Of a stretch of DNA of 64,000 bases, positions 1 to 64,000 are shown one piece after another (position 1 is the stretch's first letter; every line of letters starts with the position of its first letter). Source of the DNA: an uncultured Gemmatimonadales bacterium (GTDB taxonomy: Bacteria > Gemmatimonadota > Gemmatimonadetes > Gemmatimonadales > GWC2-71-9). Position numbers and translations under genes: made by a program. Below the pieces are notes generated by a model. It was not told the DNA's origin. It was given only the letters and a program-made list of their open reading frames with translations, and made no database searches. Where the stretch lies: assembly GCA_963842945.1 (NCBI GenBank), contig CAWJIM010000020.1, positions 64,001 to 128,000 of the forward strand, given 5' to 3'.

Positions 1-579
1 AGGACGAAGTGACTCGCGCAGCTTCTGCATGCCGAGTCGTACCCGGGTCTTGATGGTGCCGAGTGGCTCCTGCAGGCGCTGGGCAATCTCCGACTGGGAG
101 AGCCCCTCGAAGAAGGCCAGCTCGATGGCCTGCCGCTGGGGTGGGGAGAGCGTCTCCAGCGCCGCCTGCACTTGCCGCTTGCGCTCGGTGCTGTCGTAGG
201 AATCGGCGGGGTCGGTCGGCGAGCTGCCCATGGCGAGCGGGCCGTCGGGGTCCCGGGAGGACGCGGATGTGGTGATCCGGTCTCGCCGGACGCGCGCCCG
301 CACGATGTCGAGGGCGCGGCTGCGGGCGATCATGGCCAGCCACCCGGCTACCGAGCCGCGAGATGCTTCGAATCGGGACGCGTCACGCCAGGCTTGGGTG
401 AACGCCTCCACCACCGCATCCTCGGCGTCGGCGCGCTGCCGGGCGACGCGGTAGGCCACGGCGTAGAGCACGTCGCCGTACCGATCGTACAGCGCCGCGA
501 TCGCCTGCTGATCGCCATCGGCCGCCCGCACGAGGAGATCGCGGTCGACCTGGGATGGGGCCGCTTCGGGTTTAGCCAT
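1..579 (-). CDS. ECF RNA polymerase sigma factor (SigK-like), 3' end outside window
   Basis: Hand translation: MAKPEAAPSQVDRDLLVRAADGDQQAIAALYDRY...AEDAVVEAFTQAWRDASRFEASRGSVAGWLAMIARSRALD...LSPPQRQAIELAFFEGLSQSEIAQRLQEPLGTIKTRVRLGMQKLR (sigma2 and sigma4 motifs). Confidence 0.9.
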   Translation of the reverse strand, partial: MAKPEAAPSQVDRDLLVRAADGDQQAIAALYDRYGDVLYAVAYRVARQRADAEDAVVEAFTQAWRDASRFEASRGSVAGWLAMIARSRALDIVRARVRRDRITTSASSRDPDGPLAMGSSPTDPADSYDSTERKRQVQAALETLSPPQRQAIELAFFEGLSQSEIAQRLQEPLGTIKTRVRLGMQKLRESLRP

Positions 580-688
580 GTGCCTTGGGTTGGAGGTGCT
601 TCCCCCAGTTGCCTGAGTCTACGCAGCAACTCGGACGCACCACAAGCAGGGCAGGGTGCTTTGGGGAGGGCCCGGGACTCTCCCGGGT

Positions 689-1168
689 TCATGGGAAGGG
701 TTTCGCGCCCTCGCCCCGGGTGAAGAGGAGCGTGACCGTCCGACGGCCATAGGTGGCGCGCACGATGTTCACCTGGTCGGGGAAACGCTCCCACAGGAGT
801 GCCACCAGAATGCGGGCACGTTGCAGCCCTCCACTGAGCGTTGCGCGGAGCTGGAGCAGCACGGTGTCGCCATTCCGCTCCGCTCCCGCCCAACGGAGCG
901 GCAGTGGACGGCCCGCCTGATCGGTCAGTGCGAGCGTTCCCCGAGCATAGCGGGAGAGAAGGGAATCAGCCGCTGGGGAATCGGTGAGATTGGGAACTGC
1001 CAGCGCCAGATCGTCAGTGAACGCCCGAACCCGAATGAGAACCTCCGGACTGTTCGGCTGGTAGCTGATCTCGGCGAGAGCGGTATGAAGTGGATGGGCC
1101 ATGACGGGAGGGGGAGGCTCCCAGGACCATAGAAGCGCCAGGGCAAGAAACGGGGACGACGCCGGCAT
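689..1168 (-). CDS. Secreted DUF6702-like protein
   Basis: Signal-like N-terminus then HPLHTALAEISY...VRAFTDDL...FPDQVNIV; typical neighbour of HupE/UreJ genes. Confidence 0.6.
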   Translation of the reverse strand: MPASSPFLALALLWSWEPPPPVMAHPLHTALAEISYQPNSPEVLIRVRAFTDDLALAVPNLTDSPAADSLLSRYARGTLALTDQAGRPLPLRWAGAERNGDTVLLQLRATLSGGLQRARILVALLWERFPDQVNIVRATYGRRTVTLLFTRGEGAKPFP

Positions 1169-1772
1169 CTACCAGGGACGTCGCGTTGCTGCCATCTCGG
1201 CGGCGACGGCAACCACGACCAGTGACACTGTGAGTACCCGGAGTCGATACGAGCGGACGCGGTTGATTTGTGAGAGAAGAAGAACGCGATCGAAAGCCGC
1301 GAGGAATACGCCTGCTGCGGCAAGCACCACGAGCTGCCCCAGCTCGATACCCACGTTGAAGCCGAAGAGCGGGATCACGACCGAACCGATGAAGAGCTGC
1401 TGCAGATAGCCGGCAAACCCGGTCCCATGCACCAGCCCGAACACTCCGGCAAAGAGGGGCCGGTAGCGTGAGGTGTGGCCGGCAGGCGTCTCGGCGCGCA
1501 CCACGACGTTCTCGACCCCATGGCCACGATGGTAAGCGGAATGAGAAACTCGGTCAGCCGCTGGGGGATCAGGAACCTCTCCGGTCGCGGCCAGTGCCAG
1601 GGTGATCGAATGGCCCACGGTGAATGCGGAGATCACCCAGAGGCTGTCTCGCCAGTCCCGGCCCTGGTAGATCGCGGCCAGGGCGAGCAGAAACAGGATG
1701 TGGTCGAGCGCATCGGCATTGACGATGTGGCGAAACCGAGATGCACGAAGCTGATGAATTCAGCACACCACT
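1169..1772 (-). CDS. HupE/UreJ-family membrane protein (frameshifted)
   Basis: DHILFLLAL, AFTVGHSITL, FGLVHGTGFA and FGFNVGIELGQ motifs across frames. Confidence 0.85.
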
Positions 1773-3068
1773 CGGTCCGCTTTGGCAGCAATGAGTCGAG
1801 GACGGCGCGGGCCTGAGCCGGCTGGAACGGATCCCAACAGGGATTCACTTCCAGCGCCCGCATGAGATATTCCGCGCGCCCGGGCTGCTCTCCTTGCGCG
1901 TGGGCGATCATGCCGGCATGGTAGAAGACCATGGCGTCACGGGTGCCCAGGGCCAGCGCTTTTTCGATCGCCCGGCCGGCCCCCGATCGTCACCCGATTT
2001 GTAAAGCGCCCAGGCGAGGAGGTCGTAACCGTAGATGTCCTTCCGAGACTGGATCTCCTCCTGAACTTTGGCTAAAACCCGGGGTACTTCGCGGTCGTGG
2101 TCGAGCAGGAAGAGACTCCAGGCGCGGTGGAACGGGCCCGGCTGCTGCGTGACCACCAGCTCCATCGCACGGTAGTACTGCTGGGCCTTGCTGCTGTCGC
2201 CCATCGACAGGTAGGCGTCGGCCAGCAGGCCGAGGGTCGCGGGATCCAGCGCGCTCGCAATCGCCTGCTCGCCGTACTCGATCGCCGAAGGCCAGCGGTG
2301 CCGGCTCGCCTCCAGCCGGGCCAGAGCTCCCAGAATGCGATAGTCCTCCGGCGCGACGGTGAGACCGTTCCGCAGCTCACGGTCGGCTTCGTCCAGATGC
2401 CCGTTCCGGAGGGCGAGGTCGCCCAGCCTGAGATCGAACCAGGCGAGCTGTTCAGCCGGGACGCCCTGAACTTGGGCTGCCTGGTCTCGTGCTGCGCGGA
2501 GCAGCGTCGCGCCTGCCCGGCATGGCCGTGCAGCTCCTGCCAGCGGGCCAGCCGGGGAGCCACGCTGAGCTTATTCCGATAGGTATTGAGCGAGCCCCAT
2601 CAGCCGGCGCTCCTGGTAGTCGCCCAACTCTACTGGGTTTCTGCGAGCAGCGCCCGGGCCGCGACCGAGGCCGAGTCCTCCGCAACCAATGGCGAGCAAC
2701 GTCGCGGGCCTCATCGAATCGATGCTGAGCCAAGAGGCTCGAGGCCAGCACTCCGAAGGCGTTGGCGTTCCGGCCGGTGCGGAGCGGAGCGAACGACGGG
2801 CATTCTGCTCGGCCCGAACCAGGTCTCCGTTATCAGCGGTCTCCCGCGCTCGCTGCAGATACAGTCCCGCCAGCTGGGCATAGTCGCGGGCACTGCGGGG
2901 GTCACGCCCCACTCGCCGCTGATAGAACTCGATGTCCAGATCGCGAATCCTCGCCTGGCTCGGCACCGGCTGACTCGCCGGGCGAGGGCCCCTGCCAGAC
3001 ACCGGTCGGGACACACCACTAACCGCCAAAGCGGTGACGGCGACGACGGCCCACCAGGTTCTCTGCAC
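1762..3068 (-). CDS. Secreted tetratricopeptide-repeat protein (several frameshifts)
   Basis: ORF pieces 2571-3068, 2452-2751, 1908-2204, 1633-1932 with helical repeats (YDLLAWALYKSG, YHAGMIAHAQG, RALEVNP). Confidence 0.75.
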
Positions 3069-3070
3069 GA

Positions 3071-3662
3071 TCAGTTCGGCGCGGCGAGGTAGGGAAACGT
3101 CGTGGTGACGGCCGGCGAGTCGAAGGCCACGTTGTCGGTGGTCAGCGCCTCCTTGCCCTGAGCGCCGTCCGGGTCGGCGCCGAACGGATCGCCGAACAAC
3201 GCGAGCAAGGCGAGATCGACCACGTCATCCTGCAGCTTGCGGCCGCCCCAGCCGTCGGCGAGAGGCGGCAGTCCCACCCAGTTGAGCCACCCCGCCGTGG
3301 CGGGGTCCTTGTTGGTCTGCACCACAAGCATGTCGGGTAGCAGCACCGAGCCCAGGGTATTGGCATAGTCAGCGGAACGGCCGGCGACGCTGCCGGGACC
3401 GGTCACGAAGGACAGGATCTCGGCCCCGATCAACGTAGCGTCGTCCTGAGGACCGATCGAACCATGGGTCGCGTGGCTTCGCTTGCTCAACAGCACCTCG
3501 CTCACCAGCGGGTTACCCAGCCGCTGCCCCTGGTTGTACATCCGGGGGGTCGAGGGGCTGGTGCTGTTGTCGTCGCTGCATCCAGTCGCGCCGAGGACGG
3601 CCAGCGCCACGCCTGAGCGCGAGTGTCACGCTACGGATGAGCCGGATGGTATTACGCTGCAT
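3071..3662 (-). CDS. DUF4331-family lipoprotein
   Basis: Lipobox GATGC; QRLGNPLVSEV, GGRKLQDDVVD, TDNV, TFPYLAAP; 5' frameshift. Confidence 0.75.
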
Positions 3663-3692
3663 GGTGGATTCCTCGAAGAGGCGCGTGAGTGA

Positions 3693-4436
3693 TCACAGGC
3701 TGATACTGCCCCAGATGCCCAACTTGCCGGGGGCACCGTTCTCGATCATGGAGCTGGGCAGCTCGATCACGATCGAGTTCACGTTGAATCCGTTGACGTA
3801 GTTCACGCCTGGGTTTCGGAAGAAGAACGGCGCCGACGGATTGGGGCTGAGCGCGCACGCACCCGAGAGGTTCCCGCCGACTGGCCGACGATCGGGCAGG
3901 ATGCAAAACGCCGCCTCCAGATCGATGAAGAAGGGATCGTCGCGCGGCCCGGCAAAGACCTGAATGCCGTTTCCGTTGCCTAGAGTCGTATTGAGCGCGC
4001 CGGAGACCGCCGGGGTGACATCGGCCACCTCGTTTTCCATGGGACCCTGCACCGGAGGCGCAACCGGGCCGCGAACTTGCACCTGCTGGCTGGATCCGTC
4101 GCCGGTAAAGGTCACCTGGATGACCTTGTCCTCTTTGGCGTCCCCGTTGTTGTCGATCTTGAACTGGTAAAGGACGTTGGGATCGAACGACGCCTGGGCG
4201 GGATCCTGCGCTTGAGCGGGCGTGAGAAAGGCCCGGGTATCCATGACGAGGACGATCCGGCCCGCGGCGGCACCCGGGAAAGCGTAAACGTCGGTCAGAT
4301 CGCTCTTCGGATTGAGCTCTACGAAGGGGGTATCCTGGTGATCGGAGCCGACGACCAGGGCCGCGGCGCCGGCGCTGGCGAGTGCCGCGAGTCCCGCGGC
4401 AAGACTCCACCGGCGGAAGGACCTTCTCTGGGGCAT
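3693..4436 (-). CDS. DUF4331-family secreted protein
   Basis: SDHQDTP, DLTDVYAF, YQFKIDNNGDAKED, VFAGPRDDPFFIDL, NVNSIVIELP. Confidence 0.85.
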   Translation of the reverse strand: MPQRRSFRRWSLAAGLAALASAGAAALVVGSDHQDTPFVELNPKSDLTDVYAFPGAAAGRIVLVMDTRAFLTPAQAQDPAQASFDPNVLYQFKIDNNGDAKEDKVIQVTFTGDGSSQQVQVRGPVAPPVQGPMENEVADVTPAVSGALNTTLGNGNGIQVFAGPRDDPFFIDLEAAFCILPDRRPVGGNLSGACALSPNPSAPFFFRNPGVNYVNGFNVNSIVIELPSSMIENGAPGKLGIWGSISL

Positions 4437-4506
4437 AGCCGTACATCTCCTGATCGCGAGGTGATGGCCAATCGCGACGGAACCGAGTGGTGTCCGTCAG
4501 CAGATG

Positions 4507-4531
4507 TACGCCGGACTCAGGAGATCGGATG
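4507..4531 (-). promoter_or_regulatory. Putative ECF-sigma promoter CATCC-N16-CGTA upstream of the DUF4331 operon
   Basis: Minus strand reads CATCC gatctcctgagtccgg CGTA about 70 nt before the 4436 start; an ECF sigma gene lies in the same cluster. Confidence 0.5.
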
Positions 4532-4586
4532 TATGGGCTGGGCGGCGCGAGCGGGAGTACGCCCGGAGAAAAGCGGGCAGCTGGTT

Positions 4587-5033
4587 TTAGGCTGTTTTCA
4601 CCTCGACGTACTTCTTAAGGCCGTCCAGCATCACGTTCCAGTTCTTTTCCGAGTGAGAGCGGGCCTCCTCGGTGAGATTGTTGTCCTGGGTCAGCGAGAC
4701 CCGGGTGCCATCGCCCTCGGGCGAGAGCTGGATGGTGACCGTGTGATAGTTCGCCGGCGTATCGGGGAGACCGCTCAGCGGACTGAAGTGGGTGTACTGG
4801 AGCGCCCTGCCGGGGTTGAACTGGCGGATCACGCCTTTGTCCTCGTAGTCCCGCCCGTTCCATTCGCCTTTCCAGAAGATGGGGCTCCCTTCCTTCCAGT
4901 CGGACTCTACGGTGGTGCCGAACATGTACTCCTTGATGGCCGACGGAGTGATCAGCGCATTCCAGACCCGTTCGACAGGCGCCGCGATGGCAATCGAACC
5001 CCGGGCAATGAGATTGGCCGTGTTGGTAGGCAT
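4587..5033 (-). CDS. SRPBCC/AHSA1-domain protein
   Basis: IAAPVERVWNALITP...YMFGTTVESDWKEGSPI...GTRVSLTQDN...NWNVMLDGLKKYVE; start 5033 (leaderless) or 5042. Confidence 0.85.
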   Translation of the reverse strand: MPTNTANLIARGSIAIAAPVERVWNALITPSAIKEYMFGTTVESDWKEGSPIFWKGEWNGRDYEDKGVIRQFNPGRALQYTHFSPLSGLPDTPANYHTVTIQLSPEGDGTRVSLTQDNNLTEEARSHSEKNWNVMLDGLKKYVEVKTA

Positions 5034-5047
5034 CTGACCCATCCTAG

Positions 5048-5305
5048 TTAGCGGATGACAATAGGCGGAGCTTGGTTCACCCCTTGCCCGGTGGACTCCC
5101 GTCGAGCCATCACCGCTGCGTCTACCCGAACCGCGAGCGCATGCATTCGCTCCCGATGGCGCGGCTCGCAGTCGGCCTCGATCAGAGAGAACCGCCAGCC
5201 CCGCTGCACGAATACGTAGACCAGCTCGGCGACCGCGGTATCCAGCTCCAGGTCACCCTCGAGATAGACCCGAATGATGCTGGCCAGGCGATCTGATTTC
5301 GACAT
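5048..5305 (-). CDS. Hypothetical protein
   Basis: MSKSDRLASIIRVYLEGDLELD...; co-oriented and tightly packed with neighbours. Confidence 0.5.
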   Translation of the reverse strand: MSKSDRLASIIRVYLEGDLELDTAVAELVYVFVQRGWRFSLIEADCEPRHRERMHALAVRVDAAVMARRESTGQGVNQAPPIVIR

Positions 5306-5316
5306 TCCCAATCTCG

Positions 5317-5564
5317 CTAGCGGGCTCGTTCCCGCTTGAAGTAGAGGTGCACCCGGCGGCCCTCGTTGGCGACGCCGGCCAGCTCCAGCCGTCCGCGCCA
5401 AGTTGGTCGAGCTCCTGCTCGGTGGGCAACGCCTCCGTCTCCAGGCTACGGACGACTTCCTTGTATTCCCACCGCGGCGTCACCGGAACCCAGGGAGGTG
5501 AGATGTGGCCCCCGCGCGCCTCGGCCGGTCTCGGAGGAAAGGGGACTTCTATTCGGGCTGACAT
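5317..5564 (-). CDS. DUF4177-like small protein (frameshifted)
   Basis: RWEYKEV...ELDQLGADGWELAGV...HLYFKRE across a frame change. Confidence 0.6.
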
Positions 5565-5964
5565 GGCTTCTCCCAAAGTGCCGTTGATATCTTATGTGCG
5601 CTTTAGGAAAGATGCTTTGGGGCCACACCGACGTCGAGGGTGTTCCTGTCTACACTGTGTCTCTGGCTCTTCACATCTCTGTTGGGGCCGCTACTTCCCG
5701 CCGATTCGCGGCCAGGCTTACCCCACCACCCGTGACCTCCGCCTTCTTGTAGCCCCTCGTCGCCGGTCCACGGCAACTCCCCGCGTACCAGCACTGCGAT
5801 GAGGCGGACTCGCTCTTGCGGCGAATATGGCCGCCATGGTGCCGGCCGCCCCCGCACCAATCATGGCAACACGGCGGCTCAGGCGATTGCCAGGCTGAGT
5901 CGAGGGGATTCAGAGCGGGTCATGGAACACAGAAACCTACTCCGGCCTGGAATAGGATTTTGTC

Positions 5965-8541
5965 ATGACTAGAGACATCACTGGCCGGGTCCACGTACGC
6001 GGGGCCCGGGAGCACAATCTCAAGAACGTAAACCTCGATATTCCGCGCGACGCCCTGGTCGTCTTCACCGGCGTCTCCGGCTCGGGAAAATCGTCCCTGG
6101 CCTTCGGCACTCTCTACGCCGAGGCGCAGCGCCGGTATCTCGAATCGGTCTCGCCCTACGCCCGGCGTCTCTTCCATCAGATGGCCGTGCCCGAGGTGGA
6201 CCGGATCGACGGGTTGCCACCCGCGGTGGCGCTGCAACAGCAACGGGGGTCGCCCACCACCCGCTCGTCGGTAGGGAGCGTTACCACCCTCTCCAATCTG
6301 CTGCGCATGCTGTACTCCCGGGCCGGGGACTACCCCCGGGGCCAGCCGTTGCTGTATGCCGAGTCGTTCTCACCGAATACTCCCGAAGGTGCCTGCCCTC
6401 GGTGTCACGGGCTGGGTCGGGTGTATGAGGTGACCGAGCAATCCATGGTGCCGGATGACAGGCTCACCATCCGGGAACGGGCCGTGGCGGCCTGGCCGAC
6501 GGCGTGGCAGGGGCAGAATCTGCGCGACATTCTGACGACGCTGGGCCACGATGTGGACCGCCCCTGGCGGGAGCTCCCCAAGAAGACCCGGGACTGGATC
6601 CTGTTCACCGACGAGCAGCCGACCGTGCCGGTCTATGCCGGCTACACGCTGGAAGAGGTGCGCCGCGCGCTCAAGCGCAAGGAAGAGCCCAGTTACATGG
6701 GAACCTTCACCGGCGCCCGGCGTCACGTGCTGCACACCTTTGCCAATACCCAGAGCCAGATGATGAAGAAGCGGGTCGCCCAGTACATGCTGAGCAGCCT
6801 GTGTCCGCTCTGCCATGGCAAGCGACTGCGCCGGGAGTCACTGTCGGTGAAGTTTGCCGGCATGGACCTGGCCGATATGTCGCAGGTACCGCTGAAGCGG
6901 CTGGCGGGAATCTTCCGCCCGTACGCAGAAGGGAAGGCTCCTGGCCTCACCCAGCTTCAGGAGGAGCACCCGGAGAAGGCGGTGGTTACTCAGCGCATTG
7001 CGGAAGACCTGGTCGCGCGGCTGGCCATCGTGCTCGAGCTGGGGCTGGGGTACCTCACACTGGACCGCAGCACGCCCACCCTGTCGCCGGGGGAGCTGCA
7101 ACGGCTGCGTTTGGCGACCCAGGTGCACTCCAATCTGTTCGGGGTCGTGTACGTGCTGGATGAACCGTCGGCCGGGCTTCACCCGAGAGATACCGAGGCG
7201 CTGCTGGGAGCCTTGGAGACGCTCAAGACCTCCGGCAACTCGCTCTTTGTGATCGAGCACGACCTGGACGTGGTTCGTCATGCCGACTGGATCGTGGACG
7301 TGGGACCCGCCGCAGGGGAGGAGGGGGGCCATATCCTCTATAGCGGCCCCCCGGAGGGTCTGGCCCAGGTCGAAGAGTCCCGAACCCGGCGCTACTTGTT
7401 TGCCGAACCAGCGGTTCGGTTGCGAGCCCCGCGCCCGCCTCGAGGCTGGCTGCGGCTGAGCGGTGTCACCCGGAATAACCTCCACCACCTCGATGTCGCC
7501 TTTCCGCTGGGCGTTTTCACCTCCATCACCGGCGTCTCCGGCTCGGGCAAGTCGAGCCTGGTGAGTCAGGCACTGGTCGAGCTGGTGGCGGAGCAGCTCG
7601 GCCACCAGCCGCCAACCGATGACGAGGAAGGCGAAGATCTGGAGCGGTCGCCGGTGATCCTAACCGGAGGCCGGATCGCTGGGGGCCTTGAGGGAATCAA
7701 GCGACTGGTGGTGGTGGACCAGCGACCGATCGGGCGCACGCCGCGTTCGAACCTGGCCACCTATACCGGACTCTTCGATCACGTCCGCAAACTCTTCGCC
7801 GCCACCCGGCAGGCCCGCGCTCGCCACTATGACGCCGGACGCTTCTCCTTCAATGTGGCGAAGGGCCGCTGCGAGACCTGTGCGGGCGAAGGCTTCGTGA
7901 TGGTGGAGCTGCTGTTCCTGCCCAGCGTGTACACCCCCTGTCCCACCTGCCACGGCGCCCGGTACAACGCCAAAACCCTGGAGATCACCTACCGCGACAA
8001 AAACATCGCCGACGTGCTCGGCCTGACTGTGGATGATGCCTTCGAGTTCTTTGTGGACGAGCCTCATGTTCGGCGGGCGCTCGACGTGGTACGCCAGGTG
8101 GGCCTCGGCTATCTCCGGCTGGGACAACCGGCGACCGAGCTCTCCGGCGGGGAGGCCCAACGGATCAAGCTGGCGGCCGAGCTGCAGCGGATCCAGCGGG
8201 GCACCACACTGTACGTTCTCGACGAGCCCACCACCGGGCTGCACCCGGCCGATGTGGAGCGGCTCATGGCCCAGCTTGACGGGCTGGTCGAAGCCGGGAA
8301 CACGGTGATCGTGGTGGAGCATGAGATGCGGATCGTGGCGGGCAGCGACTGGGTCATCGACATCGGGCCCGGAGCCGGCGAGGAAGGAGGCCACATCGTG
8401 GCTGCCGGAACCCCGGCCGTGGTTGCCGGCTCGGCCGTGAGTCGAACGGCGCCCTATCTCGCCCGGTTCCTGGGCACTCCGGGACAGGAAGCTGCGGAAG
8501 GAGACCTGGCCCAGGCGAGCGGGCAGCTCGCGATGGCCTGA
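5965..8541 (+). CDS. uvrA: UvrA-family ABC ATPase (class II / UvrA2-like, 858 aa)
   Basis: Two Walker A motifs (GVSGSGKSS), LSPGELQR and LSGGEAQR signatures, CxxC zinc sites, [10 protein letters not shown]-terminus. Confidence 0.9.
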
Positions 8542-8557
8542 GCGGGGAGTCGCTGGG

Positions 8558-8992
8558 TCAGCGGCACCCTTTATCGAAGATGATCAACCACCGGCCATCC
8601 CGCTCCCGCCGCCAGATCGAGCTGAAGGTTCCCACCTGCTGGCCTTTGGGGTCGAACACCGGGCCGCTGCTCAGGGCGAGCTTGCCCGAAGGCAGCACCT
8701 CGATCACGTCCGGCTTCCAGGAGAACGGCGGGTCCGGCTTGTCGAAGAACCGGCGCCAGCTCTTGAGCACCGCCTGTCTTGCCCCGCATCACGGTGGTGT
8801 CGCCAAAGAAAATGGCTTCGGGCGATACGTGAGAGCTAAACGCCTCGAAGTTCCGCTCGGCCATGCTGGCGGCGAAACTGCTCTCGGCGGCAAAAACCTG
8901 TTGCTTGAGCGGGAAGCTGCGCGATGTTGACTCAGGAGTGGAGAACTCAGGCCGACGACCGCGGCAGCGACCAGCAAAGCAAACCGTTTCAT
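8558..8992 (-). CDS. Secreted NTF2/DUF4440-family protein (frameshifted)
   Basis: Signal peptide MKRFALLVAAAVVG; FSWKPDVIEVLPSGKLALSSGPVFDP...FSSIWRRERDGRWLIIFDKG. Confidence 0.75.
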
Positions 8993-9044
8993 GGCGAAAT
9001 CCGGGAGGCAGGTGAGATCCCGACGGTAAGACGGCCTCGGGTGG

Positions 9045-10012
9045 TTACGCGGAGTGCGCGTCCCGCAGATTGGAGTGGCTGCCCCGGTAGGCGCGAAGCC
9101 AGCGCTCAAGCCCGACTAGATCGGGAATGATCTCCACGCCCTTTGAGGCTCGGCAGGCGAGGCGCGCCGCGGCCGCCGACCAGGAGAGGTATGCGCCGCG
9201 GGAGACCGCGTCTCAGCGACTGGATGGTGGCGGCGTTCCTGGGGTCGAGGCTGCACCGAGCTGAGCGCCACCACGCCGAGCCGGCGCCTCGCGGGCCAGC
9301 GACACGATCTGAGCGATCGGGGTATCGACCCCGAGCACCAGCGGACGCCAGCCGGCAAAGGAGAAGACGAGGGCCGCCATCTGGAGACCGAGGCCGTGGA
9401 GCTCGCCGGGAAGAGTTGCCAGCGCGGCAATGGGGCCGGTTGCCCGATCGCTCAGCGGCAGCCGCACCGCGCGGAGAAAATCTCCCAGCACTCCAGTGGC
9501 AAAATGCTCGTGGCGAACGTCCAGCCGCCCGTGCGCCCAGGCCTCACCCACTGAAGTGAGGAACGGAGCAGCTTGGCCCTCGAGGAAACCCACAGGCCCG
9601 AGGCGGGCCCAATCGTTCTCGATCCGGCGTCTCAACCCTTCCGTATCGAACGCGCGTACCAGGGCAAGCAGCTCGTCGCCATCCTGAGGAGTCTGTTCCG
9701 GAACCGAGGGCACTCGCCCGCTTGGGAGTTGCGGCAGCGATTCGAGCAAGGCATCGAGCGCCCGCTCCGATGCCGGAACCACCTCCGCGGCCCGGTGTCC
9801 CCGGGCAATGGCCTGGGCGGCTCGGCGGAGCCGCGGGAACGAGGCCCAGCGGGTAGACGCGGTGACCAGAAGGCTTTCTGACCGGCACTGGGAAGCCATA
9901 GCGGCGCTCCCAGGTCCGGATGGTGTCGATGGGAATTCCGGTGGCAGCCGAGAGGGCGCCGATGGAGAGCAGGCCTTCACTGGAGTCCGGAGCTGAACCG
10001 CGACGGGGTCAT
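9045..10012 (-). CDS. MerR-family, cobalamin-binding CarH/LitR-like photoreceptor regulator (frameshifted)
   Basis: MerR HTH (LSIGALSAATGIPIDTIRTWERRYGFP..RKPSGHRVY); W-x9-EH, ExHxxG (ELHGLG), SxV and LVGG B12-domain motifs. Confidence 0.85.
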
Positions 10013-10052
10013 AGGGGAGAAGTTAGTTCCTGAGCTGGACAGCCAGAAGAGC

Positions 10053-10084
10053 GAGCCGGCCCCGGGCACTTCCGGGACCGGCTC
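10053..10084 (-). terminator. GC-rich hairpin after the DUF378 gene
   Basis: gagccggccccgg...ccgggaccggctc inverted repeat; weak U-tract. Confidence 0.45.
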
Positions 10085-10090
10085 CGCCGC

Positions 10091-10315
10091 TTACGCGGTG
10101 GCGTAGCGGCGTTCGATGGCCTTCCAGCTGAGCAACCGATAGGCCGCGGAAAGACCTACCAGGACGTAGATCACCGCTCCGAGAGCGTTCTTGTTGCCGA
10201 AGCTGCCGGCGCCGGTGATGGCGGCCACGAGATCAAAGTTGGCCAGGCCGACGAGGCCCCAGTTGAGGCCGCCCACGACCAGCAGAGCGGTGGCGATGCG
10301 ATCGAGCGATTTCAT
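10091..10315 (-). CDS. DUF378 small membrane protein
   Basis: LLVVGGLNWGLVGLANFDLVAAI...IYVLVGLSA. Confidence 0.85.
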   Translation of the reverse strand: MKSLDRIATALLVVGGLNWGLVGLANFDLVAAITGAGSFGNKNALGAVIYVLVGLSAAYRLLSWKAIERRYATA

Positions 10316-10333
10316 GATGACAACTCCAGTGCT

Positions 10334-10896
10334 TTAGAAGGAGACCCGGAGTCCCGCCGTGACCGGCCAGACCCAGGCATTGGTGGTAGTGAGCTCGGAC
10401 TCGTCGCTCAGGGCGATATCTCCCTGGGGCGAGAGCACGAACGCGAAGGAAGGGTTGAAGTTGTAGGCGATCTTGGCGCCGGCATTGATGGCGAAGTAGG
10501 TGAAGTTCTCCGGTGCACCCTGGACATCGAAGGTCACGGCACCGGCGCCGAGGTTCACCAGGGCCTCCCAGCCGCGCTCCTTGGGACCGGTGAGGGAGTA
10601 GCCCACTTTGGCGAGGTAGTGCAGGGTGTTGATGTCGGTCGAGCTGGTCGCCTTGTCCTTATGCATGCCGTAGTCGAATTCTCCCAGCACGACCCAGCGG
10701 TCAGTCACCCGGTATCCCACGGCCGCGCCGACCGCACTACCGGTCTTGGCGACGTCGTCGATGTCGAAGGTGGGGACCACGGCGCCACCCAGGCCCTCGA
10801 GAAAGAGGCGCTTCTGCGGCATTTGGGCCTCCACTGGGCTTGCCCCAGGCGGCCAGCTCCGAGGCCGAGCGCCGCGGCCTGGATCCATCGTCTCAT
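10334..10896 (-). CDS. Small outer-membrane beta-barrel protein (5' frameshift)
   Basis: AGGAG RBS, signal peptide MRRWIQAAALGL, amphipathic strands, C-terminal VTAGLRVSF. Confidence 0.75.
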
Positions 10897-10936
10897 CACT
10901 GTTCTCTCCTGAGCTGAGGTCACATATCGCCATAGG

Positions 10937-10972
10937 CGAACGGAATATGAACAGGTTTTGCACAGAATGCAA
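10937..10972 (-). promoter_or_regulatory. sigma70 promoter (TTGCAT-N17-CATATT) overlapped by 11-bp-periodic TnnACA repeats (CarH-like operator)
   Basis: -35 at 10972-10967, -10 at 10949-10944; plus-strand cgaacg(10937), TGAACA(10948), TGCACA(10959). Confidence 0.55.
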
Positions 10973-11172
10973 GCCTGGTCAGTCGCACGAGGATCACTGG
11001 CACCAGAGCGTGGAATACAGCCGCGGGCGATAACCCTGGCCAGTGATGACGGTCCGCTAGGAGCAGAGATGCGCGCCAGGGCTCAAACGACGGATTGCCG
11101 CTCGCGCATCGCTCGGTGTAGCTTCCCCCCGCCAGACCACAACCCTCACACTCAACCCACGTTGTCTCGCCT

Positions 11173-12670
11173 ATGCCGTTCGAGACTGCCTTAGCCCAGG
11201 CACAGGTCGCCGGCTATGAGACTCCGCTGCTGGCCATCGCGCTGCGGACGGGGCAAGCTGCCTCAGTCGCTGGACGCACTCGACAAGGGAACCGGCGGTG
11301 CGCTCGCCCGGGTGCTCTCCTCGGGAGACTTCGTGGGCAAAAAGGATGAGGTGGCGGTGTTGTACCCGACAGGGCCGGCCGCTCGGGTGCTGCTGGTAGG
11401 CCTGGGTAAGCCGGATGAGATCGATCGCGCCACCATCCGGCGCGCCGCCGCCATTGCAGCCAAGCGGGCACGGTCGATCGGCGTACCGCGCGCGGCATTT
11501 CACCTGCCGGCCGAATCCCGGGGAAAAGTGGCGCCGGAAGAAGCGGCGCAGGCCATTGCCGAAGGACTGGCGGAAGGCGCCTGGCAGTACAACGAGATGA
11601 AGCGGCGGGATGAGGAGAGCAAGAAACCGCAGCTCGAGCGGTTCGACATCCTGCTGCCCGGCTCCTCCAGTGCTATTCGGGACGGGCAGCGACTAGGCGC
11701 GGCCATCGGGGCAGGGCAGACGCTTGCCCGAGGCATTCAGGTGTTGCCGGGCAACATCTGCACGCCCACCTATCTCGCCAATGTGGCGCGGGACCTGGCG
11801 CAGCGGCACGGTTTCGAGATCACCGTGCTCGACAAGGCGGCCATCGTCCGGGAGAAGATGGGGGCGCTGATGTCGGTGGCCCAGGGCAGCGCCGAAGAGC
11901 CGCGCTTCATCGCGCTGGAGTACAAGGGCGCCGAAGGGCCCCCGGTGGTGCTGATCGGTAAGGGCGTCACCTTCGACACCGGCGGCATCTCGATCAAGCC
12001 GGCCCAGAACATGGAGGACATGAAGTACGACATGTCCGGCGCTGCCGCGGTGCTGGGCACGTTCGAGGCCCTGGGCCTGCTCAAGCCGAAGGTGCACGTC
12101 GTCGGCCTCATCCCCAGCACGGAAAACATGCCAAGCGGGACCGCGGTCAAGCCGGGTGACGTGGTTACCAGCCACCTGGGCAAGACCATCGAGATCATCA
12201 ACACCGATGCGGAAGGGCGGCTCATTCTCTGCGACGCCCTCTCCTACGCCCGCCGCTACCAGCCGGCCGCAGTGATCGACATCGCCACCCTCACCGGCGC
12301 CATCGTCGTCGCCCTGGGACATACCGCGGCGGGGGTCATGGGCAGCGACGAGCAATTGGTGGAAGAGGTGCGCGCGGCCGGAGAAAAGGCGGGGGAGCGG
12401 GTGTGGCCGTTGCCGCTATGGGAGGACTACCGCGATCTGATGAAGTCCGATATCGCCGACGTCAAGAACAGCGGCGGAAGGCCCGCCGGCAGCATCTCGG
12501 CCGGCTGGTTCCTGCGCGAGTTCGTGGATGGATTCCCCTGGGCCCACCTGGACATCGCGGGCACAGCGTACACCGACCGGGAGGAGCCCACCAGGGTAAA
12601 GGGACCCACGGGCATGGGGGTGCGGTTGTTTACCGAGTTTGTTCTCGCCCGTGGCGATAGGAAAGCGTAA
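11173..12670 (+). CDS. pepA: Leucyl aminopeptidase (M17), 5' frameshift
   Basis: GKGVTFDTGGISIK, MKYDMSGAA, NTDAEGRL, DIATLTGA. Confidence 0.95.
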
Positions 12671-12800
12671 GCGGTGAGCGGTGAGCGGAACGGCCGGTGA
12701 GCGGGGAGGACCACATCCTAGCGAGCAGGCTGGTGGCTGTTCGCTGCTCACGCTGCTTTCGTTTTTCTCCCGCTCACGCTGTTCTTCTCACCGCTCACGC
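12671..12800. repeat. Inverted heptamer arrays (GCGGTGA)n ... (TCACCGC)n
   Basis: gcggtga gcggtga gcggaac...ggtga gcgggga right after the pepA stop; tcccgctcacgc...tcaccgctcacgc at 12768-12800. Confidence 0.6.
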
Positions 12801-14573
12801 CTGTCGGCTCAATTCCCCGACGAAGAGGCGGAGGACTCCGCCTCAGCCGACTCCGCCGCCGCCGACACATTCAATACCACCGAGCGCTATCTCCGAGAGC
12901 AGGCGGAGGGAAATGTCCGCGTGCCGGTGCTTCCGTTCCTGAGGGTTGAGGGGCCCCGGCCAGCACTTACCCGGATTGTCTTCACCCGGGACTCGATCGA
13001 ATGGGGACATGCGGCCACACTAGGCGATCTTCTGAGCCAGGTCCCCGGGGTCTATCTCTGGCGCGGCGGTTACATCGGTCGGCCGGAGCCGGTGAACTTC
13101 CAGGGCCGGGGCGCCTCTTCGGTCGAGTACTTCCTGGACGGGATGCCCTATGTCGCGGCGGGAATCGACAGCGTGGCGGTGGATCCGGTTCTGATTTCTC
13201 TGGTGTTCCTCGATCGCATCGAGGTGGAGCGCTGGCCGGGCCAGCTTCGGGTCCATCTGTTCACCCGCCGCAACGAGCGGCTGGCCGCCCGGTCTCGCAT
13301 CGCGATTGCCCGGGGCGACAACAGCTTCGCCCGCTACGACGCCGCCCTGGAGCGCCGGTTCACTTCGGGTGTCGGCTTTACGCTCGCCGGGGATTATCTG
13401 AGCTCGCCCACCCAGGCCGTGGTCGGCAGCACCTACTCCAACACCCAGCTCTGGGCTCAGGGAAGTTATCACCCCACATCCTGGGTGGGTCTGCAGTATC
13501 AGCTGATTCGCACCGCACCTAACCGCCGGGCGTTCGTGATCAACGACGCCGGGGCGCAGGACACCATCGGTCCGGGCTACAAGGCCAAGCGCACGGATGC
13601 ACAGCTCCGGCTCTCGCTTCGCAAGGAGCTCAACGAGCTGGGTCCGCGAGCCGACATCGTGTATTCCCGCACCTCCTGGAACGGGGACGGTCTGGATCAG
13701 CAGATCGACCAGCTGGGCGGACTCCTCAGTTATCGGACCTCCCGGCTTTCATTGGGCGGCTCCGCTTTCCATCGCACTCGCTGGACACCGTTGGATGCTC
13801 GCGTGAATGCGGGACTCAACCCGGTCGGACCCTTCAGCGCCAGCGCGGAACTGGTACACCTGAGCCATTTCGGCGGCAGGGCCAGCGACTACGCCACTCT
13901 CGCCGGCGGACTGGAGCCGTTGCGAGGATTGGCGCTGACCGGCAGCGCGCGATTGGGCAAGGTCGTTGCCGCTCCTTCGATTCCCACCGATCCCGAACAG
14001 GATGTCCACGACCTGCAGGCGGCGCTGGGATGGAGCCGGGGGCGGTTGGGATTTCAGGTGTCCTACGCCCGCACCTCGGCTTTCAGCCCGCTCGGCTACG
14101 CCGATTTTCCTGAGGTTGCTCAAATCGGACCTTCGTCCAGTACGGATTGGATCACCGCGTCGGTCCGGATTGCGCCCCTGCAATGGCTAACCCTGGAGAG
14201 CTGGTACAGCGATCCGGTGGGCGATGTCGGCCCGGAAGGAATTCCTCCTACGCACTCGATAAGCGCGGCCACAATCAGGTCCAAATTCCTCCGAGAGTTT
14301 CCCAGCGGGATTTTCGACCTGAAGCTGCGACTCAGCTTGGAGAGCTGGGGGACCGGAGTGATCGGGCGGGATTCCGTGGGGACACCGATCGAATTGCACG
14401 GGGCAACCTTCCTGCGCAGCCTGGTTCAGGTGCAGCTCGACCGGTTCTACATCTACTGGGACCGAACCAACCTGGGCTCCACCGACCTGACCTACGTGCC
14501 CGGTTTTCGGATTCCGAGCTATGGCAGCAACTTCGGGGTGAGATGGGAGTTCGACAGATTAATTGGCGACTGA
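12681..14573 (+). CDS. TonB-dependent receptor plug-domain outer-membrane protein (start uncertain)
   Basis: TLGDLLSQVPGV..RGG...YFLDGMPY...LDRIEVER plug motif; near-terminal FGVRWEF beta strand. Confidence 0.7.
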   Translation: MSGTAGERGGPHPSEQAGGCSLLTLLSFFSRSRCSSHRSRLSAQFPDEEAEDSASADSAAADTFNTTERYLREQAEGNVRVPVLPFLRVEGPRPALTRIVFTRDSIEWGHAATLGDLLSQVPGVYLWRGGYIGRPEPVNFQGRGASSVEYFLDGMPYVAAGIDSVAVDPVLISLVFLDRIEVERWPGQLRVHLFTRRNERLAARSRIAIARGDNSFARYDAALERRFTSGVGFTLAGDYLSSPTQAVVGSTYSNTQLWAQGSYHPTSWVGLQYQLIRTAPNRRAFVINDAGAQDTIGPGYKAKRTDAQLRLSLRKELNELGPRADIVYSRTSWNGDGLDQQIDQLGGLLSYRTSRLSLGGSAFHRTRWTPLDARVNAGLNPVGPFSASAELVHLSHFGGRASDYATLAGGLEPLRGLALTGSARLGKVVAAPSIPTDPEQDVHDLQAALGWSRGRLGFQVSYARTSAFSPLGYADFPEVAQIGPSSSTDWITASVRIAPLQWLTLESWYSDPVGDVGPEGIPPTHSISAATIRSKFLREFPSGIFDLKLRLSLESWGTGVIGRDSVGTPIELHGATFLRSLVQVQLDRFYIYWDRTNLGSTDLTYVPGFRIPSYGSNFGVRWEFDRLIGD

Positions 14574-14595
14574 GGACTGACGACTGGCGACTGTG
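14568..14595 (+). repeat. Heptamer tandem array (GACTGNN)x4
   Basis: gactgag gactgac gactggc gactgtg. Confidence 0.6.
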
Positions 14596-14678
14596 CTCAC
14601 CATCACTGTCTCTCCAGACTCATCGGGTACCTTATAGGGGTACCACGATGCAGGGCGCCTTCAGCAGAGGAGAGAACT

Positions 14679-14885
14679 ATGTTCGGATTCGGCAACAGGA
14701 ACCGGGGCCGCCGGGTAAGGAACGATACGTTCAGCGGCAGCAGGCTACGGAATGCGGCGCTGGCCGGGGTTGGAATGCTGGCCTGGCGCTGGTGGCGGAA
14801 CCGGCAGGGAAACGCCGCCCGCCCCACGACCTATCAGGACACGTCCTTCAACGACACCTCGACTCGCTCAGCCGGGGCACTCTAG
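14679..14885 (+). CDS. Small basic hypothetical protein with one hydrophobic segment
   Basis: AGAGGAG RBS, 68 aa, followed by a strong hairpin. Confidence 0.6.
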   Translation: MFGFGNRNRGRRVRNDTFSGSRLRNAALAGVGMLAWRWWRNRQGNAARPTTYQDTSFNDTSTRSAGAL

Positions 14886-14911
14886 CAGCGCTAGAGCGTT
14901 TAGAATGTACC

Positions 14912-14948
14912 AGAGGTGGTGGTGCTAAGTTTCGGCACCACCACCTCT
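14912..14948. terminator. Perfect 14-bp hairpin between convergent genes
   Basis: agaggtggtggtgc-N9-gcaccaccacctct. Confidence 0.75.
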
Positions 14949-15020
14949 TGTGCATACGAGTTCAGGTTCCTTCGCATTCGCTCAGGGTGACCGACTCTGA
15001 CGACTGGGGACCGTGGACTC

Positions 15021-17094
15021 CTATAACCGATATCCTACTATCGTTCCCGGCCCAGTTCTCAGGAACAGCATGCCCGCGATGTCATCCACCGCGTAGACCG
15101 GCTCCTTCTCTTTCCCCAGATCGATTCGCCCGCGCGGCTCGGCGCTCACCTTGTCGATCTGAAGCAGCACGTTGCCTTTACCTTCGGGCGACTTGGTCAG
15201 CATGAACACCGAGCTCGGGACGGTGAGCGAGGCCTTGAAGCGCCTCGTCGCCATGGCGGCTGACTGGCGGGCGTATCCCTGGAGCTGGGCTCCGCCCTCA
15301 GAGTACGCGGTAGCCAGCTGGCTGGTAATCTGTTTCGTGGTCGCATCCGTGGCGCGGCGCGACGCATCCGCAAAGGCATCGCCATAGGCGGAGGCTGCCG
15401 CGCCGTAGAGTCCTGCGCGGACGGCATTGATGCCATGCAGCGCGCGAAGCAGACCCGACAGTTGGGGAGCAGGGTAGTAGACCTGCTTCTTCACCTGACC
15501 GTCCCGTCCGAGAATGACCAGGTTCTGAGGGGCGATGAGCACAATGCCCTCGCGCCTGATCTCCATGTCGATCGGATCCTCGCCGCCATCCAGCTTGATT
15601 TCGCCGCCGCGGGGCTCGAAGGTGCCGGTCTCGCGATCCACCGCATAGAGCTGGCGGTTCTTGTTGGCGAAGACGTACATCGTCCGGCCCTCGGTCGCAT
15701 GCAGCAGCCGGTAACGATCGGCATTGTAGCCGGTCGAACTCATCGGTTTCCCACTCTCGATGGCATCCTTGTATCCCCGCTCGCCGGTGTTCAGGTCGAT
15801 GAAGTTCACCTCGGCATTGGTGGCGGCGTCCGGCCGAGTCACATAGAGCAAACCGGAGCGACCCAGCTCGGCATAGTCCAGCTGGCCTTTGATCTTGACG
15901 TCCTTCTTCAGCCGCAAGGTCGCGCTGGCGACATCGAGCACATTGAGGAACGTCTTCGACTCGGCATCGACCGCGAGCACTGCCGACTCTCCGGTCACGA
16001 GGGCATCGGTGACATTGCCCCGCATCTTGACCGGCTTTGCGGCGATGGTTTTCCCGTCCTCGTAGCGGGCCACGTTGAGGCCGGTCTGTACCACTCCATT
16101 GGATACCGTTCGGCTGCCGGAAAGCTCTCCCTCCGGTGCGGCTTCCGGGCAGAATGATGATTCCCGCCGGGTGCTGTACGATGTCATGAATCCACCCATT
16201 GACCGTGGCCGGCTGGGCCCACAGCGGTTTGCCATCGCTCAGGTGATAAGCCATCAGCCGGTCGTCGAAGCTCACATAGATGCGGTCCTTCTTGTCGATC
16301 GATGGGTAAAGCCGGACATGCTTTGCCGGATTGCCGGCCCGGGCTGTGGGCAGTGCGGCAGACCAGCGCATGTTCCCGCTCCGCGCGTCCAGTCCCCGGA
16401 GGCCCATCAGCGTGTGCACCACGATCATATCCGGTCCGGCCTGCAGCACCTCGAGAGCGGTGGCCTCCGAGACTTTCTGGACCAGACCCTGGACCAGCCC
16501 ACCGAGCCCTTTCTTCTTGGGCTCGGTCTGAACGAACAGCGACTCGCTGGCCCAGCGCTGATCCCCGCTTACCAGGTCGTATAAGGCAACAACTGGCGGG
16601 CCGGACGGTCGGCGACCATGCACCAGCAGCGTGCCGGTCTGTGGCAGAACGCGACGGGTGACGACATCCGCCAGTCCCAGGCGTCGGGAATCGAACACCA
16701 CGGAGCCGGTCACTGGATCAAAGACCAGAAGCAGGCCGGGTCGAGCCGCCTCCATGAGGATGGAGCCCTCGACAATCCGGACGCTGTCCGGCGGCAAGCC
16801 GCCCAGCTCGGGCTTCTCCCAAATGACCTGTCCCCGATCGATATCGATGCCGGTGAGGGCGTCGTCGGTGGAGATAAGCAGCGTTCCTGCGGGCGTAACC
16901 TGCTGCCACCGGAGGTCCTGCTTCAGCTTCAAGGTCCACACCGGGTTCGCCTTGCCCGGCGCGGCCGGGACGGCAACCCGGGCGGCGGCCGACGTGACGG
17001 TTTGCCCCTGGGCAGCTCCGGTCAGTAGTGAAATCAGGAGAAGCGTCAGGCCGGTCCTGAGCAGATAGGATGGAATGGTCCGTTGAACGGTCAC
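15021..17094 (-). CDS. Secreted PQQ-like beta-propeller repeat protein (frameshift near 16150)
   Basis: Signal peptide; repeated GIDIDRGQVIWE / LYDLVSGDQRWA / GLDARSGNMRWS blades; ORFs 15298-17094 and 15021-16235. Confidence 0.7.
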
Positions 17095-17157
17095 GGCAGT
17101 CCTCGGTGCGGCGGTCTGGGGGGAAGGCGGGCCGTTCGGGGGCAGATGCTGTGCCAG

Positions 17158-17235
17158 TGGAGCTGGGAGCTAGAAGCTGGGAGCTAGAAGCGTGTCACCA
17201 CCAACCTCTCGGCTCCTAGCTCCAAGCTCCTAGCT
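17158..17235. repeat. Inverted heptamer arrays (AGCTRGR)n ... (AGCTCCW)n
   Basis: agctggg agctaga agctggg agctaga agc, 19-nt spacer, ggctcct agctcca agctcct agct. Confidence 0.8.
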
Positions 17236-17263
17236 GGATTAACTTTCTAGGCTGTTCCGGCTC

Positions 17264-18151
17264 ATGGGAGGACGCTTGCCGTACAGCATGACGGGTTTCG
17301 GCGCGGCGGAGGGCCCGGTGGCCGGACGACGGCTTCGGGTCGAGATCCGAACCGTGAACCATCGCTACTTCAATCTTTCGGCGAAGCTCCCCGGCGATCT
17401 CAGCGCCCTCGAGGTGGAGGTGCGCGATCGGTTGCGGCGCGACTTCGACCGGGGGCACGTCACCGTGCAGGCGCGCTGGACCGAGATCCTGGAGGCGGAT
17501 CCCGGATTCGGTCTCGACCTCGAGCGGGCACGACTGGTCGCCAGTCGGCTTCGGGAAATGCAGTCGGCTCTGGGCCTGGGCGGTGAAGTGACAGTCGAGC
17601 TGGTCGCGCGGCAACCCGACGTGCTGACCCACGCGAGTAATGGCTCGGTCGAGGTGCCGTGGAGCGAGGTCGAGCCTGTGGTTGCGCAAGCCGGCCAGGA
17701 ATGCCGAGCCATGCGGGCTCGTGAAGGCGCCGCGCTAACCGCCGAGCTCCGTCATCGATTGGACTTGCTGGAGCAAGCGGCACAGCGGATCGCCGACCGC
17801 GCGCCCGAACGGCTGGTGCGCGAGCGAGACCGGCTCCGCGGTGCGGTGGCTCAACTGCTCGACGGCAGATCGGTGGATGAGGAGCGGTTGGCCCAGGAGC
17901 TCGCCTTCCTGGCGGACAAGCTGGACATCACCGAAGAGCTGGTACGGTTCAAGGCCCATGTGGCAGCCGTGCGGGACGCGCTGGCCAGCGATGCGCCCAT
18001 CGGAAAGCGACTCGGGTTTCTGGCGCAGGAGCTGGGGCGCGAGGTGAACACGATGGGCTCCAAGGCGGGTGACGCGGAGATCGCCCAGCTGGTCGTGGCG
18101 ATGAAGGGCGAGCTGGAGAAATTCCGGGAACAGCTCGAGAATCTCGAGTGA
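17264..18151 (+). CDS. yicC: YicC/YloC-family endoribonuclease
   Basis: SMTGFG, EIRTVNHRY, DITEELVR, GKRLGFLAQELGREVNTMGSK, REQLENLE. Confidence 0.92.
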   Translation: MGGRLPYSMTGFGAAEGPVAGRRLRVEIRTVNHRYFNLSAKLPGDLSALEVEVRDRLRRDFDRGHVTVQARWTEILEADPGFGLDLERARLVASRLREMQSALGLGGEVTVELVARQPDVLTHASNGSVEVPWSEVEPVVAQAGQECRAMRAREGAALTAELRHRLDLLEQAAQRIADRAPERLVRERDRLRGAVAQLLDGRSVDEERLAQELAFLADKLDITEELVRFKAHVAAVRDALASDAPIGKRLGFLAQELGREVNTMGSKAGDAEIAQLVVAMKGELEKFREQLENLE

Positions 18152-18840
18152 AGCCGTTTTTCCTGGTGCTTTCTGCGCCGTCAGGCGGCGGAAAAACCAC
18201 GATTGCCAAGATGCTGTTGCAGGGGCGGGAGGATCTCGGCTACTCGGTCTCGGCAACCACGCGGCCCAAGCGCCCCGATGAACGGGACGGCCTGGACTAC
18301 CACTTCCTCTCCCGCGACGAGTTCATCCGCCGGCGCGATCAGGGAGAATTCCTGGAGTGGGCCACGTACGGTGGCGAGCTCTATGGAACGCTCAAGAGCG
18401 AAATCGAGCGGATTTTTGTCAGCGGCCGAAACGCGGTGCTCGATGTGGAGATCGAGGGCGCCCGGCAGATCCGCAAGAACTTTCCGAATTCGCTGCTGCT
18501 CTTCGTTCTGCCGCCTTCGGCCGATGCACTGGTAGAACGGCTGACCGGCCGGAAGACAGAGGATCCCGAGCTGATGCGGGCGCGGATTTACCGGGCGGCG
18601 GACGAGCTCGTGGCGATCGCGGAATACGATTACGCCATCTACAACGAAGATCTGGTCGTCGCGGTTGCCCAGGTCGCCGCTATTCTGGAAGCGGAGTCCT
18701 GGCGAGTGGCCAGGCAGGACACCTTGCCGGATTTCATCGAGAAGCTGCGGCGGGACGTGGTCAAGGCGGCGGAGAAAATTGGAAGGGGTCAGCGAGTCAC
18801 GAGTCACGAGTCACGGACTAGCGCGCGACTCCGCTCCTAG
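18148..18840 (+). CDS. gmk: Guanylate kinase
   Basis: SAPSGGGKTT, SVSATTRPKR, DGLDYHF, FLEWA, YGT. Confidence 0.95.
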   Translation: MKPFFLVLSAPSGGGKTTIAKMLLQGREDLGYSVSATTRPKRPDERDGLDYHFLSRDEFIRRRDQGEFLEWATYGGELYGTLKSEIERIFVSGRNAVLDVEIEGARQIRKNFPNSLLLFVLPPSADALVERLTGRKTEDPELMRARIYRAADELVAIAEYDYAIYNEDLVVAVAQVAAILEAESWRVARQDTLPDFIEKLRRDVVKAAEKIGRGQRVTSHESRTSARLRS

Positions 18841-18883
18841 GCAGTAATTCTGACTCGCGACTCACGACTCGTCGACTCGCGAC
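18794..18883. repeat. Inverted heptamer arrays (GAGTCAC)x3 ... (YGACTCR)n at the gmk/rpoZ junction
   Basis: gagtcac x3 at 18794-18814; tgactcg cgactca cgactcg tcgactc gcgac at 18851-18883. Confidence 0.8.
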
Positions 18884-18889
18884 ATTAAC

Positions 18890-19114
18890 ATGGAGCAAGA
18901 CATGCGCATAATCACCCCCAGCGAAGTCGCCAAGCAGGCGGGCAACAAGTACCTCGGCGTTCTGGTCGCCGCCAAGTTCGCCCGCTATCTCAACGAGTTC
19001 CCCAAGGACCACCAGGCCCGGTCAAGCGAGAAGCTGACCACCAAGGCCATGCAGGAGCTCGTCGACGGCGAGCTGAACTACAAGCTCCTTCGCCGCCGCC
19101 GCTCAGAGGCGTGA
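18890..19114 (+). CDS. rpoZ: RNA polymerase omega subunit
   Basis: NKYLGVLVAAKFAR, KLTTKAMQEL; lies between gmk and coaBC. Confidence 0.85.
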   Translation: MEQDMRIITPSEVAKQAGNKYLGVLVAAKFARYLNEFPKDHQARSSEKLTTKAMQELVDGELNYKLLRRRRSEA

Positions 19115-20310
19115 CCGTGTGGGCCGGCCGACGCGTCGTCCTCGGCGTGTCCGGCGGTATCGCCAGCTATAAGAGCTGCATTCTCGCCCGGCGTCTCACC
19201 GAGGCCGGCGCCGAGGTCGAAGTGGTGCTGACCAAAGGGGCTGGGGAGTTTGTCGGTCCAGTCAGTTTCGAGGCGCTTACCGGGCGCCCGGTCCTGAGCT
19301 CACTCTGGGAGCGGGGCAGGGCGCTCGCGCATATCCAGCTCAGCCAGGCCGCCGACCTCATCATTGTCGCGCCGGCCACCGCACACCTGATCGCCCGCGC
19401 CGCTCAGGGGCTGGCCGACGATATCCTGACCACGCTGCTCCTGGCGCGCACGGCGCCTCTGCTTCTGGCTCCGGCGATGAACGACGAGATGTACGCCCGC
19501 CCCGAGACGCAGGCCAACCTAGAGAGGCTGCGGGCGCGGGGAGTGACGCTGGTGGGACCTGAGATCGGCGCCCTGGCTGAGGGCCCTTCGGAGCGTCCCG
19601 GCCGGATGAGTGAGCCCGAGACCATCATGGCTCATGCCGCCCGTCTCCTGAATGGCGGCCACCTCTCGGGCCGCAAGGTCATTGTAACCGCCGGCCCGAC
19701 CCGCGAGTCGATCGATCCGGTTCGCGTGGTGACTAATCGGTCGAGCGGCAAGATGGGCTTCCGGGTGGCTGAGGCGGCGTGGGAGCGAGGGGCCGACGTG
19801 GTCCTGATCAGCGGCCCCGTCGCGCTACAGGATCCGGTCGGGGTGGTCGTGCGCCGGGTGGAGACGACGCTCGAGATGGAGCAGGCGGTCCGGGCGGAGC
19901 TTCCCCAGGCCGACGTGCTGATCATGGCCGCGGCGCCCGCCGACTTTCGTCCCACCAGTCCCAGCGACGGCAAGCGCCCGCGGGTAGATGGCGCCCTGGC
20001 TATTCCCATGGAGCCCACCGGTGACGTGCTCGACTCCACCCGGGGCCTGCGGAAGCCCGGCAGCCTCATCGTCGGCTTTGCTCTGGAGACGGGCGACGCG
20101 TTGGCCAAGGGCCTGGCCAAGCTGGAGCGGAAGGGACTGGATCTGGTCGTGGTCAACGATGCGCTCGAGCCCGGAGCCGGGTTCGAGAAGGACACCAATC
20201 GCGTCGCCCTTCTCGGCCGGGACGGTACCCGGCAGATTCTGCCGCTCCAGTCCAAGCGTGAAGTTGCCGAGTCGATCCTCGATCGGGTGGAGCAGACCAT
20301 TGGCCGGTGA
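19111..20310 (+). CDS. coaBC: Bifunctional phosphopantothenoylcysteine decarboxylase/synthetase
   Basis: GVSGGIASYK, APAMN, TAGPTRESIDPVRVVTNRSSGKMG, VGFALET. Confidence 0.95.
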   Translation: MTVWAGRRVVLGVSGGIASYKSCILARRLTEAGAEVEVVLTKGAGEFVGPVSFEALTGRPVLSSLWERGRALAHIQLSQAADLIIVAPATAHLIARAAQGLADDILTTLLLARTAPLLLAPAMNDEMYARPETQANLERLRARGVTLVGPEIGALAEGPSERPGRMSEPETIMAHAARLLNGGHLSGRKVIVTAGPTRESIDPVRVVTNRSSGKMGFRVAEAAWERGADVVLISGPVALQDPVGVVVRRVETTLEMEQAVRAELPQADVLIMAAAPADFRPTSPSDGKRPRVDGALAIPMEPTGDVLDSTRGLRKPGSLIVGFALETGDALAKGLAKLERKGLDLVVVNDALEPGAGFEKDTNRVALLGRDGTRQILPLQSKREVAESILDRVEQTIGR

Positions 20311-21135
20311 ATGGGAGCGGTATCTGCGGCAGCAGATTGAGCTGGGGGGTGCGGAGGTCGTGGTGTCCACGGCGGGGCGGCGGGGCAGCGGGGCAGCGGG
20401 GCAGGAAGCACAGCAGTGCAGCAGGGCACAGGGCGGTAACGCGGACGAGAGCATCTGGGGCCGCACCGCCGCCTCGCGGTCCCGCTGCCCCGCTGCCCCG
20501 CTGGAAGCAGGGCTGCCCACCCATTCCCGGTCCCGGGCTCGCCGTCGAGTCGCCGAGTCATGTGCTCGACGATGAGCTGGTTGCGCTGGAGACGCTGGAG
20601 GAAGTCGCCGAGCGGATCCGCACGACGCATTGTTGTGCGCTTGTGTCCCAACCGGACCAACGCGGTTCCCGGTGAGGGAAATCCCCGGGCAAAACTCTTT
20701 CTGGTGGGTGAGGGCCCGGGCGCTACCGAGGACGCGCAGGGCCGCCCCTTCGTGGGCCAGGCGGGAAATCTGCTCAACGGCATTCTGGAGGCCATTGAAG
20801 TCCCCCGCGACTCCGTCTACATCACCAACATTGTCAAGTGCCGACCGCCCCAGAACCGAAAGCCCTTGCCCGATGAGATCGCGGCCTGTATTCCATATCT
20901 ACATCGCCAGATCGAGATCGTTCAGCCGAAGGTAATCGTGACCCTCGGGAGCACTGCGGGCGAGGCGATGCTGGGGGTGAGAAAGAGTCTGGGGGAACTG
21001 CGCGGCAAGGTGCACACGTACAACGGTATTCCGCTGGTCGTGACGTATCATCCCGCGGCACTGCTCCGCAACCCGAACTGGAAGAAGCCTACCTGGGATG
21101 ACGTCCGTATCGCACGACAACTACTCGACCGCTGA
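20300..21135 (+). CDS. Family 4 uracil-DNA glycosylase with N-terminal extension (frameshifted)
   Basis: VGEGPG, GRPFVG, NIVKCRPPQNR, TYHPAALLRNP; N-terminus MAGEWERYLRQQIELG. Confidence 0.9.
20372..20503. repeat. Inverted octamer arrays (GCGGGGCA)n ... (TGCCCCGC)n inside the UDG linker
   Basis: Four GGGG units at 20374-20401; cccgctgccccgctgccccgctg at 20481-20503. Confidence 0.8.
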
Positions 21136-22483
21136 GACCTACTCGGCCCGATCGGCCCCCTGGAGTCAGGAAGCCGAACAAGCCGTGCTGGGTGCAATGT
21201 TGCTGGACCAGGACGCGGCGCTGCGCGCCGCCGAGCTGGTCGACGATTCGATGTTCTATCGCGAGGCGCACCGCCGGCTGTTCCGCGCGATGCTGGCGCT
21301 TACCGAGCAGCGGGTCGTCATCGATCACATCACGCTCCGGGACGAGCTGCTCCGCCGCGGTGAGCTGGACGCCGCGGGCGGCCTGGAATATCTGGCCGAG
21401 CTGGTCGATGCAGTGCCCACTGCGGCCAACATCGAGTTCCACTCCAAGATCGTCAAAGACAAGGCGATCCTCCGGCGGTTGATCGAGACCTCCACCTCGA
21501 TTATCACCGAGGCCTACGACGGCCATTCTACCGCCAACGATCTGCTCGACAGTGCCGAAGCCAAGATCTTCCAGATCTCGCAGCAACGGGGCGACGAAGG
21601 GTTCACCCGCATCAAAGAGATGCTGTGGCCCACGATGGAGCGCATCGAAACGCTCCAGCGCAGCGGCAAATCGATTACCGGAGTTCCCAGCGGTTTCACA
21701 GATTTGGACGAGATGACCTCGGGCTTTCAGGCCAGCGAGCTCATCATCGTGGCCGCCCGGCCTTCCATGGGCAAAACGGCATTCTGCCTCAACGTGGCTA
21801 CCCAGGCGGCAGTGGATGGGTTCGGTGTGGCTGTGTTCTCGCTCGAAATGTCCAAGGAAGCCCTGGTCCAGCGGATGCTCTGCGCCGAAGCCCGGGTGGA
21901 CAGTCAAGCGGTCAGGCGGGGAACGCTGCGAGATCCGGACTTCACCCGACTCGCCCGGGCCGCCGGCATCCTGCAGAGCTGTCCGGTCTGGATCGACGAT
22001 TCACCGGCGCTCACGCTGTTGGAAATGCGCTCCAAGGCTCGCCGGCTCAAGGTGGAAAACGACGTTCGGCTCATCGTGGTGGACTACCTCCAGTTGATGC
22101 GGAGTCCCGAGTACGCCGAAAACCGAGTGCAGGAAGTGTCCGATATTTCGCGCTCACTCAAGGGCCTGGCGCGGGAGCTGAAGATCCCGGTGATTGCGCT
22201 CTCGCAGCTCTCCCGTGCGTCGGAGCAGCGCGGGGGCGAGCGGCGGCCCATCCTGTCCGACTTGCGGGATTCGGGCGCCATCGAGCAGGACGCCGATGTG
22301 GTGCTCTTCATCCATCGCCCGGAGATGTATCAGAAAGAGGATAGCGAGGGCAACAGCCTCGAGGGCATGGCCGAGGTGATCGTGGGCAAGCACCGCAACG
22401 GACCCACCGGTCTGGTGAATCTGTACTTCCACAAGCAGTTCACCCGGTTCGACAATCGAACCGAGAGAGAGGCGCCGGAGTGA
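21098..22483 (+). CDS. dnaB: Replicative DNA helicase
   Basis: [50 protein letters not shown]. Confidence 0.97.
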
Positions 22484-22484
22484 G

Positions 22485-22513
22485 GCGGGGCAGCGCGGCA
22501 GCGGGGCAGCGGG
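22485..22513 (+). repeat. Octamer array (GCGGGGCA)x3-4 after the dnaB stop
   Basis: gcggggca gcgcggca gcggggca gcggg. Confidence 0.7.
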
Positions 22514-22545
22514 ACGGTTACGCGTGCCGTACCGCCGGGCCAGCT

Positions 22546-23936
22546 ATGCCTAAACCCAGATCCGTCTACCGCTGCACCGAGTGCGGGCACGAGCACCCCA
22601 AATGGGTGGGGCGGTGCGAGGCGTGCGCGGCGTGGAACTCGGTCGCGGAGGAGCCGGTCGGTACAGGCGGTCGGGCGGAAAGGCGGTAAGCAGACTCGGC
22701 AGAGGGTTCCGTCGTACCGCCTTACCGACCGTACCGCCCACCCGACTGCGTGACGTCGCCGGCGCAGCCAGCTGCGAGCGCTGGCGGACGGGACTGAACG
22801 AATTCGATTTCGTGCTCGGCGGCGGGATCGTCCCCGGATCGATGACGCTCATCGGCGGTGAGCCAGGCATCGGCAAGTCCACCCTCCTGCTTCAAGCCGC
22901 CGCGCGGCTGGAGAACGCGGGCCATACGGTGTCTTGTACACCAGCGGCGAGGAGTCGCCGGACCAGATCCGGCTTCGGGCCGACCGGCTGATCAACGAAG
23001 ATGCCGGGCCGGTGCATGTGCTGGGCGAAACCCGGCTCGAATCAATCATCCAGGCGGTCGGCAGCCGTAGGCGCCGATGTGGTGGTGATCGATTCGATCC
23101 AGACGGTGTACACCGATCAGCTGGAGAGCGCGCCCGGCAACGTGGGGCAGGTGCGCGAGTGCTCCGGCCAGCTCATGCGGTTCGCCAAGGAAAGCGGAAC
23201 CTCGGTCATCGTGGTCGGGCACGTCACCAAGGGTGGCGGCATCGCCGGACCCAAGACGCTGGAGCACATCGTCGACACCGTCCTGTATTTCGAGGGCGAA
23301 GCCACGCTGGATTACCGGCTGCTGCGAACCACCAAGAACCGGTTTGGCTCGGTCGATGAGCTCGGAGTGTTCTCCATGACCGAGAGCGGTCTGGTGGCGG
23401 TGCCCAACCCCTCGGCGGTGTTCCTTGCGGCGCGGGCCGGAGGCATCAGCGGCAGCGCCGTCACCGCGCTCATGGAGGGGACCCGGCCGGTGCTGGTGGA
23501 GGTCCAGGCCCTCGCGGCCAAGTCCGGCTACGGCACACCGCAGCGGGTGGCTACCGGGCTGGATCCCCGGCGGCTGGCGGTACTTCTCGCGGTACTGGAG
23601 CGCCGGGCAGACACCTCGTTTGCCAATCTGGACGTCTTCGTTCAGGTCACCGCGGGTGTGCGGCTCAACGAGCCGGGCGCCGATCTCGCCGTTGCCGCCG
23701 CACTGCTCTCCAGCTTGTACAACCGGCCGGCGCCGGCCGACGTGGTCTTTCTGGGCGAGATCGGGCTCGGCGGCGAGATCCGGCCCAGCGGAGCGGTCGA
23801 GCGCCGGATCGCCGAAGCGGTCCGGCTCGGCTTTCCGCGGGTGTTCGGCTCCTCCCGCAGCACCGTGCAGGTGCCCGGCGCATCGCTGGTGGGACTGGAT
23901 CACGTGGATCAGCTGGTGCAGGCTCTTGCCGCGTGA
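22546..23936 (+). CDS. radA: DNA repair protein RadA/Sms (three frameshifts)
   Basis: C4 zinc finger, [29 protein letters not shown]. Confidence 0.93.
22657..22746. repeat. Inverted octamer arrays (GGCGGTAN)n ... (NTACCGCC)n in the radA linker
   Basis: gtcggtac aggcggtc gggcggaa aggcggta / ccgtcgta ccgcctta ccgaccgt accgccca cccgac. Confidence 0.7.
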
Positions 23937-24636
23937 CGTCGCTGCAATTGTAGTCGCCGGAGGGCAGGGCGTTCGGCTCGGCGGGGGCATCCCCAAGCAG
24001 TATCGCCCGGTCGGAGGAATTCCCATCGTGCTTCGGGCGCTTCGTCCCTTCACCTCTCATCCCGAGGTCGCACAGGTCGTGCTGGTGCTGCCCCCGTCAG
24101 ACGCGGCCCAGCCCCCCGATTTCCTCTCCGAGCTTCGGTCTGCTCGCGGCGCCTGGCTTTCTCTGTCACTGCCGGCGGGGTCCCACCGGGGAGATTCGGT
24201 GCGCAACGGGCTGGCCCAGCTGGGAGACTCCTGCGCCGTGGTGCTGGTGCACGATGGCGCCCGCCCCTTCGTCGACCGCGACGTGATCGACGGCGGTCAT
24301 CATGTATGCCCGGCAAGGACAGGGTGCGGTCGCCGCGGTGCCGCTCAGCGACACCCTGAAGGAAGCGTCGCGCCGTGAGCCCAGCCGGGTGTCTGCGAAC
24401 CCGGCCCCGGGCGCGTCTCTGGCGGGCGCAGACTCCGCAGGGATTCCCCCGCGCCATCCTGGAGCAGGCCTACCAGCGGGCGGCACGGCTGGGCCGCCGG
24501 GCCAGCGACGACGCCGCGCTGGTAGAAGCCATGGGTGTTCCGGTCCGACTGGTGCCCGACTCGACGCAGGAACCTCAAGATCACCACGGCAGAGGATCTC
24601 GAGCTCGCCGAGCTGCTCGCCGGGGCCCCAAGGTGA
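23926..24636 (+). CDS. ispD: 2-C-methyl-D-erythritol 4-phosphate cytidylyltransferase (frameshifted)
   Basis: [46 protein letters not shown]. Confidence 0.9.
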
Positions 24637-25286
24637 TTCTGCCGTTTCGCACCGACGACGAGGTCGCCGCCGCTATTCCCCAGATCGGGCCGGCATCTCA
24701 GCGCCGGGAAATTGCTGGCCTATCCCACTGAAACCGTGTACGGCCTCGGTTCGGCTCCCACCGTTCCCGCGCTGGCCGCACTGGCCCGGCTCAAGGGCAG
24801 GCCGGAGGGTAAGCCGTTCCTGCTCCTGATCTCCGGCCGGCGCATGGCCGAAGAGTGGGGACTGGTGTTCACGGCGTCGGCCACGGCGCTGTCGGATGCG
24901 TTCTGGCCGGGTCCGCTCACCCTGGTGCTTCGCGGAGGCGAGGGGCGGTTGCCGGACGAGCTCCGGGGCAGGGAAGGCGGGATCGCGGTGCGGTACACGT
25001 CCCACCCCGGCATCGCCCGCCTGGTGGCGGCCACTCGGCGAGCCGCTGACCTCCACCTCCGCCAACCGGCCGGGCGGCCCTCCGGCGCCAGGGGCAGACC
25101 GGCTGGTCGAAGTGTTCGGGCCGGAGGAGCGCAACGGCGAGCTGCTGGTGCTCGATGGAGGCGTGCTCGGCAACGTGCCGCCATCGACCCTGGTCGATTG
25201 CACCGACGCCGTGCCTCGTCTGGTGCGCGAAGGCGCGATTCCGCAGGAGCGAACTGCGCCGGGCCGCGGGCAGGCTGGCACCGTGA
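24633..25286 (+). CDS. tsaC: L-threonylcarbamoyladenylate synthase (Sua5/YrdC), frameshifted
   Basis: [45 protein letters not shown]. Confidence 0.9.
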
Positions 25287-25396
25287 CAGCGGGGCAGAGG
25301 GAAAGCAGGGGAAGCGGGGCGGCAACAGCACATCGGAGTCGCTACGCCGGTGTGCGGCGCTGCATCGCTGCCGCGCTGCCCCGCTTCCCCGCTGTT
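25286..25396. repeat. Inverted octamer arrays (GCGGGGMA)n ... (TKCCCCGC)n
   Basis: acagcggggcagagggaaagcaggggaagcggggcggc ... gctgccgcgctgccccgcttccccgctgt. Confidence 0.75.
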
Positions 25397-25408
25397 ATCT
25401 TCTGAGCA

Positions 25409-25867
25409 ATGCACGTCCTCTTCGTCTGCACCGGAAACACCTGCCGCAGTCCCATGGCCGAAGCACTGCTGCGCGAGGCGCTCGCCAGCCGCGGCGCGGA
25501 GCAGGTTACCGTTTCGTCCGCCGGCACCGGCGCATGGGATGGGGCGCCGATCTCCGAAGGCGCTTATCTGGTCGGACTGGAGCACGGCCTGGATCTCAGC
25601 GGCCATCGCGCGCAGCTGCTCACCCGCGAGGCGGTCAAGGCGGCCGACCTGATTCTCACCATGTCCGGTCACCATCGCGCCCGGGTGGCAGAGCTCGGCG
25701 GAGAGGAGAAGGTCCACGTGCTGGGCGATTACGCCGGACGGGAAGCGGGCCGCACCGAGGTGAGCGACCCGTTCGGCTCCGATCTCGCCAGCTACCGGCA
25801 GACCTATGATGAGCTTCAGGAGCTGATCGGCGGGGTGGTCAGCCGGGTGGCCGGCACCGTGCGGTGA
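25409..25867 (+). CDS. Low-molecular-weight protein Tyr/Arg phosphatase
   Basis: VLFVCTGNTCRSPMAE P-loop; DPFG. Confidence 0.92.
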   Translation: MHVLFVCTGNTCRSPMAEALLREALASRGAEQVTVSSAGTGAWDGAPISEGAYLVGLEHGLDLSGHRAQLLTREAVKAADLILTMSGHHRARVAELGGEEKVHVLGDYAGREAGRTEVSDPFGSDLASYRQTYDELQELIGGVVSRVAGTVR

Positions 25868-26674
25868 TCAGCGGCAACTCCCGGGTCCTCGTCATTCTGG
25901 GAGACCCGGTCTCACACTCCCTCTCTCCTATCATGCACAACGCCGCCTTCCGCGCTCTCGGAATGCCCGCGGTGTACGTGCCTCTTCGATGCCGGGCCGA
26001 AGATCTTGCTGCGCTCATCCGCGGCATTGCGCCATGCGGGCGGCGGTGGGAACGTGACGGTTCCTCACAAGGAGATCGCCGCCCGGTCGGTCGACACGTC
26101 CCGTGAGCTGGTGCAGACCGTAGAAGCCTGCAACACCTTCTGGAACGAGGACGGCAGGACGGTGGGAGACAACACCGACGTGCCGGGTCTACTGGAGGCG
26201 CTTGCACCAGCTCGAGGTGAGGCAGGAGCCGTGGTTCATCCAGGGCACCGGCGGCGGGGCGCGAGCGGCGGTGGTCGCGGCGCGGCGCAGCATGGGGTGC
26301 CGGTTGCAGTCGGCTCGCGGAGATCCGCGCCGGCAGAGCGAGTTCGAGCGATGGATCGGTTCGCGCGGTGTTGCGCTGGCCGAGCCCTCCGAGCTGCCGG
26401 GTGCTGATCAACTCCACTCCCCTGGGTCTCAAGCCCGACAGATCCTCTTCCGATCGACCTCGGCCGGTTTCCCCGAGCGGAGGTGGCCTTCGACATGGTA
26501 TATGCGCCGGGCGAGACCAGCTGGATCCGCAGCGTGCGGCCGCGGGTGCGTCGCTCTGCGGATGGCCGCGCCATGCTGGTGGCTCAGGGGGCGGCCGCTT
26601 TCGAGCGCTGGTTTCCCGGCAAGCGCGCTCCGGTCGAGGTCATGCGAGCAGCGGTAAATGGCGCACTCCGTTAG
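25864..26674 (+). CDS. aroE: Shikimate dehydrogenase (frameshifted)
   Basis: HSLSPIMHN, NVTVPHKE, NTDVPG, GTGGGARA, INSTPLG, DGRAMLVAQG. Confidence 0.9.
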
Positions 26675-27452
26675 GGAGACGCTCGCCCGGGTAGAGCGCT
26701 GGCTGCTGCCGCCGGCGTGCCTGCTCTGCCACGAGCCGGTGCCGGAGCGGGAGCAATGACAGCCTCATCTGCGGCGTGTGCCGCTCGCGCTGGCGCCCCG
26801 TGCCCCATCCGCTATGCGGCCGCTGCGGGCAACCCAGCTTGCGGGACCTCGATTGCCGGCTCTGTCAGCAGTGGCCGGCCGGGCTCTCCCGGGTCCGCAG
26901 CGCGGTTTGGCTGGAGGGCTCCGCGCGAGCTGCGGTGCACCAGCTCAAGTACGAAGGCTGGAGCCGGGCTGCCGAGGCGCTGGCGTTGTCCATGCGAGCA
27001 CCTCGAGCCATTGACTGAGGGGGTATCCTTGTTACCGATACCACTGGGGAAGCGGCGTCTCAGGGCCCGGGGGTACAATCAGAGTGAGCGCATTGCCGCA
27101 GCGCTCGGCGCGCTCATCGGGGCCCCGGTCCGGTGCGAACGCGCTATGGCGGGTGAGAGAGACGCCGACCCAGACCGCGCTCACTCCCGAGGCGCGCCAC
27201 GCCAACGTGGCAGGGGCCTTTCAGGCTGCGGATGGTGACCGGACTCAACGTGGTGCTGGTGGACGATGTGTTCACCACCGGGGCCACGCTCGCCTCGGCT
27301 GGAGCGGCGCTGGCCGCAGCCGGCGCCGCGCGGATCGAAGCGGTGACGTTTGCCCGCGCGCAATCAGGAGCTCGCTCACGACTGAGCCGATCCCTGGCGG
27401 CGCTCAGGATGACGAGGCGCGCGACTCGCGACTCGGGACTCGCGACTACTAA
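26658..27452 (+). CDS. comF: ComF-family protein (double zinc ribbon + PRTase), frameshifted
   Basis: CLLC/CGRC zinc motifs, [24 protein letters not shown]. Confidence 0.85.
27422..27450 (+). repeat. Heptamer array (GACTCGS)x4 just before the gap RBS
   Basis: gactcgc gactcgg gactcgc gactact. Confidence 0.7.
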
Positions 27453-27462
27453 GAGGAGAGCA

Positions 27463-28476
27463 ATGCCCATTCGCATCGGCATCAACGGCTTTGGCCGGAT
27501 CGGTCGGAACGTGCTCCGCGCCTCCAAGGCCATGCGGGTCAACGACCTCGATTTCGTGGCGGTCAACGATCTGACCGACACCAGGACGCTCGCACACCTG
27601 CTCAAGTTCGACTCCGTTCACGGCCGGTTTCAGGGTGATGTGACTCCCGAATCCGACGGCATCTGCGTGGATGGCGATTCTATCCGGGTACTCTCCGAGA
27701 AGGATCCCGCCAAGCTGCCATGGAAGGATCTCGGCGTCGACATTGTGCTCGAGTCGACCGGACGGTTCACCGACCGGGATCAGGCCGCGCTGCATCTCAA
27801 GGGTGGGGCCAAGAAGGTGATCATTTCCGCGCCAGCCAAGAAGGAAGACATCACCATCGTCTACGGAGTGAACCACAAGTCGTACGATGCAGGCAAGCAC
27901 CACGTGATCTCAAACGCGAGCTGCACCACCAACTGCCTGGTTCCCGTGGTGAAGGTGATCCTGGACCGGTTCGGCTTCGTCAGCGGCTTCATGACGACGA
28001 TCCACTCGTACACCAACGATCAGCAGATTCTCGATTTGCCCCATAAGGACCTGCGGCGGGCCCGGGCGGCCGCCCTCTCCATCATTCCTACCACGACGGG
28101 AGCCGCGAAGGCGACGTCGCTGGTGCTGCCGGAAGTCAAAGGCAAGATCGACGGCGTTTCCCTCCGGGTGCCCACGCCCGACGTTTCGGTCGTCGCGCTG
28201 ACCTGCGTGGTGCAGAAGGCCACCTCGGCCGACGAGGTCAATGCCGCCTTCCGCGAGGCGGCCAAGTCCGGGCCACTGCAGGATGTGCTGGCGGTGAGTG
28301 AAGAGCCGCTGGTCTCGGTGGACTACATCGGCTCGCTCCAATCGAGCACGATGGATGCGATGTCAACCAATGTCGTCAACGGGACGCTGGTGAATGTCAC
28401 CTCCTGGTACGACAACGAAATGGGCTACTCGGCCAGGTGCGTTGACCTGCTGCGCTATATCGGGAACACCCGGTGA
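27463..28476 (+). CDS. gap: Glyceraldehyde-3-phosphate dehydrogenase type I
   Basis: [35 protein letters not shown]. Confidence 0.97.
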
Positions 28477-29665
28477 AGCGTTCGCTCGAATCGCTGGACA
28501 AGTCATCGCTGGAAGGCCGTCGCGCGCTGGTGCGGGTGGACTTCAACGTGCCCCTCAAGGACGGCAAGGTCACGGACGATACCCGCATCCGGGCCGCGCT
28601 CCCCACCATCAAATACCTCCGGGAGCGGGGCGCTCGACTGGTGCTGCTCTCGCATCTCGGCCGGCCCAAGAACGGCCCCGACCCGAAGTATTCCATGCAG
28701 CCGGTGGTACGAGCCCTGGAAAAGCTGCTTGGGCTCGCCGGTCACCTTTCTGCCTGATCCAACGTCGAGCGACGCCGCTACCCTGACCAGGCGACTGCCT
28801 CGGGGCGGTGTGGCGGTGGCGGAGAACACCCGGTTTTATCCTGGGGAGGAAAAGAACGATCCTCAGCTGGCACAGCGAGTTTGCCGCGCTGGGCGATCTT
28901 TACGTCAACGATGCTTTCGGCTCAGCCCATCGGGCTCACGCCAGCACCGAGGCCATCGCCCGGATCCTGAAGCCCGCGGTCTCCGGGTTTCTCATGGAGC
29001 GGGAGCTTCGCTATCTGGGGGAGGCGCTGCACCAGCCGAAGCGGCCCTTCGTGGCGGTACTGGGGGGAGCCAAGATCAGCGGAAAAATCGATCTGATCGA
29101 GGCACTGCTGCCCAAGGTCGATGAAGTCCTTCTTGGCGGGGCCATGGCCTGCACCTTCTTCAAGGCCATGGGGCTCGAAACCGGGAACTCGCTGGTGGAG
29201 CCCGATCGGCTCGATTTGGCCCGGGCCCTGATGAAGAAAGCCGGAAGCAAGCTGGTGCTGCCGGAGGGTGGTGTCATTGCGCGCGAGCTGGCGCCCAACA
29301 CCGAGACTCGGGTGGTGGGCCGCGACGCGATCCCGCAAGGGTGGGCGGTCTACGACATCGATCCCGGCACTGAGAAGCGCTTCGGCGCCAGCATCGAGGA
29401 GGCCGGGACCGTAGTGTGGAATGGACCGATGGGCGTGTTCGAGACTCCGCCGTTCGACCACGGCACTCTCGCCGTGGCCCGCTCCATGGCCCGAGCGACG
29501 GCGAACGGGGCGGTGACGGTGATTGGTGGCGGCGATTCCGCGGCAGCTGTGGCTCAGGCCAAGCTGAGTGACCAGATCACCCATGTCTCTACCGGGGGCG
29601 GCGCGTCGCTCGAATTTCTCGAGGGCAAGGAGCTTCCTGGCGTGGCCGCGCTGGACGGGGTGTAA
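28473..29665 (+). CDS. pgk: Phosphoglycerate kinase (frameshifted)
   Basis: [44 protein letters not shown]. Confidence 0.95.
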
Positions 29666-29672
29666 GGAGATT

Positions 29673-30474
29673 ATGACGGCTCGGCAGCTCACGTTTGCGG
29701 CCAACTGGAAAATGAACCACGGGCCAGCCGAGGCGCGCGCATTTGCCGAGAAGTTTCTGGCGCTCACCTCTCCGATGGAGGGGAGACGGCTCTGGTTTTT
29801 TCCGGCGGCGGTCTCGATTGCTCCGCCTGGCCGATGCCTTGAAGGGACGCTCCGATGTGACCATTGGCGCGCAGAACGTCCACTGGGAGCCGAAGGGTGC
29901 GTACACCGGCGCGATCTCTATTCCGATGGTCACCGAGGCCGGGGCCCGGTTGACGCTGGTAGGGCACTCCGAGCGACGTCACCTGTTCGGGGAAACCGAC
30001 GAGCAAGTCGGACGAAAGACCAAGGCCGCGCTGGCTGCCGGAATCACGCCGATGGTGTGCGTGGGAGAGACCCTGGCGGAGCGAGACGGAGGGCGCACCG
30101 AACAGGTCATCGTACGCCAGCTCGGTGCAGTGCTCGCCGCGCTCCAGTCTCAGGACTGGGAGCGGGTAGTGCTGGCGTACGAGCCGGTCTGGGCCATTGG
30201 CACTGGTAAGAACGCGACGCCGGACGACGCGGCGCAGATCCACGAGCTGATCCGGATGGAGCTGGGGCGCAAGAGTGTCCGCCATCGAGTGCCTATCCTC
30301 TATGGCGGCAGCGTGAGCCCGGCGAATGTGGCATCGTTGCTGACCCGGCCTCAGCTCGACGGTGTCTTGGTCGGCGGGGCCAGTCTGAATCCGGAGGGCT
30401 GGGCTGAGGTGATCGACCGGGGTTCCAAGGCCAAAATGCGACCCTCCGGCGGATTCGATCTGATAGAAGGCTAG
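29673..30474 (+). CDS. tpiA: Triosephosphate isomerase (5' frameshift)
   Basis: ANWKMN, GHSERR, AYEPVWAIGTG, LYGGSV, LVGGASL. Confidence 0.95.
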
Positions 30475-30516
30475 CCTCGCACCCAGGCTTCGCCGTCCAC
30501 CGGCGGCGCACCCACC

Positions 30517-31401
30517 ATGCCCGAGCTTCCCGACATCACACTGTACCTGGAGCAGCTGACGCCGCGTATTCTGGGCCAGCCGTTGCTCCGCCTGGTTTTT
30601 CGGAGCCCGTTCATCTTGAGGTCGGTGGACCCTCCGCCTTCGGCGTTTGCGGGAAAGCGAGTGATAGGCCTTCAACGGCTGGGCAAGCGGATTGTGCTGC
30701 AGTGTGAAGACGAGCTCTTCATCGTGATTCACCTGATGATTGCCGGCCGACTGCGCTGGAAGCCGCCCGAAGCCAAGACCGGCGGGAAGCTGGTGCTTGC
30801 CGCGCTGGAGTTTCCCCACGGCTCATTGCAGCTCACCGAGGCCGGGAGCAAGCGGCGGGCTTCTATTCATCTGGTGGCTGGGTCGGAGCAGCTGCGGGCG
30901 TTCGAGCGCGGGGGCCTGGAGGTGCTTGACGCAGGGCTCGAGGATTTTGCGACCCGGCTCCGATCTGAGAATCACACTCTCAAACGCGCTCTGACTGACC
31001 CGCGGCTTTTCAGCGGTATCGGCAATGCTTACTCGGACGAGATCCTCCACCGCGCCCGGATGTCGCCACTGACGCTTACCGGCAAACTGACGGATGAGCA
31101 GGTGGCCACGCTGTTCGGCGCCACCCAGGCCACCCTGAACGAATGGACCGAGCGGCTGCGGCAGGAGGCGGGAGACCGTTTTCCTGAGAAGGTCACGGCC
31201 TTCCGGGAGGGGATGGCGGTGCATGGCCGTTTCGGAAAACCGTGCCCGGTGTGCTCCTCTCCGGTTCAGCGAATCCGCTATGCCGATAACGAGACCAACT
31301 ACTGCGCCCGCTGCCAGACAGGCGGGCGGCTCCTGGCCGACCGGGCCCTTTCCCGGTTGTTGAAGCAGGATTGGCCGAGATCGATTGATGAGGTGGAGTA
31401 G
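30517..31401 (+). CDS. Fpg/Nei-family DNA glycosylase
   Basis: N-terminal [21 protein letters not shown] (H2TH), C-terminal C4 zinc finger. Confidence 0.9.
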
Positions 31402-31403
31402 GT

Positions 31404-31444
31404 AGTCGGGAGTCGGGAGTCGGGAGTCAGGAGTCGGAGTCGGG
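31404..31444 (+). repeat. (AGTCGGG)x6 tandem array, left arm of the four-helix-bundle cassette
   Basis: agtcggg agtcggg agtcggg agtcagg agtcgg agtcggg, starting 3 nt after the fpg stop. Confidence 0.9.
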
Positions 31445-31460
31445 AATTCCGAGTTGAAAG

Positions 31461-31835
31461 TCAGGTGGAGCTACACATCCTAGGCCTTTGAAGTGACCGA
31501 ACCAGGCCATTCAGCATCTTGCTTATTATCTCCGAATCTCTGTCTAAACTGGCCCATGTCTCTCTTGACACATAACCCAGATCGCGGGATAGCAGTAACT
31601 GACATTCGATCTCTCTAACCGATCCGCGTGCAATCTTGAGAAAACGGGCCAGCTCACGATCACCCAGACGACCCTCTCCTTCAGCGATATTTGAAACCAG
31701 CGAAACCGCCGCGCGTCTAAGCTGGGCCGCCAGCGCGTAACGCTCGCGATCCGGAAATGAAGCAGTGCAACGATATACTTCCAGCGCGAAGGTGTGAGCG
31801 CGTTTCCATACTGCGAGGTCACGATAGTTTCCCAT
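31461..31835 (-). CDS. Four helix bundle protein (23S rRNA-IVP / TIGR02436-like)
   Basis: YRDLAVWKRA, FPDRERYALAAQLRRAAVSLVSNIAEG, FLKIARGS..E...QL..SRDLGY; antisense to both neighbours, lower GC. Confidence 0.93.
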   Translation of the reverse strand: MGNYRDLAVWKRAHTFALEVYRCTASFPDRERYALAAQLRRAAVSLVSNIAEGEGRLGDRELARFLKIARGSVREIECQLLLSRDLGYVSRETWASLDRDSEIISKMLNGLVRSLQRPRMCSST

Positions 31836-31910
31836 TGCTGAACGGTAGTGATTATGGGGTTTCCTTCGGACATCGTTCTAACGCCCCTCACATCTATTCC
31901 CTTCAGATCG

Positions 31911-31937
31911 CCCGACTCCTGACTCCCGACTCCAGAC
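31911..31937 (-). repeat. (CCCGACT)x4 tandem array, right arm (reverse complement of the left arm)
   Basis: cccgact cctgact cccgact ccagac. Confidence 0.9.
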
Positions 31938-31940
31938 AAG

Positions 31941-31969
31941 TTGACCGCGCTCCCACAGCAGACTAAGAT
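31941..31969 (+). promoter_or_regulatory. sigma70 promoter of secG (likely leaderless transcript)
   Basis: TTGACC-N17-TAAGAT, 7 nt before ATG 31977, no SD. Confidence 0.7.
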
Positions 31970-31976
31970 CACCACC

Positions 31977-32441
31977 ATGTTCACCTTCCTCGTGTCACTG
32001 CTCGCGCTCGATGCGCTGCTCCTCTCGGTCGTCGTCCTGCTGCAGGCCGGCCAGGGTGGCGGGTTGGCGTCGCTCGGCGGTGGTGGAACCGAGACGGTTC
32101 TGGGAAACCGGCAGGCGGTTACCATCCTCACCAAGCTGACCTGGTGGTGTGGTGGCATTTTCCTGGTGCTGTCGCTGGTGCTCTCGTTCGTGCCACGGGG
32201 TGGCAACTCGAGTGCCTTGCAGGAGCGGCTCCGGGCGGCGACGCCCGCCGCGCCGTCGCAGCAGGCTCCGCTCCCGTTGGGTCCGGAGCCCTCAACCGAG
32301 GCTCCCAAGGCGGGCGCAAGCCCGACCAACGCCACGCCGCAGTCAAAGCCGGCCCCGCTTCCTCTGGGCACGCCGTCTCCGGCACCCAAGGCCGGAACCC
32401 CCGCCAAGGGCGCACCGGCGCCCGCACAGCCCAAGCGGTGA
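31977..32441 (+). CDS. secG: Preprotein translocase subunit SecG with Pro/Ala-rich tail
   Basis: VVLLQAGQGGGLASLGGG, LTKLTWW; two TM helices; downstream of tpiA. Confidence 0.9.
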   Translation: MFTFLVSLLALDALLLSVVVLLQAGQGGGLASLGGGGTETVLGNRQAVTILTKLTWWCGGIFLVLSLVLSFVPRGGNSSALQERLRAATPAAPSQQAPLPLGPEPSTEAPKAGASPTNATPQSKPAPLPLGTPSPAPKAGTPAKGAPAPAQPKR

Positions 32442-32472
32442 TCAGCAGGCTCTCGTTCTCCGGGGCGATCGG

Positions 32473-33609
32473 GTGACCGATCGCCCCGCTTTTGTATTGC
32501 TGGAGGACGGCGCCTGGTTCGCCGGGACTACGCCGAGCAGCACCGAGCCGGCATTCGGAGAGGTGGTATTCACCACCAATCTCACCGGATATCAAGAGAC
32601 TTTCACCGACCCGAGCTACCTCGGCCAGATCGTGGTTATGACCGCGCCGATGATCGGGAACTACGGGGTGAACCAGGAGGACATGGAGTCCAGCCGCCCC
32701 CAGGTGAGCGGCGTAGTGGTTCGTGAGTTGTCTCGCCACCCATCGAACTGGCGCGCCACTCGAACGCTCGGCGACTGGCTTGGCTCGGCCGGTGTGCCTG
32801 TTCTGGAGAACATCGATACCCGGCGCCTCACCCGCCATCTGCGCGAGCGCGGCGCAATGCGCGGAGTGGTAGCGGAAGGAGAAGGGCCCGACGACGCAAT
32901 GCGGGCTCGGCTGCTCGCCTCTCCATCAATGGTGGGACTGGACCTCGCATCCCGAGCCAGCACCGGGATACGGCAGAGCGAAGGCGCTGGTCCTCACGTC
33001 GTGGCGTATGACTTTGGCATGAAGCGGAACATCGTGCGCATGCTGGTGAATGCTGGTTGCCGGGTCACGGTAGTTCCCGGCAACACGTCCGCGGCCGAGG
33101 TGCGCGAGCTAACCCCTGACGGCCTCTTTCTTTCCAATGGACCTGGCGATCCTGCCGCGGTGGGCTACGCCCTCCCAACCATTCGCGAGCTCGCCAACGC
33201 CGGCCTGCCTACGTTCGGGATCTGTCTCGGCCACCAACTCATCGGCCTGGCCTATGGTGGTTCCACAGCCAAGCTGCCGTACGGGCACCGGGGAGGTAAT
33301 CATCCGGTCCGCGATCTCCGCAGTGGTCAAGTGCTTATTACCACTCAAAACCATGGCTTCGCGGTAGTTGGAGAGGCGAACCGGGTTCCCGGCGCCCCCG
33401 ATCTCGAAGTCACGCACGTCAATCTGAACGATGGTACGATCGAAGGGATCCGGCACCGCGAGCTTCCGCTGTTTGCGGTGCAGTACCATCCGGAAGCCGC
33501 GCCGGGACCGCACGACGCGTGGCCCCACTTCGACGAATTCATGGCCTCACTTCGCGGGGAACCCGGATCAATCCGGCAACCCCTTGACAGACAAGGGGTA
33601 AGCTCGTAG
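32473..33609 (+). CDS. carA: Carbamoyl-phosphate synthase small subunit
   Basis: GEVVFTT.LTGYQE..TDPSY, SNGPGDP, GICLGHQ, VQYHPEAAPGPHD. Confidence 0.95.
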   Translation: MTDRPAFVLLEDGAWFAGTTPSSTEPAFGEVVFTTNLTGYQETFTDPSYLGQIVVMTAPMIGNYGVNQEDMESSRPQVSGVVVRELSRHPSNWRATRTLGDWLGSAGVPVLENIDTRRLTRHLRERGAMRGVVAEGEGPDDAMRARLLASPSMVGLDLASRASTGIRQSEGAGPHVVAYDFGMKRNIVRMLVNAGCRVTVVPGNTSAAEVRELTPDGLFLSNGPGDPAAVGYALPTIRELANAGLPTFGICLGHQLIGLAYGGSTAKLPYGHRGGNHPVRDLRSGQVLITTQNHGFAVVGEANRVPGAPDLEVTHVNLNDGTIEGIRHRELPLFAVQYHPEAAPGPHDAWPHFDEFMASLRGEPGSIRQPLDRQGVSS

Positions 33610-33612
33610 TAT
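33579..33612 (+). promoter_or_regulatory. sigma70 promoter of the HU gene with an overlapping 8-bp palindrome
   Basis: TTGACA(33584)-N17-TAGTAT(33607); accccttg-acaga-caaggggt. Confidence 0.75.
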
Positions 33613-33664
33613 CGGCCATAGTTTCCCCGCCTGGCTCCGCCGACATAACCCTCCTGGGGGATGC

Positions 33665-33994
33665 ATGACCAAGGCCGATCTCGTCGAACAGGTGACTGCC
33701 TCCATCGCCCGCACAGCGGGGCCCATGATCTCGAAGAAAGACTGTGCCCGCGTGGTGGACGCTTTCCTGGAAGCGGTCAAGGAAGCCCTCAAGCAGCAGC
33801 ACAACATCGAGGTACGCGGTTTCGGCACCTTCAAAATCCGTCGTAGAAAGACCCGCATGGCCCGAAACCCTCGCACCGGCGATCCCGTGGAAGTGGCTGC
33901 CCGTCCGGTTCCGGTGTTCAAGCCCAGCAAAGAGTTGCGGGCCCTCGTCGCCGACGAGACCACTCCCGAAGCTGAGCCGGCGCAGGGGATGTAG
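33665..33994 (+). CDS. HU/IHF-family DNA-binding protein
   Basis: MTKADLV, IEVRGFGTF, ARNPRTG, PVFKPSKEL. Confidence 0.95.
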   Translation: MTKADLVEQVTASIARTAGPMISKKDCARVVDAFLEAVKEALKQQHNIEVRGFGTFKIRRRKTRMARNPRTGDPVEVAARPVPVFKPSKELRALVADETTPEAEPAQGM

Positions 33995-34068
33995 AGCTTC
34001 AGCTTTCCCCGTGTTCGAGAGTCGCTTTGGGCCCCGAGTCTCAGGGCGACTCTTGTTACCTTTCAGTC

Positions 34069-34332
34069 ATGACCGCAGTTGCCTCGACCGTCACCATTCG
34101 GGTTTTGCTCCTCGCCAGCTATGCCGAGCTGCTGGGCAGCGACGCTTTGGAGCTCGTGCTGGACAATCCGGCGCGGGTCAGCGACGCACTCGAGCGGCTC
34201 CGTGCCTTTCCCGGCGGCGAGCGGCTCCCCGCCAAGCCACTCTGCGCCCTCAATTTGACGCAGGTCACGCCGGACACTCCGCTCAGCGCGGGTGACGAGC
34301 TTGCCATCCTCCCGCCGCTTTCGGGTGGTTGA
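34069..34332 (+). CDS. moaD: Molybdopterin synthase sulfur carrier subunit
   Basis: C-terminal GDELAILPPLSGG. Confidence 0.9.
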   Translation: MTAVASTVTIRVLLLASYAELLGSDALELVLDNPARVSDALERLRAFPGGERLPAKPLCALNLTQVTPDTPLSAGDELAILPPLSGG

Positions 34333-34336
34333 GCCG

Positions 34337-34849
34337 ATGTATTTGACCTCTGACGCGATCGACCTCGGCTCGCTGCTAGCCCAGGTGCAATCTCCCCGGC
34401 ATGGCGGGATCGCCAGCTTTCTGGGAGCGGTGCGGGATCATCAGGCTGGGCGATCGGTGCTCCGTCTGGAATACTCGGCCTACCAGCCGATGGCGGAAGC
34501 CGAGTGCGCCCGGATCGTGCGAGAGGCGGAGTCGGAGTGGAACTGCGTCGTCGCGCTGAAGCACCGGATAGGAACGCTGCAAATCGGTGACGTCGCTGTT
34601 GCCATCGTTGCTGCCTCGGCTCACCGCGAGGAGGCGTTTGCCGCCTGCCGCTATGTGATCGAAGAGGTGAAGCGGCGAGTGCCGATCTGGAAGCAGGAGG
34701 TCTTTGCCGACGGGTCGGTGGAGTGGGTGGGAGGCGGGGCAGCGGGGCAGCGGGGCAGCGGGGCGGTTGAACAGCCGAATAGTCTTGCCGACCATGCAGC
34801 CTATACCAGCGGAGCCAACCACGCTGATGGGTACGGGGAGGAATCGTGA
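34337..34849 (+). CDS. moaE: Molybdopterin synthase catalytic subunit
   Basis: FLGAVRD, LEYSAY, HRIGTL, SAHREEAF, VPIWKQE; repeat-derived C-terminal tail. Confidence 0.92.
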   Translation: MYLTSDAIDLGSLLAQVQSPRHGGIASFLGAVRDHQAGRSVLRLEYSAYQPMAEAECARIVREAESEWNCVVALKHRIGTLQIGDVAVAIVAASAHREEAFAACRYVIEEVKRRVPIWKQEVFADGSVEWVGGGAAGQRGSGAVEQPNSLADHAAYTSGANHADGYGEES

Positions 34850-34886
34850 GTGCCGCCGTGCTGCCCCGCCGCCCCGCTGCCCCGCT
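34734..34886. repeat. Inverted octamer arrays (GCGGGGCA)x4 ... (TGCCCCGC)n spanning the moaE/moaA overlap
   Basis: GGGG units at 34736, 34744, 34752, 34760; ctgccccgccgccccgctgccccgct at 34861-34886. Confidence 0.85.
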
Positions 34887-35901
34887 TACTGACGTTCTAC
34901 ACCGTCCTCTGAAGTCGCTGCGGATTTCAGTCACCGACCGCTGCAACATGCGGTGCCGGTACTGCATGCCCGAACAGGAGTATGCCTGGCTTCCCCGCGA
35001 CTCCATTCTCTCCTTCGAAGAGATCGACCGCCTGGTGGGCATCTTCGCCCGTCTTGGCGTTGATAAGGTGCGGCTGACCGGTGGCGAGCCTCTCCTCCGC
35101 CACGAGTTTCCCAAGCTGGTTGCGCTGCTGCGGCGCCATCGCGGGATCCGGGACATTGCGCTCACCACCAACGGCATCTTGCTGGCGCGGCAGGCCAAGG
35201 AGCTCCGGGCTGCCGGGCTTTCACGCGTCACCGTGAGTCTGGATACACTCCGGCCCGATCGCATGCTGGAGTTCGCTCGCTCGGGACGACACCGGGACGT
35301 GCTCGAGGGCATTGCGGCGGCGCACCGGGAGGGCTTGGCACCGCTCAAGCTCAACGTCGTAGTCGTTCGAGGCTACAATGACGATGAGCTGGTTGACCTG
35401 GTGGAATTTGCCCGGGCTCATCAGGCCGAGGTGCGGTTCATCGAATACATGGATGTCGGTGGCGCTACCGAGTGGTCCATGGATCGAGTCGTGACCAGGC
35501 AGGGGATCCTGGAACGGCTGGAGCAGGTTTACGGCGCAATCACGCCAGTGAATGAAGGCGGCTGGGCTCCCGCCGAGCGGTTCTCCCTCCCGGACGGCGC
35601 CGTCATCGGGATCATTGCATCGACCACCGAGCCCTTTTGCCGGACCTGCGACCGCAGCCGTCTGACCGCAGATGGGACCTGGCTCCTGTGCCTCTATGGT
35701 GAGGACGGGCTCGACCTCCGCCAGGCACTGCGGGAAGGATGCGCCGATGACGAGATCGCCCGGCGCATCGAGGACACCTGGCGCCGCCGAACCGATCGCG
35801 GCGCCGAGCTGCGCGTTGCCTCGCCCGAGCGGGGAGCGCTGTATCAGCTGGAGTCTCTCCGGGCCGATCCGCACCGCGAGATGCACACGCGGGGCGGCTG
35901 A
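34846..35901 (+). CDS. moaA: GTP 3',8-cyclase
   Basis: LRISVTDRCNMRCRYCMP, LTGGEP, FCRTCDRSRLTADG, C-terminal GG. Confidence 0.95.
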   Translation: MSAAVLPRRPAAPLTDVLHRPLKSLRISVTDRCNMRCRYCMPEQEYAWLPRDSILSFEEIDRLVGIFARLGVDKVRLTGGEPLLRHEFPKLVALLRRHRGIRDIALTTNGILLARQAKELRAAGLSRVTVSLDTLRPDRMLEFARSGRHRDVLEGIAAAHREGLAPLKLNVVVVRGYNDDELVDLVEFARAHQAEVRFIEYMDVGGATEWSMDRVVTRQGILERLEQVYGAITPVNEGGWAPAERFSLPDGAVIGIIASTTEPFCRTCDRSRLTADGTWLLCLYGEDGLDLRQALREGCADDEIARRIEDTWRRRTDRGAELRVASPERGALYQLESLRADPHREMHTRGG

Positions 35902-36404
35902 TGCCGCTCCACGTTGCGCTCATCGAACCTCAGATTCCTCCCAACACCGGCAACATCGCTCGACTCTGCGCGGCCACCGACACTCCGCTGCACCTGATCG
36001 AGCCCCTGGGCTTCAGTATCAATGACGCCGAGGTCCGCCGAGCCGGGCTGGACTACTGGGGCGCGGTAGACCTCTGGGTGCACCCGAACTGGTTCGCCTT
36101 TCGTGACGCCATGGACCGTTCCCGCTGTCTGTACTTCTCCGCCAAGGCGGAGCAGAGCTTCTGGGACGCCCCCTACAAGCCGAACAGCTGTCTGGTCTTC
36201 GGGAGCGAGACCGAGGGCATGCCGGAACGGATTCTGGAAAAGCATCCGGAACGCTGCTTTACCATCCCGATGTCCGGGCCGGTGCGAAATCTCAATCTCT
36301 CGAATGCCGTGAGCATTGTGCTGTACGAGGCGATCAGGCAGGTGAGGGGAAGTCGCGAGTCACGAGTCGGGAGCCACGAGCACTCGCACGAAGAATCTTC
36401 ATAG
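35901..36404 (+). CDS. trmL: tRNA (cytidine(34)-2'-O)-methyltransferase
   Basis: PQIPPNTGNIARLCA, RRAGLDYW, FGSETEG, IPM, LNLSNAV. Confidence 0.92.
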   Translation: MPLHVALIEPQIPPNTGNIARLCAATDTPLHLIEPLGFSINDAEVRRAGLDYWGAVDLWVHPNWFAFRDAMDRSRCLYFSAKAEQSFWDAPYKPNSCLVFGSETEGMPERILEKHPERCFTIPMSGPVRNLNLSNAVSIVLYEAIRQVRGSRESRVGSHEHSHEESS

Positions 36405-36462
36405 CGGTAAGCCGTCTTCACTCCAAGCGCCTCATGACTCGCTACTCGTGACTCGCGACTCT
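36351..36462. repeat. Inverted heptamer arrays (AGTCRSG)n ... (YGACTCG)n at the trmL/mdh junction
   Basis: agtcgcg agtcacg agtcggg agccacg / tgactcg ctactcg tgactcg cgactct. Confidence 0.8.
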
Positions 36463-36526
36463 ACACAACTATATTGCGGCGGCTTGGGCTGCTACACCTT
36501 CTTCATCGCTGCAGAGAGCTCTTCGA

Positions 36527-37456
36527 ATGCTAAATAAGGTCGCGGTAGTTGGGGCGGGTAATGTGGGCGCAACGGCGGCGCAGAGATTGGCCGAGAAGAA
36601 TTTGGCGCGCGCCGTGGTCATGATCGACGTGGTCGACGGAGTCCCTCAGGGCAAGGGCCTCGACCAGTGGCAATCCGGCCCGATCGAGGGTTTTGATACC
36701 AGGGTGGTCGGCAGCGGCAACTACGATGAGGCTGCGGGGGCCGAAGTGTTTGTCGTGACCGCCGGTATCGCACGGAAGCCGGGGATGAGCCGGGACGATC
36801 TGGTCAAAACCAATGCCGGCATCGTTCGCTCGGTCACGGAGCAGATAGCCCGGGTTGCCCCCAAATCCATCATCGTGGTGGTCTCCAATCCGCTGGACGT
36901 GATGTGCTACGTGGCCATGAAAGCGACCCGCTTCCCCAGGGAGCGGATACTCGGCATGGCGGGAGTGCTCGACACAGCCCGTTATCGCACCTTTCTGGCC
37001 GAGGCGCTGGATATTTCAGTGGAAGACATCCAGGCGATGGTGCTCGGCGGACACGGCGACACCATGGTGCCGCTGGTTTCTTACACCACGGTCTCAGGCA
37101 TCCCGGTCACCCAGCTTATTGACCAGCAGAAGCTCGATACGATCGTCAACCGAACCCGGAACGGCGGCGCCGAGATCGTGGGTTTTCTCAAGACCGGATC
37201 GGCGTACTATGCCCCGAGTGCCGCTGCGGTGCAGATGGTCGAGGCAATTGCTCTGGACAAGAAGCGAATTCTCCCCTGTTCGGCTTGGCTGCAGGGCGAG
37301 TTCGGTCTTCGCGACGTGTTTTGTGGAGTTCCCTGCAAGCTGGGGAGAAGCGGCCTCGAGCGCATCATCGAGGTGACCCTTACCGACGCTGAACGCGAGG
37401 AGCTCCGCAAGTCCGCCGAGGCGGTGCGTTCGACCCAGGCGGTAGTAGACGCGTGA
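36527..37456 (+). CDS. mdh: Malate dehydrogenase (LDH-like)
   Basis: [41 protein letters not shown]. Confidence 0.95.
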
Positions 37457-37469
37457 GCGGAGTTGCCGA

Positions 37470-38129
37470 ATGAATCGGCTGTGGTTGCTGTGGGACTCGT
37501 CGGTGGGGAAAAAGGTGGTCATGGCCGTGACTGGCCTGATCATGCTGGCCTATCTCATCACCCATGTGCTGGCCAATCTTCTGGTGTTTCAGGGGCCAAC
37601 CAGGATCAATGCCTACAGCGCGTTCCTCCACGGCACAGGCGGCGCGCTCTGGGCGGCGCGCCTGGTGTTGCTCGGCTCGCTTCTCCTGCACGTTGTGGCT
37701 GCGGTCCAGCTGGCGGGACGCCAGGCCGAGGCGAGACCCGTCGCATACGCCGCCGGGCGCAAGCCGCAGGTCTCGACCTGGGCATCGCGCAGCATTCGCT
37801 GGGGCGGCGCGCTCATCCTGGCCTTCCTGGTCTATCACATCCTCCACTTCACTATCGGCACCGCCCACCCGGACTTCGTTGAGGGCGACCCATACCACAA
37901 CGTAGCGACCGGATTCCACAATCCTGTCGTGGTGGTTGTCTACCTGGTGGCCCTCGCCGCAGTCGGTCTACATCTGTATCACGGGGTCTGGAGCAGCGGG
38001 CGGAGTCTGGGCATGAGCCCACCGACTCCCAACCCGCTTCGGCGTACGGTGGCAATGGTGCTGGCGCTGCTCGTCTGGCTGGGCTTTACCGTGATCCCGC
38101 TTGCGGTGTACGCTGGGGTGATCCGATGA
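37470..38129 (+). CDS. sdhC: Succinate dehydrogenase/fumarate reductase cytochrome b subunit
   Basis: [13 protein letters not shown], heme-ligand His residues in TM helices, HLYHG. Confidence 0.88.
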
Positions 38130-40042
38130 TCGAGTTGCGCTCCAGAGTGCCCGTCGGGCCAATCGAACAGAAGTGGGACAAGCACCGGTTCGAGATGCGA
38201 CTGGTGAATCCGGCCAACAAGCGGAAACACACAGTTCTGCTGGTGGGAAGCGGTCTGGCCGGGGCGTCGGCCGCAGCGTCGCTGAGTGAGCTGGGTTATC
38301 AGGTCAAATGCTTCTGCTTTCAGGACTCGCCCCGGCGGGCTCACAGCATCGCGGCCCAAGGCGGAATCAACGCGGCCAAGAACTATCGGAACGACGGCGA
38401 CAGCATCTATCGCCTGTTCTATGACACGGTCAAAGGCGGAGACTTCCGTTCTCGAGAGGCCAACGTCTACCGGCTGGCGCAGCTGAGCGTCGAGATCATT
38501 GACCAGTGCGTGGCCCAGGGCGTGCCCTTTGCCCGGGAATACGGCGGCCTTCTGGCCAATCGCTCCTTCGGCGGGGCTCAGGTCTCCCGGACATTCTATG
38601 CCCGAGGCCAAACCGGCCAACAGCTGCTGCTCGGCGCATACCAGCAGATGCAGAAGGAGATCGACCGGGGCGGGGTAACCATGTATCCCCGAACCGAGAT
38701 GCTGGACCTGATCGTCATCGATGGCCGGGCCCGGGGAATCGTGGCCCGGGACATGGTCTCAGGGAAGATCACCTCGCACGTTGGGGACGCCGTGGTGTTG
38801 GGCACCGGCGGGTACGGCAACGTTTTTTATCTCTCGACCAACGCCAAAGGGTCCAACGCCACCGCTATCTGGAGGGCACACAAGCGGGGAGCGGCGTTCG
38901 CCAACCCGTGCTTCACCCAGATCCACCCCACCTGCATTCCGGTGAGTGGCGACTACCAGTCGAAGCTGACCCTGATGAGCGAGTCGCTTCGGAATGACGG
39001 ACGGGTGTGGGTGCCCCGCACGCAAGGCGACAAGCGGCCGGCCTCCCAGATTCCCGACTCGGAGCGGGATTACTACCTGGAGCGGAAGTACCCGAGCTTC
39101 GGCAATCTGGCTCCCCGTGATATCGCTTCCCGGGCGGCGAAAGAAGTCTGCGACGAAGGCCGGGGGGTCGGTGAGAGCGGGCTCGGCGTGTATCTCGACT
39201 TTGCCGACGCCATCAGACGATTAGGCGAGCACGCCATTCGGGACCGTTACGGCAATCTCTTCGAGATGTACCAGCGAATCACCGACGAGAATCCGTATCA
39301 TGCGCCGATGCGAATCTACCCCGCCGTGCACTACACCATGGGCGGGCTGTGGGTGGACTACAACCTGATGAGCACCATTCCCGGTTTGCATGTGATCGGC
39401 GAGGCAAACTTCTCGGATCACGGCGCCAACCGGTTGGGCGCGAGTGCGTTGATGCAGGGCCTGGCCGACGGCTATTTCATCCTCCCGGCGACCATCGCCG
39501 ACTATCTGGCTTCCGCCAAGCTGGACAAGGTCGAGGCGTCGCATCCCGAGTGCGTCCGCTTCGAGGCAGAGGTCGCGGGCTACACCCGCAAGCTGCTCGG
39601 GATCAAAGGCAAGCGGACGGTGGATTCGTTCCATCGCGAGCTGGGGAAGCTGATGTGGGACAAGTGCGGAATGGCGCGGAGTGCCGAAGGGCTGCGGGGA
39701 GCGCTGGCCCAGATACCGGCGCTGCGGGAGGAGTTCTGGCGAAACGTCAACGTTCCCGGCAGCGATGCCGAGCTGAATCAGGCGCTGGAGCGGGCCGGCC
39801 GGGTGGCCGACTTTCTGGAGCTGAGTGAGCTCATGTGCCGGGATGCCCTGCATCGGGAAGAGTCTTGTGGCGGCCATTTCCGGGTGGAGTACCAGACGCC
39901 GGACGGCGAGGCGCTGAGGAACGATCAGGATTTTGCCTACGTGGCAGCCTGGGAGTATTCGGGACCGGGCCGCGAGCCCCGGATGCACAAGGAGCCGCTG
40001 GAGTTCGAGTACGTGCAGCTGGCCCAGCGGAGCTACAAGTGA
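38126..40042 (+). CDS. sdhA: Succinate dehydrogenase/fumarate reductase flavoprotein
   Basis: [34 protein letters not shown]. Confidence 0.95.
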
Positions 40043-40127
40043 GTCGGGAGCTGGGAGTCAGGAGTCGGGAGACTTACGGCGGTGAAGGGACTCTGTGGCT
40101 CCTGACTCCCGACTCTCGACTCCTGAC
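40041..40127. repeat. Inverted heptamer arrays (GAGTCGG)n ... (ACTCCYG)n between sdhA and sdhB
   Basis: gagtcgg gagctgg gagtcag gagtcgg gag, about 26-nt spacer, gctcctg actcccg actctcg actcctg ac. Confidence 0.88.
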
Positions 40128-40139
40128 CGAGAGTGTACG

Positions 40140-40910
40140 GTGAACCTGACCTTACGAGTCTGGCGCCAGCCGAGCCCTTCCGCCCCGGGACGCCTGGTCG
40201 AGTACCAGGCCGCCGAGATCAGCCCGGATATGTCTTTCCTCGAGATGCTCGACGTGGTGAACGAGGGGCTGATGCAGCGGGGTGAGGTCCCGATCGCCTT
40301 CGATCACGACTGCCGGGAAGGGATATGTGGATCGTGCAGTCTGATGATCAACGGCGTGGCCCACGGCCCGATGCGGGGCACCGCCGCCTGTCAGCTCCAT
40401 ATGCGAAGCTTCAAGGACGGCAATGTCATCACCGTCGAGCCCTGGCGGGTTCGGGCATTCCCCATCGTTCGAGATCTGGTGGTGGACCGGACGGCCCTGG
40501 ACCGGATCATTCAGGCCGGCGGCTACGTCAGCGCGCCGACCGGGGGAGCCCCGGACGGCAACACCATCCTGATCCCGAAGGAAACGATAGACACCGCGAT
40601 GGACGCGGCGCAGTGCATAGCCTGCGGCGCCTGCGCCGCAGCCTGCCCCAATGGCTCGGCCTCGCTCTTTACGGCGGCCAAGCTGACCCATCTGGGACTC
40701 CTGCCTCAGGGCCAACCGGAGCGCTACCGCCGCGCCCTCCGGATGGTAGCCCAGATGGACCTCGAGAACTTCGGTGGTTGCACCCTCTACGGCGAGTGTC
40801 AGGAAGCCTGTCCCAAGCTCATCAGCATCGACACCATCACCCGGATGAACCGGGACTTCCTTCGGGCCAGCCTCACCTCCGGTCGGGCGGCCGTCGCCGA
40901 GTCCGACTGA
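40140..40910 (+). CDS. sdhB: Succinate dehydrogenase/fumarate reductase Fe-S subunit
   Basis: [33 protein letters not shown]. Confidence 0.95.
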
Positions 40911-42151
40911 GACGTTCCCTCGCCTTACTGACCATCGCCACAGTCCTGCTTCCCGGCCAAGGGCTGGGCCAGGCTCCCGTATGGATCAGGCTCGGGGTTA
41001 ACGCAGTCCCGGTGTATACCGGGGTCGACCCAAAACCGCATGGTGGCTCGCTGGGAGAAGTGCGGGTGGTCCAGCCGACCGTCATGGCGCACGGCGGTGC
41101 GTTCGAGAATCGCTTGCGCCTCCTGGCTACGCTCAACCTCGAGGGCCTGACCATTCCCGACGGGGAGCTCGCCCTGGGCGATTGGGGGGAGGGGTTCATG
41201 GACCGGCGGCACCCCCATACGTACGTCCATGAGGTAATGCTGGCGTACCTCCACCCGTTTGGGTCCGCCACTGCCTCGCTGTCTGCCGGTAAGGGGTTCG
41301 CGCCGTTCGGGACCGACGATCCGATGTCCCGGCCGCCCGTGCGCTACCCGGTGAATCACCATCTGGCCCAGATCCTGGAACGTGCCGTGGTCATCCTGGG
41401 GGTACGGTCAGGCCCGGTTCTGCTGGAGGGAGGTCTCTTCAACGGCGATGAGCCGGAGCAGCCGGAGAGCTGGCCGAACATGTCACGTTTCGGCGACTCC
41501 TGGTCCGCCAGGCTCACGGTCTACCCCGTGGCGCATCTCGAGCTGCAAGGGTCGCATGCCGACGTCCAATCTCCGGAGCACCGGGAAGGGTTCGGGACCG
41601 ATCAAAGCAAGTGGAGCGCGTCGGGCCGGTGGACCGGATCGCTGCGCGGCTCTCCGGCCTATGCCATGCTGGAGTGGGCGCAAACCTCGGAGGCGGAGGG
41701 GTTCTTCGTATTTCACAGCCTCCTGGGAGAAGGTGCATGGACCATCGGCTCTCATCGTCTCCTGTATCGCTTCGAGCGCACCGAACGCCCCGAGGAACAG
41801 CGGCTCCTGGACCCCTTTCGCTCGGCTCGGCCGCATACGGAGAACTCCATTCTCGGCACCACGCGCTGGACGGTCCATACAGCGGGCTATGGATTTCAGC
41901 TCACCCTCGCCAAGGCGCTGGTGGCTCTGCCGTTCGTGGAGGTGTCGTATGGACGGATCGCCGACGTGAATGGTGGCTTGTTTGACGCCGAGTCCTTCTA
42001 CGGCAAGAGGTCATTTTGGGCGTTGAGCATCGGGAGCCGGCTCAACGTTGGGCTTCCTTTGCACCGGATGGGACGGTACGGTGTGGCACAGGACACGGCG
42101 CCCACCACGGTCGACCACCACTATGGCCATCATGATCAGCACAATAAATAG
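40907..42151 (+). CDS. Putative outer-membrane beta-barrel protein with His motifs (start uncertain)
   Basis: Signal-like [50 protein letters not shown]; His-rich C-terminus. Confidence 0.6.
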
Positions 42152-43331
42152 GCAGGCCCTCTGGACGCTGCTTGCGGCGGGGCTGATCGCCTGCGGCGAC
42201 GATCCCCCGGTCCAGCCCACGGTCCCCACGACCATGAGTGTTGCCGCAGGAGGAAACAACGTTCCCGAGCGATACAGCTCGGATTTGTGGGTCTTCGGAA
42301 ACCACGCGTATACGGGTACCTGGAACTTCCGGGAAGAGCAGGGCAACGTCCTGAAGGTCTGGACTCTCGATGCCGCGGGCGCACCGTCCTTCACCAGCTC
42401 GGTGACAATTCCCAATGTCGGCACCGTCAGCGATGTCCAGGTCAGCGAAGATGGTCAGTTGCTGGTACTGAGCGGCGAGAGTGGGGGAGACTTTGGGCAG
42501 GACGGGGGAGTCTACGTCTACCGCCTGACCGATCCCGCACATCCCGATTTCATGGGCGCTGCCAGCGTTCCGTTCGGGGGGGTTCACACGGTTACGCTCG
42601 CCGCTCTCGATGGTCAGCTGTACGCCTTCGCCGCAAAGAATCCAGGATCCATCGGGTCGGACACAGAGAACGAGCCGGCGCTTCTGATCTACAATCTGAG
42701 CGATCCCTCATCGCCTAGACTGGTGCACCGTGAGCCCATTCCTCCGCATTACGGCATTCATGATACCTTCGTTCGTGACGGCCTGGCCTTCGTGTTCGCC
42801 TGGGATGAAGGCGTCATCATTTTTGATGTCGGGAACGGTATTCGGGGAGGCTCGCCGTCAGCGCCGGTAGAAGTGAGCCGCCTGATCACCGCGGCAAACA
42901 GCAGCAGCAGCCCGGCGGTGCACAACGGCTGGTGGTTCCACAATCCCGTCACGGGAGAGAAGCGCTACCTGTTCATCGGCCAGGAGGGTCCGGGTGTTAT
43001 CGGATCCCGCTCCAGCGGCGATATCCACGTGGTGGATGTCTCGGACCTCGCCCATCCGGCCGAGGTGGCCTTCTTCCACCTCAACGGCGCGGGAACCCAC
43101 AACTTCTGGATCGACGAGCCGAGACAGGTGCTCTATGCCGCGTATTACAACGCGGGCGTAGTGGCGCTGGACATTTCGGGCACTCTGAGCGGCGATCTGT
43201 CCGGACGACTCCTGAGCCAGATCAAACCCGGTGAGGCAGGGAACACGTACACCTGGGGCGTGCAGCTGGCGAATGGGTCGCTCTACGCTATCGACATGCT
43301 GAGTGGGCTCTGGCAGCTGAAGACGCAATAG
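42132..43331 (+). CDS. LVIVD-repeat beta-propeller lipoprotein
   Basis: Lipobox LIAC; repeats LLIYNLSDPSSP, VIIFDVGN, IHVVDVSDLAHP, VVALDISG. Confidence 0.75.
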   Translation: MISTINRQALWTLLAAGLIACGDDPPVQPTVPTTMSVAAGGNNVPERYSSDLWVFGNHAYTGTWNFREEQGNVLKVWTLDAAGAPSFTSSVTIPNVGTVSDVQVSEDGQLLVLSGESGGDFGQDGGVYVYRLTDPAHPDFMGAASVPFGGVHTVTLAALDGQLYAFAAKNPGSIGSDTENEPALLIYNLSDPSSPRLVHREPIPPHYGIHDTFVRDGLAFVFAWDEGVIIFDVGNGIRGGSPSAPVEVSRLITAANSSSSPAVHNGWWFHNPVTGEKRYLFIGQEGPGVIGSRSSGDIHVVDVSDLAHPAEVAFFHLNGAGTHNFWIDEPRQVLYAAYYNAGVVALDISGTLSGDLSGRLLSQIKPGEAGNTYTWGVQLANGSLYAIDMLSGLWQLKTQ

Positions 43332-43336
43332 GCGGC

Positions 43337-45347
43337 CTAGAGGGTCGAGCGGAGTTGCGGGCTTGCTCGTCTCCGCTGCTTCCGCTCGTGCCGGTCGTTT
43401 CCGCTTGCGGGGGCCATCCAGGCGTTGTTTTCCCGGCGCACATCGGGGTAGAAGTTCCGGGTATCGATGGCCGCGCCTACTACACGCTGGGGACCCGGCA
43501 CCTGCAGTGTGTACTGGGATCCGGCGTACCAGATCTCCACCGGCAGGCTCAGGTGCTGGGAAGCGCCGCCCTCCATTCGGAGGTCCAGCTCGACCGGCAT
43601 CGGCATGGCCGTGACGCTGCGCAGGAAAACCCGGGACAGCACCACCCCCGCCGAATCGATCGACCTCACCGAGTCTACCGCCTGATCCAATCGCTCAGTG
43701 GTGTAGAACCAGGACCGCCAGAACCAGCTCAGGTCTTCGCCCACGCCATCCTCGATGCTGCGGAAGAAGTCCGCCGGGGTGGGATGTCTATAAGCCCAGC
43801 GGCGGATGTATTCCCGAAACGCCGGATCGAACCGTTCCCGGCCGATGATTCTATCCCGCAGGAGGATGAGGCCGAGCCCGGGCTTGGTGTAGGCGGTGAC
43901 GCTGAGATTACCCCGAATCTGGTCGGCCGGCCTCATGATCGGCTCTTCCTGGCCGCTCAGCGCGAAGGGGATGTAGATGTTGGGGTTCCCCCGCCGATTG
44001 TAGGTGCCGGGATACTTCTTCTCCCAGTTGTAGTAGTTCATGAAGGTGTTGAACCCTTCATCCATCCAGGCGTATCGCCGCTCGTTGTTGCCGACCACCA
44101 TGGGATACCAGGTGTGGCCGATCTCGTGGTCGGTCACGCTGAACAACGCCGGCCCGTCAGTCCGATTGTGGCAGAACACGATCATCGGGTATTCCATCCC
44201 ACCCTCGATGCCATTCACGTTGATGGCGGCCGGATAGGGATAGCGGTACCACGAGGAGTAGTTCTCGATGGCGAACCGGATGTACTGGGTGGACTGGTTC
44301 CAAATGGGCTCTGCCGAGGGCGGATAGAAGCTCATGGCCAGCGTCCGGCCCCCGTTGGCCCGAGCGGCGTCCCAGACGAAGTGCCGGGCGGCGGCCCAGG
44401 CAAAATCGCGTACGCTGTCCGCGGTAAAGCGCCAGGTCAGCGTCCCGGTGGGAGAGACTGGACGCGACGCCGGATCGCTCACCTCATTCTTGCCGCGGAT
44501 GACCACGGTCGAGTCGCTGGCGCGGGCTCGGCTGAGCCGGCTGCGCTGAGTTGCGGTCAGGACCTGAGCCGGGTTCTGCAGCGTCCCGGTGGCGGCAACC
44601 AGCATGCTGCTGGGGACGGTCAGACTGACGTCGAAGCTTCCGTACTCCAGGTAGAACTCGCCCTGGCCGAGGTATTGCTCGGTGTTCCATCCCCGCACGT
44701 CGTCGTACACCGCAAGGCGTGGGTACCACTGGGCTACCTCGTAGACGTAGCTCCCATCGATTTGCTCGATTCCCATTCGGTTGCTGTTGGGTCCAAAGGG
44801 AAAAGACCAGCCGATCTCCAGCACCTCGCGCCCGCGGGGAGGCAATGGGCGGGGGAGATCCACCCGCATCATCGTGCCGTTGACCACGTATTTGAGGGCG
44901 GTGGCCGGTCGCGGCCGAGGATTTTGCTGCAGCTACCCTGGTCAGGGTAACTCCGCCCTTGGCACCGGCGGTCCCGAACCGGGAGTTCTGATCGAAGATC
45001 AGGGATCCGCGGCTGGAGCTGTTGAACAGGTTCTGGTCCAGCTGCAGCCAGAGATAGCGCAGGGTATCGGGGGAACGGTTCGAATAGGTGATGCGCTCCT
45101 CCCCGGTAACCGTCTGGGCCGCCGTATCGAGGGAAGCCTGGATCACGTAATCCACCCGCTGCTGCCAGTATTCGGGGCCGGGCGCGCCGGCGCCGGTGCG
45201 CAGCCGATTGGGGGCGGGCAGCTCGAGCCGGCGGAAGGGGGAGCGATCGCCCCGGTCGAAAGCGGAGTCGGTCGGTGACGGTGCCGCCGCCTGCTGCTGC
45301 GCGGCGAGCTGCGCGGTGGCCAACAGGCTCAGGAGAAGCATTCGCAT
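43337..45347 (-). CDS. Secreted M1-family metalloaminopeptidase (frameshift near 44900)
   Basis: GGMEYP, HEIGH...WMDEGFN, YWQQRVDY. Confidence 0.9.
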
Positions 45348-45354
45348 GAGAATT

Positions 45355-47427
45355 CTACGGGGTGGCGGTGGCGGCGGGTCGTCTCCAGATATCGTTCGTA
45401 GTGAGCGCGTCGGGAAGGGTGCCATCCGGGTTGACCCGGGCGCTCACGATGGTCTTGCCGGGCTTGATCTCATAGACGTACCGGTTCCCTCCGTACCAGA
45501 CTTCGACCGGCAGCTTCACCACATCCCTTGTCCCGTCTTCAAAGCCGAGCTCCAGCTCCACCGGCATTACGGCGTCGCCCAGGTTCACCAATGTCACCTG
45601 AGCGCCGCCGGCGGAGTCAGGTTTCACACTCTCCACCGACTGGTCCAGGGCCGCGGTGGTATAAAAGAACCCGCGCCAGAACCACGACAGGTCCCGGCCA
45701 GATATCTCTTCGATGGTTCGGAAGAAATCGCCGGGCTGAGGGTGCTTGAAGGCCCAGCGGCGGGTGTATTCCCGAAATGCGCTATCGAACACCTGAGCGC
45801 CAAGCACCTTGTTGCGAAGCGTCAGCAGCTCGATGCTCGGCTTGACGTATGCCAGGCTCAGGAGATTGTCACTGGTGCGGTAGCGATTAGCCGGCGTGAG
45901 GATCGGCTGGGCGGTGGGCATCTGATCTATTCCGATGATGAGCTCCCTTTCCCGCTGCCGTACCGCCGCATCGTTCCGCTTCCAGTATGACTCCTCCGAG
46001 AAGGTGTTGATGAAGGTGTTGAACCCCTCATCCATCCAGGCGTAGCGGCGCTCATCGGAGCCCACCACCATGGGGTACCACATGTGGCCGATCTCGTGAG
46101 TCAACACATTGTAGAGATCGGGGCCGCTTTCACCCCTGGCTTCCATGGCCACCATAGGGTATTCCATGCCGGAAACAGGTCCTTCGACCGCCGAAATCTG
46201 CGGGTAGGGATAACTGAACCAGCGGCTACTGTACTCCTGGATGGAAAAGCGGCTCATCTTGGCCGCATCCTTCCAGGTGTCCACTGCACTCGGGCGGTAA
46301 TACGCCTGCGCCAGGACTCCCTCCCACCGCGCGGCATCCCACACATAATCCGGCGAGGCCGCCCAGGCGGCGTCGCGAACATTATCGGCCTTGAAGCGCC
46401 AGGTGAGCGACCCGTCTTTCACCGGGCGTGCTGCACCCGAGCTCAGCTCAGGGGCCGTGACGATATGGATGGTGGTGTCGGACTTGAGCGCGGTGGCGAG
46501 GCGGCCCCGCTGGGCCGTGGTCAGGACGTCAGCCGGATTCTGCAGCACGCCGGTCCCCGCCACGATGTACCCGGCCGGAACGGTTACCTCATACTCGATA
46601 TTGCCATACTCGAGATAGAACTCGCCCTGACCGAGATACTGATCGGTATTCCACCCGTGCACGTCGTCATACACCGCCAGCCGGGGGTACCACTGGGCGA
46701 TCTCGTACAAGCTGCCATCCCGCCCCATCCGGTCGGCGCCGTGCTCCGGAATGTTGAAGCCGTAGCTCAGCTCCAGAATGGTCTTGCCGCCCGGCGGCAG
46801 GGGGCTGGCCAGTTCCAGGTACATCATGGTGTCGTCCACTCTGGTTCGCAGCGGCGCCGGCCCGCATCGAGGCGGGACCTTGGCCGGAGCCTGGGCTCGG
46901 CGCTTCCGCCGGCTCGGTGGCGGTGCTTTGCCGGAGGGCTCCTGCGGAGCGCTGCACTGGATGATGGAATCGATCTCGAACCCGCCAGAGAACCCGGCTC
47001 CTCCAAACCGACTCTCGGAGGCGAACAGCAGAGATCCTGTGCTGCCGGTGCGAAAAAGATTCTGATCCAGCTGAAGCCAGAGAAATCCGAGCGTGTCCGG
47101 AGAGTTGTTGCTGTAGCGAATGATCTCGGAACCGGTGAGCCGTTTGGCCGAGGTGTCCAGAGTCGCCCGAATCTGATAATCCACCCGCTGCTGCCAGTAC
47201 TTCGGTCCGGGGCTGCCGTTGGGGCGGCGAATCTCGTTACCGGGAGGGAGGCGGAGTGGACTGAAGATCCCGGTATCGGCCACCGGAGGCCGCAGGGTCG
47301 GCAGAGTCAGCGGCCGAGCCGTCTGAATCGGTGCTGGAGAGTCCGGCTGTTGGGCCGCCGGATTACCCTGGCCGAGCAGGGCGACCGGCAGCATGACCAG
47401 GATCGGGATGGAGACTACGGTACGCAT
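45355..47427 (-). CDS. Secreted M1-family metalloaminopeptidase
   Basis: SGMEYP, HEIGH...WMDEGFN, signal peptide. Confidence 0.92.
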   Translation of the reverse strand: MRTVVSIPILVMLPVALLGQGNPAAQQPDSPAPIQTARPLTLPTLRPPVADTGIFSPLRLPPGNEIRRPNGSPGPKYWQQRVDYQIRATLDTSAKRLTGSEIIRYSNNSPDTLGFLWLQLDQNLFRTGSTGSLLFASESRFGGAGFSGGFEIDSIIQCSAPQEPSGKAPPPSRRKRRAQAPAKVPPRCGPAPLRTRVDDTMMYLELASPLPPGGKTILELSYGFNIPEHGADRMGRDGSLYEIAQWYPRLAVYDDVHGWNTDQYLGQGEFYLEYGNIEYEVTVPAGYIVAGTGVLQNPADVLTTAQRGRLATALKSDTTIHIVTAPELSSGAARPVKDGSLTWRFKADNVRDAAWAASPDYVWDAARWEGVLAQAYYRPSAVDTWKDAAKMSRFSIQEYSSRWFSYPYPQISAVEGPVSGMEYPMVAMEARGESGPDLYNVLTHEIGHMWYPMVVGSDERRYAWMDEGFNTFINTFSEESYWKRNDAAVRQRERELIIGIDQMPTAQPILTPANRYRTSDNLLSLAYVKPSIELLTLRNKVLGAQVFDSAFREYTRRWAFKHPQPGDFFRTIEEISGRDLSWFWRGFFYTTAALDQSVESVKPDSAGGAQVTLVNLGDAVMPVELELGFEDGTRDVVKLPVEVWYGGNRYVYEIKPGKTIVSARVNPDGTLPDALTTNDIWRRPAATATP

Positions 47428-47440
47428 ACAGGCGTCGTGG

Positions 47441-48001
47441 TTAGAGCTTGGGCAGTGTCACCCCGGTTTGCTTCTGGTACTTGCCCTTTTTATCAGCATA
47501 GCTGGTCTCGCAGACGTCGTCCGCGTCGGCCTCAAAGAAGAGGACCTGGCAGATCCCTTCGTTGGCGTAAATCTTGGCGGGCAGGGGAGTGGTATTGCTG
47601 ATCTCCAGGGTGACATAGCCTTCCCATTCCGGCTCGAATGGGGTCACGTTGGTGATGATGCCGCACCGGGCATAGGTCGATTTCCCCACGCAGATGGTCA
47701 ATACGTTCCGCGGAATCCGGAAGTACTCCACCGAGCGGGCCAGCGCGAAGCTGTTGGGCGGCACGATGCAGACGTCCCCGTCGAATTTGACGAAGCTCCG
47801 GTCGTCGAAGTGCTTGGGGTCCACCACCGCGGACAGCACGTTGGTAAAGATGCGGAACTCGGGAGCGACCCGCATGTCGTAACCATAGGAGGACACGCCG
47901 TAGGAGATGGCGCCTTCCCGCACCTGGCCATCGACAAACGGTTCGATCATCCGGTGCTCACGGGCCATCCGGCGGATCCAGCGGTCGGATTTGATCGACA
48001 T
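47441..48001 (-). CDS. dcd: dCTP deaminase
   Basis: [46 protein letters not shown]. Confidence 0.95.
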
Positions 48002-48149
48002 TATCCTCAGCGGGGAAGCCGAATGGGGCCGGCCGCTCATTGCCGGCGCGCGGGGCAGCGGCAAGATGAACCGCCGCCCGGGGGAACAGGGGCGGAATAT
48101 AGTACCGTAGGGCAGCGGCGCGACGCGGCTGGGACTGGCCCGGGGCAGG

Positions 48150-49147
48150 TCAGTCGCGGAGGCTTCGAACGCTGGCCAGCTCGCCGGAAGGCCCGGCCGG
48201 CCTTGGCCGTCGCGGCTGGTTCGCGCGCGGAAGTACTCCACCGTGTGGGTCAGTCCCTCTCGTCAGTGCGATTGTGGGTTCCCAGCCCAGCCACTCGCGG
48301 GCGCGGGTGATATCCGGTTTCCGCTGGGTGGGATCGTCCTGGGGCAGTGGGCGGTAGGTCACCCGGATGTCTGCCGCCAACGATGCGGAAGACCTCATCG
48401 GCCAGCTGCCGGATGGTGAACTCGACCGGGTTGCCCAGGTTGACCGGCTCGTGTGCGTCCTTCCGCCGGCCATCAGCCGGATCAAGTCCGTCCACCAGCT
48501 CGTCCACGTAGCAGAAGGAGCGGGTCTGCTCGCCGGTGCCGTAGATGGTCAGCTCCTGACCCCGCAGCGCCTGCACGATGAAGTTGGAGACCACCCGGCC
48601 GTCGTTCTCCGCCATCCGGGGTCCGTAGGTATTGAAGATCCGGGCGATGCGGATGTCGATCTTGTCCTGCCGGTGGTAGTCCATCATCAGCGTCTCGGCG
48701 ACCCGTTTGCCCTCGTCGTAGCAGGAGCGGGGGCCGATCGGGTTCACGTTCCCCCAGTAGCTCTCGGGCTGGGGATGGACGCGTGGGGTCGCCATAGACT
48801 TCGGAGGTCGAGGCCTGGAGGATCCGGGCTCGGAGCCGCTTGGCCAGCACCAGCATGTTGATGGTGCCCAGCACGTTCGATTTGACGGTCTTGACCGGGT
48901 TGTACTGGTAATGAATCGGCGAGGCCGGGCAGGCCAGGTTGTAGATCTGGTCGACCTCGAGAAGAGCGGCTCGGTGACGTCGTGCCGGAGGACCTCGAAG
49001 CTGGTGGCTGTCGAGCAGGTGCTCGATGTTCTCTCTGCGACCGGTGAAGAAGTTGTCCAGGCAGACGACGTCGTGGCCCTCTGCGAGGAGCCGTTCGCAG
49101 AGATGGGAGCCGATGAACCCGGCGCCGCCGGTCACGAGGATGCGCAT
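48150..49147 (-). CDS. UDP-glucuronate decarboxylase-like SDR enzyme (frameshifted)
   Basis: [55 protein letters not shown]. Confidence 0.9.
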
Positions 49148-49395
49148 GGTCCTGACCGAGTGTCGAGGGTGGATGCCGAAGCCATCGTGTGTGCACTCGG
49201 ACGGGCTCCGGGCTCAACAGTGAAAGCTAAACAACAGTATCGTCAATGAGCCTATAAGGAAATGCTAGCGATCTGAAGGCTGACGTATTCTGCCCTCGAC
49301 GTTTGCTACCCGGCCACAACCTATGGGACGAGCTCGCGGCAGAGCCGTCACGGCATTCATGTGGCTCGTCCTGCCAGTGTATGTCACTTGTCGTG

Positions 49396-50486
49396 CTAGC
49401 AGCATAGGGGTGCGGTGAGGTAGCATCTTCGGGCGCGCCAGTTACCTTGATCAGCTGAAAGCCAACAGCACTCGACCGGGAGCTTAGCTGGCCAAGGCGA
49501 CTCCGAGTCGGCTAAGGCCCTGTCGCAGGTGAACTCCTGAGGGGTTGCTTTCCCAAGCTCGCCGATCTTCTCCTCGACAATGTAGAGCGGACGCTGCTTC
49601 ACCTCGAGGAAGATGCGGGCCACGTATTCGCCCATGACACCCAAAGCGAGCAGTTGAACTCCTCCGAGCAACGACAAGAAGGCGAGGCGAGGGTGGGCCG
49701 GCCCAGGCACGGGCGTGCCGAACGCCAGTCGCTGGATGACCACCACCAGGAAATAGACGAGGGAGAGCATCGAGATGGCTATGCCCAGCATCGAGATCAA
49801 GCGCAGCGGTTTCCGTCGAGAGCAAGAGCACGAAGACTTGATCGCGAAATTCATCTGCCGCCAGTAACTGTAGTTCGTCCGGCCTGCGTGACGGACCCGG
49901 AGCTCACCAAGACCTTAGTGGTTGGAAGGCCGATGACGCTCACCAGCCCGGTGATGCTGGATCTCGCTCCCGGAATCTGGCAGAGCTCGTCCACAGCGCG
50001 GCGACTCATGACGCGGAACATGCTGGTGTTGAAGTCGGCGTCGTCGCTGAATGCGAGAGCGAGTTTATCAGCCGGACGATGGTGCGGGAAAACCAGTTGC
50101 GCAGCGCCGATTCGTTCTTCCGCTCCTTGACACCGTAGACCACCTTATACCCCTCCCGTAGCCTCACGTGAGCAGCGGGATGTCCTCGGGATGGTCCTGC
50201 AGGTCGCCGTCCATGACGACCACGGTATCCCCTCTCAGGACCGCAAGACCCGCGAGGACGGCGACGTGGTGGCCGAATGCATTGGAGAGCTTGAGTGCCT
50301 TGACCCTGGGGTCGGATCGGTGCAGCGACCGAAGCACCTCGAGCGTGTTGTCGCGGTTCAGATCAGTGGCGAAGATGATCTCGTGCTCGGCGGACATCGC
50401 TCTCGAGCACGGGGGTAAGGCGCGCGACCAGTGGGAGGTTCTCTGCCTCGTTTCCGGACGGGCACGACGACAGACAAGGCGCTCAT
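49396..50486 (-). CDS. GT2 polyprenyl-phosphate glycosyltransferase (ArnC/GtrB-like), heavily frameshifted
   Basis: MSALSVVVP, FGHHVAVLAGL, VMDGDLQDHPE, two C-terminal TM helices, GEYVARIFLEVKQRPLYIV. Confidence 0.75.
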
Positions 50487-51100
50487 GACGCTCCCTTGGG
50501 CCGCGCGGGGATGCCAATCACGAGCGCTCTCGAGGCCACGTTCCTGGTGACAACGGCTCCCGCCCCCACGATTGCCTCCTCGCCGACCTCGATGTCGGGA
50601 AGTAAGGTGGCGTTGGCACCTTCACGGCGGCCCGCACTGACACCCGCCCGAGGACCACCGCGTTCGGCGCGATGGTCGTATAATCCCCGACGACCGAGTC
50701 GTGCATGAGGTTTGCGGCGGCGTTCACCTTCACAAATTCCCCTATGCGCACTGACGTCGAGATGTGGGCAACAACTCTGCACCACCGTGCCTGGGCCGAT
50801 GCTCGCGCTCTTCGATATGACCGCCCTCGGGGACACGAGCGACCCCGGCCGGTATCCGAGCGACAGATAATACCCGGCTAGCCTCCGCCTCGTCGAAGGT
50901 GAGTCGGGAACGATCAGTACCGGCACGTCGCGGAGCAGGTCCGCCAGGCGGCGAGCGTCCTCGTCCCGCCCCAGGATCTTGTGGCCCATGAACTCCCCTT
51001 GCACGTGCTCATCGAAGATCCCGGCGATCTCGACGTCGCAAGTCTCGCACAGCTCTACCATCTCCTGGAACGCGCCGACAAGAACCATCCTGCGGGTCAT
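50483..51100 (-). CDS. NeuD/PglD-like sugar acetyltransferase (hexapeptide repeats), frameshifted
   Basis: LVSPRAVISKSASIGPGTVV, HDSVVGDY, IVGAGAVVTRNV, GIPAR. Confidence 0.8.
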   Translation of the reverse strand: MTRRMVLVGAFQEMVELCETCDVEIAGIFDEHVQGEFMGHKILGRDEDARRLADLLRDVPVLIVPDSPSTRRRLAGYYLSLGYRPGSLVSPRAVISKSASIGPGTVVQSCCPHLDVSAHRGICEGERRRKPHARLGRRGLYDHRAERGGPRAGVSAGRREGANATLLPDIEVGEEAIVGAGAVVTRNVASRALVIGIPARPKGAS

Positions 51101-52224
51101 CGGGTGGGCTCACGGAGAGTCCGGCACGGGAGAGACCTCGTCTGTGGAAGACGGCCGTACATCGGGAGAGTTACCAGGCTATCCGAAACGCGTTCGGTGT
51201 TCGGCAGCGGGCGGCGGTACTGCTCGAAGATCGAGAAACGATGCACCGCCGGATAGTGAATGCCCCGTTTGAATCTCATGCTCGTGATCCCCTCCCTGGA
51301 GGCGTCGCGGCGGGCGGCGTCGGCACCATATAGAATGAAACAGGAAATATGTAGTTCGATACCACGCCCTCGCGCCCGCCGAACGGAACCACGATCCAGC
51401 GGGCATCCGCAAGAGTTTCCAGATACCGGTGTCGGACGATGGTACTCCTCTGGTGTCATGAGTGAGCTTGCCGAGCTGGACGATGCCCAGGGCGGCGTAA
51501 TGTCATCCATCCGGTAGTTGTAACCGCTCTCGACCACGTCGTACCGGGTGCTGTGCCCGCTGGCTCGCTGATACGAGAGGGTGGTCATGCCGTGGGACCT
51601 CAGCAGTCGAGCCCGCTCAGCGAATTCGACATCACCGGTGACCAGCATTCCGCCCTCGCCGGTGCTGATGTTCTTATTGGAGAAGAAGCTGAAGCATCCG
51701 ACGTCGCCGATTGCTCCGAGCTTGCGTCCGCGGTACTCCGAGAGCGGTCCGTGGCAGGCATCCTCGACGACGCGCAATCCGTGGCTTCCGTGCGAGGTCA
51801 AGGATCCGGTCCATGTCGCACGGGAACCCTCCGTAGTGCATGACCACGATTGCGCGGGTCTTCTTCGTGATGAGCGACTCGATCTGTTCCGGGTCGATGT
51901 TCAGGTCGTCCGGTCCCCTGATATCGCAGAACACGGGCGTCGCCTGGACGTAGCGCACCGCGTTGACTGTGGCGACAAACGTCAACGAAGGCACGATACC
52001 TCGTCACCCTCCTGGACGCCCACGATTCGAAGCGCGAGATGAAGGGCAGAGGTGCAGTTCGCGACTGCGACGGCATTCTGGACGCCGAGTGCCTCCGCGA
52101 AGAGCCGCTCGAACTCGAGTGTCCGGGGACCGGTCGACAGCCATCGTGACCGGAGCGTCGCCAGCACGGCCTCCTCTTCCTCGTGGTCGTAGTTGAGGTC
52201 GAACAACGGAATGGAGTATGCCAC
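51097..52224 (-). CDS. DegT/DnrJ/EryC1/StrS aminotransferase (frameshifted)
   Basis: NCTSALHLAL, TFVATVNA, VEDACH, FSFFSNKNISTGEGG, GYNYRM. Confidence 0.88.
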
Positions 52225-52235
52225 AGCCGCCTCAG

Positions 52236-53214
52236 TCAGGAGGTGTAGAGTTCGGGCTTGTAGCGAGACTGATGGCGTTTCAGCCATCGATCGTCTCGCT
52301 GAGCCCCTGCTCGAGAGTGTGGAGCGGCCGCCATCCCGTCAGGCGGAGGATCTTCGCGTTGTCGCAGCGAAGACGCTCAACCTCGCTCCAGCGGGCCGCA
52401 CCCGTTGGTCGTCCTGAACGACGGTCACCTTTACCCCGAGGAGACGGGCAATCGTCTCCGCCAGCTCGCCGACGGAGATCTCAGTGTTGGTCCCTACATT
52501 CGTGATCTCGCCCACCGACGCATCGCTCCTGAGGATCTCGTGAAACCCCCGCGCCATATCTTTGACGAACGTCAGATCGCGGGTCGGGCTGAGACTGCCC
52601 AGGCGGACTTCGCGCATTCCGGAGAGGATCTGCACGGCGATAGTGGGCACGACGGCGCGTGCGGACTGCCGTGGACCGTAGGTGTTGAACGGTCGAACGA
52701 TCTTCACGGGGAGCCCGAAGGACCGGTGATAGCTGAGGGCAAGCTGGTCCGCGGCGATCTTGGTCGCGGAGTAGGGCGACTGGCCAACCAGCGGATGACG
52801 CTCGTCAACCGGGACGTACTGCGCGGTACCGTACGTTTCGCTGGTCGAGGTGACGATTACCTCGCCAAGAGAGAGCTGGCGGGCCGCTTCCAGCACATTG
52901 TAGGTGCCCTCGACGTTGGTCCGGACATATGATAGCGGGGACTCGTAGGAGTACGGGATGCCGATCAGCGCCGCGAGATGGAGGACCGCGTGACAGCCAT
53001 TCATCGCCCGATACATCGCAGCGAAGTCCCGCACGTCCCCCAGGACGACTTCGATATCCCTCGCGACCGGAGAGTCCTCGAGCCAGCCCCAGTCGTTCCT
53101 GGAGTTGTAATGGACGAGAGCGCGGACCCGGTGACCCTCCTCGACCAGCAGCTCGGTCAGGTGCGAGCCGATAAAGCCACCGGCTCCGGTAACCAGGACG
53201 GGGGACGCCATCAC
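52236..53214 (-). CDS. NAD-dependent NDP-sugar 4,6-dehydratase (LegB-like), 3' frameshift
   Basis: TGAGGFIGSHL, LAALIGIPYSY, TSTSETYG, QSPYSATK, RPFNTYGPRQSARA. Confidence 0.88.
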
Positions 53215-53912
53215 GGCTGCTTCCGAAAATGCGTGGTGTAGAAGTCCGAAGCCTTCTCGTAGTCGCTCAGGCGGCCAATGTCGAGCCAGTACTCCCGCAG
53301 ATCGTACTTGGCAACAGGCATACCTCGCGCGAGCATATCGGTGATGAGCAGATCCATACCGTAGTAGGTATCATCGGGGATCAGCTCCAAGATTTCCGGC
53401 TTCATGACGTAGATGCCGGCGAGGACATACATCACGATGTCCGGCTTCTCCTGGATGCCGGTCACGTAATCCCCGGAAAAAAAGATATTGCCGAAGGCGA
53501 AGGGCGTGATCTCCTTCTTGATTGCGATCGTGAGCATCGCATCCAAGGACTTCGCGACCGCCATGAGATCGCCGAAGTCGGCGAGGCTCAGGATGTCGCC
53601 GTTCATGACAATGAAGGGCTCGCGAAGCTCTTGCTTGAGGAGCGTGAGCGGGCCGGCCGTGCCCAGCGGCTTGTCTTCCTTGCTGACCCGGAGTCGAACG
53701 CCATAGCGGGAGCCGTCACCGAAGAACCGCTCGATGTAGTCCGACTTGTAGTTGGTCGCCAGGTACACATCGGTCACGCCGAACTTCCGAAGGCGTTCGA
53801 TCTGAATCTCCAGGACGGCCTTCTCTCCAATAGGCAGGAGTGGCTTGGGAATCGCCTCGGTGAAGGGTTTAAGCCGAGCTCCCAGGCCTCCCGCCAGGAT
53901 CACCGCCTTCAT
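53211..53912 (-). CDS. Sugar-phosphate nucleotidyltransferase
   Basis: AVILAGGLGARLKP..PKPLLP, EDKPLGTAG, MNGD, YWLDIG. Confidence 0.9.
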   Translation of the reverse strand: MKAVILAGGLGARLKPFTEAIPKPLLPIGEKAVLEIQIERLRKFGVTDVYLATNYKSDYIERFFGDGSRYGVRLRVSKEDKPLGTAGPLTLLKQELREPFIVMNGDILSLADFGDLMAVAKSLDAMLTIAIKKEITPFAFGNIFFSGDYVTGIQEKPDIVMYVLAGIYVMKPEILELIPDDTYYGMDLLITDMLARGMPVAKYDLREYWLDIGRLSDYEKASDFYTTHFRKQP

Positions 53913-55730
53913 CTCTCGCAACCGTGGTTCACTGCCATGGCCAGGCTGTCGCTTCTGGCCCTGAACACCTCGAACGGAGGGACTGGCGCAAGCTTCTCGT
54001 ATCGAGTCCCCAAAGCGCCGGCGATGCGAACGGAGGCGGGGGTATTGTACTTATCCGTGGGGTTGTAAAACACGAGCTTGGGCGGATGGCAACGAATCAC
54101 ATCCAGCACCGAGTCAAGATCCGCGGTGGACCTGACCCCGAGCGCCGTGTTGTAGAACCTGAATGGGTTGGTCCGGCGCCCGAGAAAATACAGCTCGGCG
54201 TTGGTTGGAAGTGCGAAGATCGTGTCGCCTGGCTGAGTCTCGCGGTCGATCAGTCTAACCAGTGACTGGTAGAGCTGCGCTTCCGCGGCGTCGACGTATA
54301 TCCCCGCAACCGGAGACGGGAGGGGTGTAGACTGGAAAGCGCCGTTCGCCCGCAACGGTACCCTGAAGAGGGAGGTTACCGGCATTGCCGCCTGGTAGTA
54401 CAGTGCCACGCCAGCGATCACGGCTCGAGACCGCCACCGTGAACCTCTGGTGCTCCCGCATTTGCCTCGGCAGTCAGGAGCAAGATGGCAGTCAGACTCA
54501 GTCCGACGGTATAAAACAGGTAAATCGGTAACTGGTAGTGCAGTGACACCAGGGCATAGAACGTGGCAATCACCGGCAAGGGGTGAATGCTCGAGCGGCT
54601 GCCACGAACGAGCGCGCGGAACAGGAGTACACCCAGCAGCGCCGAAATCAGGAGCAGGCAGGTGTACAAGCCAGCATTGAGGAGTCTGTCCAGATCACCG
54701 GAATGAAAGCCACGCCAGGCCAGGATTCCGATCATCAGGTACCCAGGTCTCTTCATGAACCCGAGAGTGGGGAGCGACATCGCGGCGCCGAAAGTATCCC
54801 GGAACCAGTCGTCCAAGGCTCCATGAGCGAGGTGGTAGGCGAGGAGCGGAAGAGGCCGAGACGAGAGCACCCCAGCGAAAGGTCACGCAGGAGCGCGAGC
54901 ACCTCCCGGTTGGATCGCCTCGTTCGCAGCCAGGCCCACAGCAAAACTGCGAGGGGCCACACGCCGAAAAGCAACCCAACCCACCGGGTCGGTGACCCGC
55001 AGGACGTACCAGGAGTGACCCACTGCGATCAGAGCAAGCATTGCACGCGCCAGCCGCGCCCGTCCATCGCTCCAGCACCTGGGCTTCTCCAAAAGCAGAA
55101 ACACCAGAACACCAGAGGCGAGGAATACGCCGGAGAGCTGGCGAAAGAGAAAGGCTGTGCCGACCAGAAACCCGGTCACGACATGGCGCCATCGCAGGCC
55201 AACGGACTCCACGAGAGCCAGGCAATGGTCATGACTGCGAGAAACAAGGCGTACCAATTGGCGGTTGGATTCAGAAACTGAACGAAACTGAGCGAGGTAA
55301 GCACCAGACCGCCAATCGAGGCGGTCGACGACTCCTCCACGCTTCAGAATCAGAAACATGAGTGCGGCTTGAATGACGGTCAGCAGCGCCAGCGGATACC
55401 GCATGCTGACCATGCGCACCCCAAACAGCGAGAACGCGGCCGCGTTCACGAAGTCGACATAGCCGGCGTGCAGGTCCTGAACGTCCCGGTGGAGCACCTG
55501 ACCCCAGCAGGATGCGCTCGGCAACGTGGGCATAAATGCCCTCATCGGCCGGCGCCCAGAAGCGATTGTGATAAATGAACATGATGATGGTGCTGATCAG
55601 CACCACCAGGATAAGAGCGACCGCGGACCGGAGATCCCAGGCACTCGGATCTCGACCCGGCGTTCGCGTCCGGGTCGCTGGCAATCACCTCGGAGGGATC
55701 GTCCCGGATCGGGCTACGGGCCTCTGGCAT
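53909..55730 (-). CDS. Multi-pass membrane protein, GT-C (ArnT/PMT-like) glycosyltransferase candidate, frameshifted
   Basis: TM1 followed by ADEGIYAHVAERIL..G...HRD; many TM segments; soluble C-terminal TQPGDTIFALP..ELYFL..R.NP.R. Confidence 0.55.
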
Positions 55731-55816
55731 TGCCGCGCGTGGCCCCTGACGAGCAGCCTATCTCGATGGGAACGTCATCGGGCCAGGCGACCCAGGCCGG
55801 CGTCATGGCCTGACAG

Positions 55817-56536
55817 CTATCGCCGAGACGGAGTTTTTTTCGGCTCAGCTGTCGCTGCGGAGGAGTCGGGGCGGTCCGACTCTTCAGGGGTCGGAGTTTC
55901 AACTCGGCTCTCGGGCGGCTCCGGTAGGGTCAGGGTGCTCTGGCCCCGGGCATCCACCCCCATGCCGACTTTGGCGTCTCCGCTGCGGTCGGCAAATACC
56001 AGGGTGGAGGACCCACCCCGAACCAGGCTCAGCACCGTCCGCGTCGTTCCGTTCTCGTCGGCGAACAGCATGCTGACAGTCTGATCCGGGAGCAGCCCGA
56101 GTACCGCGCGGGAGCGGCCTGCGCGAGTCGCGGACCGTGATCCCGGAGGCGCCGTCCGCCATCGACAGTGAGGCTCAGGCCGGCCTTGCTTCCGGGAGAC
56201 TGGAGCTGAGCCGCATCGAGCCGTTGTCTGCGGTGGCCCAGGTGCCCCGAATGGCTCCGTTCGCGTCGCGCAGCAGGAATTGCCGGGCCTCGATCACATC
56301 GGCCACGGTGCCGGGGAGACCGTGGCGAGCGGACACGATGACCAGCGCGGTGGCCAGCCCGAGCAGAAGCGCGCCGGTCACCACCGTGCCCATCCAGAGC
56401 CGCCGAAGCCGCCGATTCTCCCGGGCCTGCTCCTCGATCCGGATGGAGAGCCCGCGCTCCAGCTCGTGCATCTGACGGCGGATGGGGTCCACCGGGACGT
56501 CTGGCGTAAAGGGATCGCCCGGCCGGAGCCGGTCAT
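55817..56536 (-). CDS. Bitopic membrane hypothetical protein with short beta repeats (frameshifted)
   Basis: Coiled coil, TM helix, then EARQFLLRDANGAIRG / LFADENGTTRTVL / VFADRSGDAKVGM repeats. Confidence 0.6.
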
Positions 56537-57878
56537 CCGGCACCACTCTCCAGGAAGTACGACCGGCAGGCCCGATCGGACCAGCTCAGGCGTGAGTTCC
56601 GGCTTGATCTCCCGGTACTTCGCGATATCCCCCACATGGGCAATCAGATCGCGTGGATGGCAGCCCCGGGGAGGAATCCCGAGCTTATCGTAGAACTCGC
56701 TGAAGATGTAGGTCACCGCATCGGGGGTCGTAACTCACACTCTGGCTCAGGCACATCGGCCCGGAAGATCTCCTCGTACTGAGCCCGGGTAGGATCCACC
56801 ACAGGGATTTTGTAATGAATCCGGCGGAGAAAGGCCTCCTCGACCAGCTCGGTGGGATCGAGGTTCGTGGCGAAGATCAGCAGGCAATCGAACGGTACCG
56901 GGAACTTGCCGCCGGTGTGGAGAGTCAGATAATCGATCCGCTTCTCCAGCGGCACGATCCAGCGGTTGAGCAGATCGCGGGGGGGAACCCGCTGCCGGCC
57001 GAAGTCATCGATGATCAGGACTCCGCCGTTGGCCTTCACCTGGAAGGGAGCCTGGTACAGCTTGGTGAACGGATCGTATCGCAGGTCGAGCTGGTCCAGC
57101 GTCAGCTCGCCGCCGGTGAGGACTACCGGTCGCTTTACCCGGGCATACCGCCGGTCATAGCCGGGGCCGCTCCGCCAGAGCGACTCTATCCCAGTTGCCT
57201 CGTCCTCGGTCTCGATCTCCTGGTGGTGGACCGGGTCGAATACCAGCATGATTTGGCCTTCGATATCCACCGCATACGGCAGATACAGCTCTCCGCCCAG
57301 CATCTCGGGAGATGGCCTCCGCAATGGCCGTCTTCCCGTTCCCTGGGTGGCCATACAGAAAGATGGATTTCGAGGAGTTGACCGCCGGGCCCGAGGATCT
57401 CGAAGATCGACGTGGGATTCAGCACCAGGTGGCTGAATCCCGCTTGCAGCGATTCCTGGGTGACGTGGGCCTGCTGAATCGATTGTGCGTGGATCCAGCT
57501 GGGGTACTGGGAGAGCAGGCACCGGCGCCGGTCCTACGTACTGGCTGGCCTCGAGTGCCTCCTTGGCCCGGTCTCTCCCGTCATTCCCCAGGTCGAACAG
57601 ATAACTGCCGCGATGGGGTGCCGTGGTGCCCCGGACCTCGATGAATCTGCGCTGCTGCAGGGTGAGCAGCTCCTCATCCACCAGGGGGAAGGGCAGCCGG
57701 AGGAAATTCGCGAGGTATTGGCCGGTGCGGCCTCCCTGCACGTAGAGCACCTTCAGGATCAGGTCGCGAACCGCGTCGGCCGAGAGGCCGGTGATCGGCC
57801 AGCGACTCGGGTACCGGCGGAATCGACGGCGATTCCGTGAGGTCCGTGCCTTCGGTGATGGACTGGGGTGGCGCTCAC
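56533..57878 (-). CDS. Tad-locus-associated AAA ATPase (frameshifted)
   Basis: SQYVGPAPV, LYGHPGNGKT, GGELTLDQLDL, KANGGVLIIDDFGRQ, FATNLDP, EAFLRRI, CHPRDL. Confidence 0.8.
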
Positions 57879-58279
57879 GTTACTGCCTCCGTCTCCGTCG
57901 ATCCGGGACGCGCAGCCGGAGCGTCGGCGGACCAGACCAGAACGTCGCCCACCAGGGTGCCTGAGCTCCTCCAGGGTTCCGGCCGGCAGCTCCAGCGCGT
58001 GCGCCGCCTTCCGGTGCCAGCGGGTTCGAGACCCGGGCGCGAAGCGATGGTAGCTGGCCACCACGGCCCCCTCGGCGTCCAGAAATGCCACGTCCAGGGG
58101 ATACCGCATGCCCATACATGTGGATCGACCGGCAGGGCGTAAGCAGCAGCCCCTCTCCCGGGTCGGGCGCCGGCCGGCGCCAGCATTCCCCGCAGTCGGG
58201 TCAACCAGCCGTCCGCCAGCCGAATCCGGCTCCCCAGCTCCCGATTATCCCGGGTGTTTACCACCCGTAAGAGCCGCAT
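57875..58279 (-). CDS. DUF192-family protein (frameshifted)
   Basis: ADGWLTRLRGML, GMRYPLDVAFLD, ALELPAG, VGDVL. Confidence 0.8.
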   Translation of the reverse strand: MRLLRVVNTRDNRELGSRIRLADGWLTRLRGMLAPAGARPGRGAAAYALPVDPHVWACGIPWTWHFWTPRGPWWPATIASRPGLEPAGTGRRRTRWSCRPEPWRSSGTLVGDVLVWSADAPAARPGSTETEAVT

Positions 58280-59208
58280 TAGAGCTTGCTGAAGGTCCGG
58301 TAGATCGCGAGCGCCGACGGCCCGATCACCACGACGAACATCGCCGGGAAAACGAAGAGCACCAGGGGGAAGACCAGCTTGATCGTCGTCTTTGCCGCGG
58401 CCTCCTCTGCCCGCTGGCGCCGCTTGGTGCGCATGGTGTCGGAATGGACCCGGAGCGCGTCGGCCACCGAGGTTCCGAAGCGGTCGGTCTGGATCATCAT
58501 GCTTACCAGGGACTTGATGTCGGCCAGGCCGGTGCGCTCGGCGAAGTTCTTGAGGGCCTCATCTCGCGGGCGTGCCGGCCCGCATCTCCAGGTTGACCAT
58601 GGCGAGCTGTTCGCTCATGACCGGGCTCACGTGGTCGATCTCATCGGCCACCCGGACCAATGCCTGGTTGAGTCCCAGCCCGGCCTCCACGCAGACCACC
58701 AGCATATCCAGCATGTCGGCCAGGGCGAGCTGGACCTCCTTCTGCCGAGCCTTGAGCCGGCTCCGACGTAGAACGTGGGGCCGATCCATCCCATGGCCCC
58801 GAGCCAGACAGACTGCCCAGCAGGACCTGTGTTCGGCGCGACGCCCGAGCAAGGGCAAACCGAGCAGAGCCCAGCGACGGGCAGTCCGACTGCCAGGCTC
58901 ACCCGCGATGCCCAGTAGATCGAAACCGCGCTAGGGTCGGGGAAGCCCGCCTGAATCAGGAACAGCCGGACAGCGGTGGTGTCCTTCCGGCCGCCTCCCA
59001 CCTGCTGCCCGAGCGCCTGCAGCACACTCATCAGTCGCTCGGACCTGGCCTGGCGCCGGCGGCGGGCCAGTGCGCATCCTGGTCGCTCGCCGGTCTGCAT
59101 CTGATCCAGGCGGCCGACCACGGCGCCCTGTCCCGGCCGCAACTGCATCAGCGTCAGGGCAAACAGGGCGACGGTCAACGCCGTCAGGATGACGATTATG
59201 GCGAGCAT
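58279..59208 (-). CDS. tadC: Tad secretion TadC (T2SS F family), frameshifted
   Basis: [54 protein letters not shown]. Confidence 0.88.
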
Positions 59209-59215
59209 GAGAGTC

Positions 59216-60201
59216 TCAGATCTCGATTTTGATGATCTTGCGGATCCAGAGGAATCCGACCAGCTGCATGGATATTGCCACACCGACCAGGATCTTTCCG
59301 ATCGGGTCGGTGAAGAGAATCGACATGTACTTGGATTCAGCATGTACAGAATCGAGAACAGAGATGATCGGCAGAGCCGACAGGAGATAGCCGGTCATCC
59401 GGCCCTGGGCGGTGTAGACCCTGAGCTGCCGCCGGATGGTGAAGCGGGCCCGCACCACGGCAGCCAGATTGTCCAGAATCTCGGCCAGGTTGCCGCCCAC
59501 CTCGCGCTGAATCAGGATGGCGGTGACCAGAATACGAACGTCCACCAGGTTGACCCGGTCGGCCATTCCGAGCAGCGAATCCTGCAGCGGCAAGCCGAAC
59601 CGCTGCTCCTCGAAGATCCTGCGAAACTCGCCGGCTACCGGCTCGGGACCATCGTCCGCCGCCATCTTGAACCCGGCGGTCAGCGGGTGGCCGGCCCGAA
59701 GCGCCCGGCCTACCAGATCGATCGAGTCGGGCAGCAACTCCTCGAAGGCGTTGAGTCGCTTGGTGCGCTTGCGCCGAACATAGAAGATGGGCAGCATGGC
59801 GCCGAACATCGGTGGCAACAAGTCCGGCCAGCACCGAGCCGGTCGCGATCAGCGATCATGCTCCCGAGCCCCAGCGCCATGCCCAGCGACAAAATAATCA
59901 GCGTCTGCAGCTCCAGGAGACATCCGGCCTGCTGGAGCAGCGAATTCGGCATCCCGAAGCTGCGGCACCCGAGAGATGATTGGCCGGAGCCAGGGGGACT
60001 GCAAGACCGCCGAGCGGAAAACGCTGGAGCCCTGGCCACCGCCCGCGAGCGGGTCATTGGCGAGGGAGCGGAGGTGATCCACCATGTTGCGCTTGCGCTG
60101 CTGCTCCTGGAGCCACTCCCAGAGGAGCACCAGCGAGACCGTAGCCAGCGCGACGGTCAGGAAGGCGACCAGGGCCGGCACCAGGATACTGGCTGGCAGT
60201 C

Positions 60202-60208
<7 letters not shown>
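59216..60208 (-). CDS. tadB: Tad secretion TadB (T2SS F family), frameshifted
   Basis: [40 protein letters not shown]. Confidence 0.88.
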
Positions 60209-61660
<1,452 letters not shown>

Positions 61661-61663
61661 GCT

Positions 61664-62928
61664 CTATTTTCCTCCCTCTCGCCGCTTGGCGAGCTTGCCC
61701 ATGATGCCTCTGGAACGGTGCCGCCAGGGCTTGACTCAGCCGGGAGCGCTGTGACCGTGTTCGTCCTGCACCCCGGTCACCTGTGCGGCCAGCCCCGCGA
61801 GATCTCGGGTGTAGGGAGAGCCGCCATTCAGCACAATGGGCTTTCCGGCGTTCACCGAGCTCATGACCGCTTCGTACTCGTTGCTGACCTTCCAGAACAC
61901 CTTCAGTCCCAGGCTTCGCTCGACGTCCGCCACCGAGACCGTGTCATCGGGATCATAGCGGTTGAGAATCAGGCGCACCTGTTCCTCACCCTTCGTGAGC
62001 ACCCGCTTGAAGAGTGGCATCCCGCGCTGAATGTTCCGGAGCGAGGGCAGGTCGGCGCACGGTGACGAGGAACAGCAGGTCAGCCTGCTCGAAAACGGCG
62101 AGGGTGGTAGGAGCAAAGGAGCGCGGGGTATCCACCACGACGTAGTCGTAGTGCTGGCGCAGGAAGGCCAGGATCCGGCGAATCTGTTCCGCGTGTCACC
62201 GAGTCGGCCTTCTCCGGGCTCCACCGGGCGCCGACAAGAGGTCTATTCCGGAGGGGTGGTGGTCGATGTAGGAGGCCAGCAGTCCGGCATCCATCCGCCG
62301 GAAGTTCTCGACAAAGTCGATGAAGTTGAACCGGGGCTTGATGCCGAGCACCAGCGCGCTCTCCCCCAGCTCGAGATCCAGATCCACCACCAGCGTCTTC
62401 GTCTTGGTGGCTCGGTGGATCAGGATGGCGAGGTTGGTGGCCAGGGTGGTGGACCCACTGCCGCCCTTGGCGCTGAAGAAGGAGAGGATCTTCCCGGGCT
62501 CCCGCTGCTTGTCGCCGTCCGGCTTTCGAAGCTTGTGCGCGGAGCGAATGGCCGCGGCTCGGAGATCTTCGGGAGCCACCGGCTTGGGCAGGTAGTCTGA
62601 GACCCCGGCCCGCATGGCCAGCATCAGCTGGTCACTGGTGAGCACCGGCCCGGTGGCGATGAAGAGTTGCGCCGGATTCAGCTCAACCAGGTACTGCGCC
62701 AGCTGGATCCCGAGCTCCGGGCTTTCCTCCAGGTCCAGGATGATGAGCTCGGGCGCCACCGCTCGGAGCGCCTGCACCTGTTGCTCGCCGAACTGGTAGA
62801 GCGGCGACGTGAGCTCCAGCTCCAGGGTAACCGGCCGCTCGGGGCCGCTCAGCAGCTGCTTGACCTGGCGTCACGAAGCTGGAATCACTGGAGATCAGCG
62901 CGGCGCGCGGAAGCTGAGAGTCGCTCAC
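61664..62928 (-). CDS. cpaE: CpaE/TadZ-like receiver + MinD-type ATPase (frameshifted)
   Basis: Receiver-like [46 protein letters not shown]. Confidence 0.82.
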
Positions 62929-62942
62929 GAGGCGGCTCGACC

Positions 62943-64000
62943 CTACTTGATGAGCATCAGGTCGTCTTGATCAGTGCCGGTGGTCTGCCGGACCGCCCAC
63001 GCCGGCCCTGGACACAAACCCCAGGAACCTGCGCGGTGATCGGTGCCTTGCATTGGCACCCGGTGCAGCCAGGGGGGCGCTGGTCCACGAACATCTTGGC
63101 AAAGTTGTTGAACACGATCGGATTATTCGTGCTGGAGTCAGGATGTCGCCGGGGCTGTAGAGAGCCACGATCACGACGCGAGGGCTGTCGGTCAGCCAGT
63201 CGTCCCCGGCACTCCGAACCATCCACGCTGTTCGTGGCATCATTCCAATGGGCTGCCGGATCGTACCCGATCCGCGTGTCCCAGGCCGGACTGATCGGTC
63301 CCACCTGGCCCCATTGCCGGCCGCTGCGTTATATCCGTCACCGCCGACCGTCACGCACGTCGCAGGACTCATCGGTGATCTTGCCGGCCACGCACCTGCG
63401 CGCTGTTGGCGTCATTAGAATTAAGCCCCAGGCGAAATAGTTGGAGCTGGTGGTCCCGTCCTTGGAGTCGAACGTCATGACCGTGATCTGACGGCCGTAG
63501 TCATTGGTCTTGTGCAGCAGTGCATTGCCGGTAGCCAGACCATTCCGGTAGTTGGACCCGTAGCCGTATCGTGCCGGGTCGTACTCGTCGACGCCCTGAT
63601 CGAATTCCCAGTGCTCCCTCTCCTGAGCATCCATGTATCCTGCGCCGTTGTTGTTTTGCGGTCCATCTGATAATTCCACAGCCCGTCCGTTGCACATACT
63701 CCTCAGGAGGGGCGTTTTTTCCGCTCCCGGCGTACGTCGTTGTTCTTCCAGATGTCCGGCATCGCGACCGGCATTACGCAGGCCGCCTTGCTGGTCTCGT
63801 ACACGTCCGCTGCGGCCATGGCGTTGATGCCGCATGGTCCCATGATCTGCCTAAAATGCTGGCGAACCAGAGTGGATTCCGCCGCTGGTGTACGATGACC
63901 GTCACCCTCTGCTCTGGCAAGTCCACGACCACGCGTCGACCTCGCGGATCGGTGATCGGCAACTCTGATGGACCTCGTGCTTCTTGGCATATTCAGGGCC
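62943..64000 (-). CDS. TadG-like minor pilin / pilus assembly protein (5' end outside window, frameshifted)
   Basis: VTVIV..R.NPLWFASILG, AMAAAD, CVMPVAMPD, DSPRVVIVALYSP, FNNFAKMFV; position in the Tad locus. Confidence 0.6.

Follow-up and report, generated by a model that had tools for sequence, protein, structure and literature searches.

The gene-less paired inverted repeat arrays of the window (the whole 64,000-nucleotide stretch of an uncultured Gemmatimonadales genome analysed here) probably derive from a small selfish gene cassette, either as copies that depend on a helper or as remnants, since the same inverted repeats bracket four-helix-bundle genes, each type of gene with its own repeat. 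Such a cassette would comprise a four-helix-bundle gene flanked on each side by an array of about four 7–9-base repeats, the two arrays being inverted relative to each other. If true, this reading would explain the published, so far unexplained heptamer repeats of other bacteria and would bring three loose ends together: the excess of 7–9-base tandem repeats across many bacteria, the function of the widespread S23p/23S_rRNA_IVP family and the question of how ORF-bearing intervening sequences (IVSs) of rRNA arose. Under a rule of one repeat per protein, each of the three could be tested with a 30-base oligonucleotide and a 124-residue protein whose fold is known, and the genome, with at least five protein clades that each have their own unit, provides a natural specificity panel.

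All ten pairs described in a first-pass annotation were present, each with the purine-rich arm leading and the other arm an inverted match to it (the weakest, at 12671, had an arm score of 12.5). Three of the four single arms that it listed (14568, 22485 and 27422) passed our arm detector without a partner of their own unit; the fourth (14993) fell under the threshold and was discernible by eye only. The flanks described as free of pairs were so (none found in 1–12.5 kb or 41–64 kb), and a 9-mer class was present besides the reported periods of 7 and 8. Two pairs lie inside coding linkers (radA and udg), not between genes, and one, at 31395–31937, encloses a four-helix-bundle gene of family TIGR02436. 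The features are as follows, with strand given where assigned:

12667..12800: gene-less pair, unit GCGGTGA/GCGGTAA, overlapping the pepA stop
14568..14593: single arm, GACTGRC on the plus strand, at the stop of a TonB-dependent receptor-like gene
14993..15019: weak single arm, past the stop of a minus-strand gene at 15021
17159..17235: gene-less pair, unit GGAGCTR, upstream of yicC
18792..18883: gene-less pair, unit GAGTCAC/GAGTCGC, over the gmk 3' end, before rpoZ
20372..20503: gene-less pair, unit GCGGGGCA, in the N-terminal linker of udg (family-4 uracil-DNA glycosylase)
22485..22513, plus strand: single arm, GCGGGGCA, directly past the dnaB stop
22657..22746: gene-less pair, unit GGCGGTAN, in the radA linker from zinc ribbon to ATPase domain
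25286..25396: gene-less pair, unit GCGGGGCA/GCGGGGAA, before a low-molecular-weight phosphatase gene
27420..27447, minus strand: single arm, CGCGACT on the plus strand, before the gapA start
31395..31437, plus strand: left arm of the loaded cassette, unit AGTCGGG, beginning at the fpg stop codon (31401; fpg by family match)
31461..31835, minus strand: four-helix-bundle gene (TIGR02436 / PF05635 23S_rRNA_IVP), 124 aa, 53% GC, a relative of Xcc0516
31911..31937, minus strand: right arm of the loaded cassette, with secG downstream
34734..34886: gene-less pair, unit GCGGGGCA, from the moaE tail across to the moaA start
36351..36461: gene-less pair, unit AGTCGCG, from the trmL tail to mdh
40041..40127: gene-less pair, unit GGGAGTC, beginning within the sdhA stop codon, before sdhB

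The nine gene-less pairs are predicted to fold strongly (z = −4.0 to −8.0, with 0 of 200 shuffles as good). The unit class at 12667..12800 is that of three four-helix-bundle cassettes elsewhere in the genome (contigs C22, C19 and C24), and the 17159..17235 pair is absent from a related contig in run X3. An Rfam search of the window returned no match, and a lead towards the Gut-1 motif accordingly found no support there.

Genome-wide, tandem arrays numbered 144 at period 7, 149 at period 8 and 68 at period 9, against 3, 3 and 4 at periods 5, 10 and 11. The arrays form 111 pairs, of which 108 are purine- or G-rich-first, 2 are reversed and 1 is a tie. Among 163 purine-rich anchors, 63 were followed on the right by an inverted partner and none had one on the left; among 152 pyrimidine-rich anchors, 66 had theirs on the left and 2 on the right. 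Pairing is well above that of random windows (0.7%). Gaps between arms are bimodal (102 pairs below 200 bp, 9 at 350–600 bp and none between), and arms have a fixed register, a median of 4.1 units and a modal length of 4–4.5 units. The G-rich runs face inwards on either strand, and first units frequently overlap the adjacent stop codon by some bases; some arms are compound or mismatched, and a few neighbouring arms keep their polarity with non-matching units. Among arm ends that face a gene end, 48 of 110 lie within 12 nt of it, and 17 of 110 pairs fall within ORFs, both figures being approximate because genes were called with a home-made caller on a frameshift-rich assembly. Confinement of the arrays to core operons, as originally proposed, proved too strong a statement: they occur throughout the genome and are just less dense in atypical DNA (0.33 per 10 kb at 61–64% GC and 0.71–0.86 at 64–68%; rho 0.27 between array density and codon typicality). 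Spacers, already described as unrelated, were nearly all unique among the 76 tested (C11 and C21 share an identical spacer, perhaps through duplication of a stretch, and all other matches were short), with a GC content of 59% versus 63% for intergenic DNA. No convincing gene trace was found in these 76 spacers, blastn and tblastx yielding noise bar arm sequence and another dispersed palindrome, and no target-site duplication was seen by eye in the pair flanks.

A hinted link to four-helix-bundle genes was borne out. Six of the seven TIGR02436 genes in this genome have spanning matched arms by the detector (the seventh has degenerate arms, seen by eye), as do 100 of 127 such genes with both flanks in relatives, compared with 34 of 300 swapped controls. 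The units of this genome's cassettes cover its main array classes, of which there are at least five, 8- and 9-mers included. In relatives, 87 of 101 cassettes are purine-first by unit, and some first arms are G-rich, not purine-rich. Each protein clade has its own repeat unit type: one clade (47 rows; quick tree, SH-aLRT 94) has 8/9-mers only, and arm similarity tracks protein identity (rho 0.43, pairs not being independent). The window's protein subfamily is present in 16 of 61 genomes, all 16 with AGTC-type arrays, versus 8 of the 45 others, counts that are confounded by kinship. When predictions made beforehand were checked, the cognate cassette was found in two genomes (G071 and G073) and a near match in a third (G049); it was not found in G076 (83% complete). 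Among array-poor genomes, G068 and G044 lack the gene and G042 has three. One relative carries an armed cassette inside its 23S rRNA (L050); another locus (L015), in which 23S rRNA is joined to a protein gene through the arms, may be misassembled and was left out. A decayed gene lies between arms at C16:133.6–134.1 kb (score 65 versus 29). GxxExxY nuclease-like genes are similarly armed. No DUF559 gene was found. A Y1 transposase was rejected as the partner, the genome's single PF01797 gene having flanks without arms.

The window protein scores above the curated cut-offs of TIGR02436 (118.5 versus 24 bits) and PF05635 (123.9 versus 33.8 bits). Its model (pLDDT 92.4) has four long helices and resembles Xcc0516 (PDB 2GSC; TM 0.91, 40% identity), for which we know of no function. 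It also resembles the Avd protein of diversity-generating retroelements (DGRs; 4DWL and 8UB7; TM 0.78), with the Avd profile falling far short on the sequence (21.3 bits versus a cut-off of 80). BT_0352 (2RLD) is, with Xcc0516 and Avd, among the closest known proteins. By homology to Xcc0516, which is described as a homopentamer (PMC4990558), the window protein would be a pentamer. The gene is under purifying selection (median dN/dS 0.05–0.15 across 15 usable pairs, with dS near saturation).

Loaded, flipped, empty and collapsed states of the cassette occur at a single site. At fpg–secG, 7 of 17 relatives are loaded (two with the cassette flipped), 3 have gene-less pairs, 5 have collapsed remains (by eye) and 2 lack paired arms. 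Six other window junctions bear paired arms in 14 of 29 (gmk–rpoZ), 11 of 23 (udg linker), 10 of 29 (radA linker), 13 of 26 (moaE–moaA), 13 of 27 (trmL–mdh) and 12 of 29 relatives (sdhA–sdhB, with at least 8 different units); about half of the relatives lack a pair at each, and none of the 23–29 relatives per junction has a full gene there (longest 351 bp). Linker length is a multiple of 3 in 21 of 23 udg and 28 of 29 radA sequences, and the radA linker spans 72–99 nt with arms present or not. In this genome the pairs remodel linker and tail regions of core proteins, RadA and uracil-DNA glycosylase among them. Conversely, of 20 sites loaded in relatives, 3 hold a detected pair here (baseline 3.3%), one of them with a single syntenic flank.

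Both arms change unit together (left–right agreement within versus between genomes at three sites: 0.21 versus 0.07, 0.26 versus 0.04 and 0.11 versus 0.04), with the period class fixed per site and with class-specific outer and inner arm ends. Close species (88–92% marker DNA identity) bear unrelated units in the udg linker. Gene-less arms tend to match the cassettes of their own genome (9-mer sharing 0.17 versus 0.061 ± 0.017, reached in 0 of 20,000 label shuffles across 25 genomes), a match that was better than that to the nearest relative's cassettes in 14 genomes, worse in 7 and tied in 4, and near nil (≤0.04) in 9 of the 25. A rare unit, TCGGAGAG, occurs in one genome (G011) both in the udg linker and in a cassette. 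One gene-less spacer (G066) resembles the leader of one loaded relative, with a score of 30 where the best of 300 shuffles reached 26, and has a weaker or no match to five others. Compared with loaded relatives at the same site, spacers showed no match at three sites and a match at two, one of which may include arm sequence, the other being the C16 relic compared with two relatives.

On balance, we lean towards a REPIN/RAYT-like arrangement in which a predicted arm-binding protein keeps gene-less copies turning over. The protein would bind its own repeat, perhaps as a pentamer seated on an arm with roughly one unit per subunit, and would act on DNA rather than on RNA stems, so that gene-less copies keep arising and being replaced across the genome. 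Some empty pairs would be deletion remnants, and others, as inside radA and udg, would have been written or copied in place; candidates for cutting and joining are host recombination and repair or the GxxExxY nuclease-like genes. As the first-pass annotation argued, matched arms with locus-specific units require more than slippage or one MITE family. Several observations sit uneasily with this arrangement: spacers are nearly all unique and without convincing gene trace, unlike the copies of an ordinary element; the six junctions lack a full gene; only 3 of the 20 relative-loaded sites are paired here; the own-genome match is near nil in 9 genomes; and neither a PF00078 reverse transcriptase (no match in this 87% complete genome) nor an armed Y1 transposase was found. 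Arrays also occur where no cognate gene was detected, namely AGTC-class arrays in G008, G024, G051 and G057 (95–99% complete), 232 9-mer matches in G022 (80% complete) and, in G044 (97% complete), a pair in radA.

A bolder version, which we regard as unlikely, is that pentamers of each four-helix-bundle clade write their own repeat in a sequence-specific manner, needing no transposase and acting alone or with a partner such as the similarly armed GxxExxY nuclease. They would flank a DNA break with about four units on each side, or write over an older pair, and would be the common source of rRNA IVSs, Xanthomonas GGGAATC pairs and cyanobacterial heptamers.

Also unlikely is a host RNA function, with the pairs maintained through host selection as mRNA hairpins (RNase III sites or pause, stability or translation signals), perhaps with the four-helix-bundle protein binding them as a regulator. 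The strong predicted folds and the proximity of arm ends to gene ends would suit this, as would RNase III cutting of the homologous Coxiella IVS at its first heptamer (PMC4990558), the place of Avd, a structural relative, in an RNA–protein complex, and a lean of loaded cassettes to G-U (141 versus 113, p 0.09). However, gene-less pairs have no such excess (97 G-U versus 114 A-C on the transcribed strand in 85 pairs; 36 versus 46 in 34 pairs of relatives), and thus lend no support to the RNA-stem selection that the first-pass annotation had offered. About half of the relatives also lack a pair at any given junction, udg-linker units are unrelated in close species, some neighbouring arms do not match despite kept polarity, and the main text of Rehm et al. 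2015 reports no clear expression trend for repeat-linked genes (PMC4692102).

It is quite unlikely that the pairs are neutral scars of cassettes that land and lose their gene, the arms persisting and drifting by slippage, template switching or conversion among copies with the protein uninvolved. The loaded-to-empty series at fpg–secG, the leader-like G066 spacer, the decayed C16 gene, the constant period class of each site and arrays that outlast the gene in some genomes are all consistent with scars. The radA and udg pairs, however, stay in frame, hardly by way of a 500-bp loaded state, and the radA linker keeps its length range with or without arms; moreover, the gene is under purifying selection and unit switches follow the genome's own cassettes, as with TCGGAGAG. 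Still less probable is repeat addition, in which an enzyme guided by the protein would extend each 3' end of a DNA break by about four units, with filler DNA then joining the ends, as in telomere fusion. Head-to-head arms with inward G-rich runs, unique spacers with GC below that of intergenic DNA, fixed register at a modal 4–4.5 units, stop-codon overlap and compound or mismatched arms would all fit, but no reverse transcriptase was found, fixed register and class-specific ends are explained just as well if an element end is copied, and selection may account for the stop-codon overlap. A long-read assembly artefact, suggested by many apparent frameshifts (including in radA and udg beside arrays), has a negligible probability and is refuted by orthologous junctions that bear pairs in many other species of the genus and by a 156-base contig of an independent run (X2) that spans the 18794 pair, the public runs being compared as contigs only and matching at most 17% of words.

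The preferred REPIN/RAYT-like arrangement shares with REPINs (many non-coding inverted doublets with variable spacers, remnant singlets and, for each group of repeats, one resident gene flanked by that repeat; Bertels and Rainey 2011, PMC3116915) over-represented inverted doublets able to form hairpins and a unit-specific resident gene. It differs in that its arms are tandem 7–9-mers, not palindromic REPs, and a four-helix bundle takes the place of the HUH tyrosine transposase as partner, the Y1 gene here lacking such arms. Unlike MITEs, the copies have no conserved internal sequence (76 spacers), and the likeness to Avd is one of fold, unlike a DGR in that no reverse transcriptase was found. 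The Coxiella 23S rRNA IVS has an S23p ORF (PF05635) preceded by tandem heptamers, with stem-forming terminal inverted repeats (Warrier et al. 2016, PMC4990558); the protein family, the ORF within terminal inverted repeats and the 23S rRNA location in one relative are alike, whereas the window cassette lies between fpg and secG, the genome's cassettes lie between or in protein genes, and gene-less pairs exceed loaded ones more than tenfold. Beggiatoaceae TAACTGA repeats are also short intergenic heptamer runs near gene ends but, unlike the pairs here, mostly unpaired direct repeats, and the main text describing them has no four-helix-bundle term (MacGregor 2015, PMC4679880). In the open-access literature covered, we found no link between the four-helix-bundle family and genome-wide repeat pairs.

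Also close are the Xanthomonas GGGAATC repeats, which have about four units per run and 70–75 convergent inverted pairs per genome, with the G-rich run near or overlapping stop codons and mostly intergenic, and which were read as possible quadruplexes in a paper whose main text does not contain 'four helix' or 'intervening' (Rehm et al. 2015, PMC4692102). The pairs here are likewise convergent, with a similar unit number, the G-rich run near gene ends and a near-uniform polarity, but fall into several unit classes where Xanthomonas has one. Each of the three Xanthomonas genomes that we analysed has one four-helix-bundle gene, which lies between arms of the GGGAATC type. In other taxa, GGGAATC runs have the same polarity (partner downstream in 20 of 74, upstream in 1 of 73), and a profile of this order's proteins found no four-helix-bundle gene within 700 bp of 80 perfect runs. 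Cyanobacterial STRRs are short intergenic heptamer runs near gene ends. The resemblance to them, initially called superficial, goes deeper, because five of the six four-helix-bundle genes in a Moorena genome have paired heptamer arms.

All ten paired arrays that the first-pass annotation had reported in the window do have matched inverted arms (runs of 7-9-base tandem repeats) where it placed them; the paired-repeat observation is real and extends across the 4.3-Mb, 87% complete genome containing the window (G000). A genome-wide scan recovered 144, 149 and 68 arrays at periods of 7, 8 and 9 bases, respectively, against 3, 3 and 4 at the comparison periods of 5, 10 and 11; merging gave 359 arrays, about 200 of them unpaired, and there were 111 pairs (56, 43 and 12 with periods of 7, 8 and 9). 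Arms averaged 4.1 units, with class-specific register and ends, and gap lengths were bimodal (102 pairs below 200 bp, the other 9 between 350 and 600 bp). The fixed polarity proposed for the window held genome-wide, with an inverted partner to the right of 63 of 163 purine-rich anchors and to the left of none (random windows, 0.7%), and with the purine arm first in 108 of the 111 pairs. The proposed confinement to core operons did not hold, arrays being only thinner in atypical DNA. Two array-free window stretches resemble, by ORF translations only, a polysaccharide-type gene cluster (48250-55545) and a Flp/Tad-pilus-like cluster (58279-64000).

One window pair is loaded, enclosing a four-helix-bundle gene of the 23S rRNA intervening-sequence (IVS) protein family:

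31395-31937, minus-strand gene: loaded pair enclosing a 124-aa TIGR02436/PF05635 gene

The structure model of its protein matched the Xanthomonas homologue Xcc0516 with a TM of 0.91, the DGR protein Avd being a more distant match. The genome holds seven such genes, some broken, and spanning matched arms were detected around six; the seventh has degenerate arms, seen by eye. Units of these cassettes (AGTCGGG, GCGGTGA, GCGGGGCA, GGCGGTAA and GGGAAGGAC) are the main classes among the gene-less arrays; of the paralogs from other clades, one on contig C22 has the GCGGTGA type and one on C2 a 9-mer type. Among related genomes, spanning arms surrounded 100 of the 127 four-helix-bundle genes with both flanks available, compared with 34 of 300 swapped-flank controls. 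In a quick tree of 94 cassettes with strong arms, higher protein identity accompanied higher arm similarity, and one 47-row clade contained 8/9-mer cassettes only. Purifying selection acts on these genes (median dN/dS of 0.05-0.15 for 15 usable pairs). Long pairs can be otherwise filled: one sits in a coding linker and three (G000:C4:99996-100577, C19:238516-239117 and C23:161577-162231) enclose other small ORFs of about 105-200 aa with no four-helix-bundle gene, these ORFs being either cargo or coincidence. Inverted, purine-first 9-10-mer arms also flank three GxxExxY (TIGR04256) genes of the window's genome, two found by the detector and one by eye:

C24:146431-146778, plus strand: GxxExxY gene between such arms
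C18:60365-60574, minus strand: GxxExxY gene between such arms
C19:168241-168441, minus strand: GxxExxY gene between such arms

The C24 gene is intact and the other two are broken, with arm units of CACAGAGG, CACGGAAG and CACGGATG types; the paired-arm layout is therefore not unique to one protein family. Similar arms without a gene occur between trmL and mdh in three relatives (L080, L083 and L090).

Across 25 genomes, 9-mer sharing between gene-less arms and the cassette arms of the same genome was 0.17, compared with 0.061 ± 0.017 for shuffled labels (0 of 20,000 as high); when set beside the nearest relative, the own genome was the better match in 14, worse in 7 and tied in 4, and the match was almost nil in nine. 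AGTC-type arrays were present in all 16 genomes with the window protein subfamily (55% identity or more) and in 8 of the 45 others, counts uncorrected for kinship, and in one genome (G075) the count was exceeded by a backwards control. The rule linking array to gene has real exceptions, with arrays occurring where the gene was not found: four genomes that are 95-99% complete had AGTC-type arrays and no detected cognate gene, and no four-helix-bundle gene was found in G044, which has one pair, or in G022 (80% complete, 440 contigs), which has the most matches to the 9-mer pattern of the 61 genomes (232).

At window sites, paired arms recurred in relatives between trmL and mdh (13 of 27), moaE and moaA (13 of 26), gmk and rpoZ (14 of 29) and sdhA and sdhB (12 of 29), and within the radA (10 of 29) and udg (11 of 23) linkers, relatives that lean to close kin because each search kept the top 30 loci by score from 60 genomes. 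None of these six junctions was of full-cassette size in the relatives examined. Period was constant at each site, the unit varied with left and right arms changing together, and spacers were unrelated except in the closest species. Gene-less pairs persist over long periods and are renewed in situ. The udg linker carries three different units in the window genome and its two closest relatives, two of which match an own-genome cassette. Linker length was divisible by three in 28 of 29 relatives for radA and in 21 of 23 for udg, and the frame breaks that this assembly shows in the two genes are likely to be errors. Because a coding linker could scarcely accommodate a loaded cassette of 500 bp, we infer that these two pairs probably arose by writing or copying in place. 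Core genes including udg, radA and pgk show numerous apparent frameshifts (window 20300-20640, 22546-23936, 23926-26840 and 28473-29665), as is typical of an unpolished long-read assembly.

Of the 17 relatives with both the fpg and the secG anchor, 7 have a loaded cassette at this site, 3 have a gene-less pair, 5 have only short, collapsed remnants and 2 have no paired arms; the fpg anchor was missing at another 12 loci. Two of the loaded cassettes were flipped between their arms. In one relative (G066), the gene-less spacer is similar to the leader of a loaded relative (score 30, against at most 26 for shuffles), with weaker similarity to others, and at G000:C16:133600-134170 a decayed four-helix-bundle gene, intact in G011 and G017, lies between degenerate GTGAGCG/GTGAACG arms; some empty pairs therefore come from gene loss. 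The ACGGTAA array class of this decayed cassette still has 13 arrays in the genome. Sites loaded in relatives, conversely, had a detected pair in the window genome in just 3 of 20 cases (baseline, 3.3%); most were clean and a few kept decayed remains.

The association extends to other taxa. Xanthomonas genomes carry about 185 GGGAATC runs each, mostly of four units, including 70-75 convergent pairs adjoining stop codons, and the passages describing these repeats link no gene to them (Rehm et al. 2015; PMC4692102). In three of three Xanthomonas genomes, inverted arms of this type bracket the sole TIGR02436 gene, the Xcc0516 ortholog; TIGR02436 genes also lie inside inverted arms with their own units in one Luteimonas (2 of 2) and one Moorena genome (5 of 6). 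According to PMC4990558, RNase III cuts the Coxiella 23S IVS, in which tandem heptamers precede the S23p ORF. One armed cassette of a relative (L050; G009:C13) lies within a 23S rRNA gene as a true IVS, at a position that is empty in the window genome (C1:130 kb).

We lean, though not strongly, towards a predicted protein-dependent selfish module underlying the repeat pairs, in which the four-helix-bundle protein, a predicted pentamer by homology, would bind four to five units and might promote arm copying or replacement via a partner nuclease or the repair machinery of the host. The arrangement recalls REPINs and RAYTs as portrayed in PMC3116915, with one resident gene flanked by its own repeat, many gene-less doublets and singlets as remnants. 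However, arms here are tandem where those of REPINs are palindromic, and the genome's one Y1 transposase is unarmed, so the cassette falls outside that family. A host RNA function of the pairs is unlikely: the nine gene-less window pairs fold with z of -4.0 to -8.0, far more stably than shuffles, but the asymmetry of G-U versus A-C mismatches expected from the RNA-stem selection first suggested for the window gave no sign in gene-less pairs. That the pairs are neutral scars seems rather doubtful. End-addition of repeats is more improbable still, no reverse transcriptase having been found in the 87% complete genome, and an assembly artefact can be dismissed.

Gene-less pairs and IVSs have each been published, and full-text searches, which reach the main text of mostly open-access papers, turned up none that joins them by a one-protein, one-repeat rule. 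The window genome contributes the scale of the gene-less form, examples of it lying in frame within coding sequence, a test of matching to a genome's own cassettes, a wobble test with a negative outcome and the connection to Xanthomonas. Five positions (G000:C16:88569, C21:45228, C23:107699, C19:239046 and C19:296963) show adjoining arms of usual polarity with non-matching units, or compound two-unit arms, which suggests one-at-a-time replacement or nesting of arms. Two pairs (C11:1524 and C21:195029) with identical spacers and nearly identical flanks probably represent a duplicated stretch or contamination (6% reported). A second dispersed palindrome of the TCATCCTGAGCG... type, possibly akin to CGTC-tagged REP-like repeats, often lies beside or inside pairs (window 27380-27412; spacers of loci L074, L076, L108, L111, L170, L173 and L178 in relatives).

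Follow-up and report, generated by a model that had tools for sequence, protein, structure and literature searches.

A four-helix-bundle gene within complementary heptamer arrays at fpg-secG: a candidate exchangeable cassette whose protein may bind the word of its own arms

The interval between fpg and secG in an uncultured Gemmatimonadales bacterium (GCA_963842945.1, CAWJIM010000020.1) holds a single small gene, antisense to both of its neighbours, between two arrays of tandem heptamers that are complementary to each other. The question raised by this arrangement is whether the enclosed gene belongs to an RNA module that is looped out of a transcript, in the manner of the intervening sequences of 23S rRNA, or to a cassette that behaves as a unit of DNA, and what the protein has to do with the repeats around it. 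The window that was analysed is a stretch of 64,000 nucleotides from the host assembly, which comprises 4.3 Mb with 65% GC and is 87% complete. The cassette occupies ~530 nt from just past the stop codon of fpg to just before the promoter of secG, and its neighbourhood consists of housekeeping genes (pgk, tpiA, fpg, secG and carA), among which fpg and secG were identified by profile searches and pgk, tpiA and carA by eye from ORF translations. The coordinates of the features are given in Table 1.

Table 1. Features of the cassette and its host flanks, in window coordinates
Feature	Position	Strand	Basis or remark
fpg (formamidopyrimidine-DNA glycosylase)	30517..31401	+	left host flank; profile searches of ORFs
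Left (5') arm	31404..31446		six tandem AGTCGGG units; G-rich on + strand
Four-helix-bundle gene (S23p / 23S_rRNA_IVP family), 124 aa	31461..31835	-	ORF and profile matches
5' spacer, 75 nt, from right arm to ATG of the four-helix-bundle gene	31836..31910	-	alignment of nine slot orthologues
Right (3') arm, complement of left arm	31911..31937		CCCGACT CCTGACT CCCGACT CCAGAC
secG promoter-like site TTGACC-17-TAAGAT	31941..31969	+	promoter scan; -35 box TTGACC at 31941, 4 nt past right arm
secG	31977..32441	+	right host flank; profile searches of ORFs

The layout given in a preliminary description of this DNA was largely confirmed. The antisense gene lies where it had been placed, and the six units to its left were recovered in the order AGTCGGG (three times), AGTCAGG, AGTCGG and AGTCGGG, one of them with a G-to-A change and one a base short at 6 nt; only 2 nt separate this arm from the TAG stop of fpg (31399-31401). 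For the array on the right, the complementary repeat stood but the four clean units did not, as ~3.5 units are present instead. The claim that the DNA is richer in AT than its surroundings was also borne out, the cassette interior having 52% GC compared with 63.5% in fpg and 70% in secG, and the GC3 of the enclosed gene being 0.50 compared with 0.77 and 0.81, respectively. Among the ORFs of the window, no transposase was found near the cassette and no recombinase was visible. The promoter scan of the locus called no promoter for the enclosed gene, and its 5' spacer, aligned across nine slot orthologues, is poorly conserved and contains no Shine-Dalgarno-like run.

The ORF between the arms matches PF05635 (3.9e-36, 123.9 bits, cut-off 33.8) and TIGR02436 (1.5e-34, 118.5 bits, cut-off 24), and no other family exceeded its curated cut-off, the sub-threshold NCBIfam and bAvd matches being to related families. 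None of the PADLOC defence-system models was matched (0 families at E<=0.01). To our knowledge, no function is known for the S23p/IVP family, in which a structure has been solved since 2006, and we know of no catalytic activity of its four-helix-bundle fold. The 124-aa protein bears the conserved residues Q-x2-R-x3-S-x3-N-x-AEG and GS-x2-E, and 11 columns, including Q38, S45, N49, E52, G53, S72 and E75, are invariant among 14 diverse proteins of the genus. The family motif quoted as GxxRxxxSxxxNxxE (PMC3936711) is present, with R41, S45, N49, E52 and G53 invariant or nearly so in the 14 genus proteins. A match to PDB 2gsc_A (Xanthomonas XCC0516; E 9.9e-23) spans the conserved motif; this entry holds five chains, and according to PMC4990558, which cites Lin et al. 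2006, the 2gsc protein is a homopentameric toroid. By homology, the protein studied here would likely assemble as a pentameric ring. Values of dN/dS were 0.04-0.12 in nine of the 11 gene pairs tested, the other two being saturated, and by this measure the gene is under strong purifying selection.

Avd, the accessory protein of diversity-generating retroelements, works with nucleic acid. Its fold is homologous to that of the S23p/IVP proteins and it offers a precedent for a pentameric ring (PMC10053308), but the matches of the ORF to Avd profiles are weak and below their cut-offs (NF033474, 21.3 bits with a cut-off of 80; PF22296, 22.6 bits). Unlike the Avd retroelements, the locus has no template/variable repeat, and a search of the genome (87% complete) for a reverse transcriptase (PF00078) was negative.

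Local alignment of the left arm to the right arm of the fpg-secG cassette scores 47. As a control, 1500 intervals drawn at random from this genome were scored; their median was 20, their 99th percentile 30 and their highest score 34 (0/1500 above 34). The minimum-energy and centroid folds, computed for each strand, all join the arms in a long-range stem of ~23 bp, and the terminal inverted repeats with a long stem enclosing an ORF, which are a feature of ORF-bearing 23S rRNA intervening sequences, are thus present at this locus. The arrangement is the rule for the family. All seven PF05635 genes of this genome are flanked by complementary periodic arms with scores of 40-61, most of them with their own word (AGTCGGG, GGCGGTAA, CGGTAAG, GGGCAGCG and more degenerate ones). 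Within the genus, the family gene is present in 50 of 61 genomes and was not found in the other 11, and 116 loci were taken (36 from searches and 80 fetched), of which 115 were scored and one had too short a flank. The control maximum was exceeded by 102 of the 115 scored loci and the control 99th percentile by 107; the low-scoring loci are mostly cut by contig ends, and among those with at least 300 nt on both flanks, 96/106 lie above the control maximum. The genus cassettes have a median distance of 457 nt between arms (interquartile range 438-491) and a median of 5.3 units per arm. They also share a polarity: read on either strand, the first arm is G-rich in 96 of the 102 well-armed cassettes, C-rich in five and tied in one. 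As swapped arms would pair equally well, some constraint beyond pairing would lie behind this G-rich-first order.

The fpg-secG slot itself is polymorphic in the genus. It is filled in ten genomes (G000, G011, G006, G023, G015, G053, G071, G067, G065 and G050), with one side hidden by contig ends in three of them, and empty in five (G024, G008, G016, G002 and G005); for another 19 genomes, no secG was detected in the 1.5 kb of sequence taken next to fpg. The empty slots retain stubs of the arms or mini-palindromes derived from them, for instance GAGTCAC followed by GACTCTCGACT in G024, which places the breakpoints inside the arrays, as had been expected for empty alleles of a repeat-bounded cassette. 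Filled and empty slots, compared by eye, show no visible direct duplication at the arm ends of the target-site kind known from insertion sequences and MITEs. The slot copies form one subclade on the protein tree (nine rows, all but the G006 copy, for which no placement was possible), with AGTC in all of their words, and on the fpg tree the empty lineages are nested among filled ones. One old insertion followed by several losses is the simplest history of the slot, and the trees indicate that the cassette is old at this site and has been inherited mostly vertically. An exception is found in G000 and G011, which are sisters on the fpg tree (support 100): their nucleotide identity is ~85% along fpg, falls to ~50% from ~20 nt before the stop codon and stays low throughout the cassette, and their four-helix-bundle genes lie on different branches. 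It looks as if the G011 slot copy was exchanged for a diverged version.

A similar picture is obtained when related cassettes are compared irrespective of site. Protein identity reaches 75% or more in 110 cassette pairs, and in the 100 with assessable flanks, 28 pairs are at the same site in the same orientation, four at the same site but flipped, ten have one flank in common and 58 have no common flank; these pairs are not mutually independent, and their counts describe a pattern rather than serve as a statistical test. In one pair (L046 and L052), blastn homology is confined to the stretch from arm to arm, and in another (L111 and L118) both flanks match and the cassette between them is inverted. 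Comparison shows the arm-gene-arm block to be the unit of inheritance, the homology of related cassettes beginning and ending in the arms. The block may, by the same comparisons, be present or absent at one slot, inverted between its arms, replaced by a diverged version or found in unrelated contexts. With a polymorphic slot, breakpoints in the arrays and flanking arrays as the family rule, the proposal of a repeat-bounded cassette was upheld. The three observations named beforehand as telling against it came out the opposite way, the gene not being fixed at this site, other family members being armed, and arrays being far commoner at them than around random intervals.

The words of the arms are related to the proteins that they enclose. 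Among the 114 proteins placed on a tree, 40 have arms with a period of 7 nt, 38 of 8 nt and 17 of 9 nt, and 19 have an unclear one; the period changes only six times among the 95 labelled rows, and with all four labels there are 21 changes compared with a shuffled mean of 58.5 (0/200 shuffles as low). The words likewise cluster by protein subclade, and different cassettes in one cell carry different words. Since gene and arms travel together, such clustering is expected from co-inheritance alone, and the rate of change of the words is more informative. In 30 independent pairs with at least 70% protein identity, each cassette being used once, 35 of 234 positions of the consensus words (15%) are different by a rotation-minimised distance, while the synonymous sites of the enclosed genes differ at 68% on average and unrelated words of equal period, by the same rotation-minimised measure, at 49%. 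The words thus change about four times more slowly than synonymous sites and are held far tighter than neutral sequence of the same block. Together with the clade-specific words and periods, this conservation lends indirect support to the earlier suggestion that the protein may recognise the repeats. Slow change of the word could also stem from gene conversion against a large pool of arrays with the same word.

Such a pool exists, as ~300 gene-less arrays are scattered across the genome, mostly as inverted pairs. Tandem Repeats Finder counts are 101 for period 7, 139 for period 8, 16 for period 10 and 22 for period 11. Neighbouring array pairs are inverted in 36 cases and direct in four, most inverted pairs enclose 20-140 nt of unrelated loop sequence, and the listed gene-less pairs obey the same G-rich-first polarity as the cassettes. 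With up to one mismatch allowed, 159/294 arrays of period 7-9 match the words of four resident cassettes and 135/294 match none. The resident words match a mean of 39.8 arrays each and 87 words taken from other genomes a mean of 11.0; those of the latter that match most often fall into the word families of the resident ones. The relation of arrays to the gene is not strict: in 293 kb of G044, a genome that is 97% complete, 13 arrays of period 7-8 were counted, some of them in inverted pairs, and PF05635 gave no match even at E<=1, so arrays can persist without the gene. Per 100 kb, arrays of period 7-8 numbered 0, 0.9 and 4.4 in three genomes that lack the gene and 5.6 and 9.0 in two that carry it, five genomes being too few to decide. 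A reading of the arrays as terminators was rejected, as no intrinsic terminator was called at the locus and the gene-orientation bias is weak (crude gene calls).

We give about even chances to the reading that this locus is a discrete and exchangeable DNA cassette, in which an S23p/IVP gene lies within complementary arrays of a 7-nt word and encodes a ring-forming protein that likely binds the arm word of its own cassette. The protein ring, by homology with the pentameric XCC0516, would read tandem words in single-stranded DNA or RNA, with approximately one word per subunit. A ring of this kind would explain why the period (7, 8 or 9 nt) and the word are kept within clades and why the word is conserved despite saturated synonymous sites, and one word per subunit would also agree with the median of about five units per arm and with the constancy of the period. 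Arm hairpins that are held or protected by the protein may then promote slippage, recombination and copying by the replication and repair enzymes of the host, which is the weakest step of the proposal. Copying driven by hairpins would scatter these words over the genome as hundreds of arm pairs that enclose no gene, in a repeat-plus-helper arrangement similar to that of REPIN-RAYT elements but without a recognisable nuclease. Co-inheritance and homogenisation could, however, mimic a specificity of protein for word.

The comparison with REPIN-RAYT is supported by several parallels (PMC3337134, PMC3116915): a single-copy gene is flanked by inverted repeats that are also dispersed as hairpin-forming doublets, several repeat families are present per genome, each with its own gene, and inheritance is mostly vertical. 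Unlike those systems, in which the protein is a Y1 HUH transposase (REP-associated tyrosine), the four-helix bundle has no known nuclease or transposase activity; the arms are tandem 7-9-nt words rather than a fixed REP palindrome, and dependence of the repeats on the gene is only a candidate feature here.

A broader proposal, possible but in our view rather doubtful, is that S23p/IVP rings are the missing partners of bacterial 7-9-nt tandem repeats in general, such as the heptamers of cyanobacteria, the GGGAATC repeats of Xanthomonas and the paired octamers of Geobacter. Each clade would have a ring that recognises a single word in single-stranded nucleic acid and whose geometry determines the period, and gene and arms would form a nuclease-free, self-propagating, hairpin-seeding element that is independent of RNase III.

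The dispersed arrays may instead be operators or RNA-binding sites of a host regulon, with the four-helix-bundle proteins as trans-acting regulators, the gene regulating itself and the mobility of the block being incidental. Repeats of this kind have indeed been interpreted along such lines. The paired tandem octa- and heptanucleotide sites of Geobacter metallireducens (PMC2700814) and the convergent GGGAATC repeats of Xanthomonas (PMC4692102) resemble the present arrays in that 3-14 tandem units of 7-8 nt on one strand face a second set on the other, with variable spacing between them, and in being mostly intergenic near gene ends with tens to hundreds of copies per genome, but they are read there as regulator sites or as G-quadruplex-forming repeats, the paired Geobacter sites being called 'predicted global regulator binding sites' (PMC2700814). 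The main texts of both papers, as available, make no mention of the four-helix-bundle gene. The link of word to protein, the purifying selection and the share of arrays that carry the words of resident cassettes would fit a regulator equally well. However, close relatives differ in the presence, orientation and site of the cassettes, and the lack of any family gene in 11 of the 61 genus genomes would be odd for a core regulon. The spacing of paired arms varies from ~20 to 140 nt around unrelated loops, and 97/240 arrays lie inside ORFs, with only a mild gene-orientation bias among the intergenic ones (19 divergent, 35 convergent and 86 tandem; crude gene calls). Several cassettes of cyanobacterial plasmids, moreover, sit inside cas operons. 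With these points taken together, we regard regulation by a host regulon as unlikely.

An IVS-like RNA module, as suggested in the preliminary description, would operate at another level: the arms would pair in a read-through transcript, an RNase specific for double strands would cut the stem, and the gene would be looped out, leaving the insert harmless to the host RNA. This mechanism has been shown for 23S rRNA intervening sequences, and the architecture is close to that of the Coxiella burnetii helix-45 IVS (PMC4990558), an element of 428 nt whose 28-bp terminal stem is cut mid-way by RNase III. The loop of this element encloses an S23p ORF, its 5' end carries tandem heptamers in numbers that vary among strains, and the paper regards it as a selfish element. 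ORF-bearing intervening sequences of 23S rRNA are also named there for Leptospira, Brucella and Xanthomonas. The same protein family in the loop, a stem of ~25-28 bp, the tandem heptamers and a comparable size (428 nt there, ~530 nt here), as well as the stem that the arms form in the predicted folds of both strands, are the likenesses that favour this explanation. Unlike the rRNA elements, which lie in helix 25 or 45, the present cassette is located between two protein genes, its arms are whole arrays of a clade-specific word, and its gene is under strong purifying selection by the measure given above, whereas the Coxiella ORF is decaying (PMC4990558). The available text of PMC4990558 describes no cassettes outside rRNA.

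The enzyme of that mechanism appears to be lacking as well. Searches with PF14622, PF00636 and TIGR02191 found no RNase III in this genome. None was found either in 26 genus genomes, of which 23 are at least 90% complete, or in 45 genomes from the class, single-contig ones among them, yet the search was positive in 14 of 15 genomes from the other classes of the phylum and in bacterial control genomes. Excision by RNase III is therefore unlikely at this locus, and the suggested excision of the gene from RNA found no support. PF05635 is nevertheless present in 37 of 40 genomes of the order that lacks RNase III, and in 38/45 RNase III-less genomes compared with 6/15 RNase III-bearing ones; on these gene counts, the upkeep of the cassette is independent of RNase III here, although another double-strand RNase is possible. 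Pairing alone, in addition, needs neither tandem periodicity nor a conserved word nor a G-rich 5' arm, and secG has its own promoter-like site directly after the right arm. RNA looping is thus, in our estimate, a distinctly improbable account of this locus, where the idea of excision from RNA is weakened and that of a protein as the candidate binder of its own word is strengthened by the genome comparisons. A tie between the loss of RNase III and the presence of cassettes was considered and rejected, as the relation is not clean and PF05635 occurs in 0/4 genomes of three families without RNase III. In public reads, the locus is represented only by low-depth soil contigs, one DNA contig running from the end of fpg through the left arm into the 3' end of the gene. 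The majority of matches cover only the AGTCGGG array and come from other loci, and a single apparent joint of 31425 to 31911, in which 16 other letters intervene and one side measures 22, is a short-loop hairpin from elsewhere and not an excision at this site.

It is very improbable that the cassette has no dedicated function, with arrays arising by replication slippage at hairpin-prone gene ends, the gene surviving in their loops as a passenger and the words conserved by homogenisation among copies, for although G044 has arrays without the gene, ordinary recombination is expected to homogenise, flip and delete inverted repeats, and no enzyme is encoded, this account leaves the low dN/dS, the clade-specific period and word and the polarity of the arms unexplained, and the loops are filled by two particular families while random intervals do not reach such scores. 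The second of these families, GxxExxY (PF13366), is unrelated to the first and has its own word, CACRGAGG; its three genes in this genome have arm scores of 57, 28 and 121, with clear arms in two of the three, and one broken copy with arms is found in G013.

By analogy, the closest known counterparts of the cassette appear to be the ORF-bearing rRNA intervening sequences in build and the REPIN-RAYT systems in genome-wide behaviour. No paper tying the PF05635/TIGR02436 gene family to repeat arrays was found among open-access papers and preprints, and the cassette is a real and well-bounded member of a widespread class that is undescribed in the open-access literature searched. Catalogues of heptamer and octamer repeats exist for several phyla but give no explanation of them, and the S23p/IVP family has been left without a function; a link between the two would bear on both problems. 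If binding is specific, these small rings would represent a natural set of word-specific readers of nucleic acid with a clade-specific period and sequence, and the hairpin arrays at gene ends would form a repeat-and-helper system comparable to REPIN-RAYT. To this the fpg-secG locus adds an element that thrives in a class without detectable RNase III, a repeat word that is conserved relative to synonymous sites, and one housekeeping slot in which loss, stubs and apparent exchange can be followed among congeners.

The class extends beyond the phylum. A tblastn search of plasmids with the protein of the window gave 21 matching records, of which 11 (ten cyanobacterial and one from Azospirillum) were examined: eight have arms above the threshold, two have periodic arms with borderline scores (29 and 32), and one has no arms. 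A link between word and protein across phyla was considered and rejected, as the plasmid homologues form a clade of their own and the similar words AGTCAGG and AGTCGGG, found in two phyla, do not come from sister proteins; the Azospirillum protein, which has an 8-nt word, pairs on the tree with a protein with a 7-nt word. Several of the plasmid cassettes are located inside cas operons, either between cas6 and cas4 or between cas10 and cmr3, which fits the reported occurrence of the family in cas loci (PMC3936711).

Inverted periodic arms were also found to enclose GxxExxY / PDDEXK_3 genes (TIGR04256, PF13366), and these GxxExxY cassettes carry an arm word of their own, CACRGAGG, with outer ends reading TCACCAC...GTGGTGA. 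GxxExxY is a second cargo family, carried in the same type of hairpin as the four-helix-bundle gene. In cassettes of the genus, the G-rich arm comes first whichever strand is read (96 of 102), and the gene-less inverted pairs of the source genome, G000, obey this rule as well. Such polarity is not a requirement of stem formation alone.

At the fpg-secG junction, the site of the window cassette, traces of arms appear in several congeners. In two empty slots (L011 in genome G024 and L012 in G008), and also in G023 (L014), where the slot is filled, the last arm unit, TCGACT, occupies the position expected for the secG -35 box. Because this unit lies approximately 17 nt upstream of a -10-like hexamer (TAAACT or TAACTA), the arm remnant may form part of the host secG promoter there. 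The G002 assembly has two fpg contigs, C223 (L013, a contig end) and C246 (L037); one of them has an empty slot and the other ends within an AGTCGCG array directly after the fpg stop, suggesting that this bin contains both slot alleles, or two strains. The slot of G005 (L023) lacks a four-helix-bundle gene, yet holds a short hairpin of CACGAAGG / CCTTCGTG units, which correspond to the GxxExxY-type word, and this hairpin is nested within a second palindrome.

In three cyanobacterial plasmids (L231, L235, L238), armed four-helix-bundle cassettes separate cas6 from cas4, or cas10/cmr2 from cmr3; the intergenic DNA amounts to just 35-220 nt per side, and much of it is occupied by arrays.

Profile searches for RNase III (PF14622, PF00636, TIGR02191) detected no gene for this enzyme in G000, nor in any of the 45 genomes examined from its class within the Gemmatimonadota, among them single-contig genomes with completeness of 98-100%. 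By the profile search it is present in 14 of 15 genomes from other classes of the phylum. As judged from these gene contents, the near-universal bacterial enzyme looks to have undergone a lineage-wide loss in this class.

Gene-less arrays also occur within the window, as both inverted pairs and single arms. One inverted pair is built of GAGTCAC units and has a loop of 36 nt; another consists of GCGGGGCA units with a loop of 61 nt.

Positions of GxxExxY loci and of gene-less arrays
Feature	Location	Position	Remark
GxxExxY locus L226	G013:C20	10928-11480	gene frameshifted
GxxExxY locus	G000:C24	146431-146778	
GxxExxY locus	G000:C19	168241-168441	
GxxExxY locus	G000:C18	60365-60574	
Gene-less inverted array pair	window	18788-18883	
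Gene-less inverted array pair	window	20372-20503	
Several single arms (gene-less single arrays)	window	near 12667, 14568, 17212, 27418, 40096
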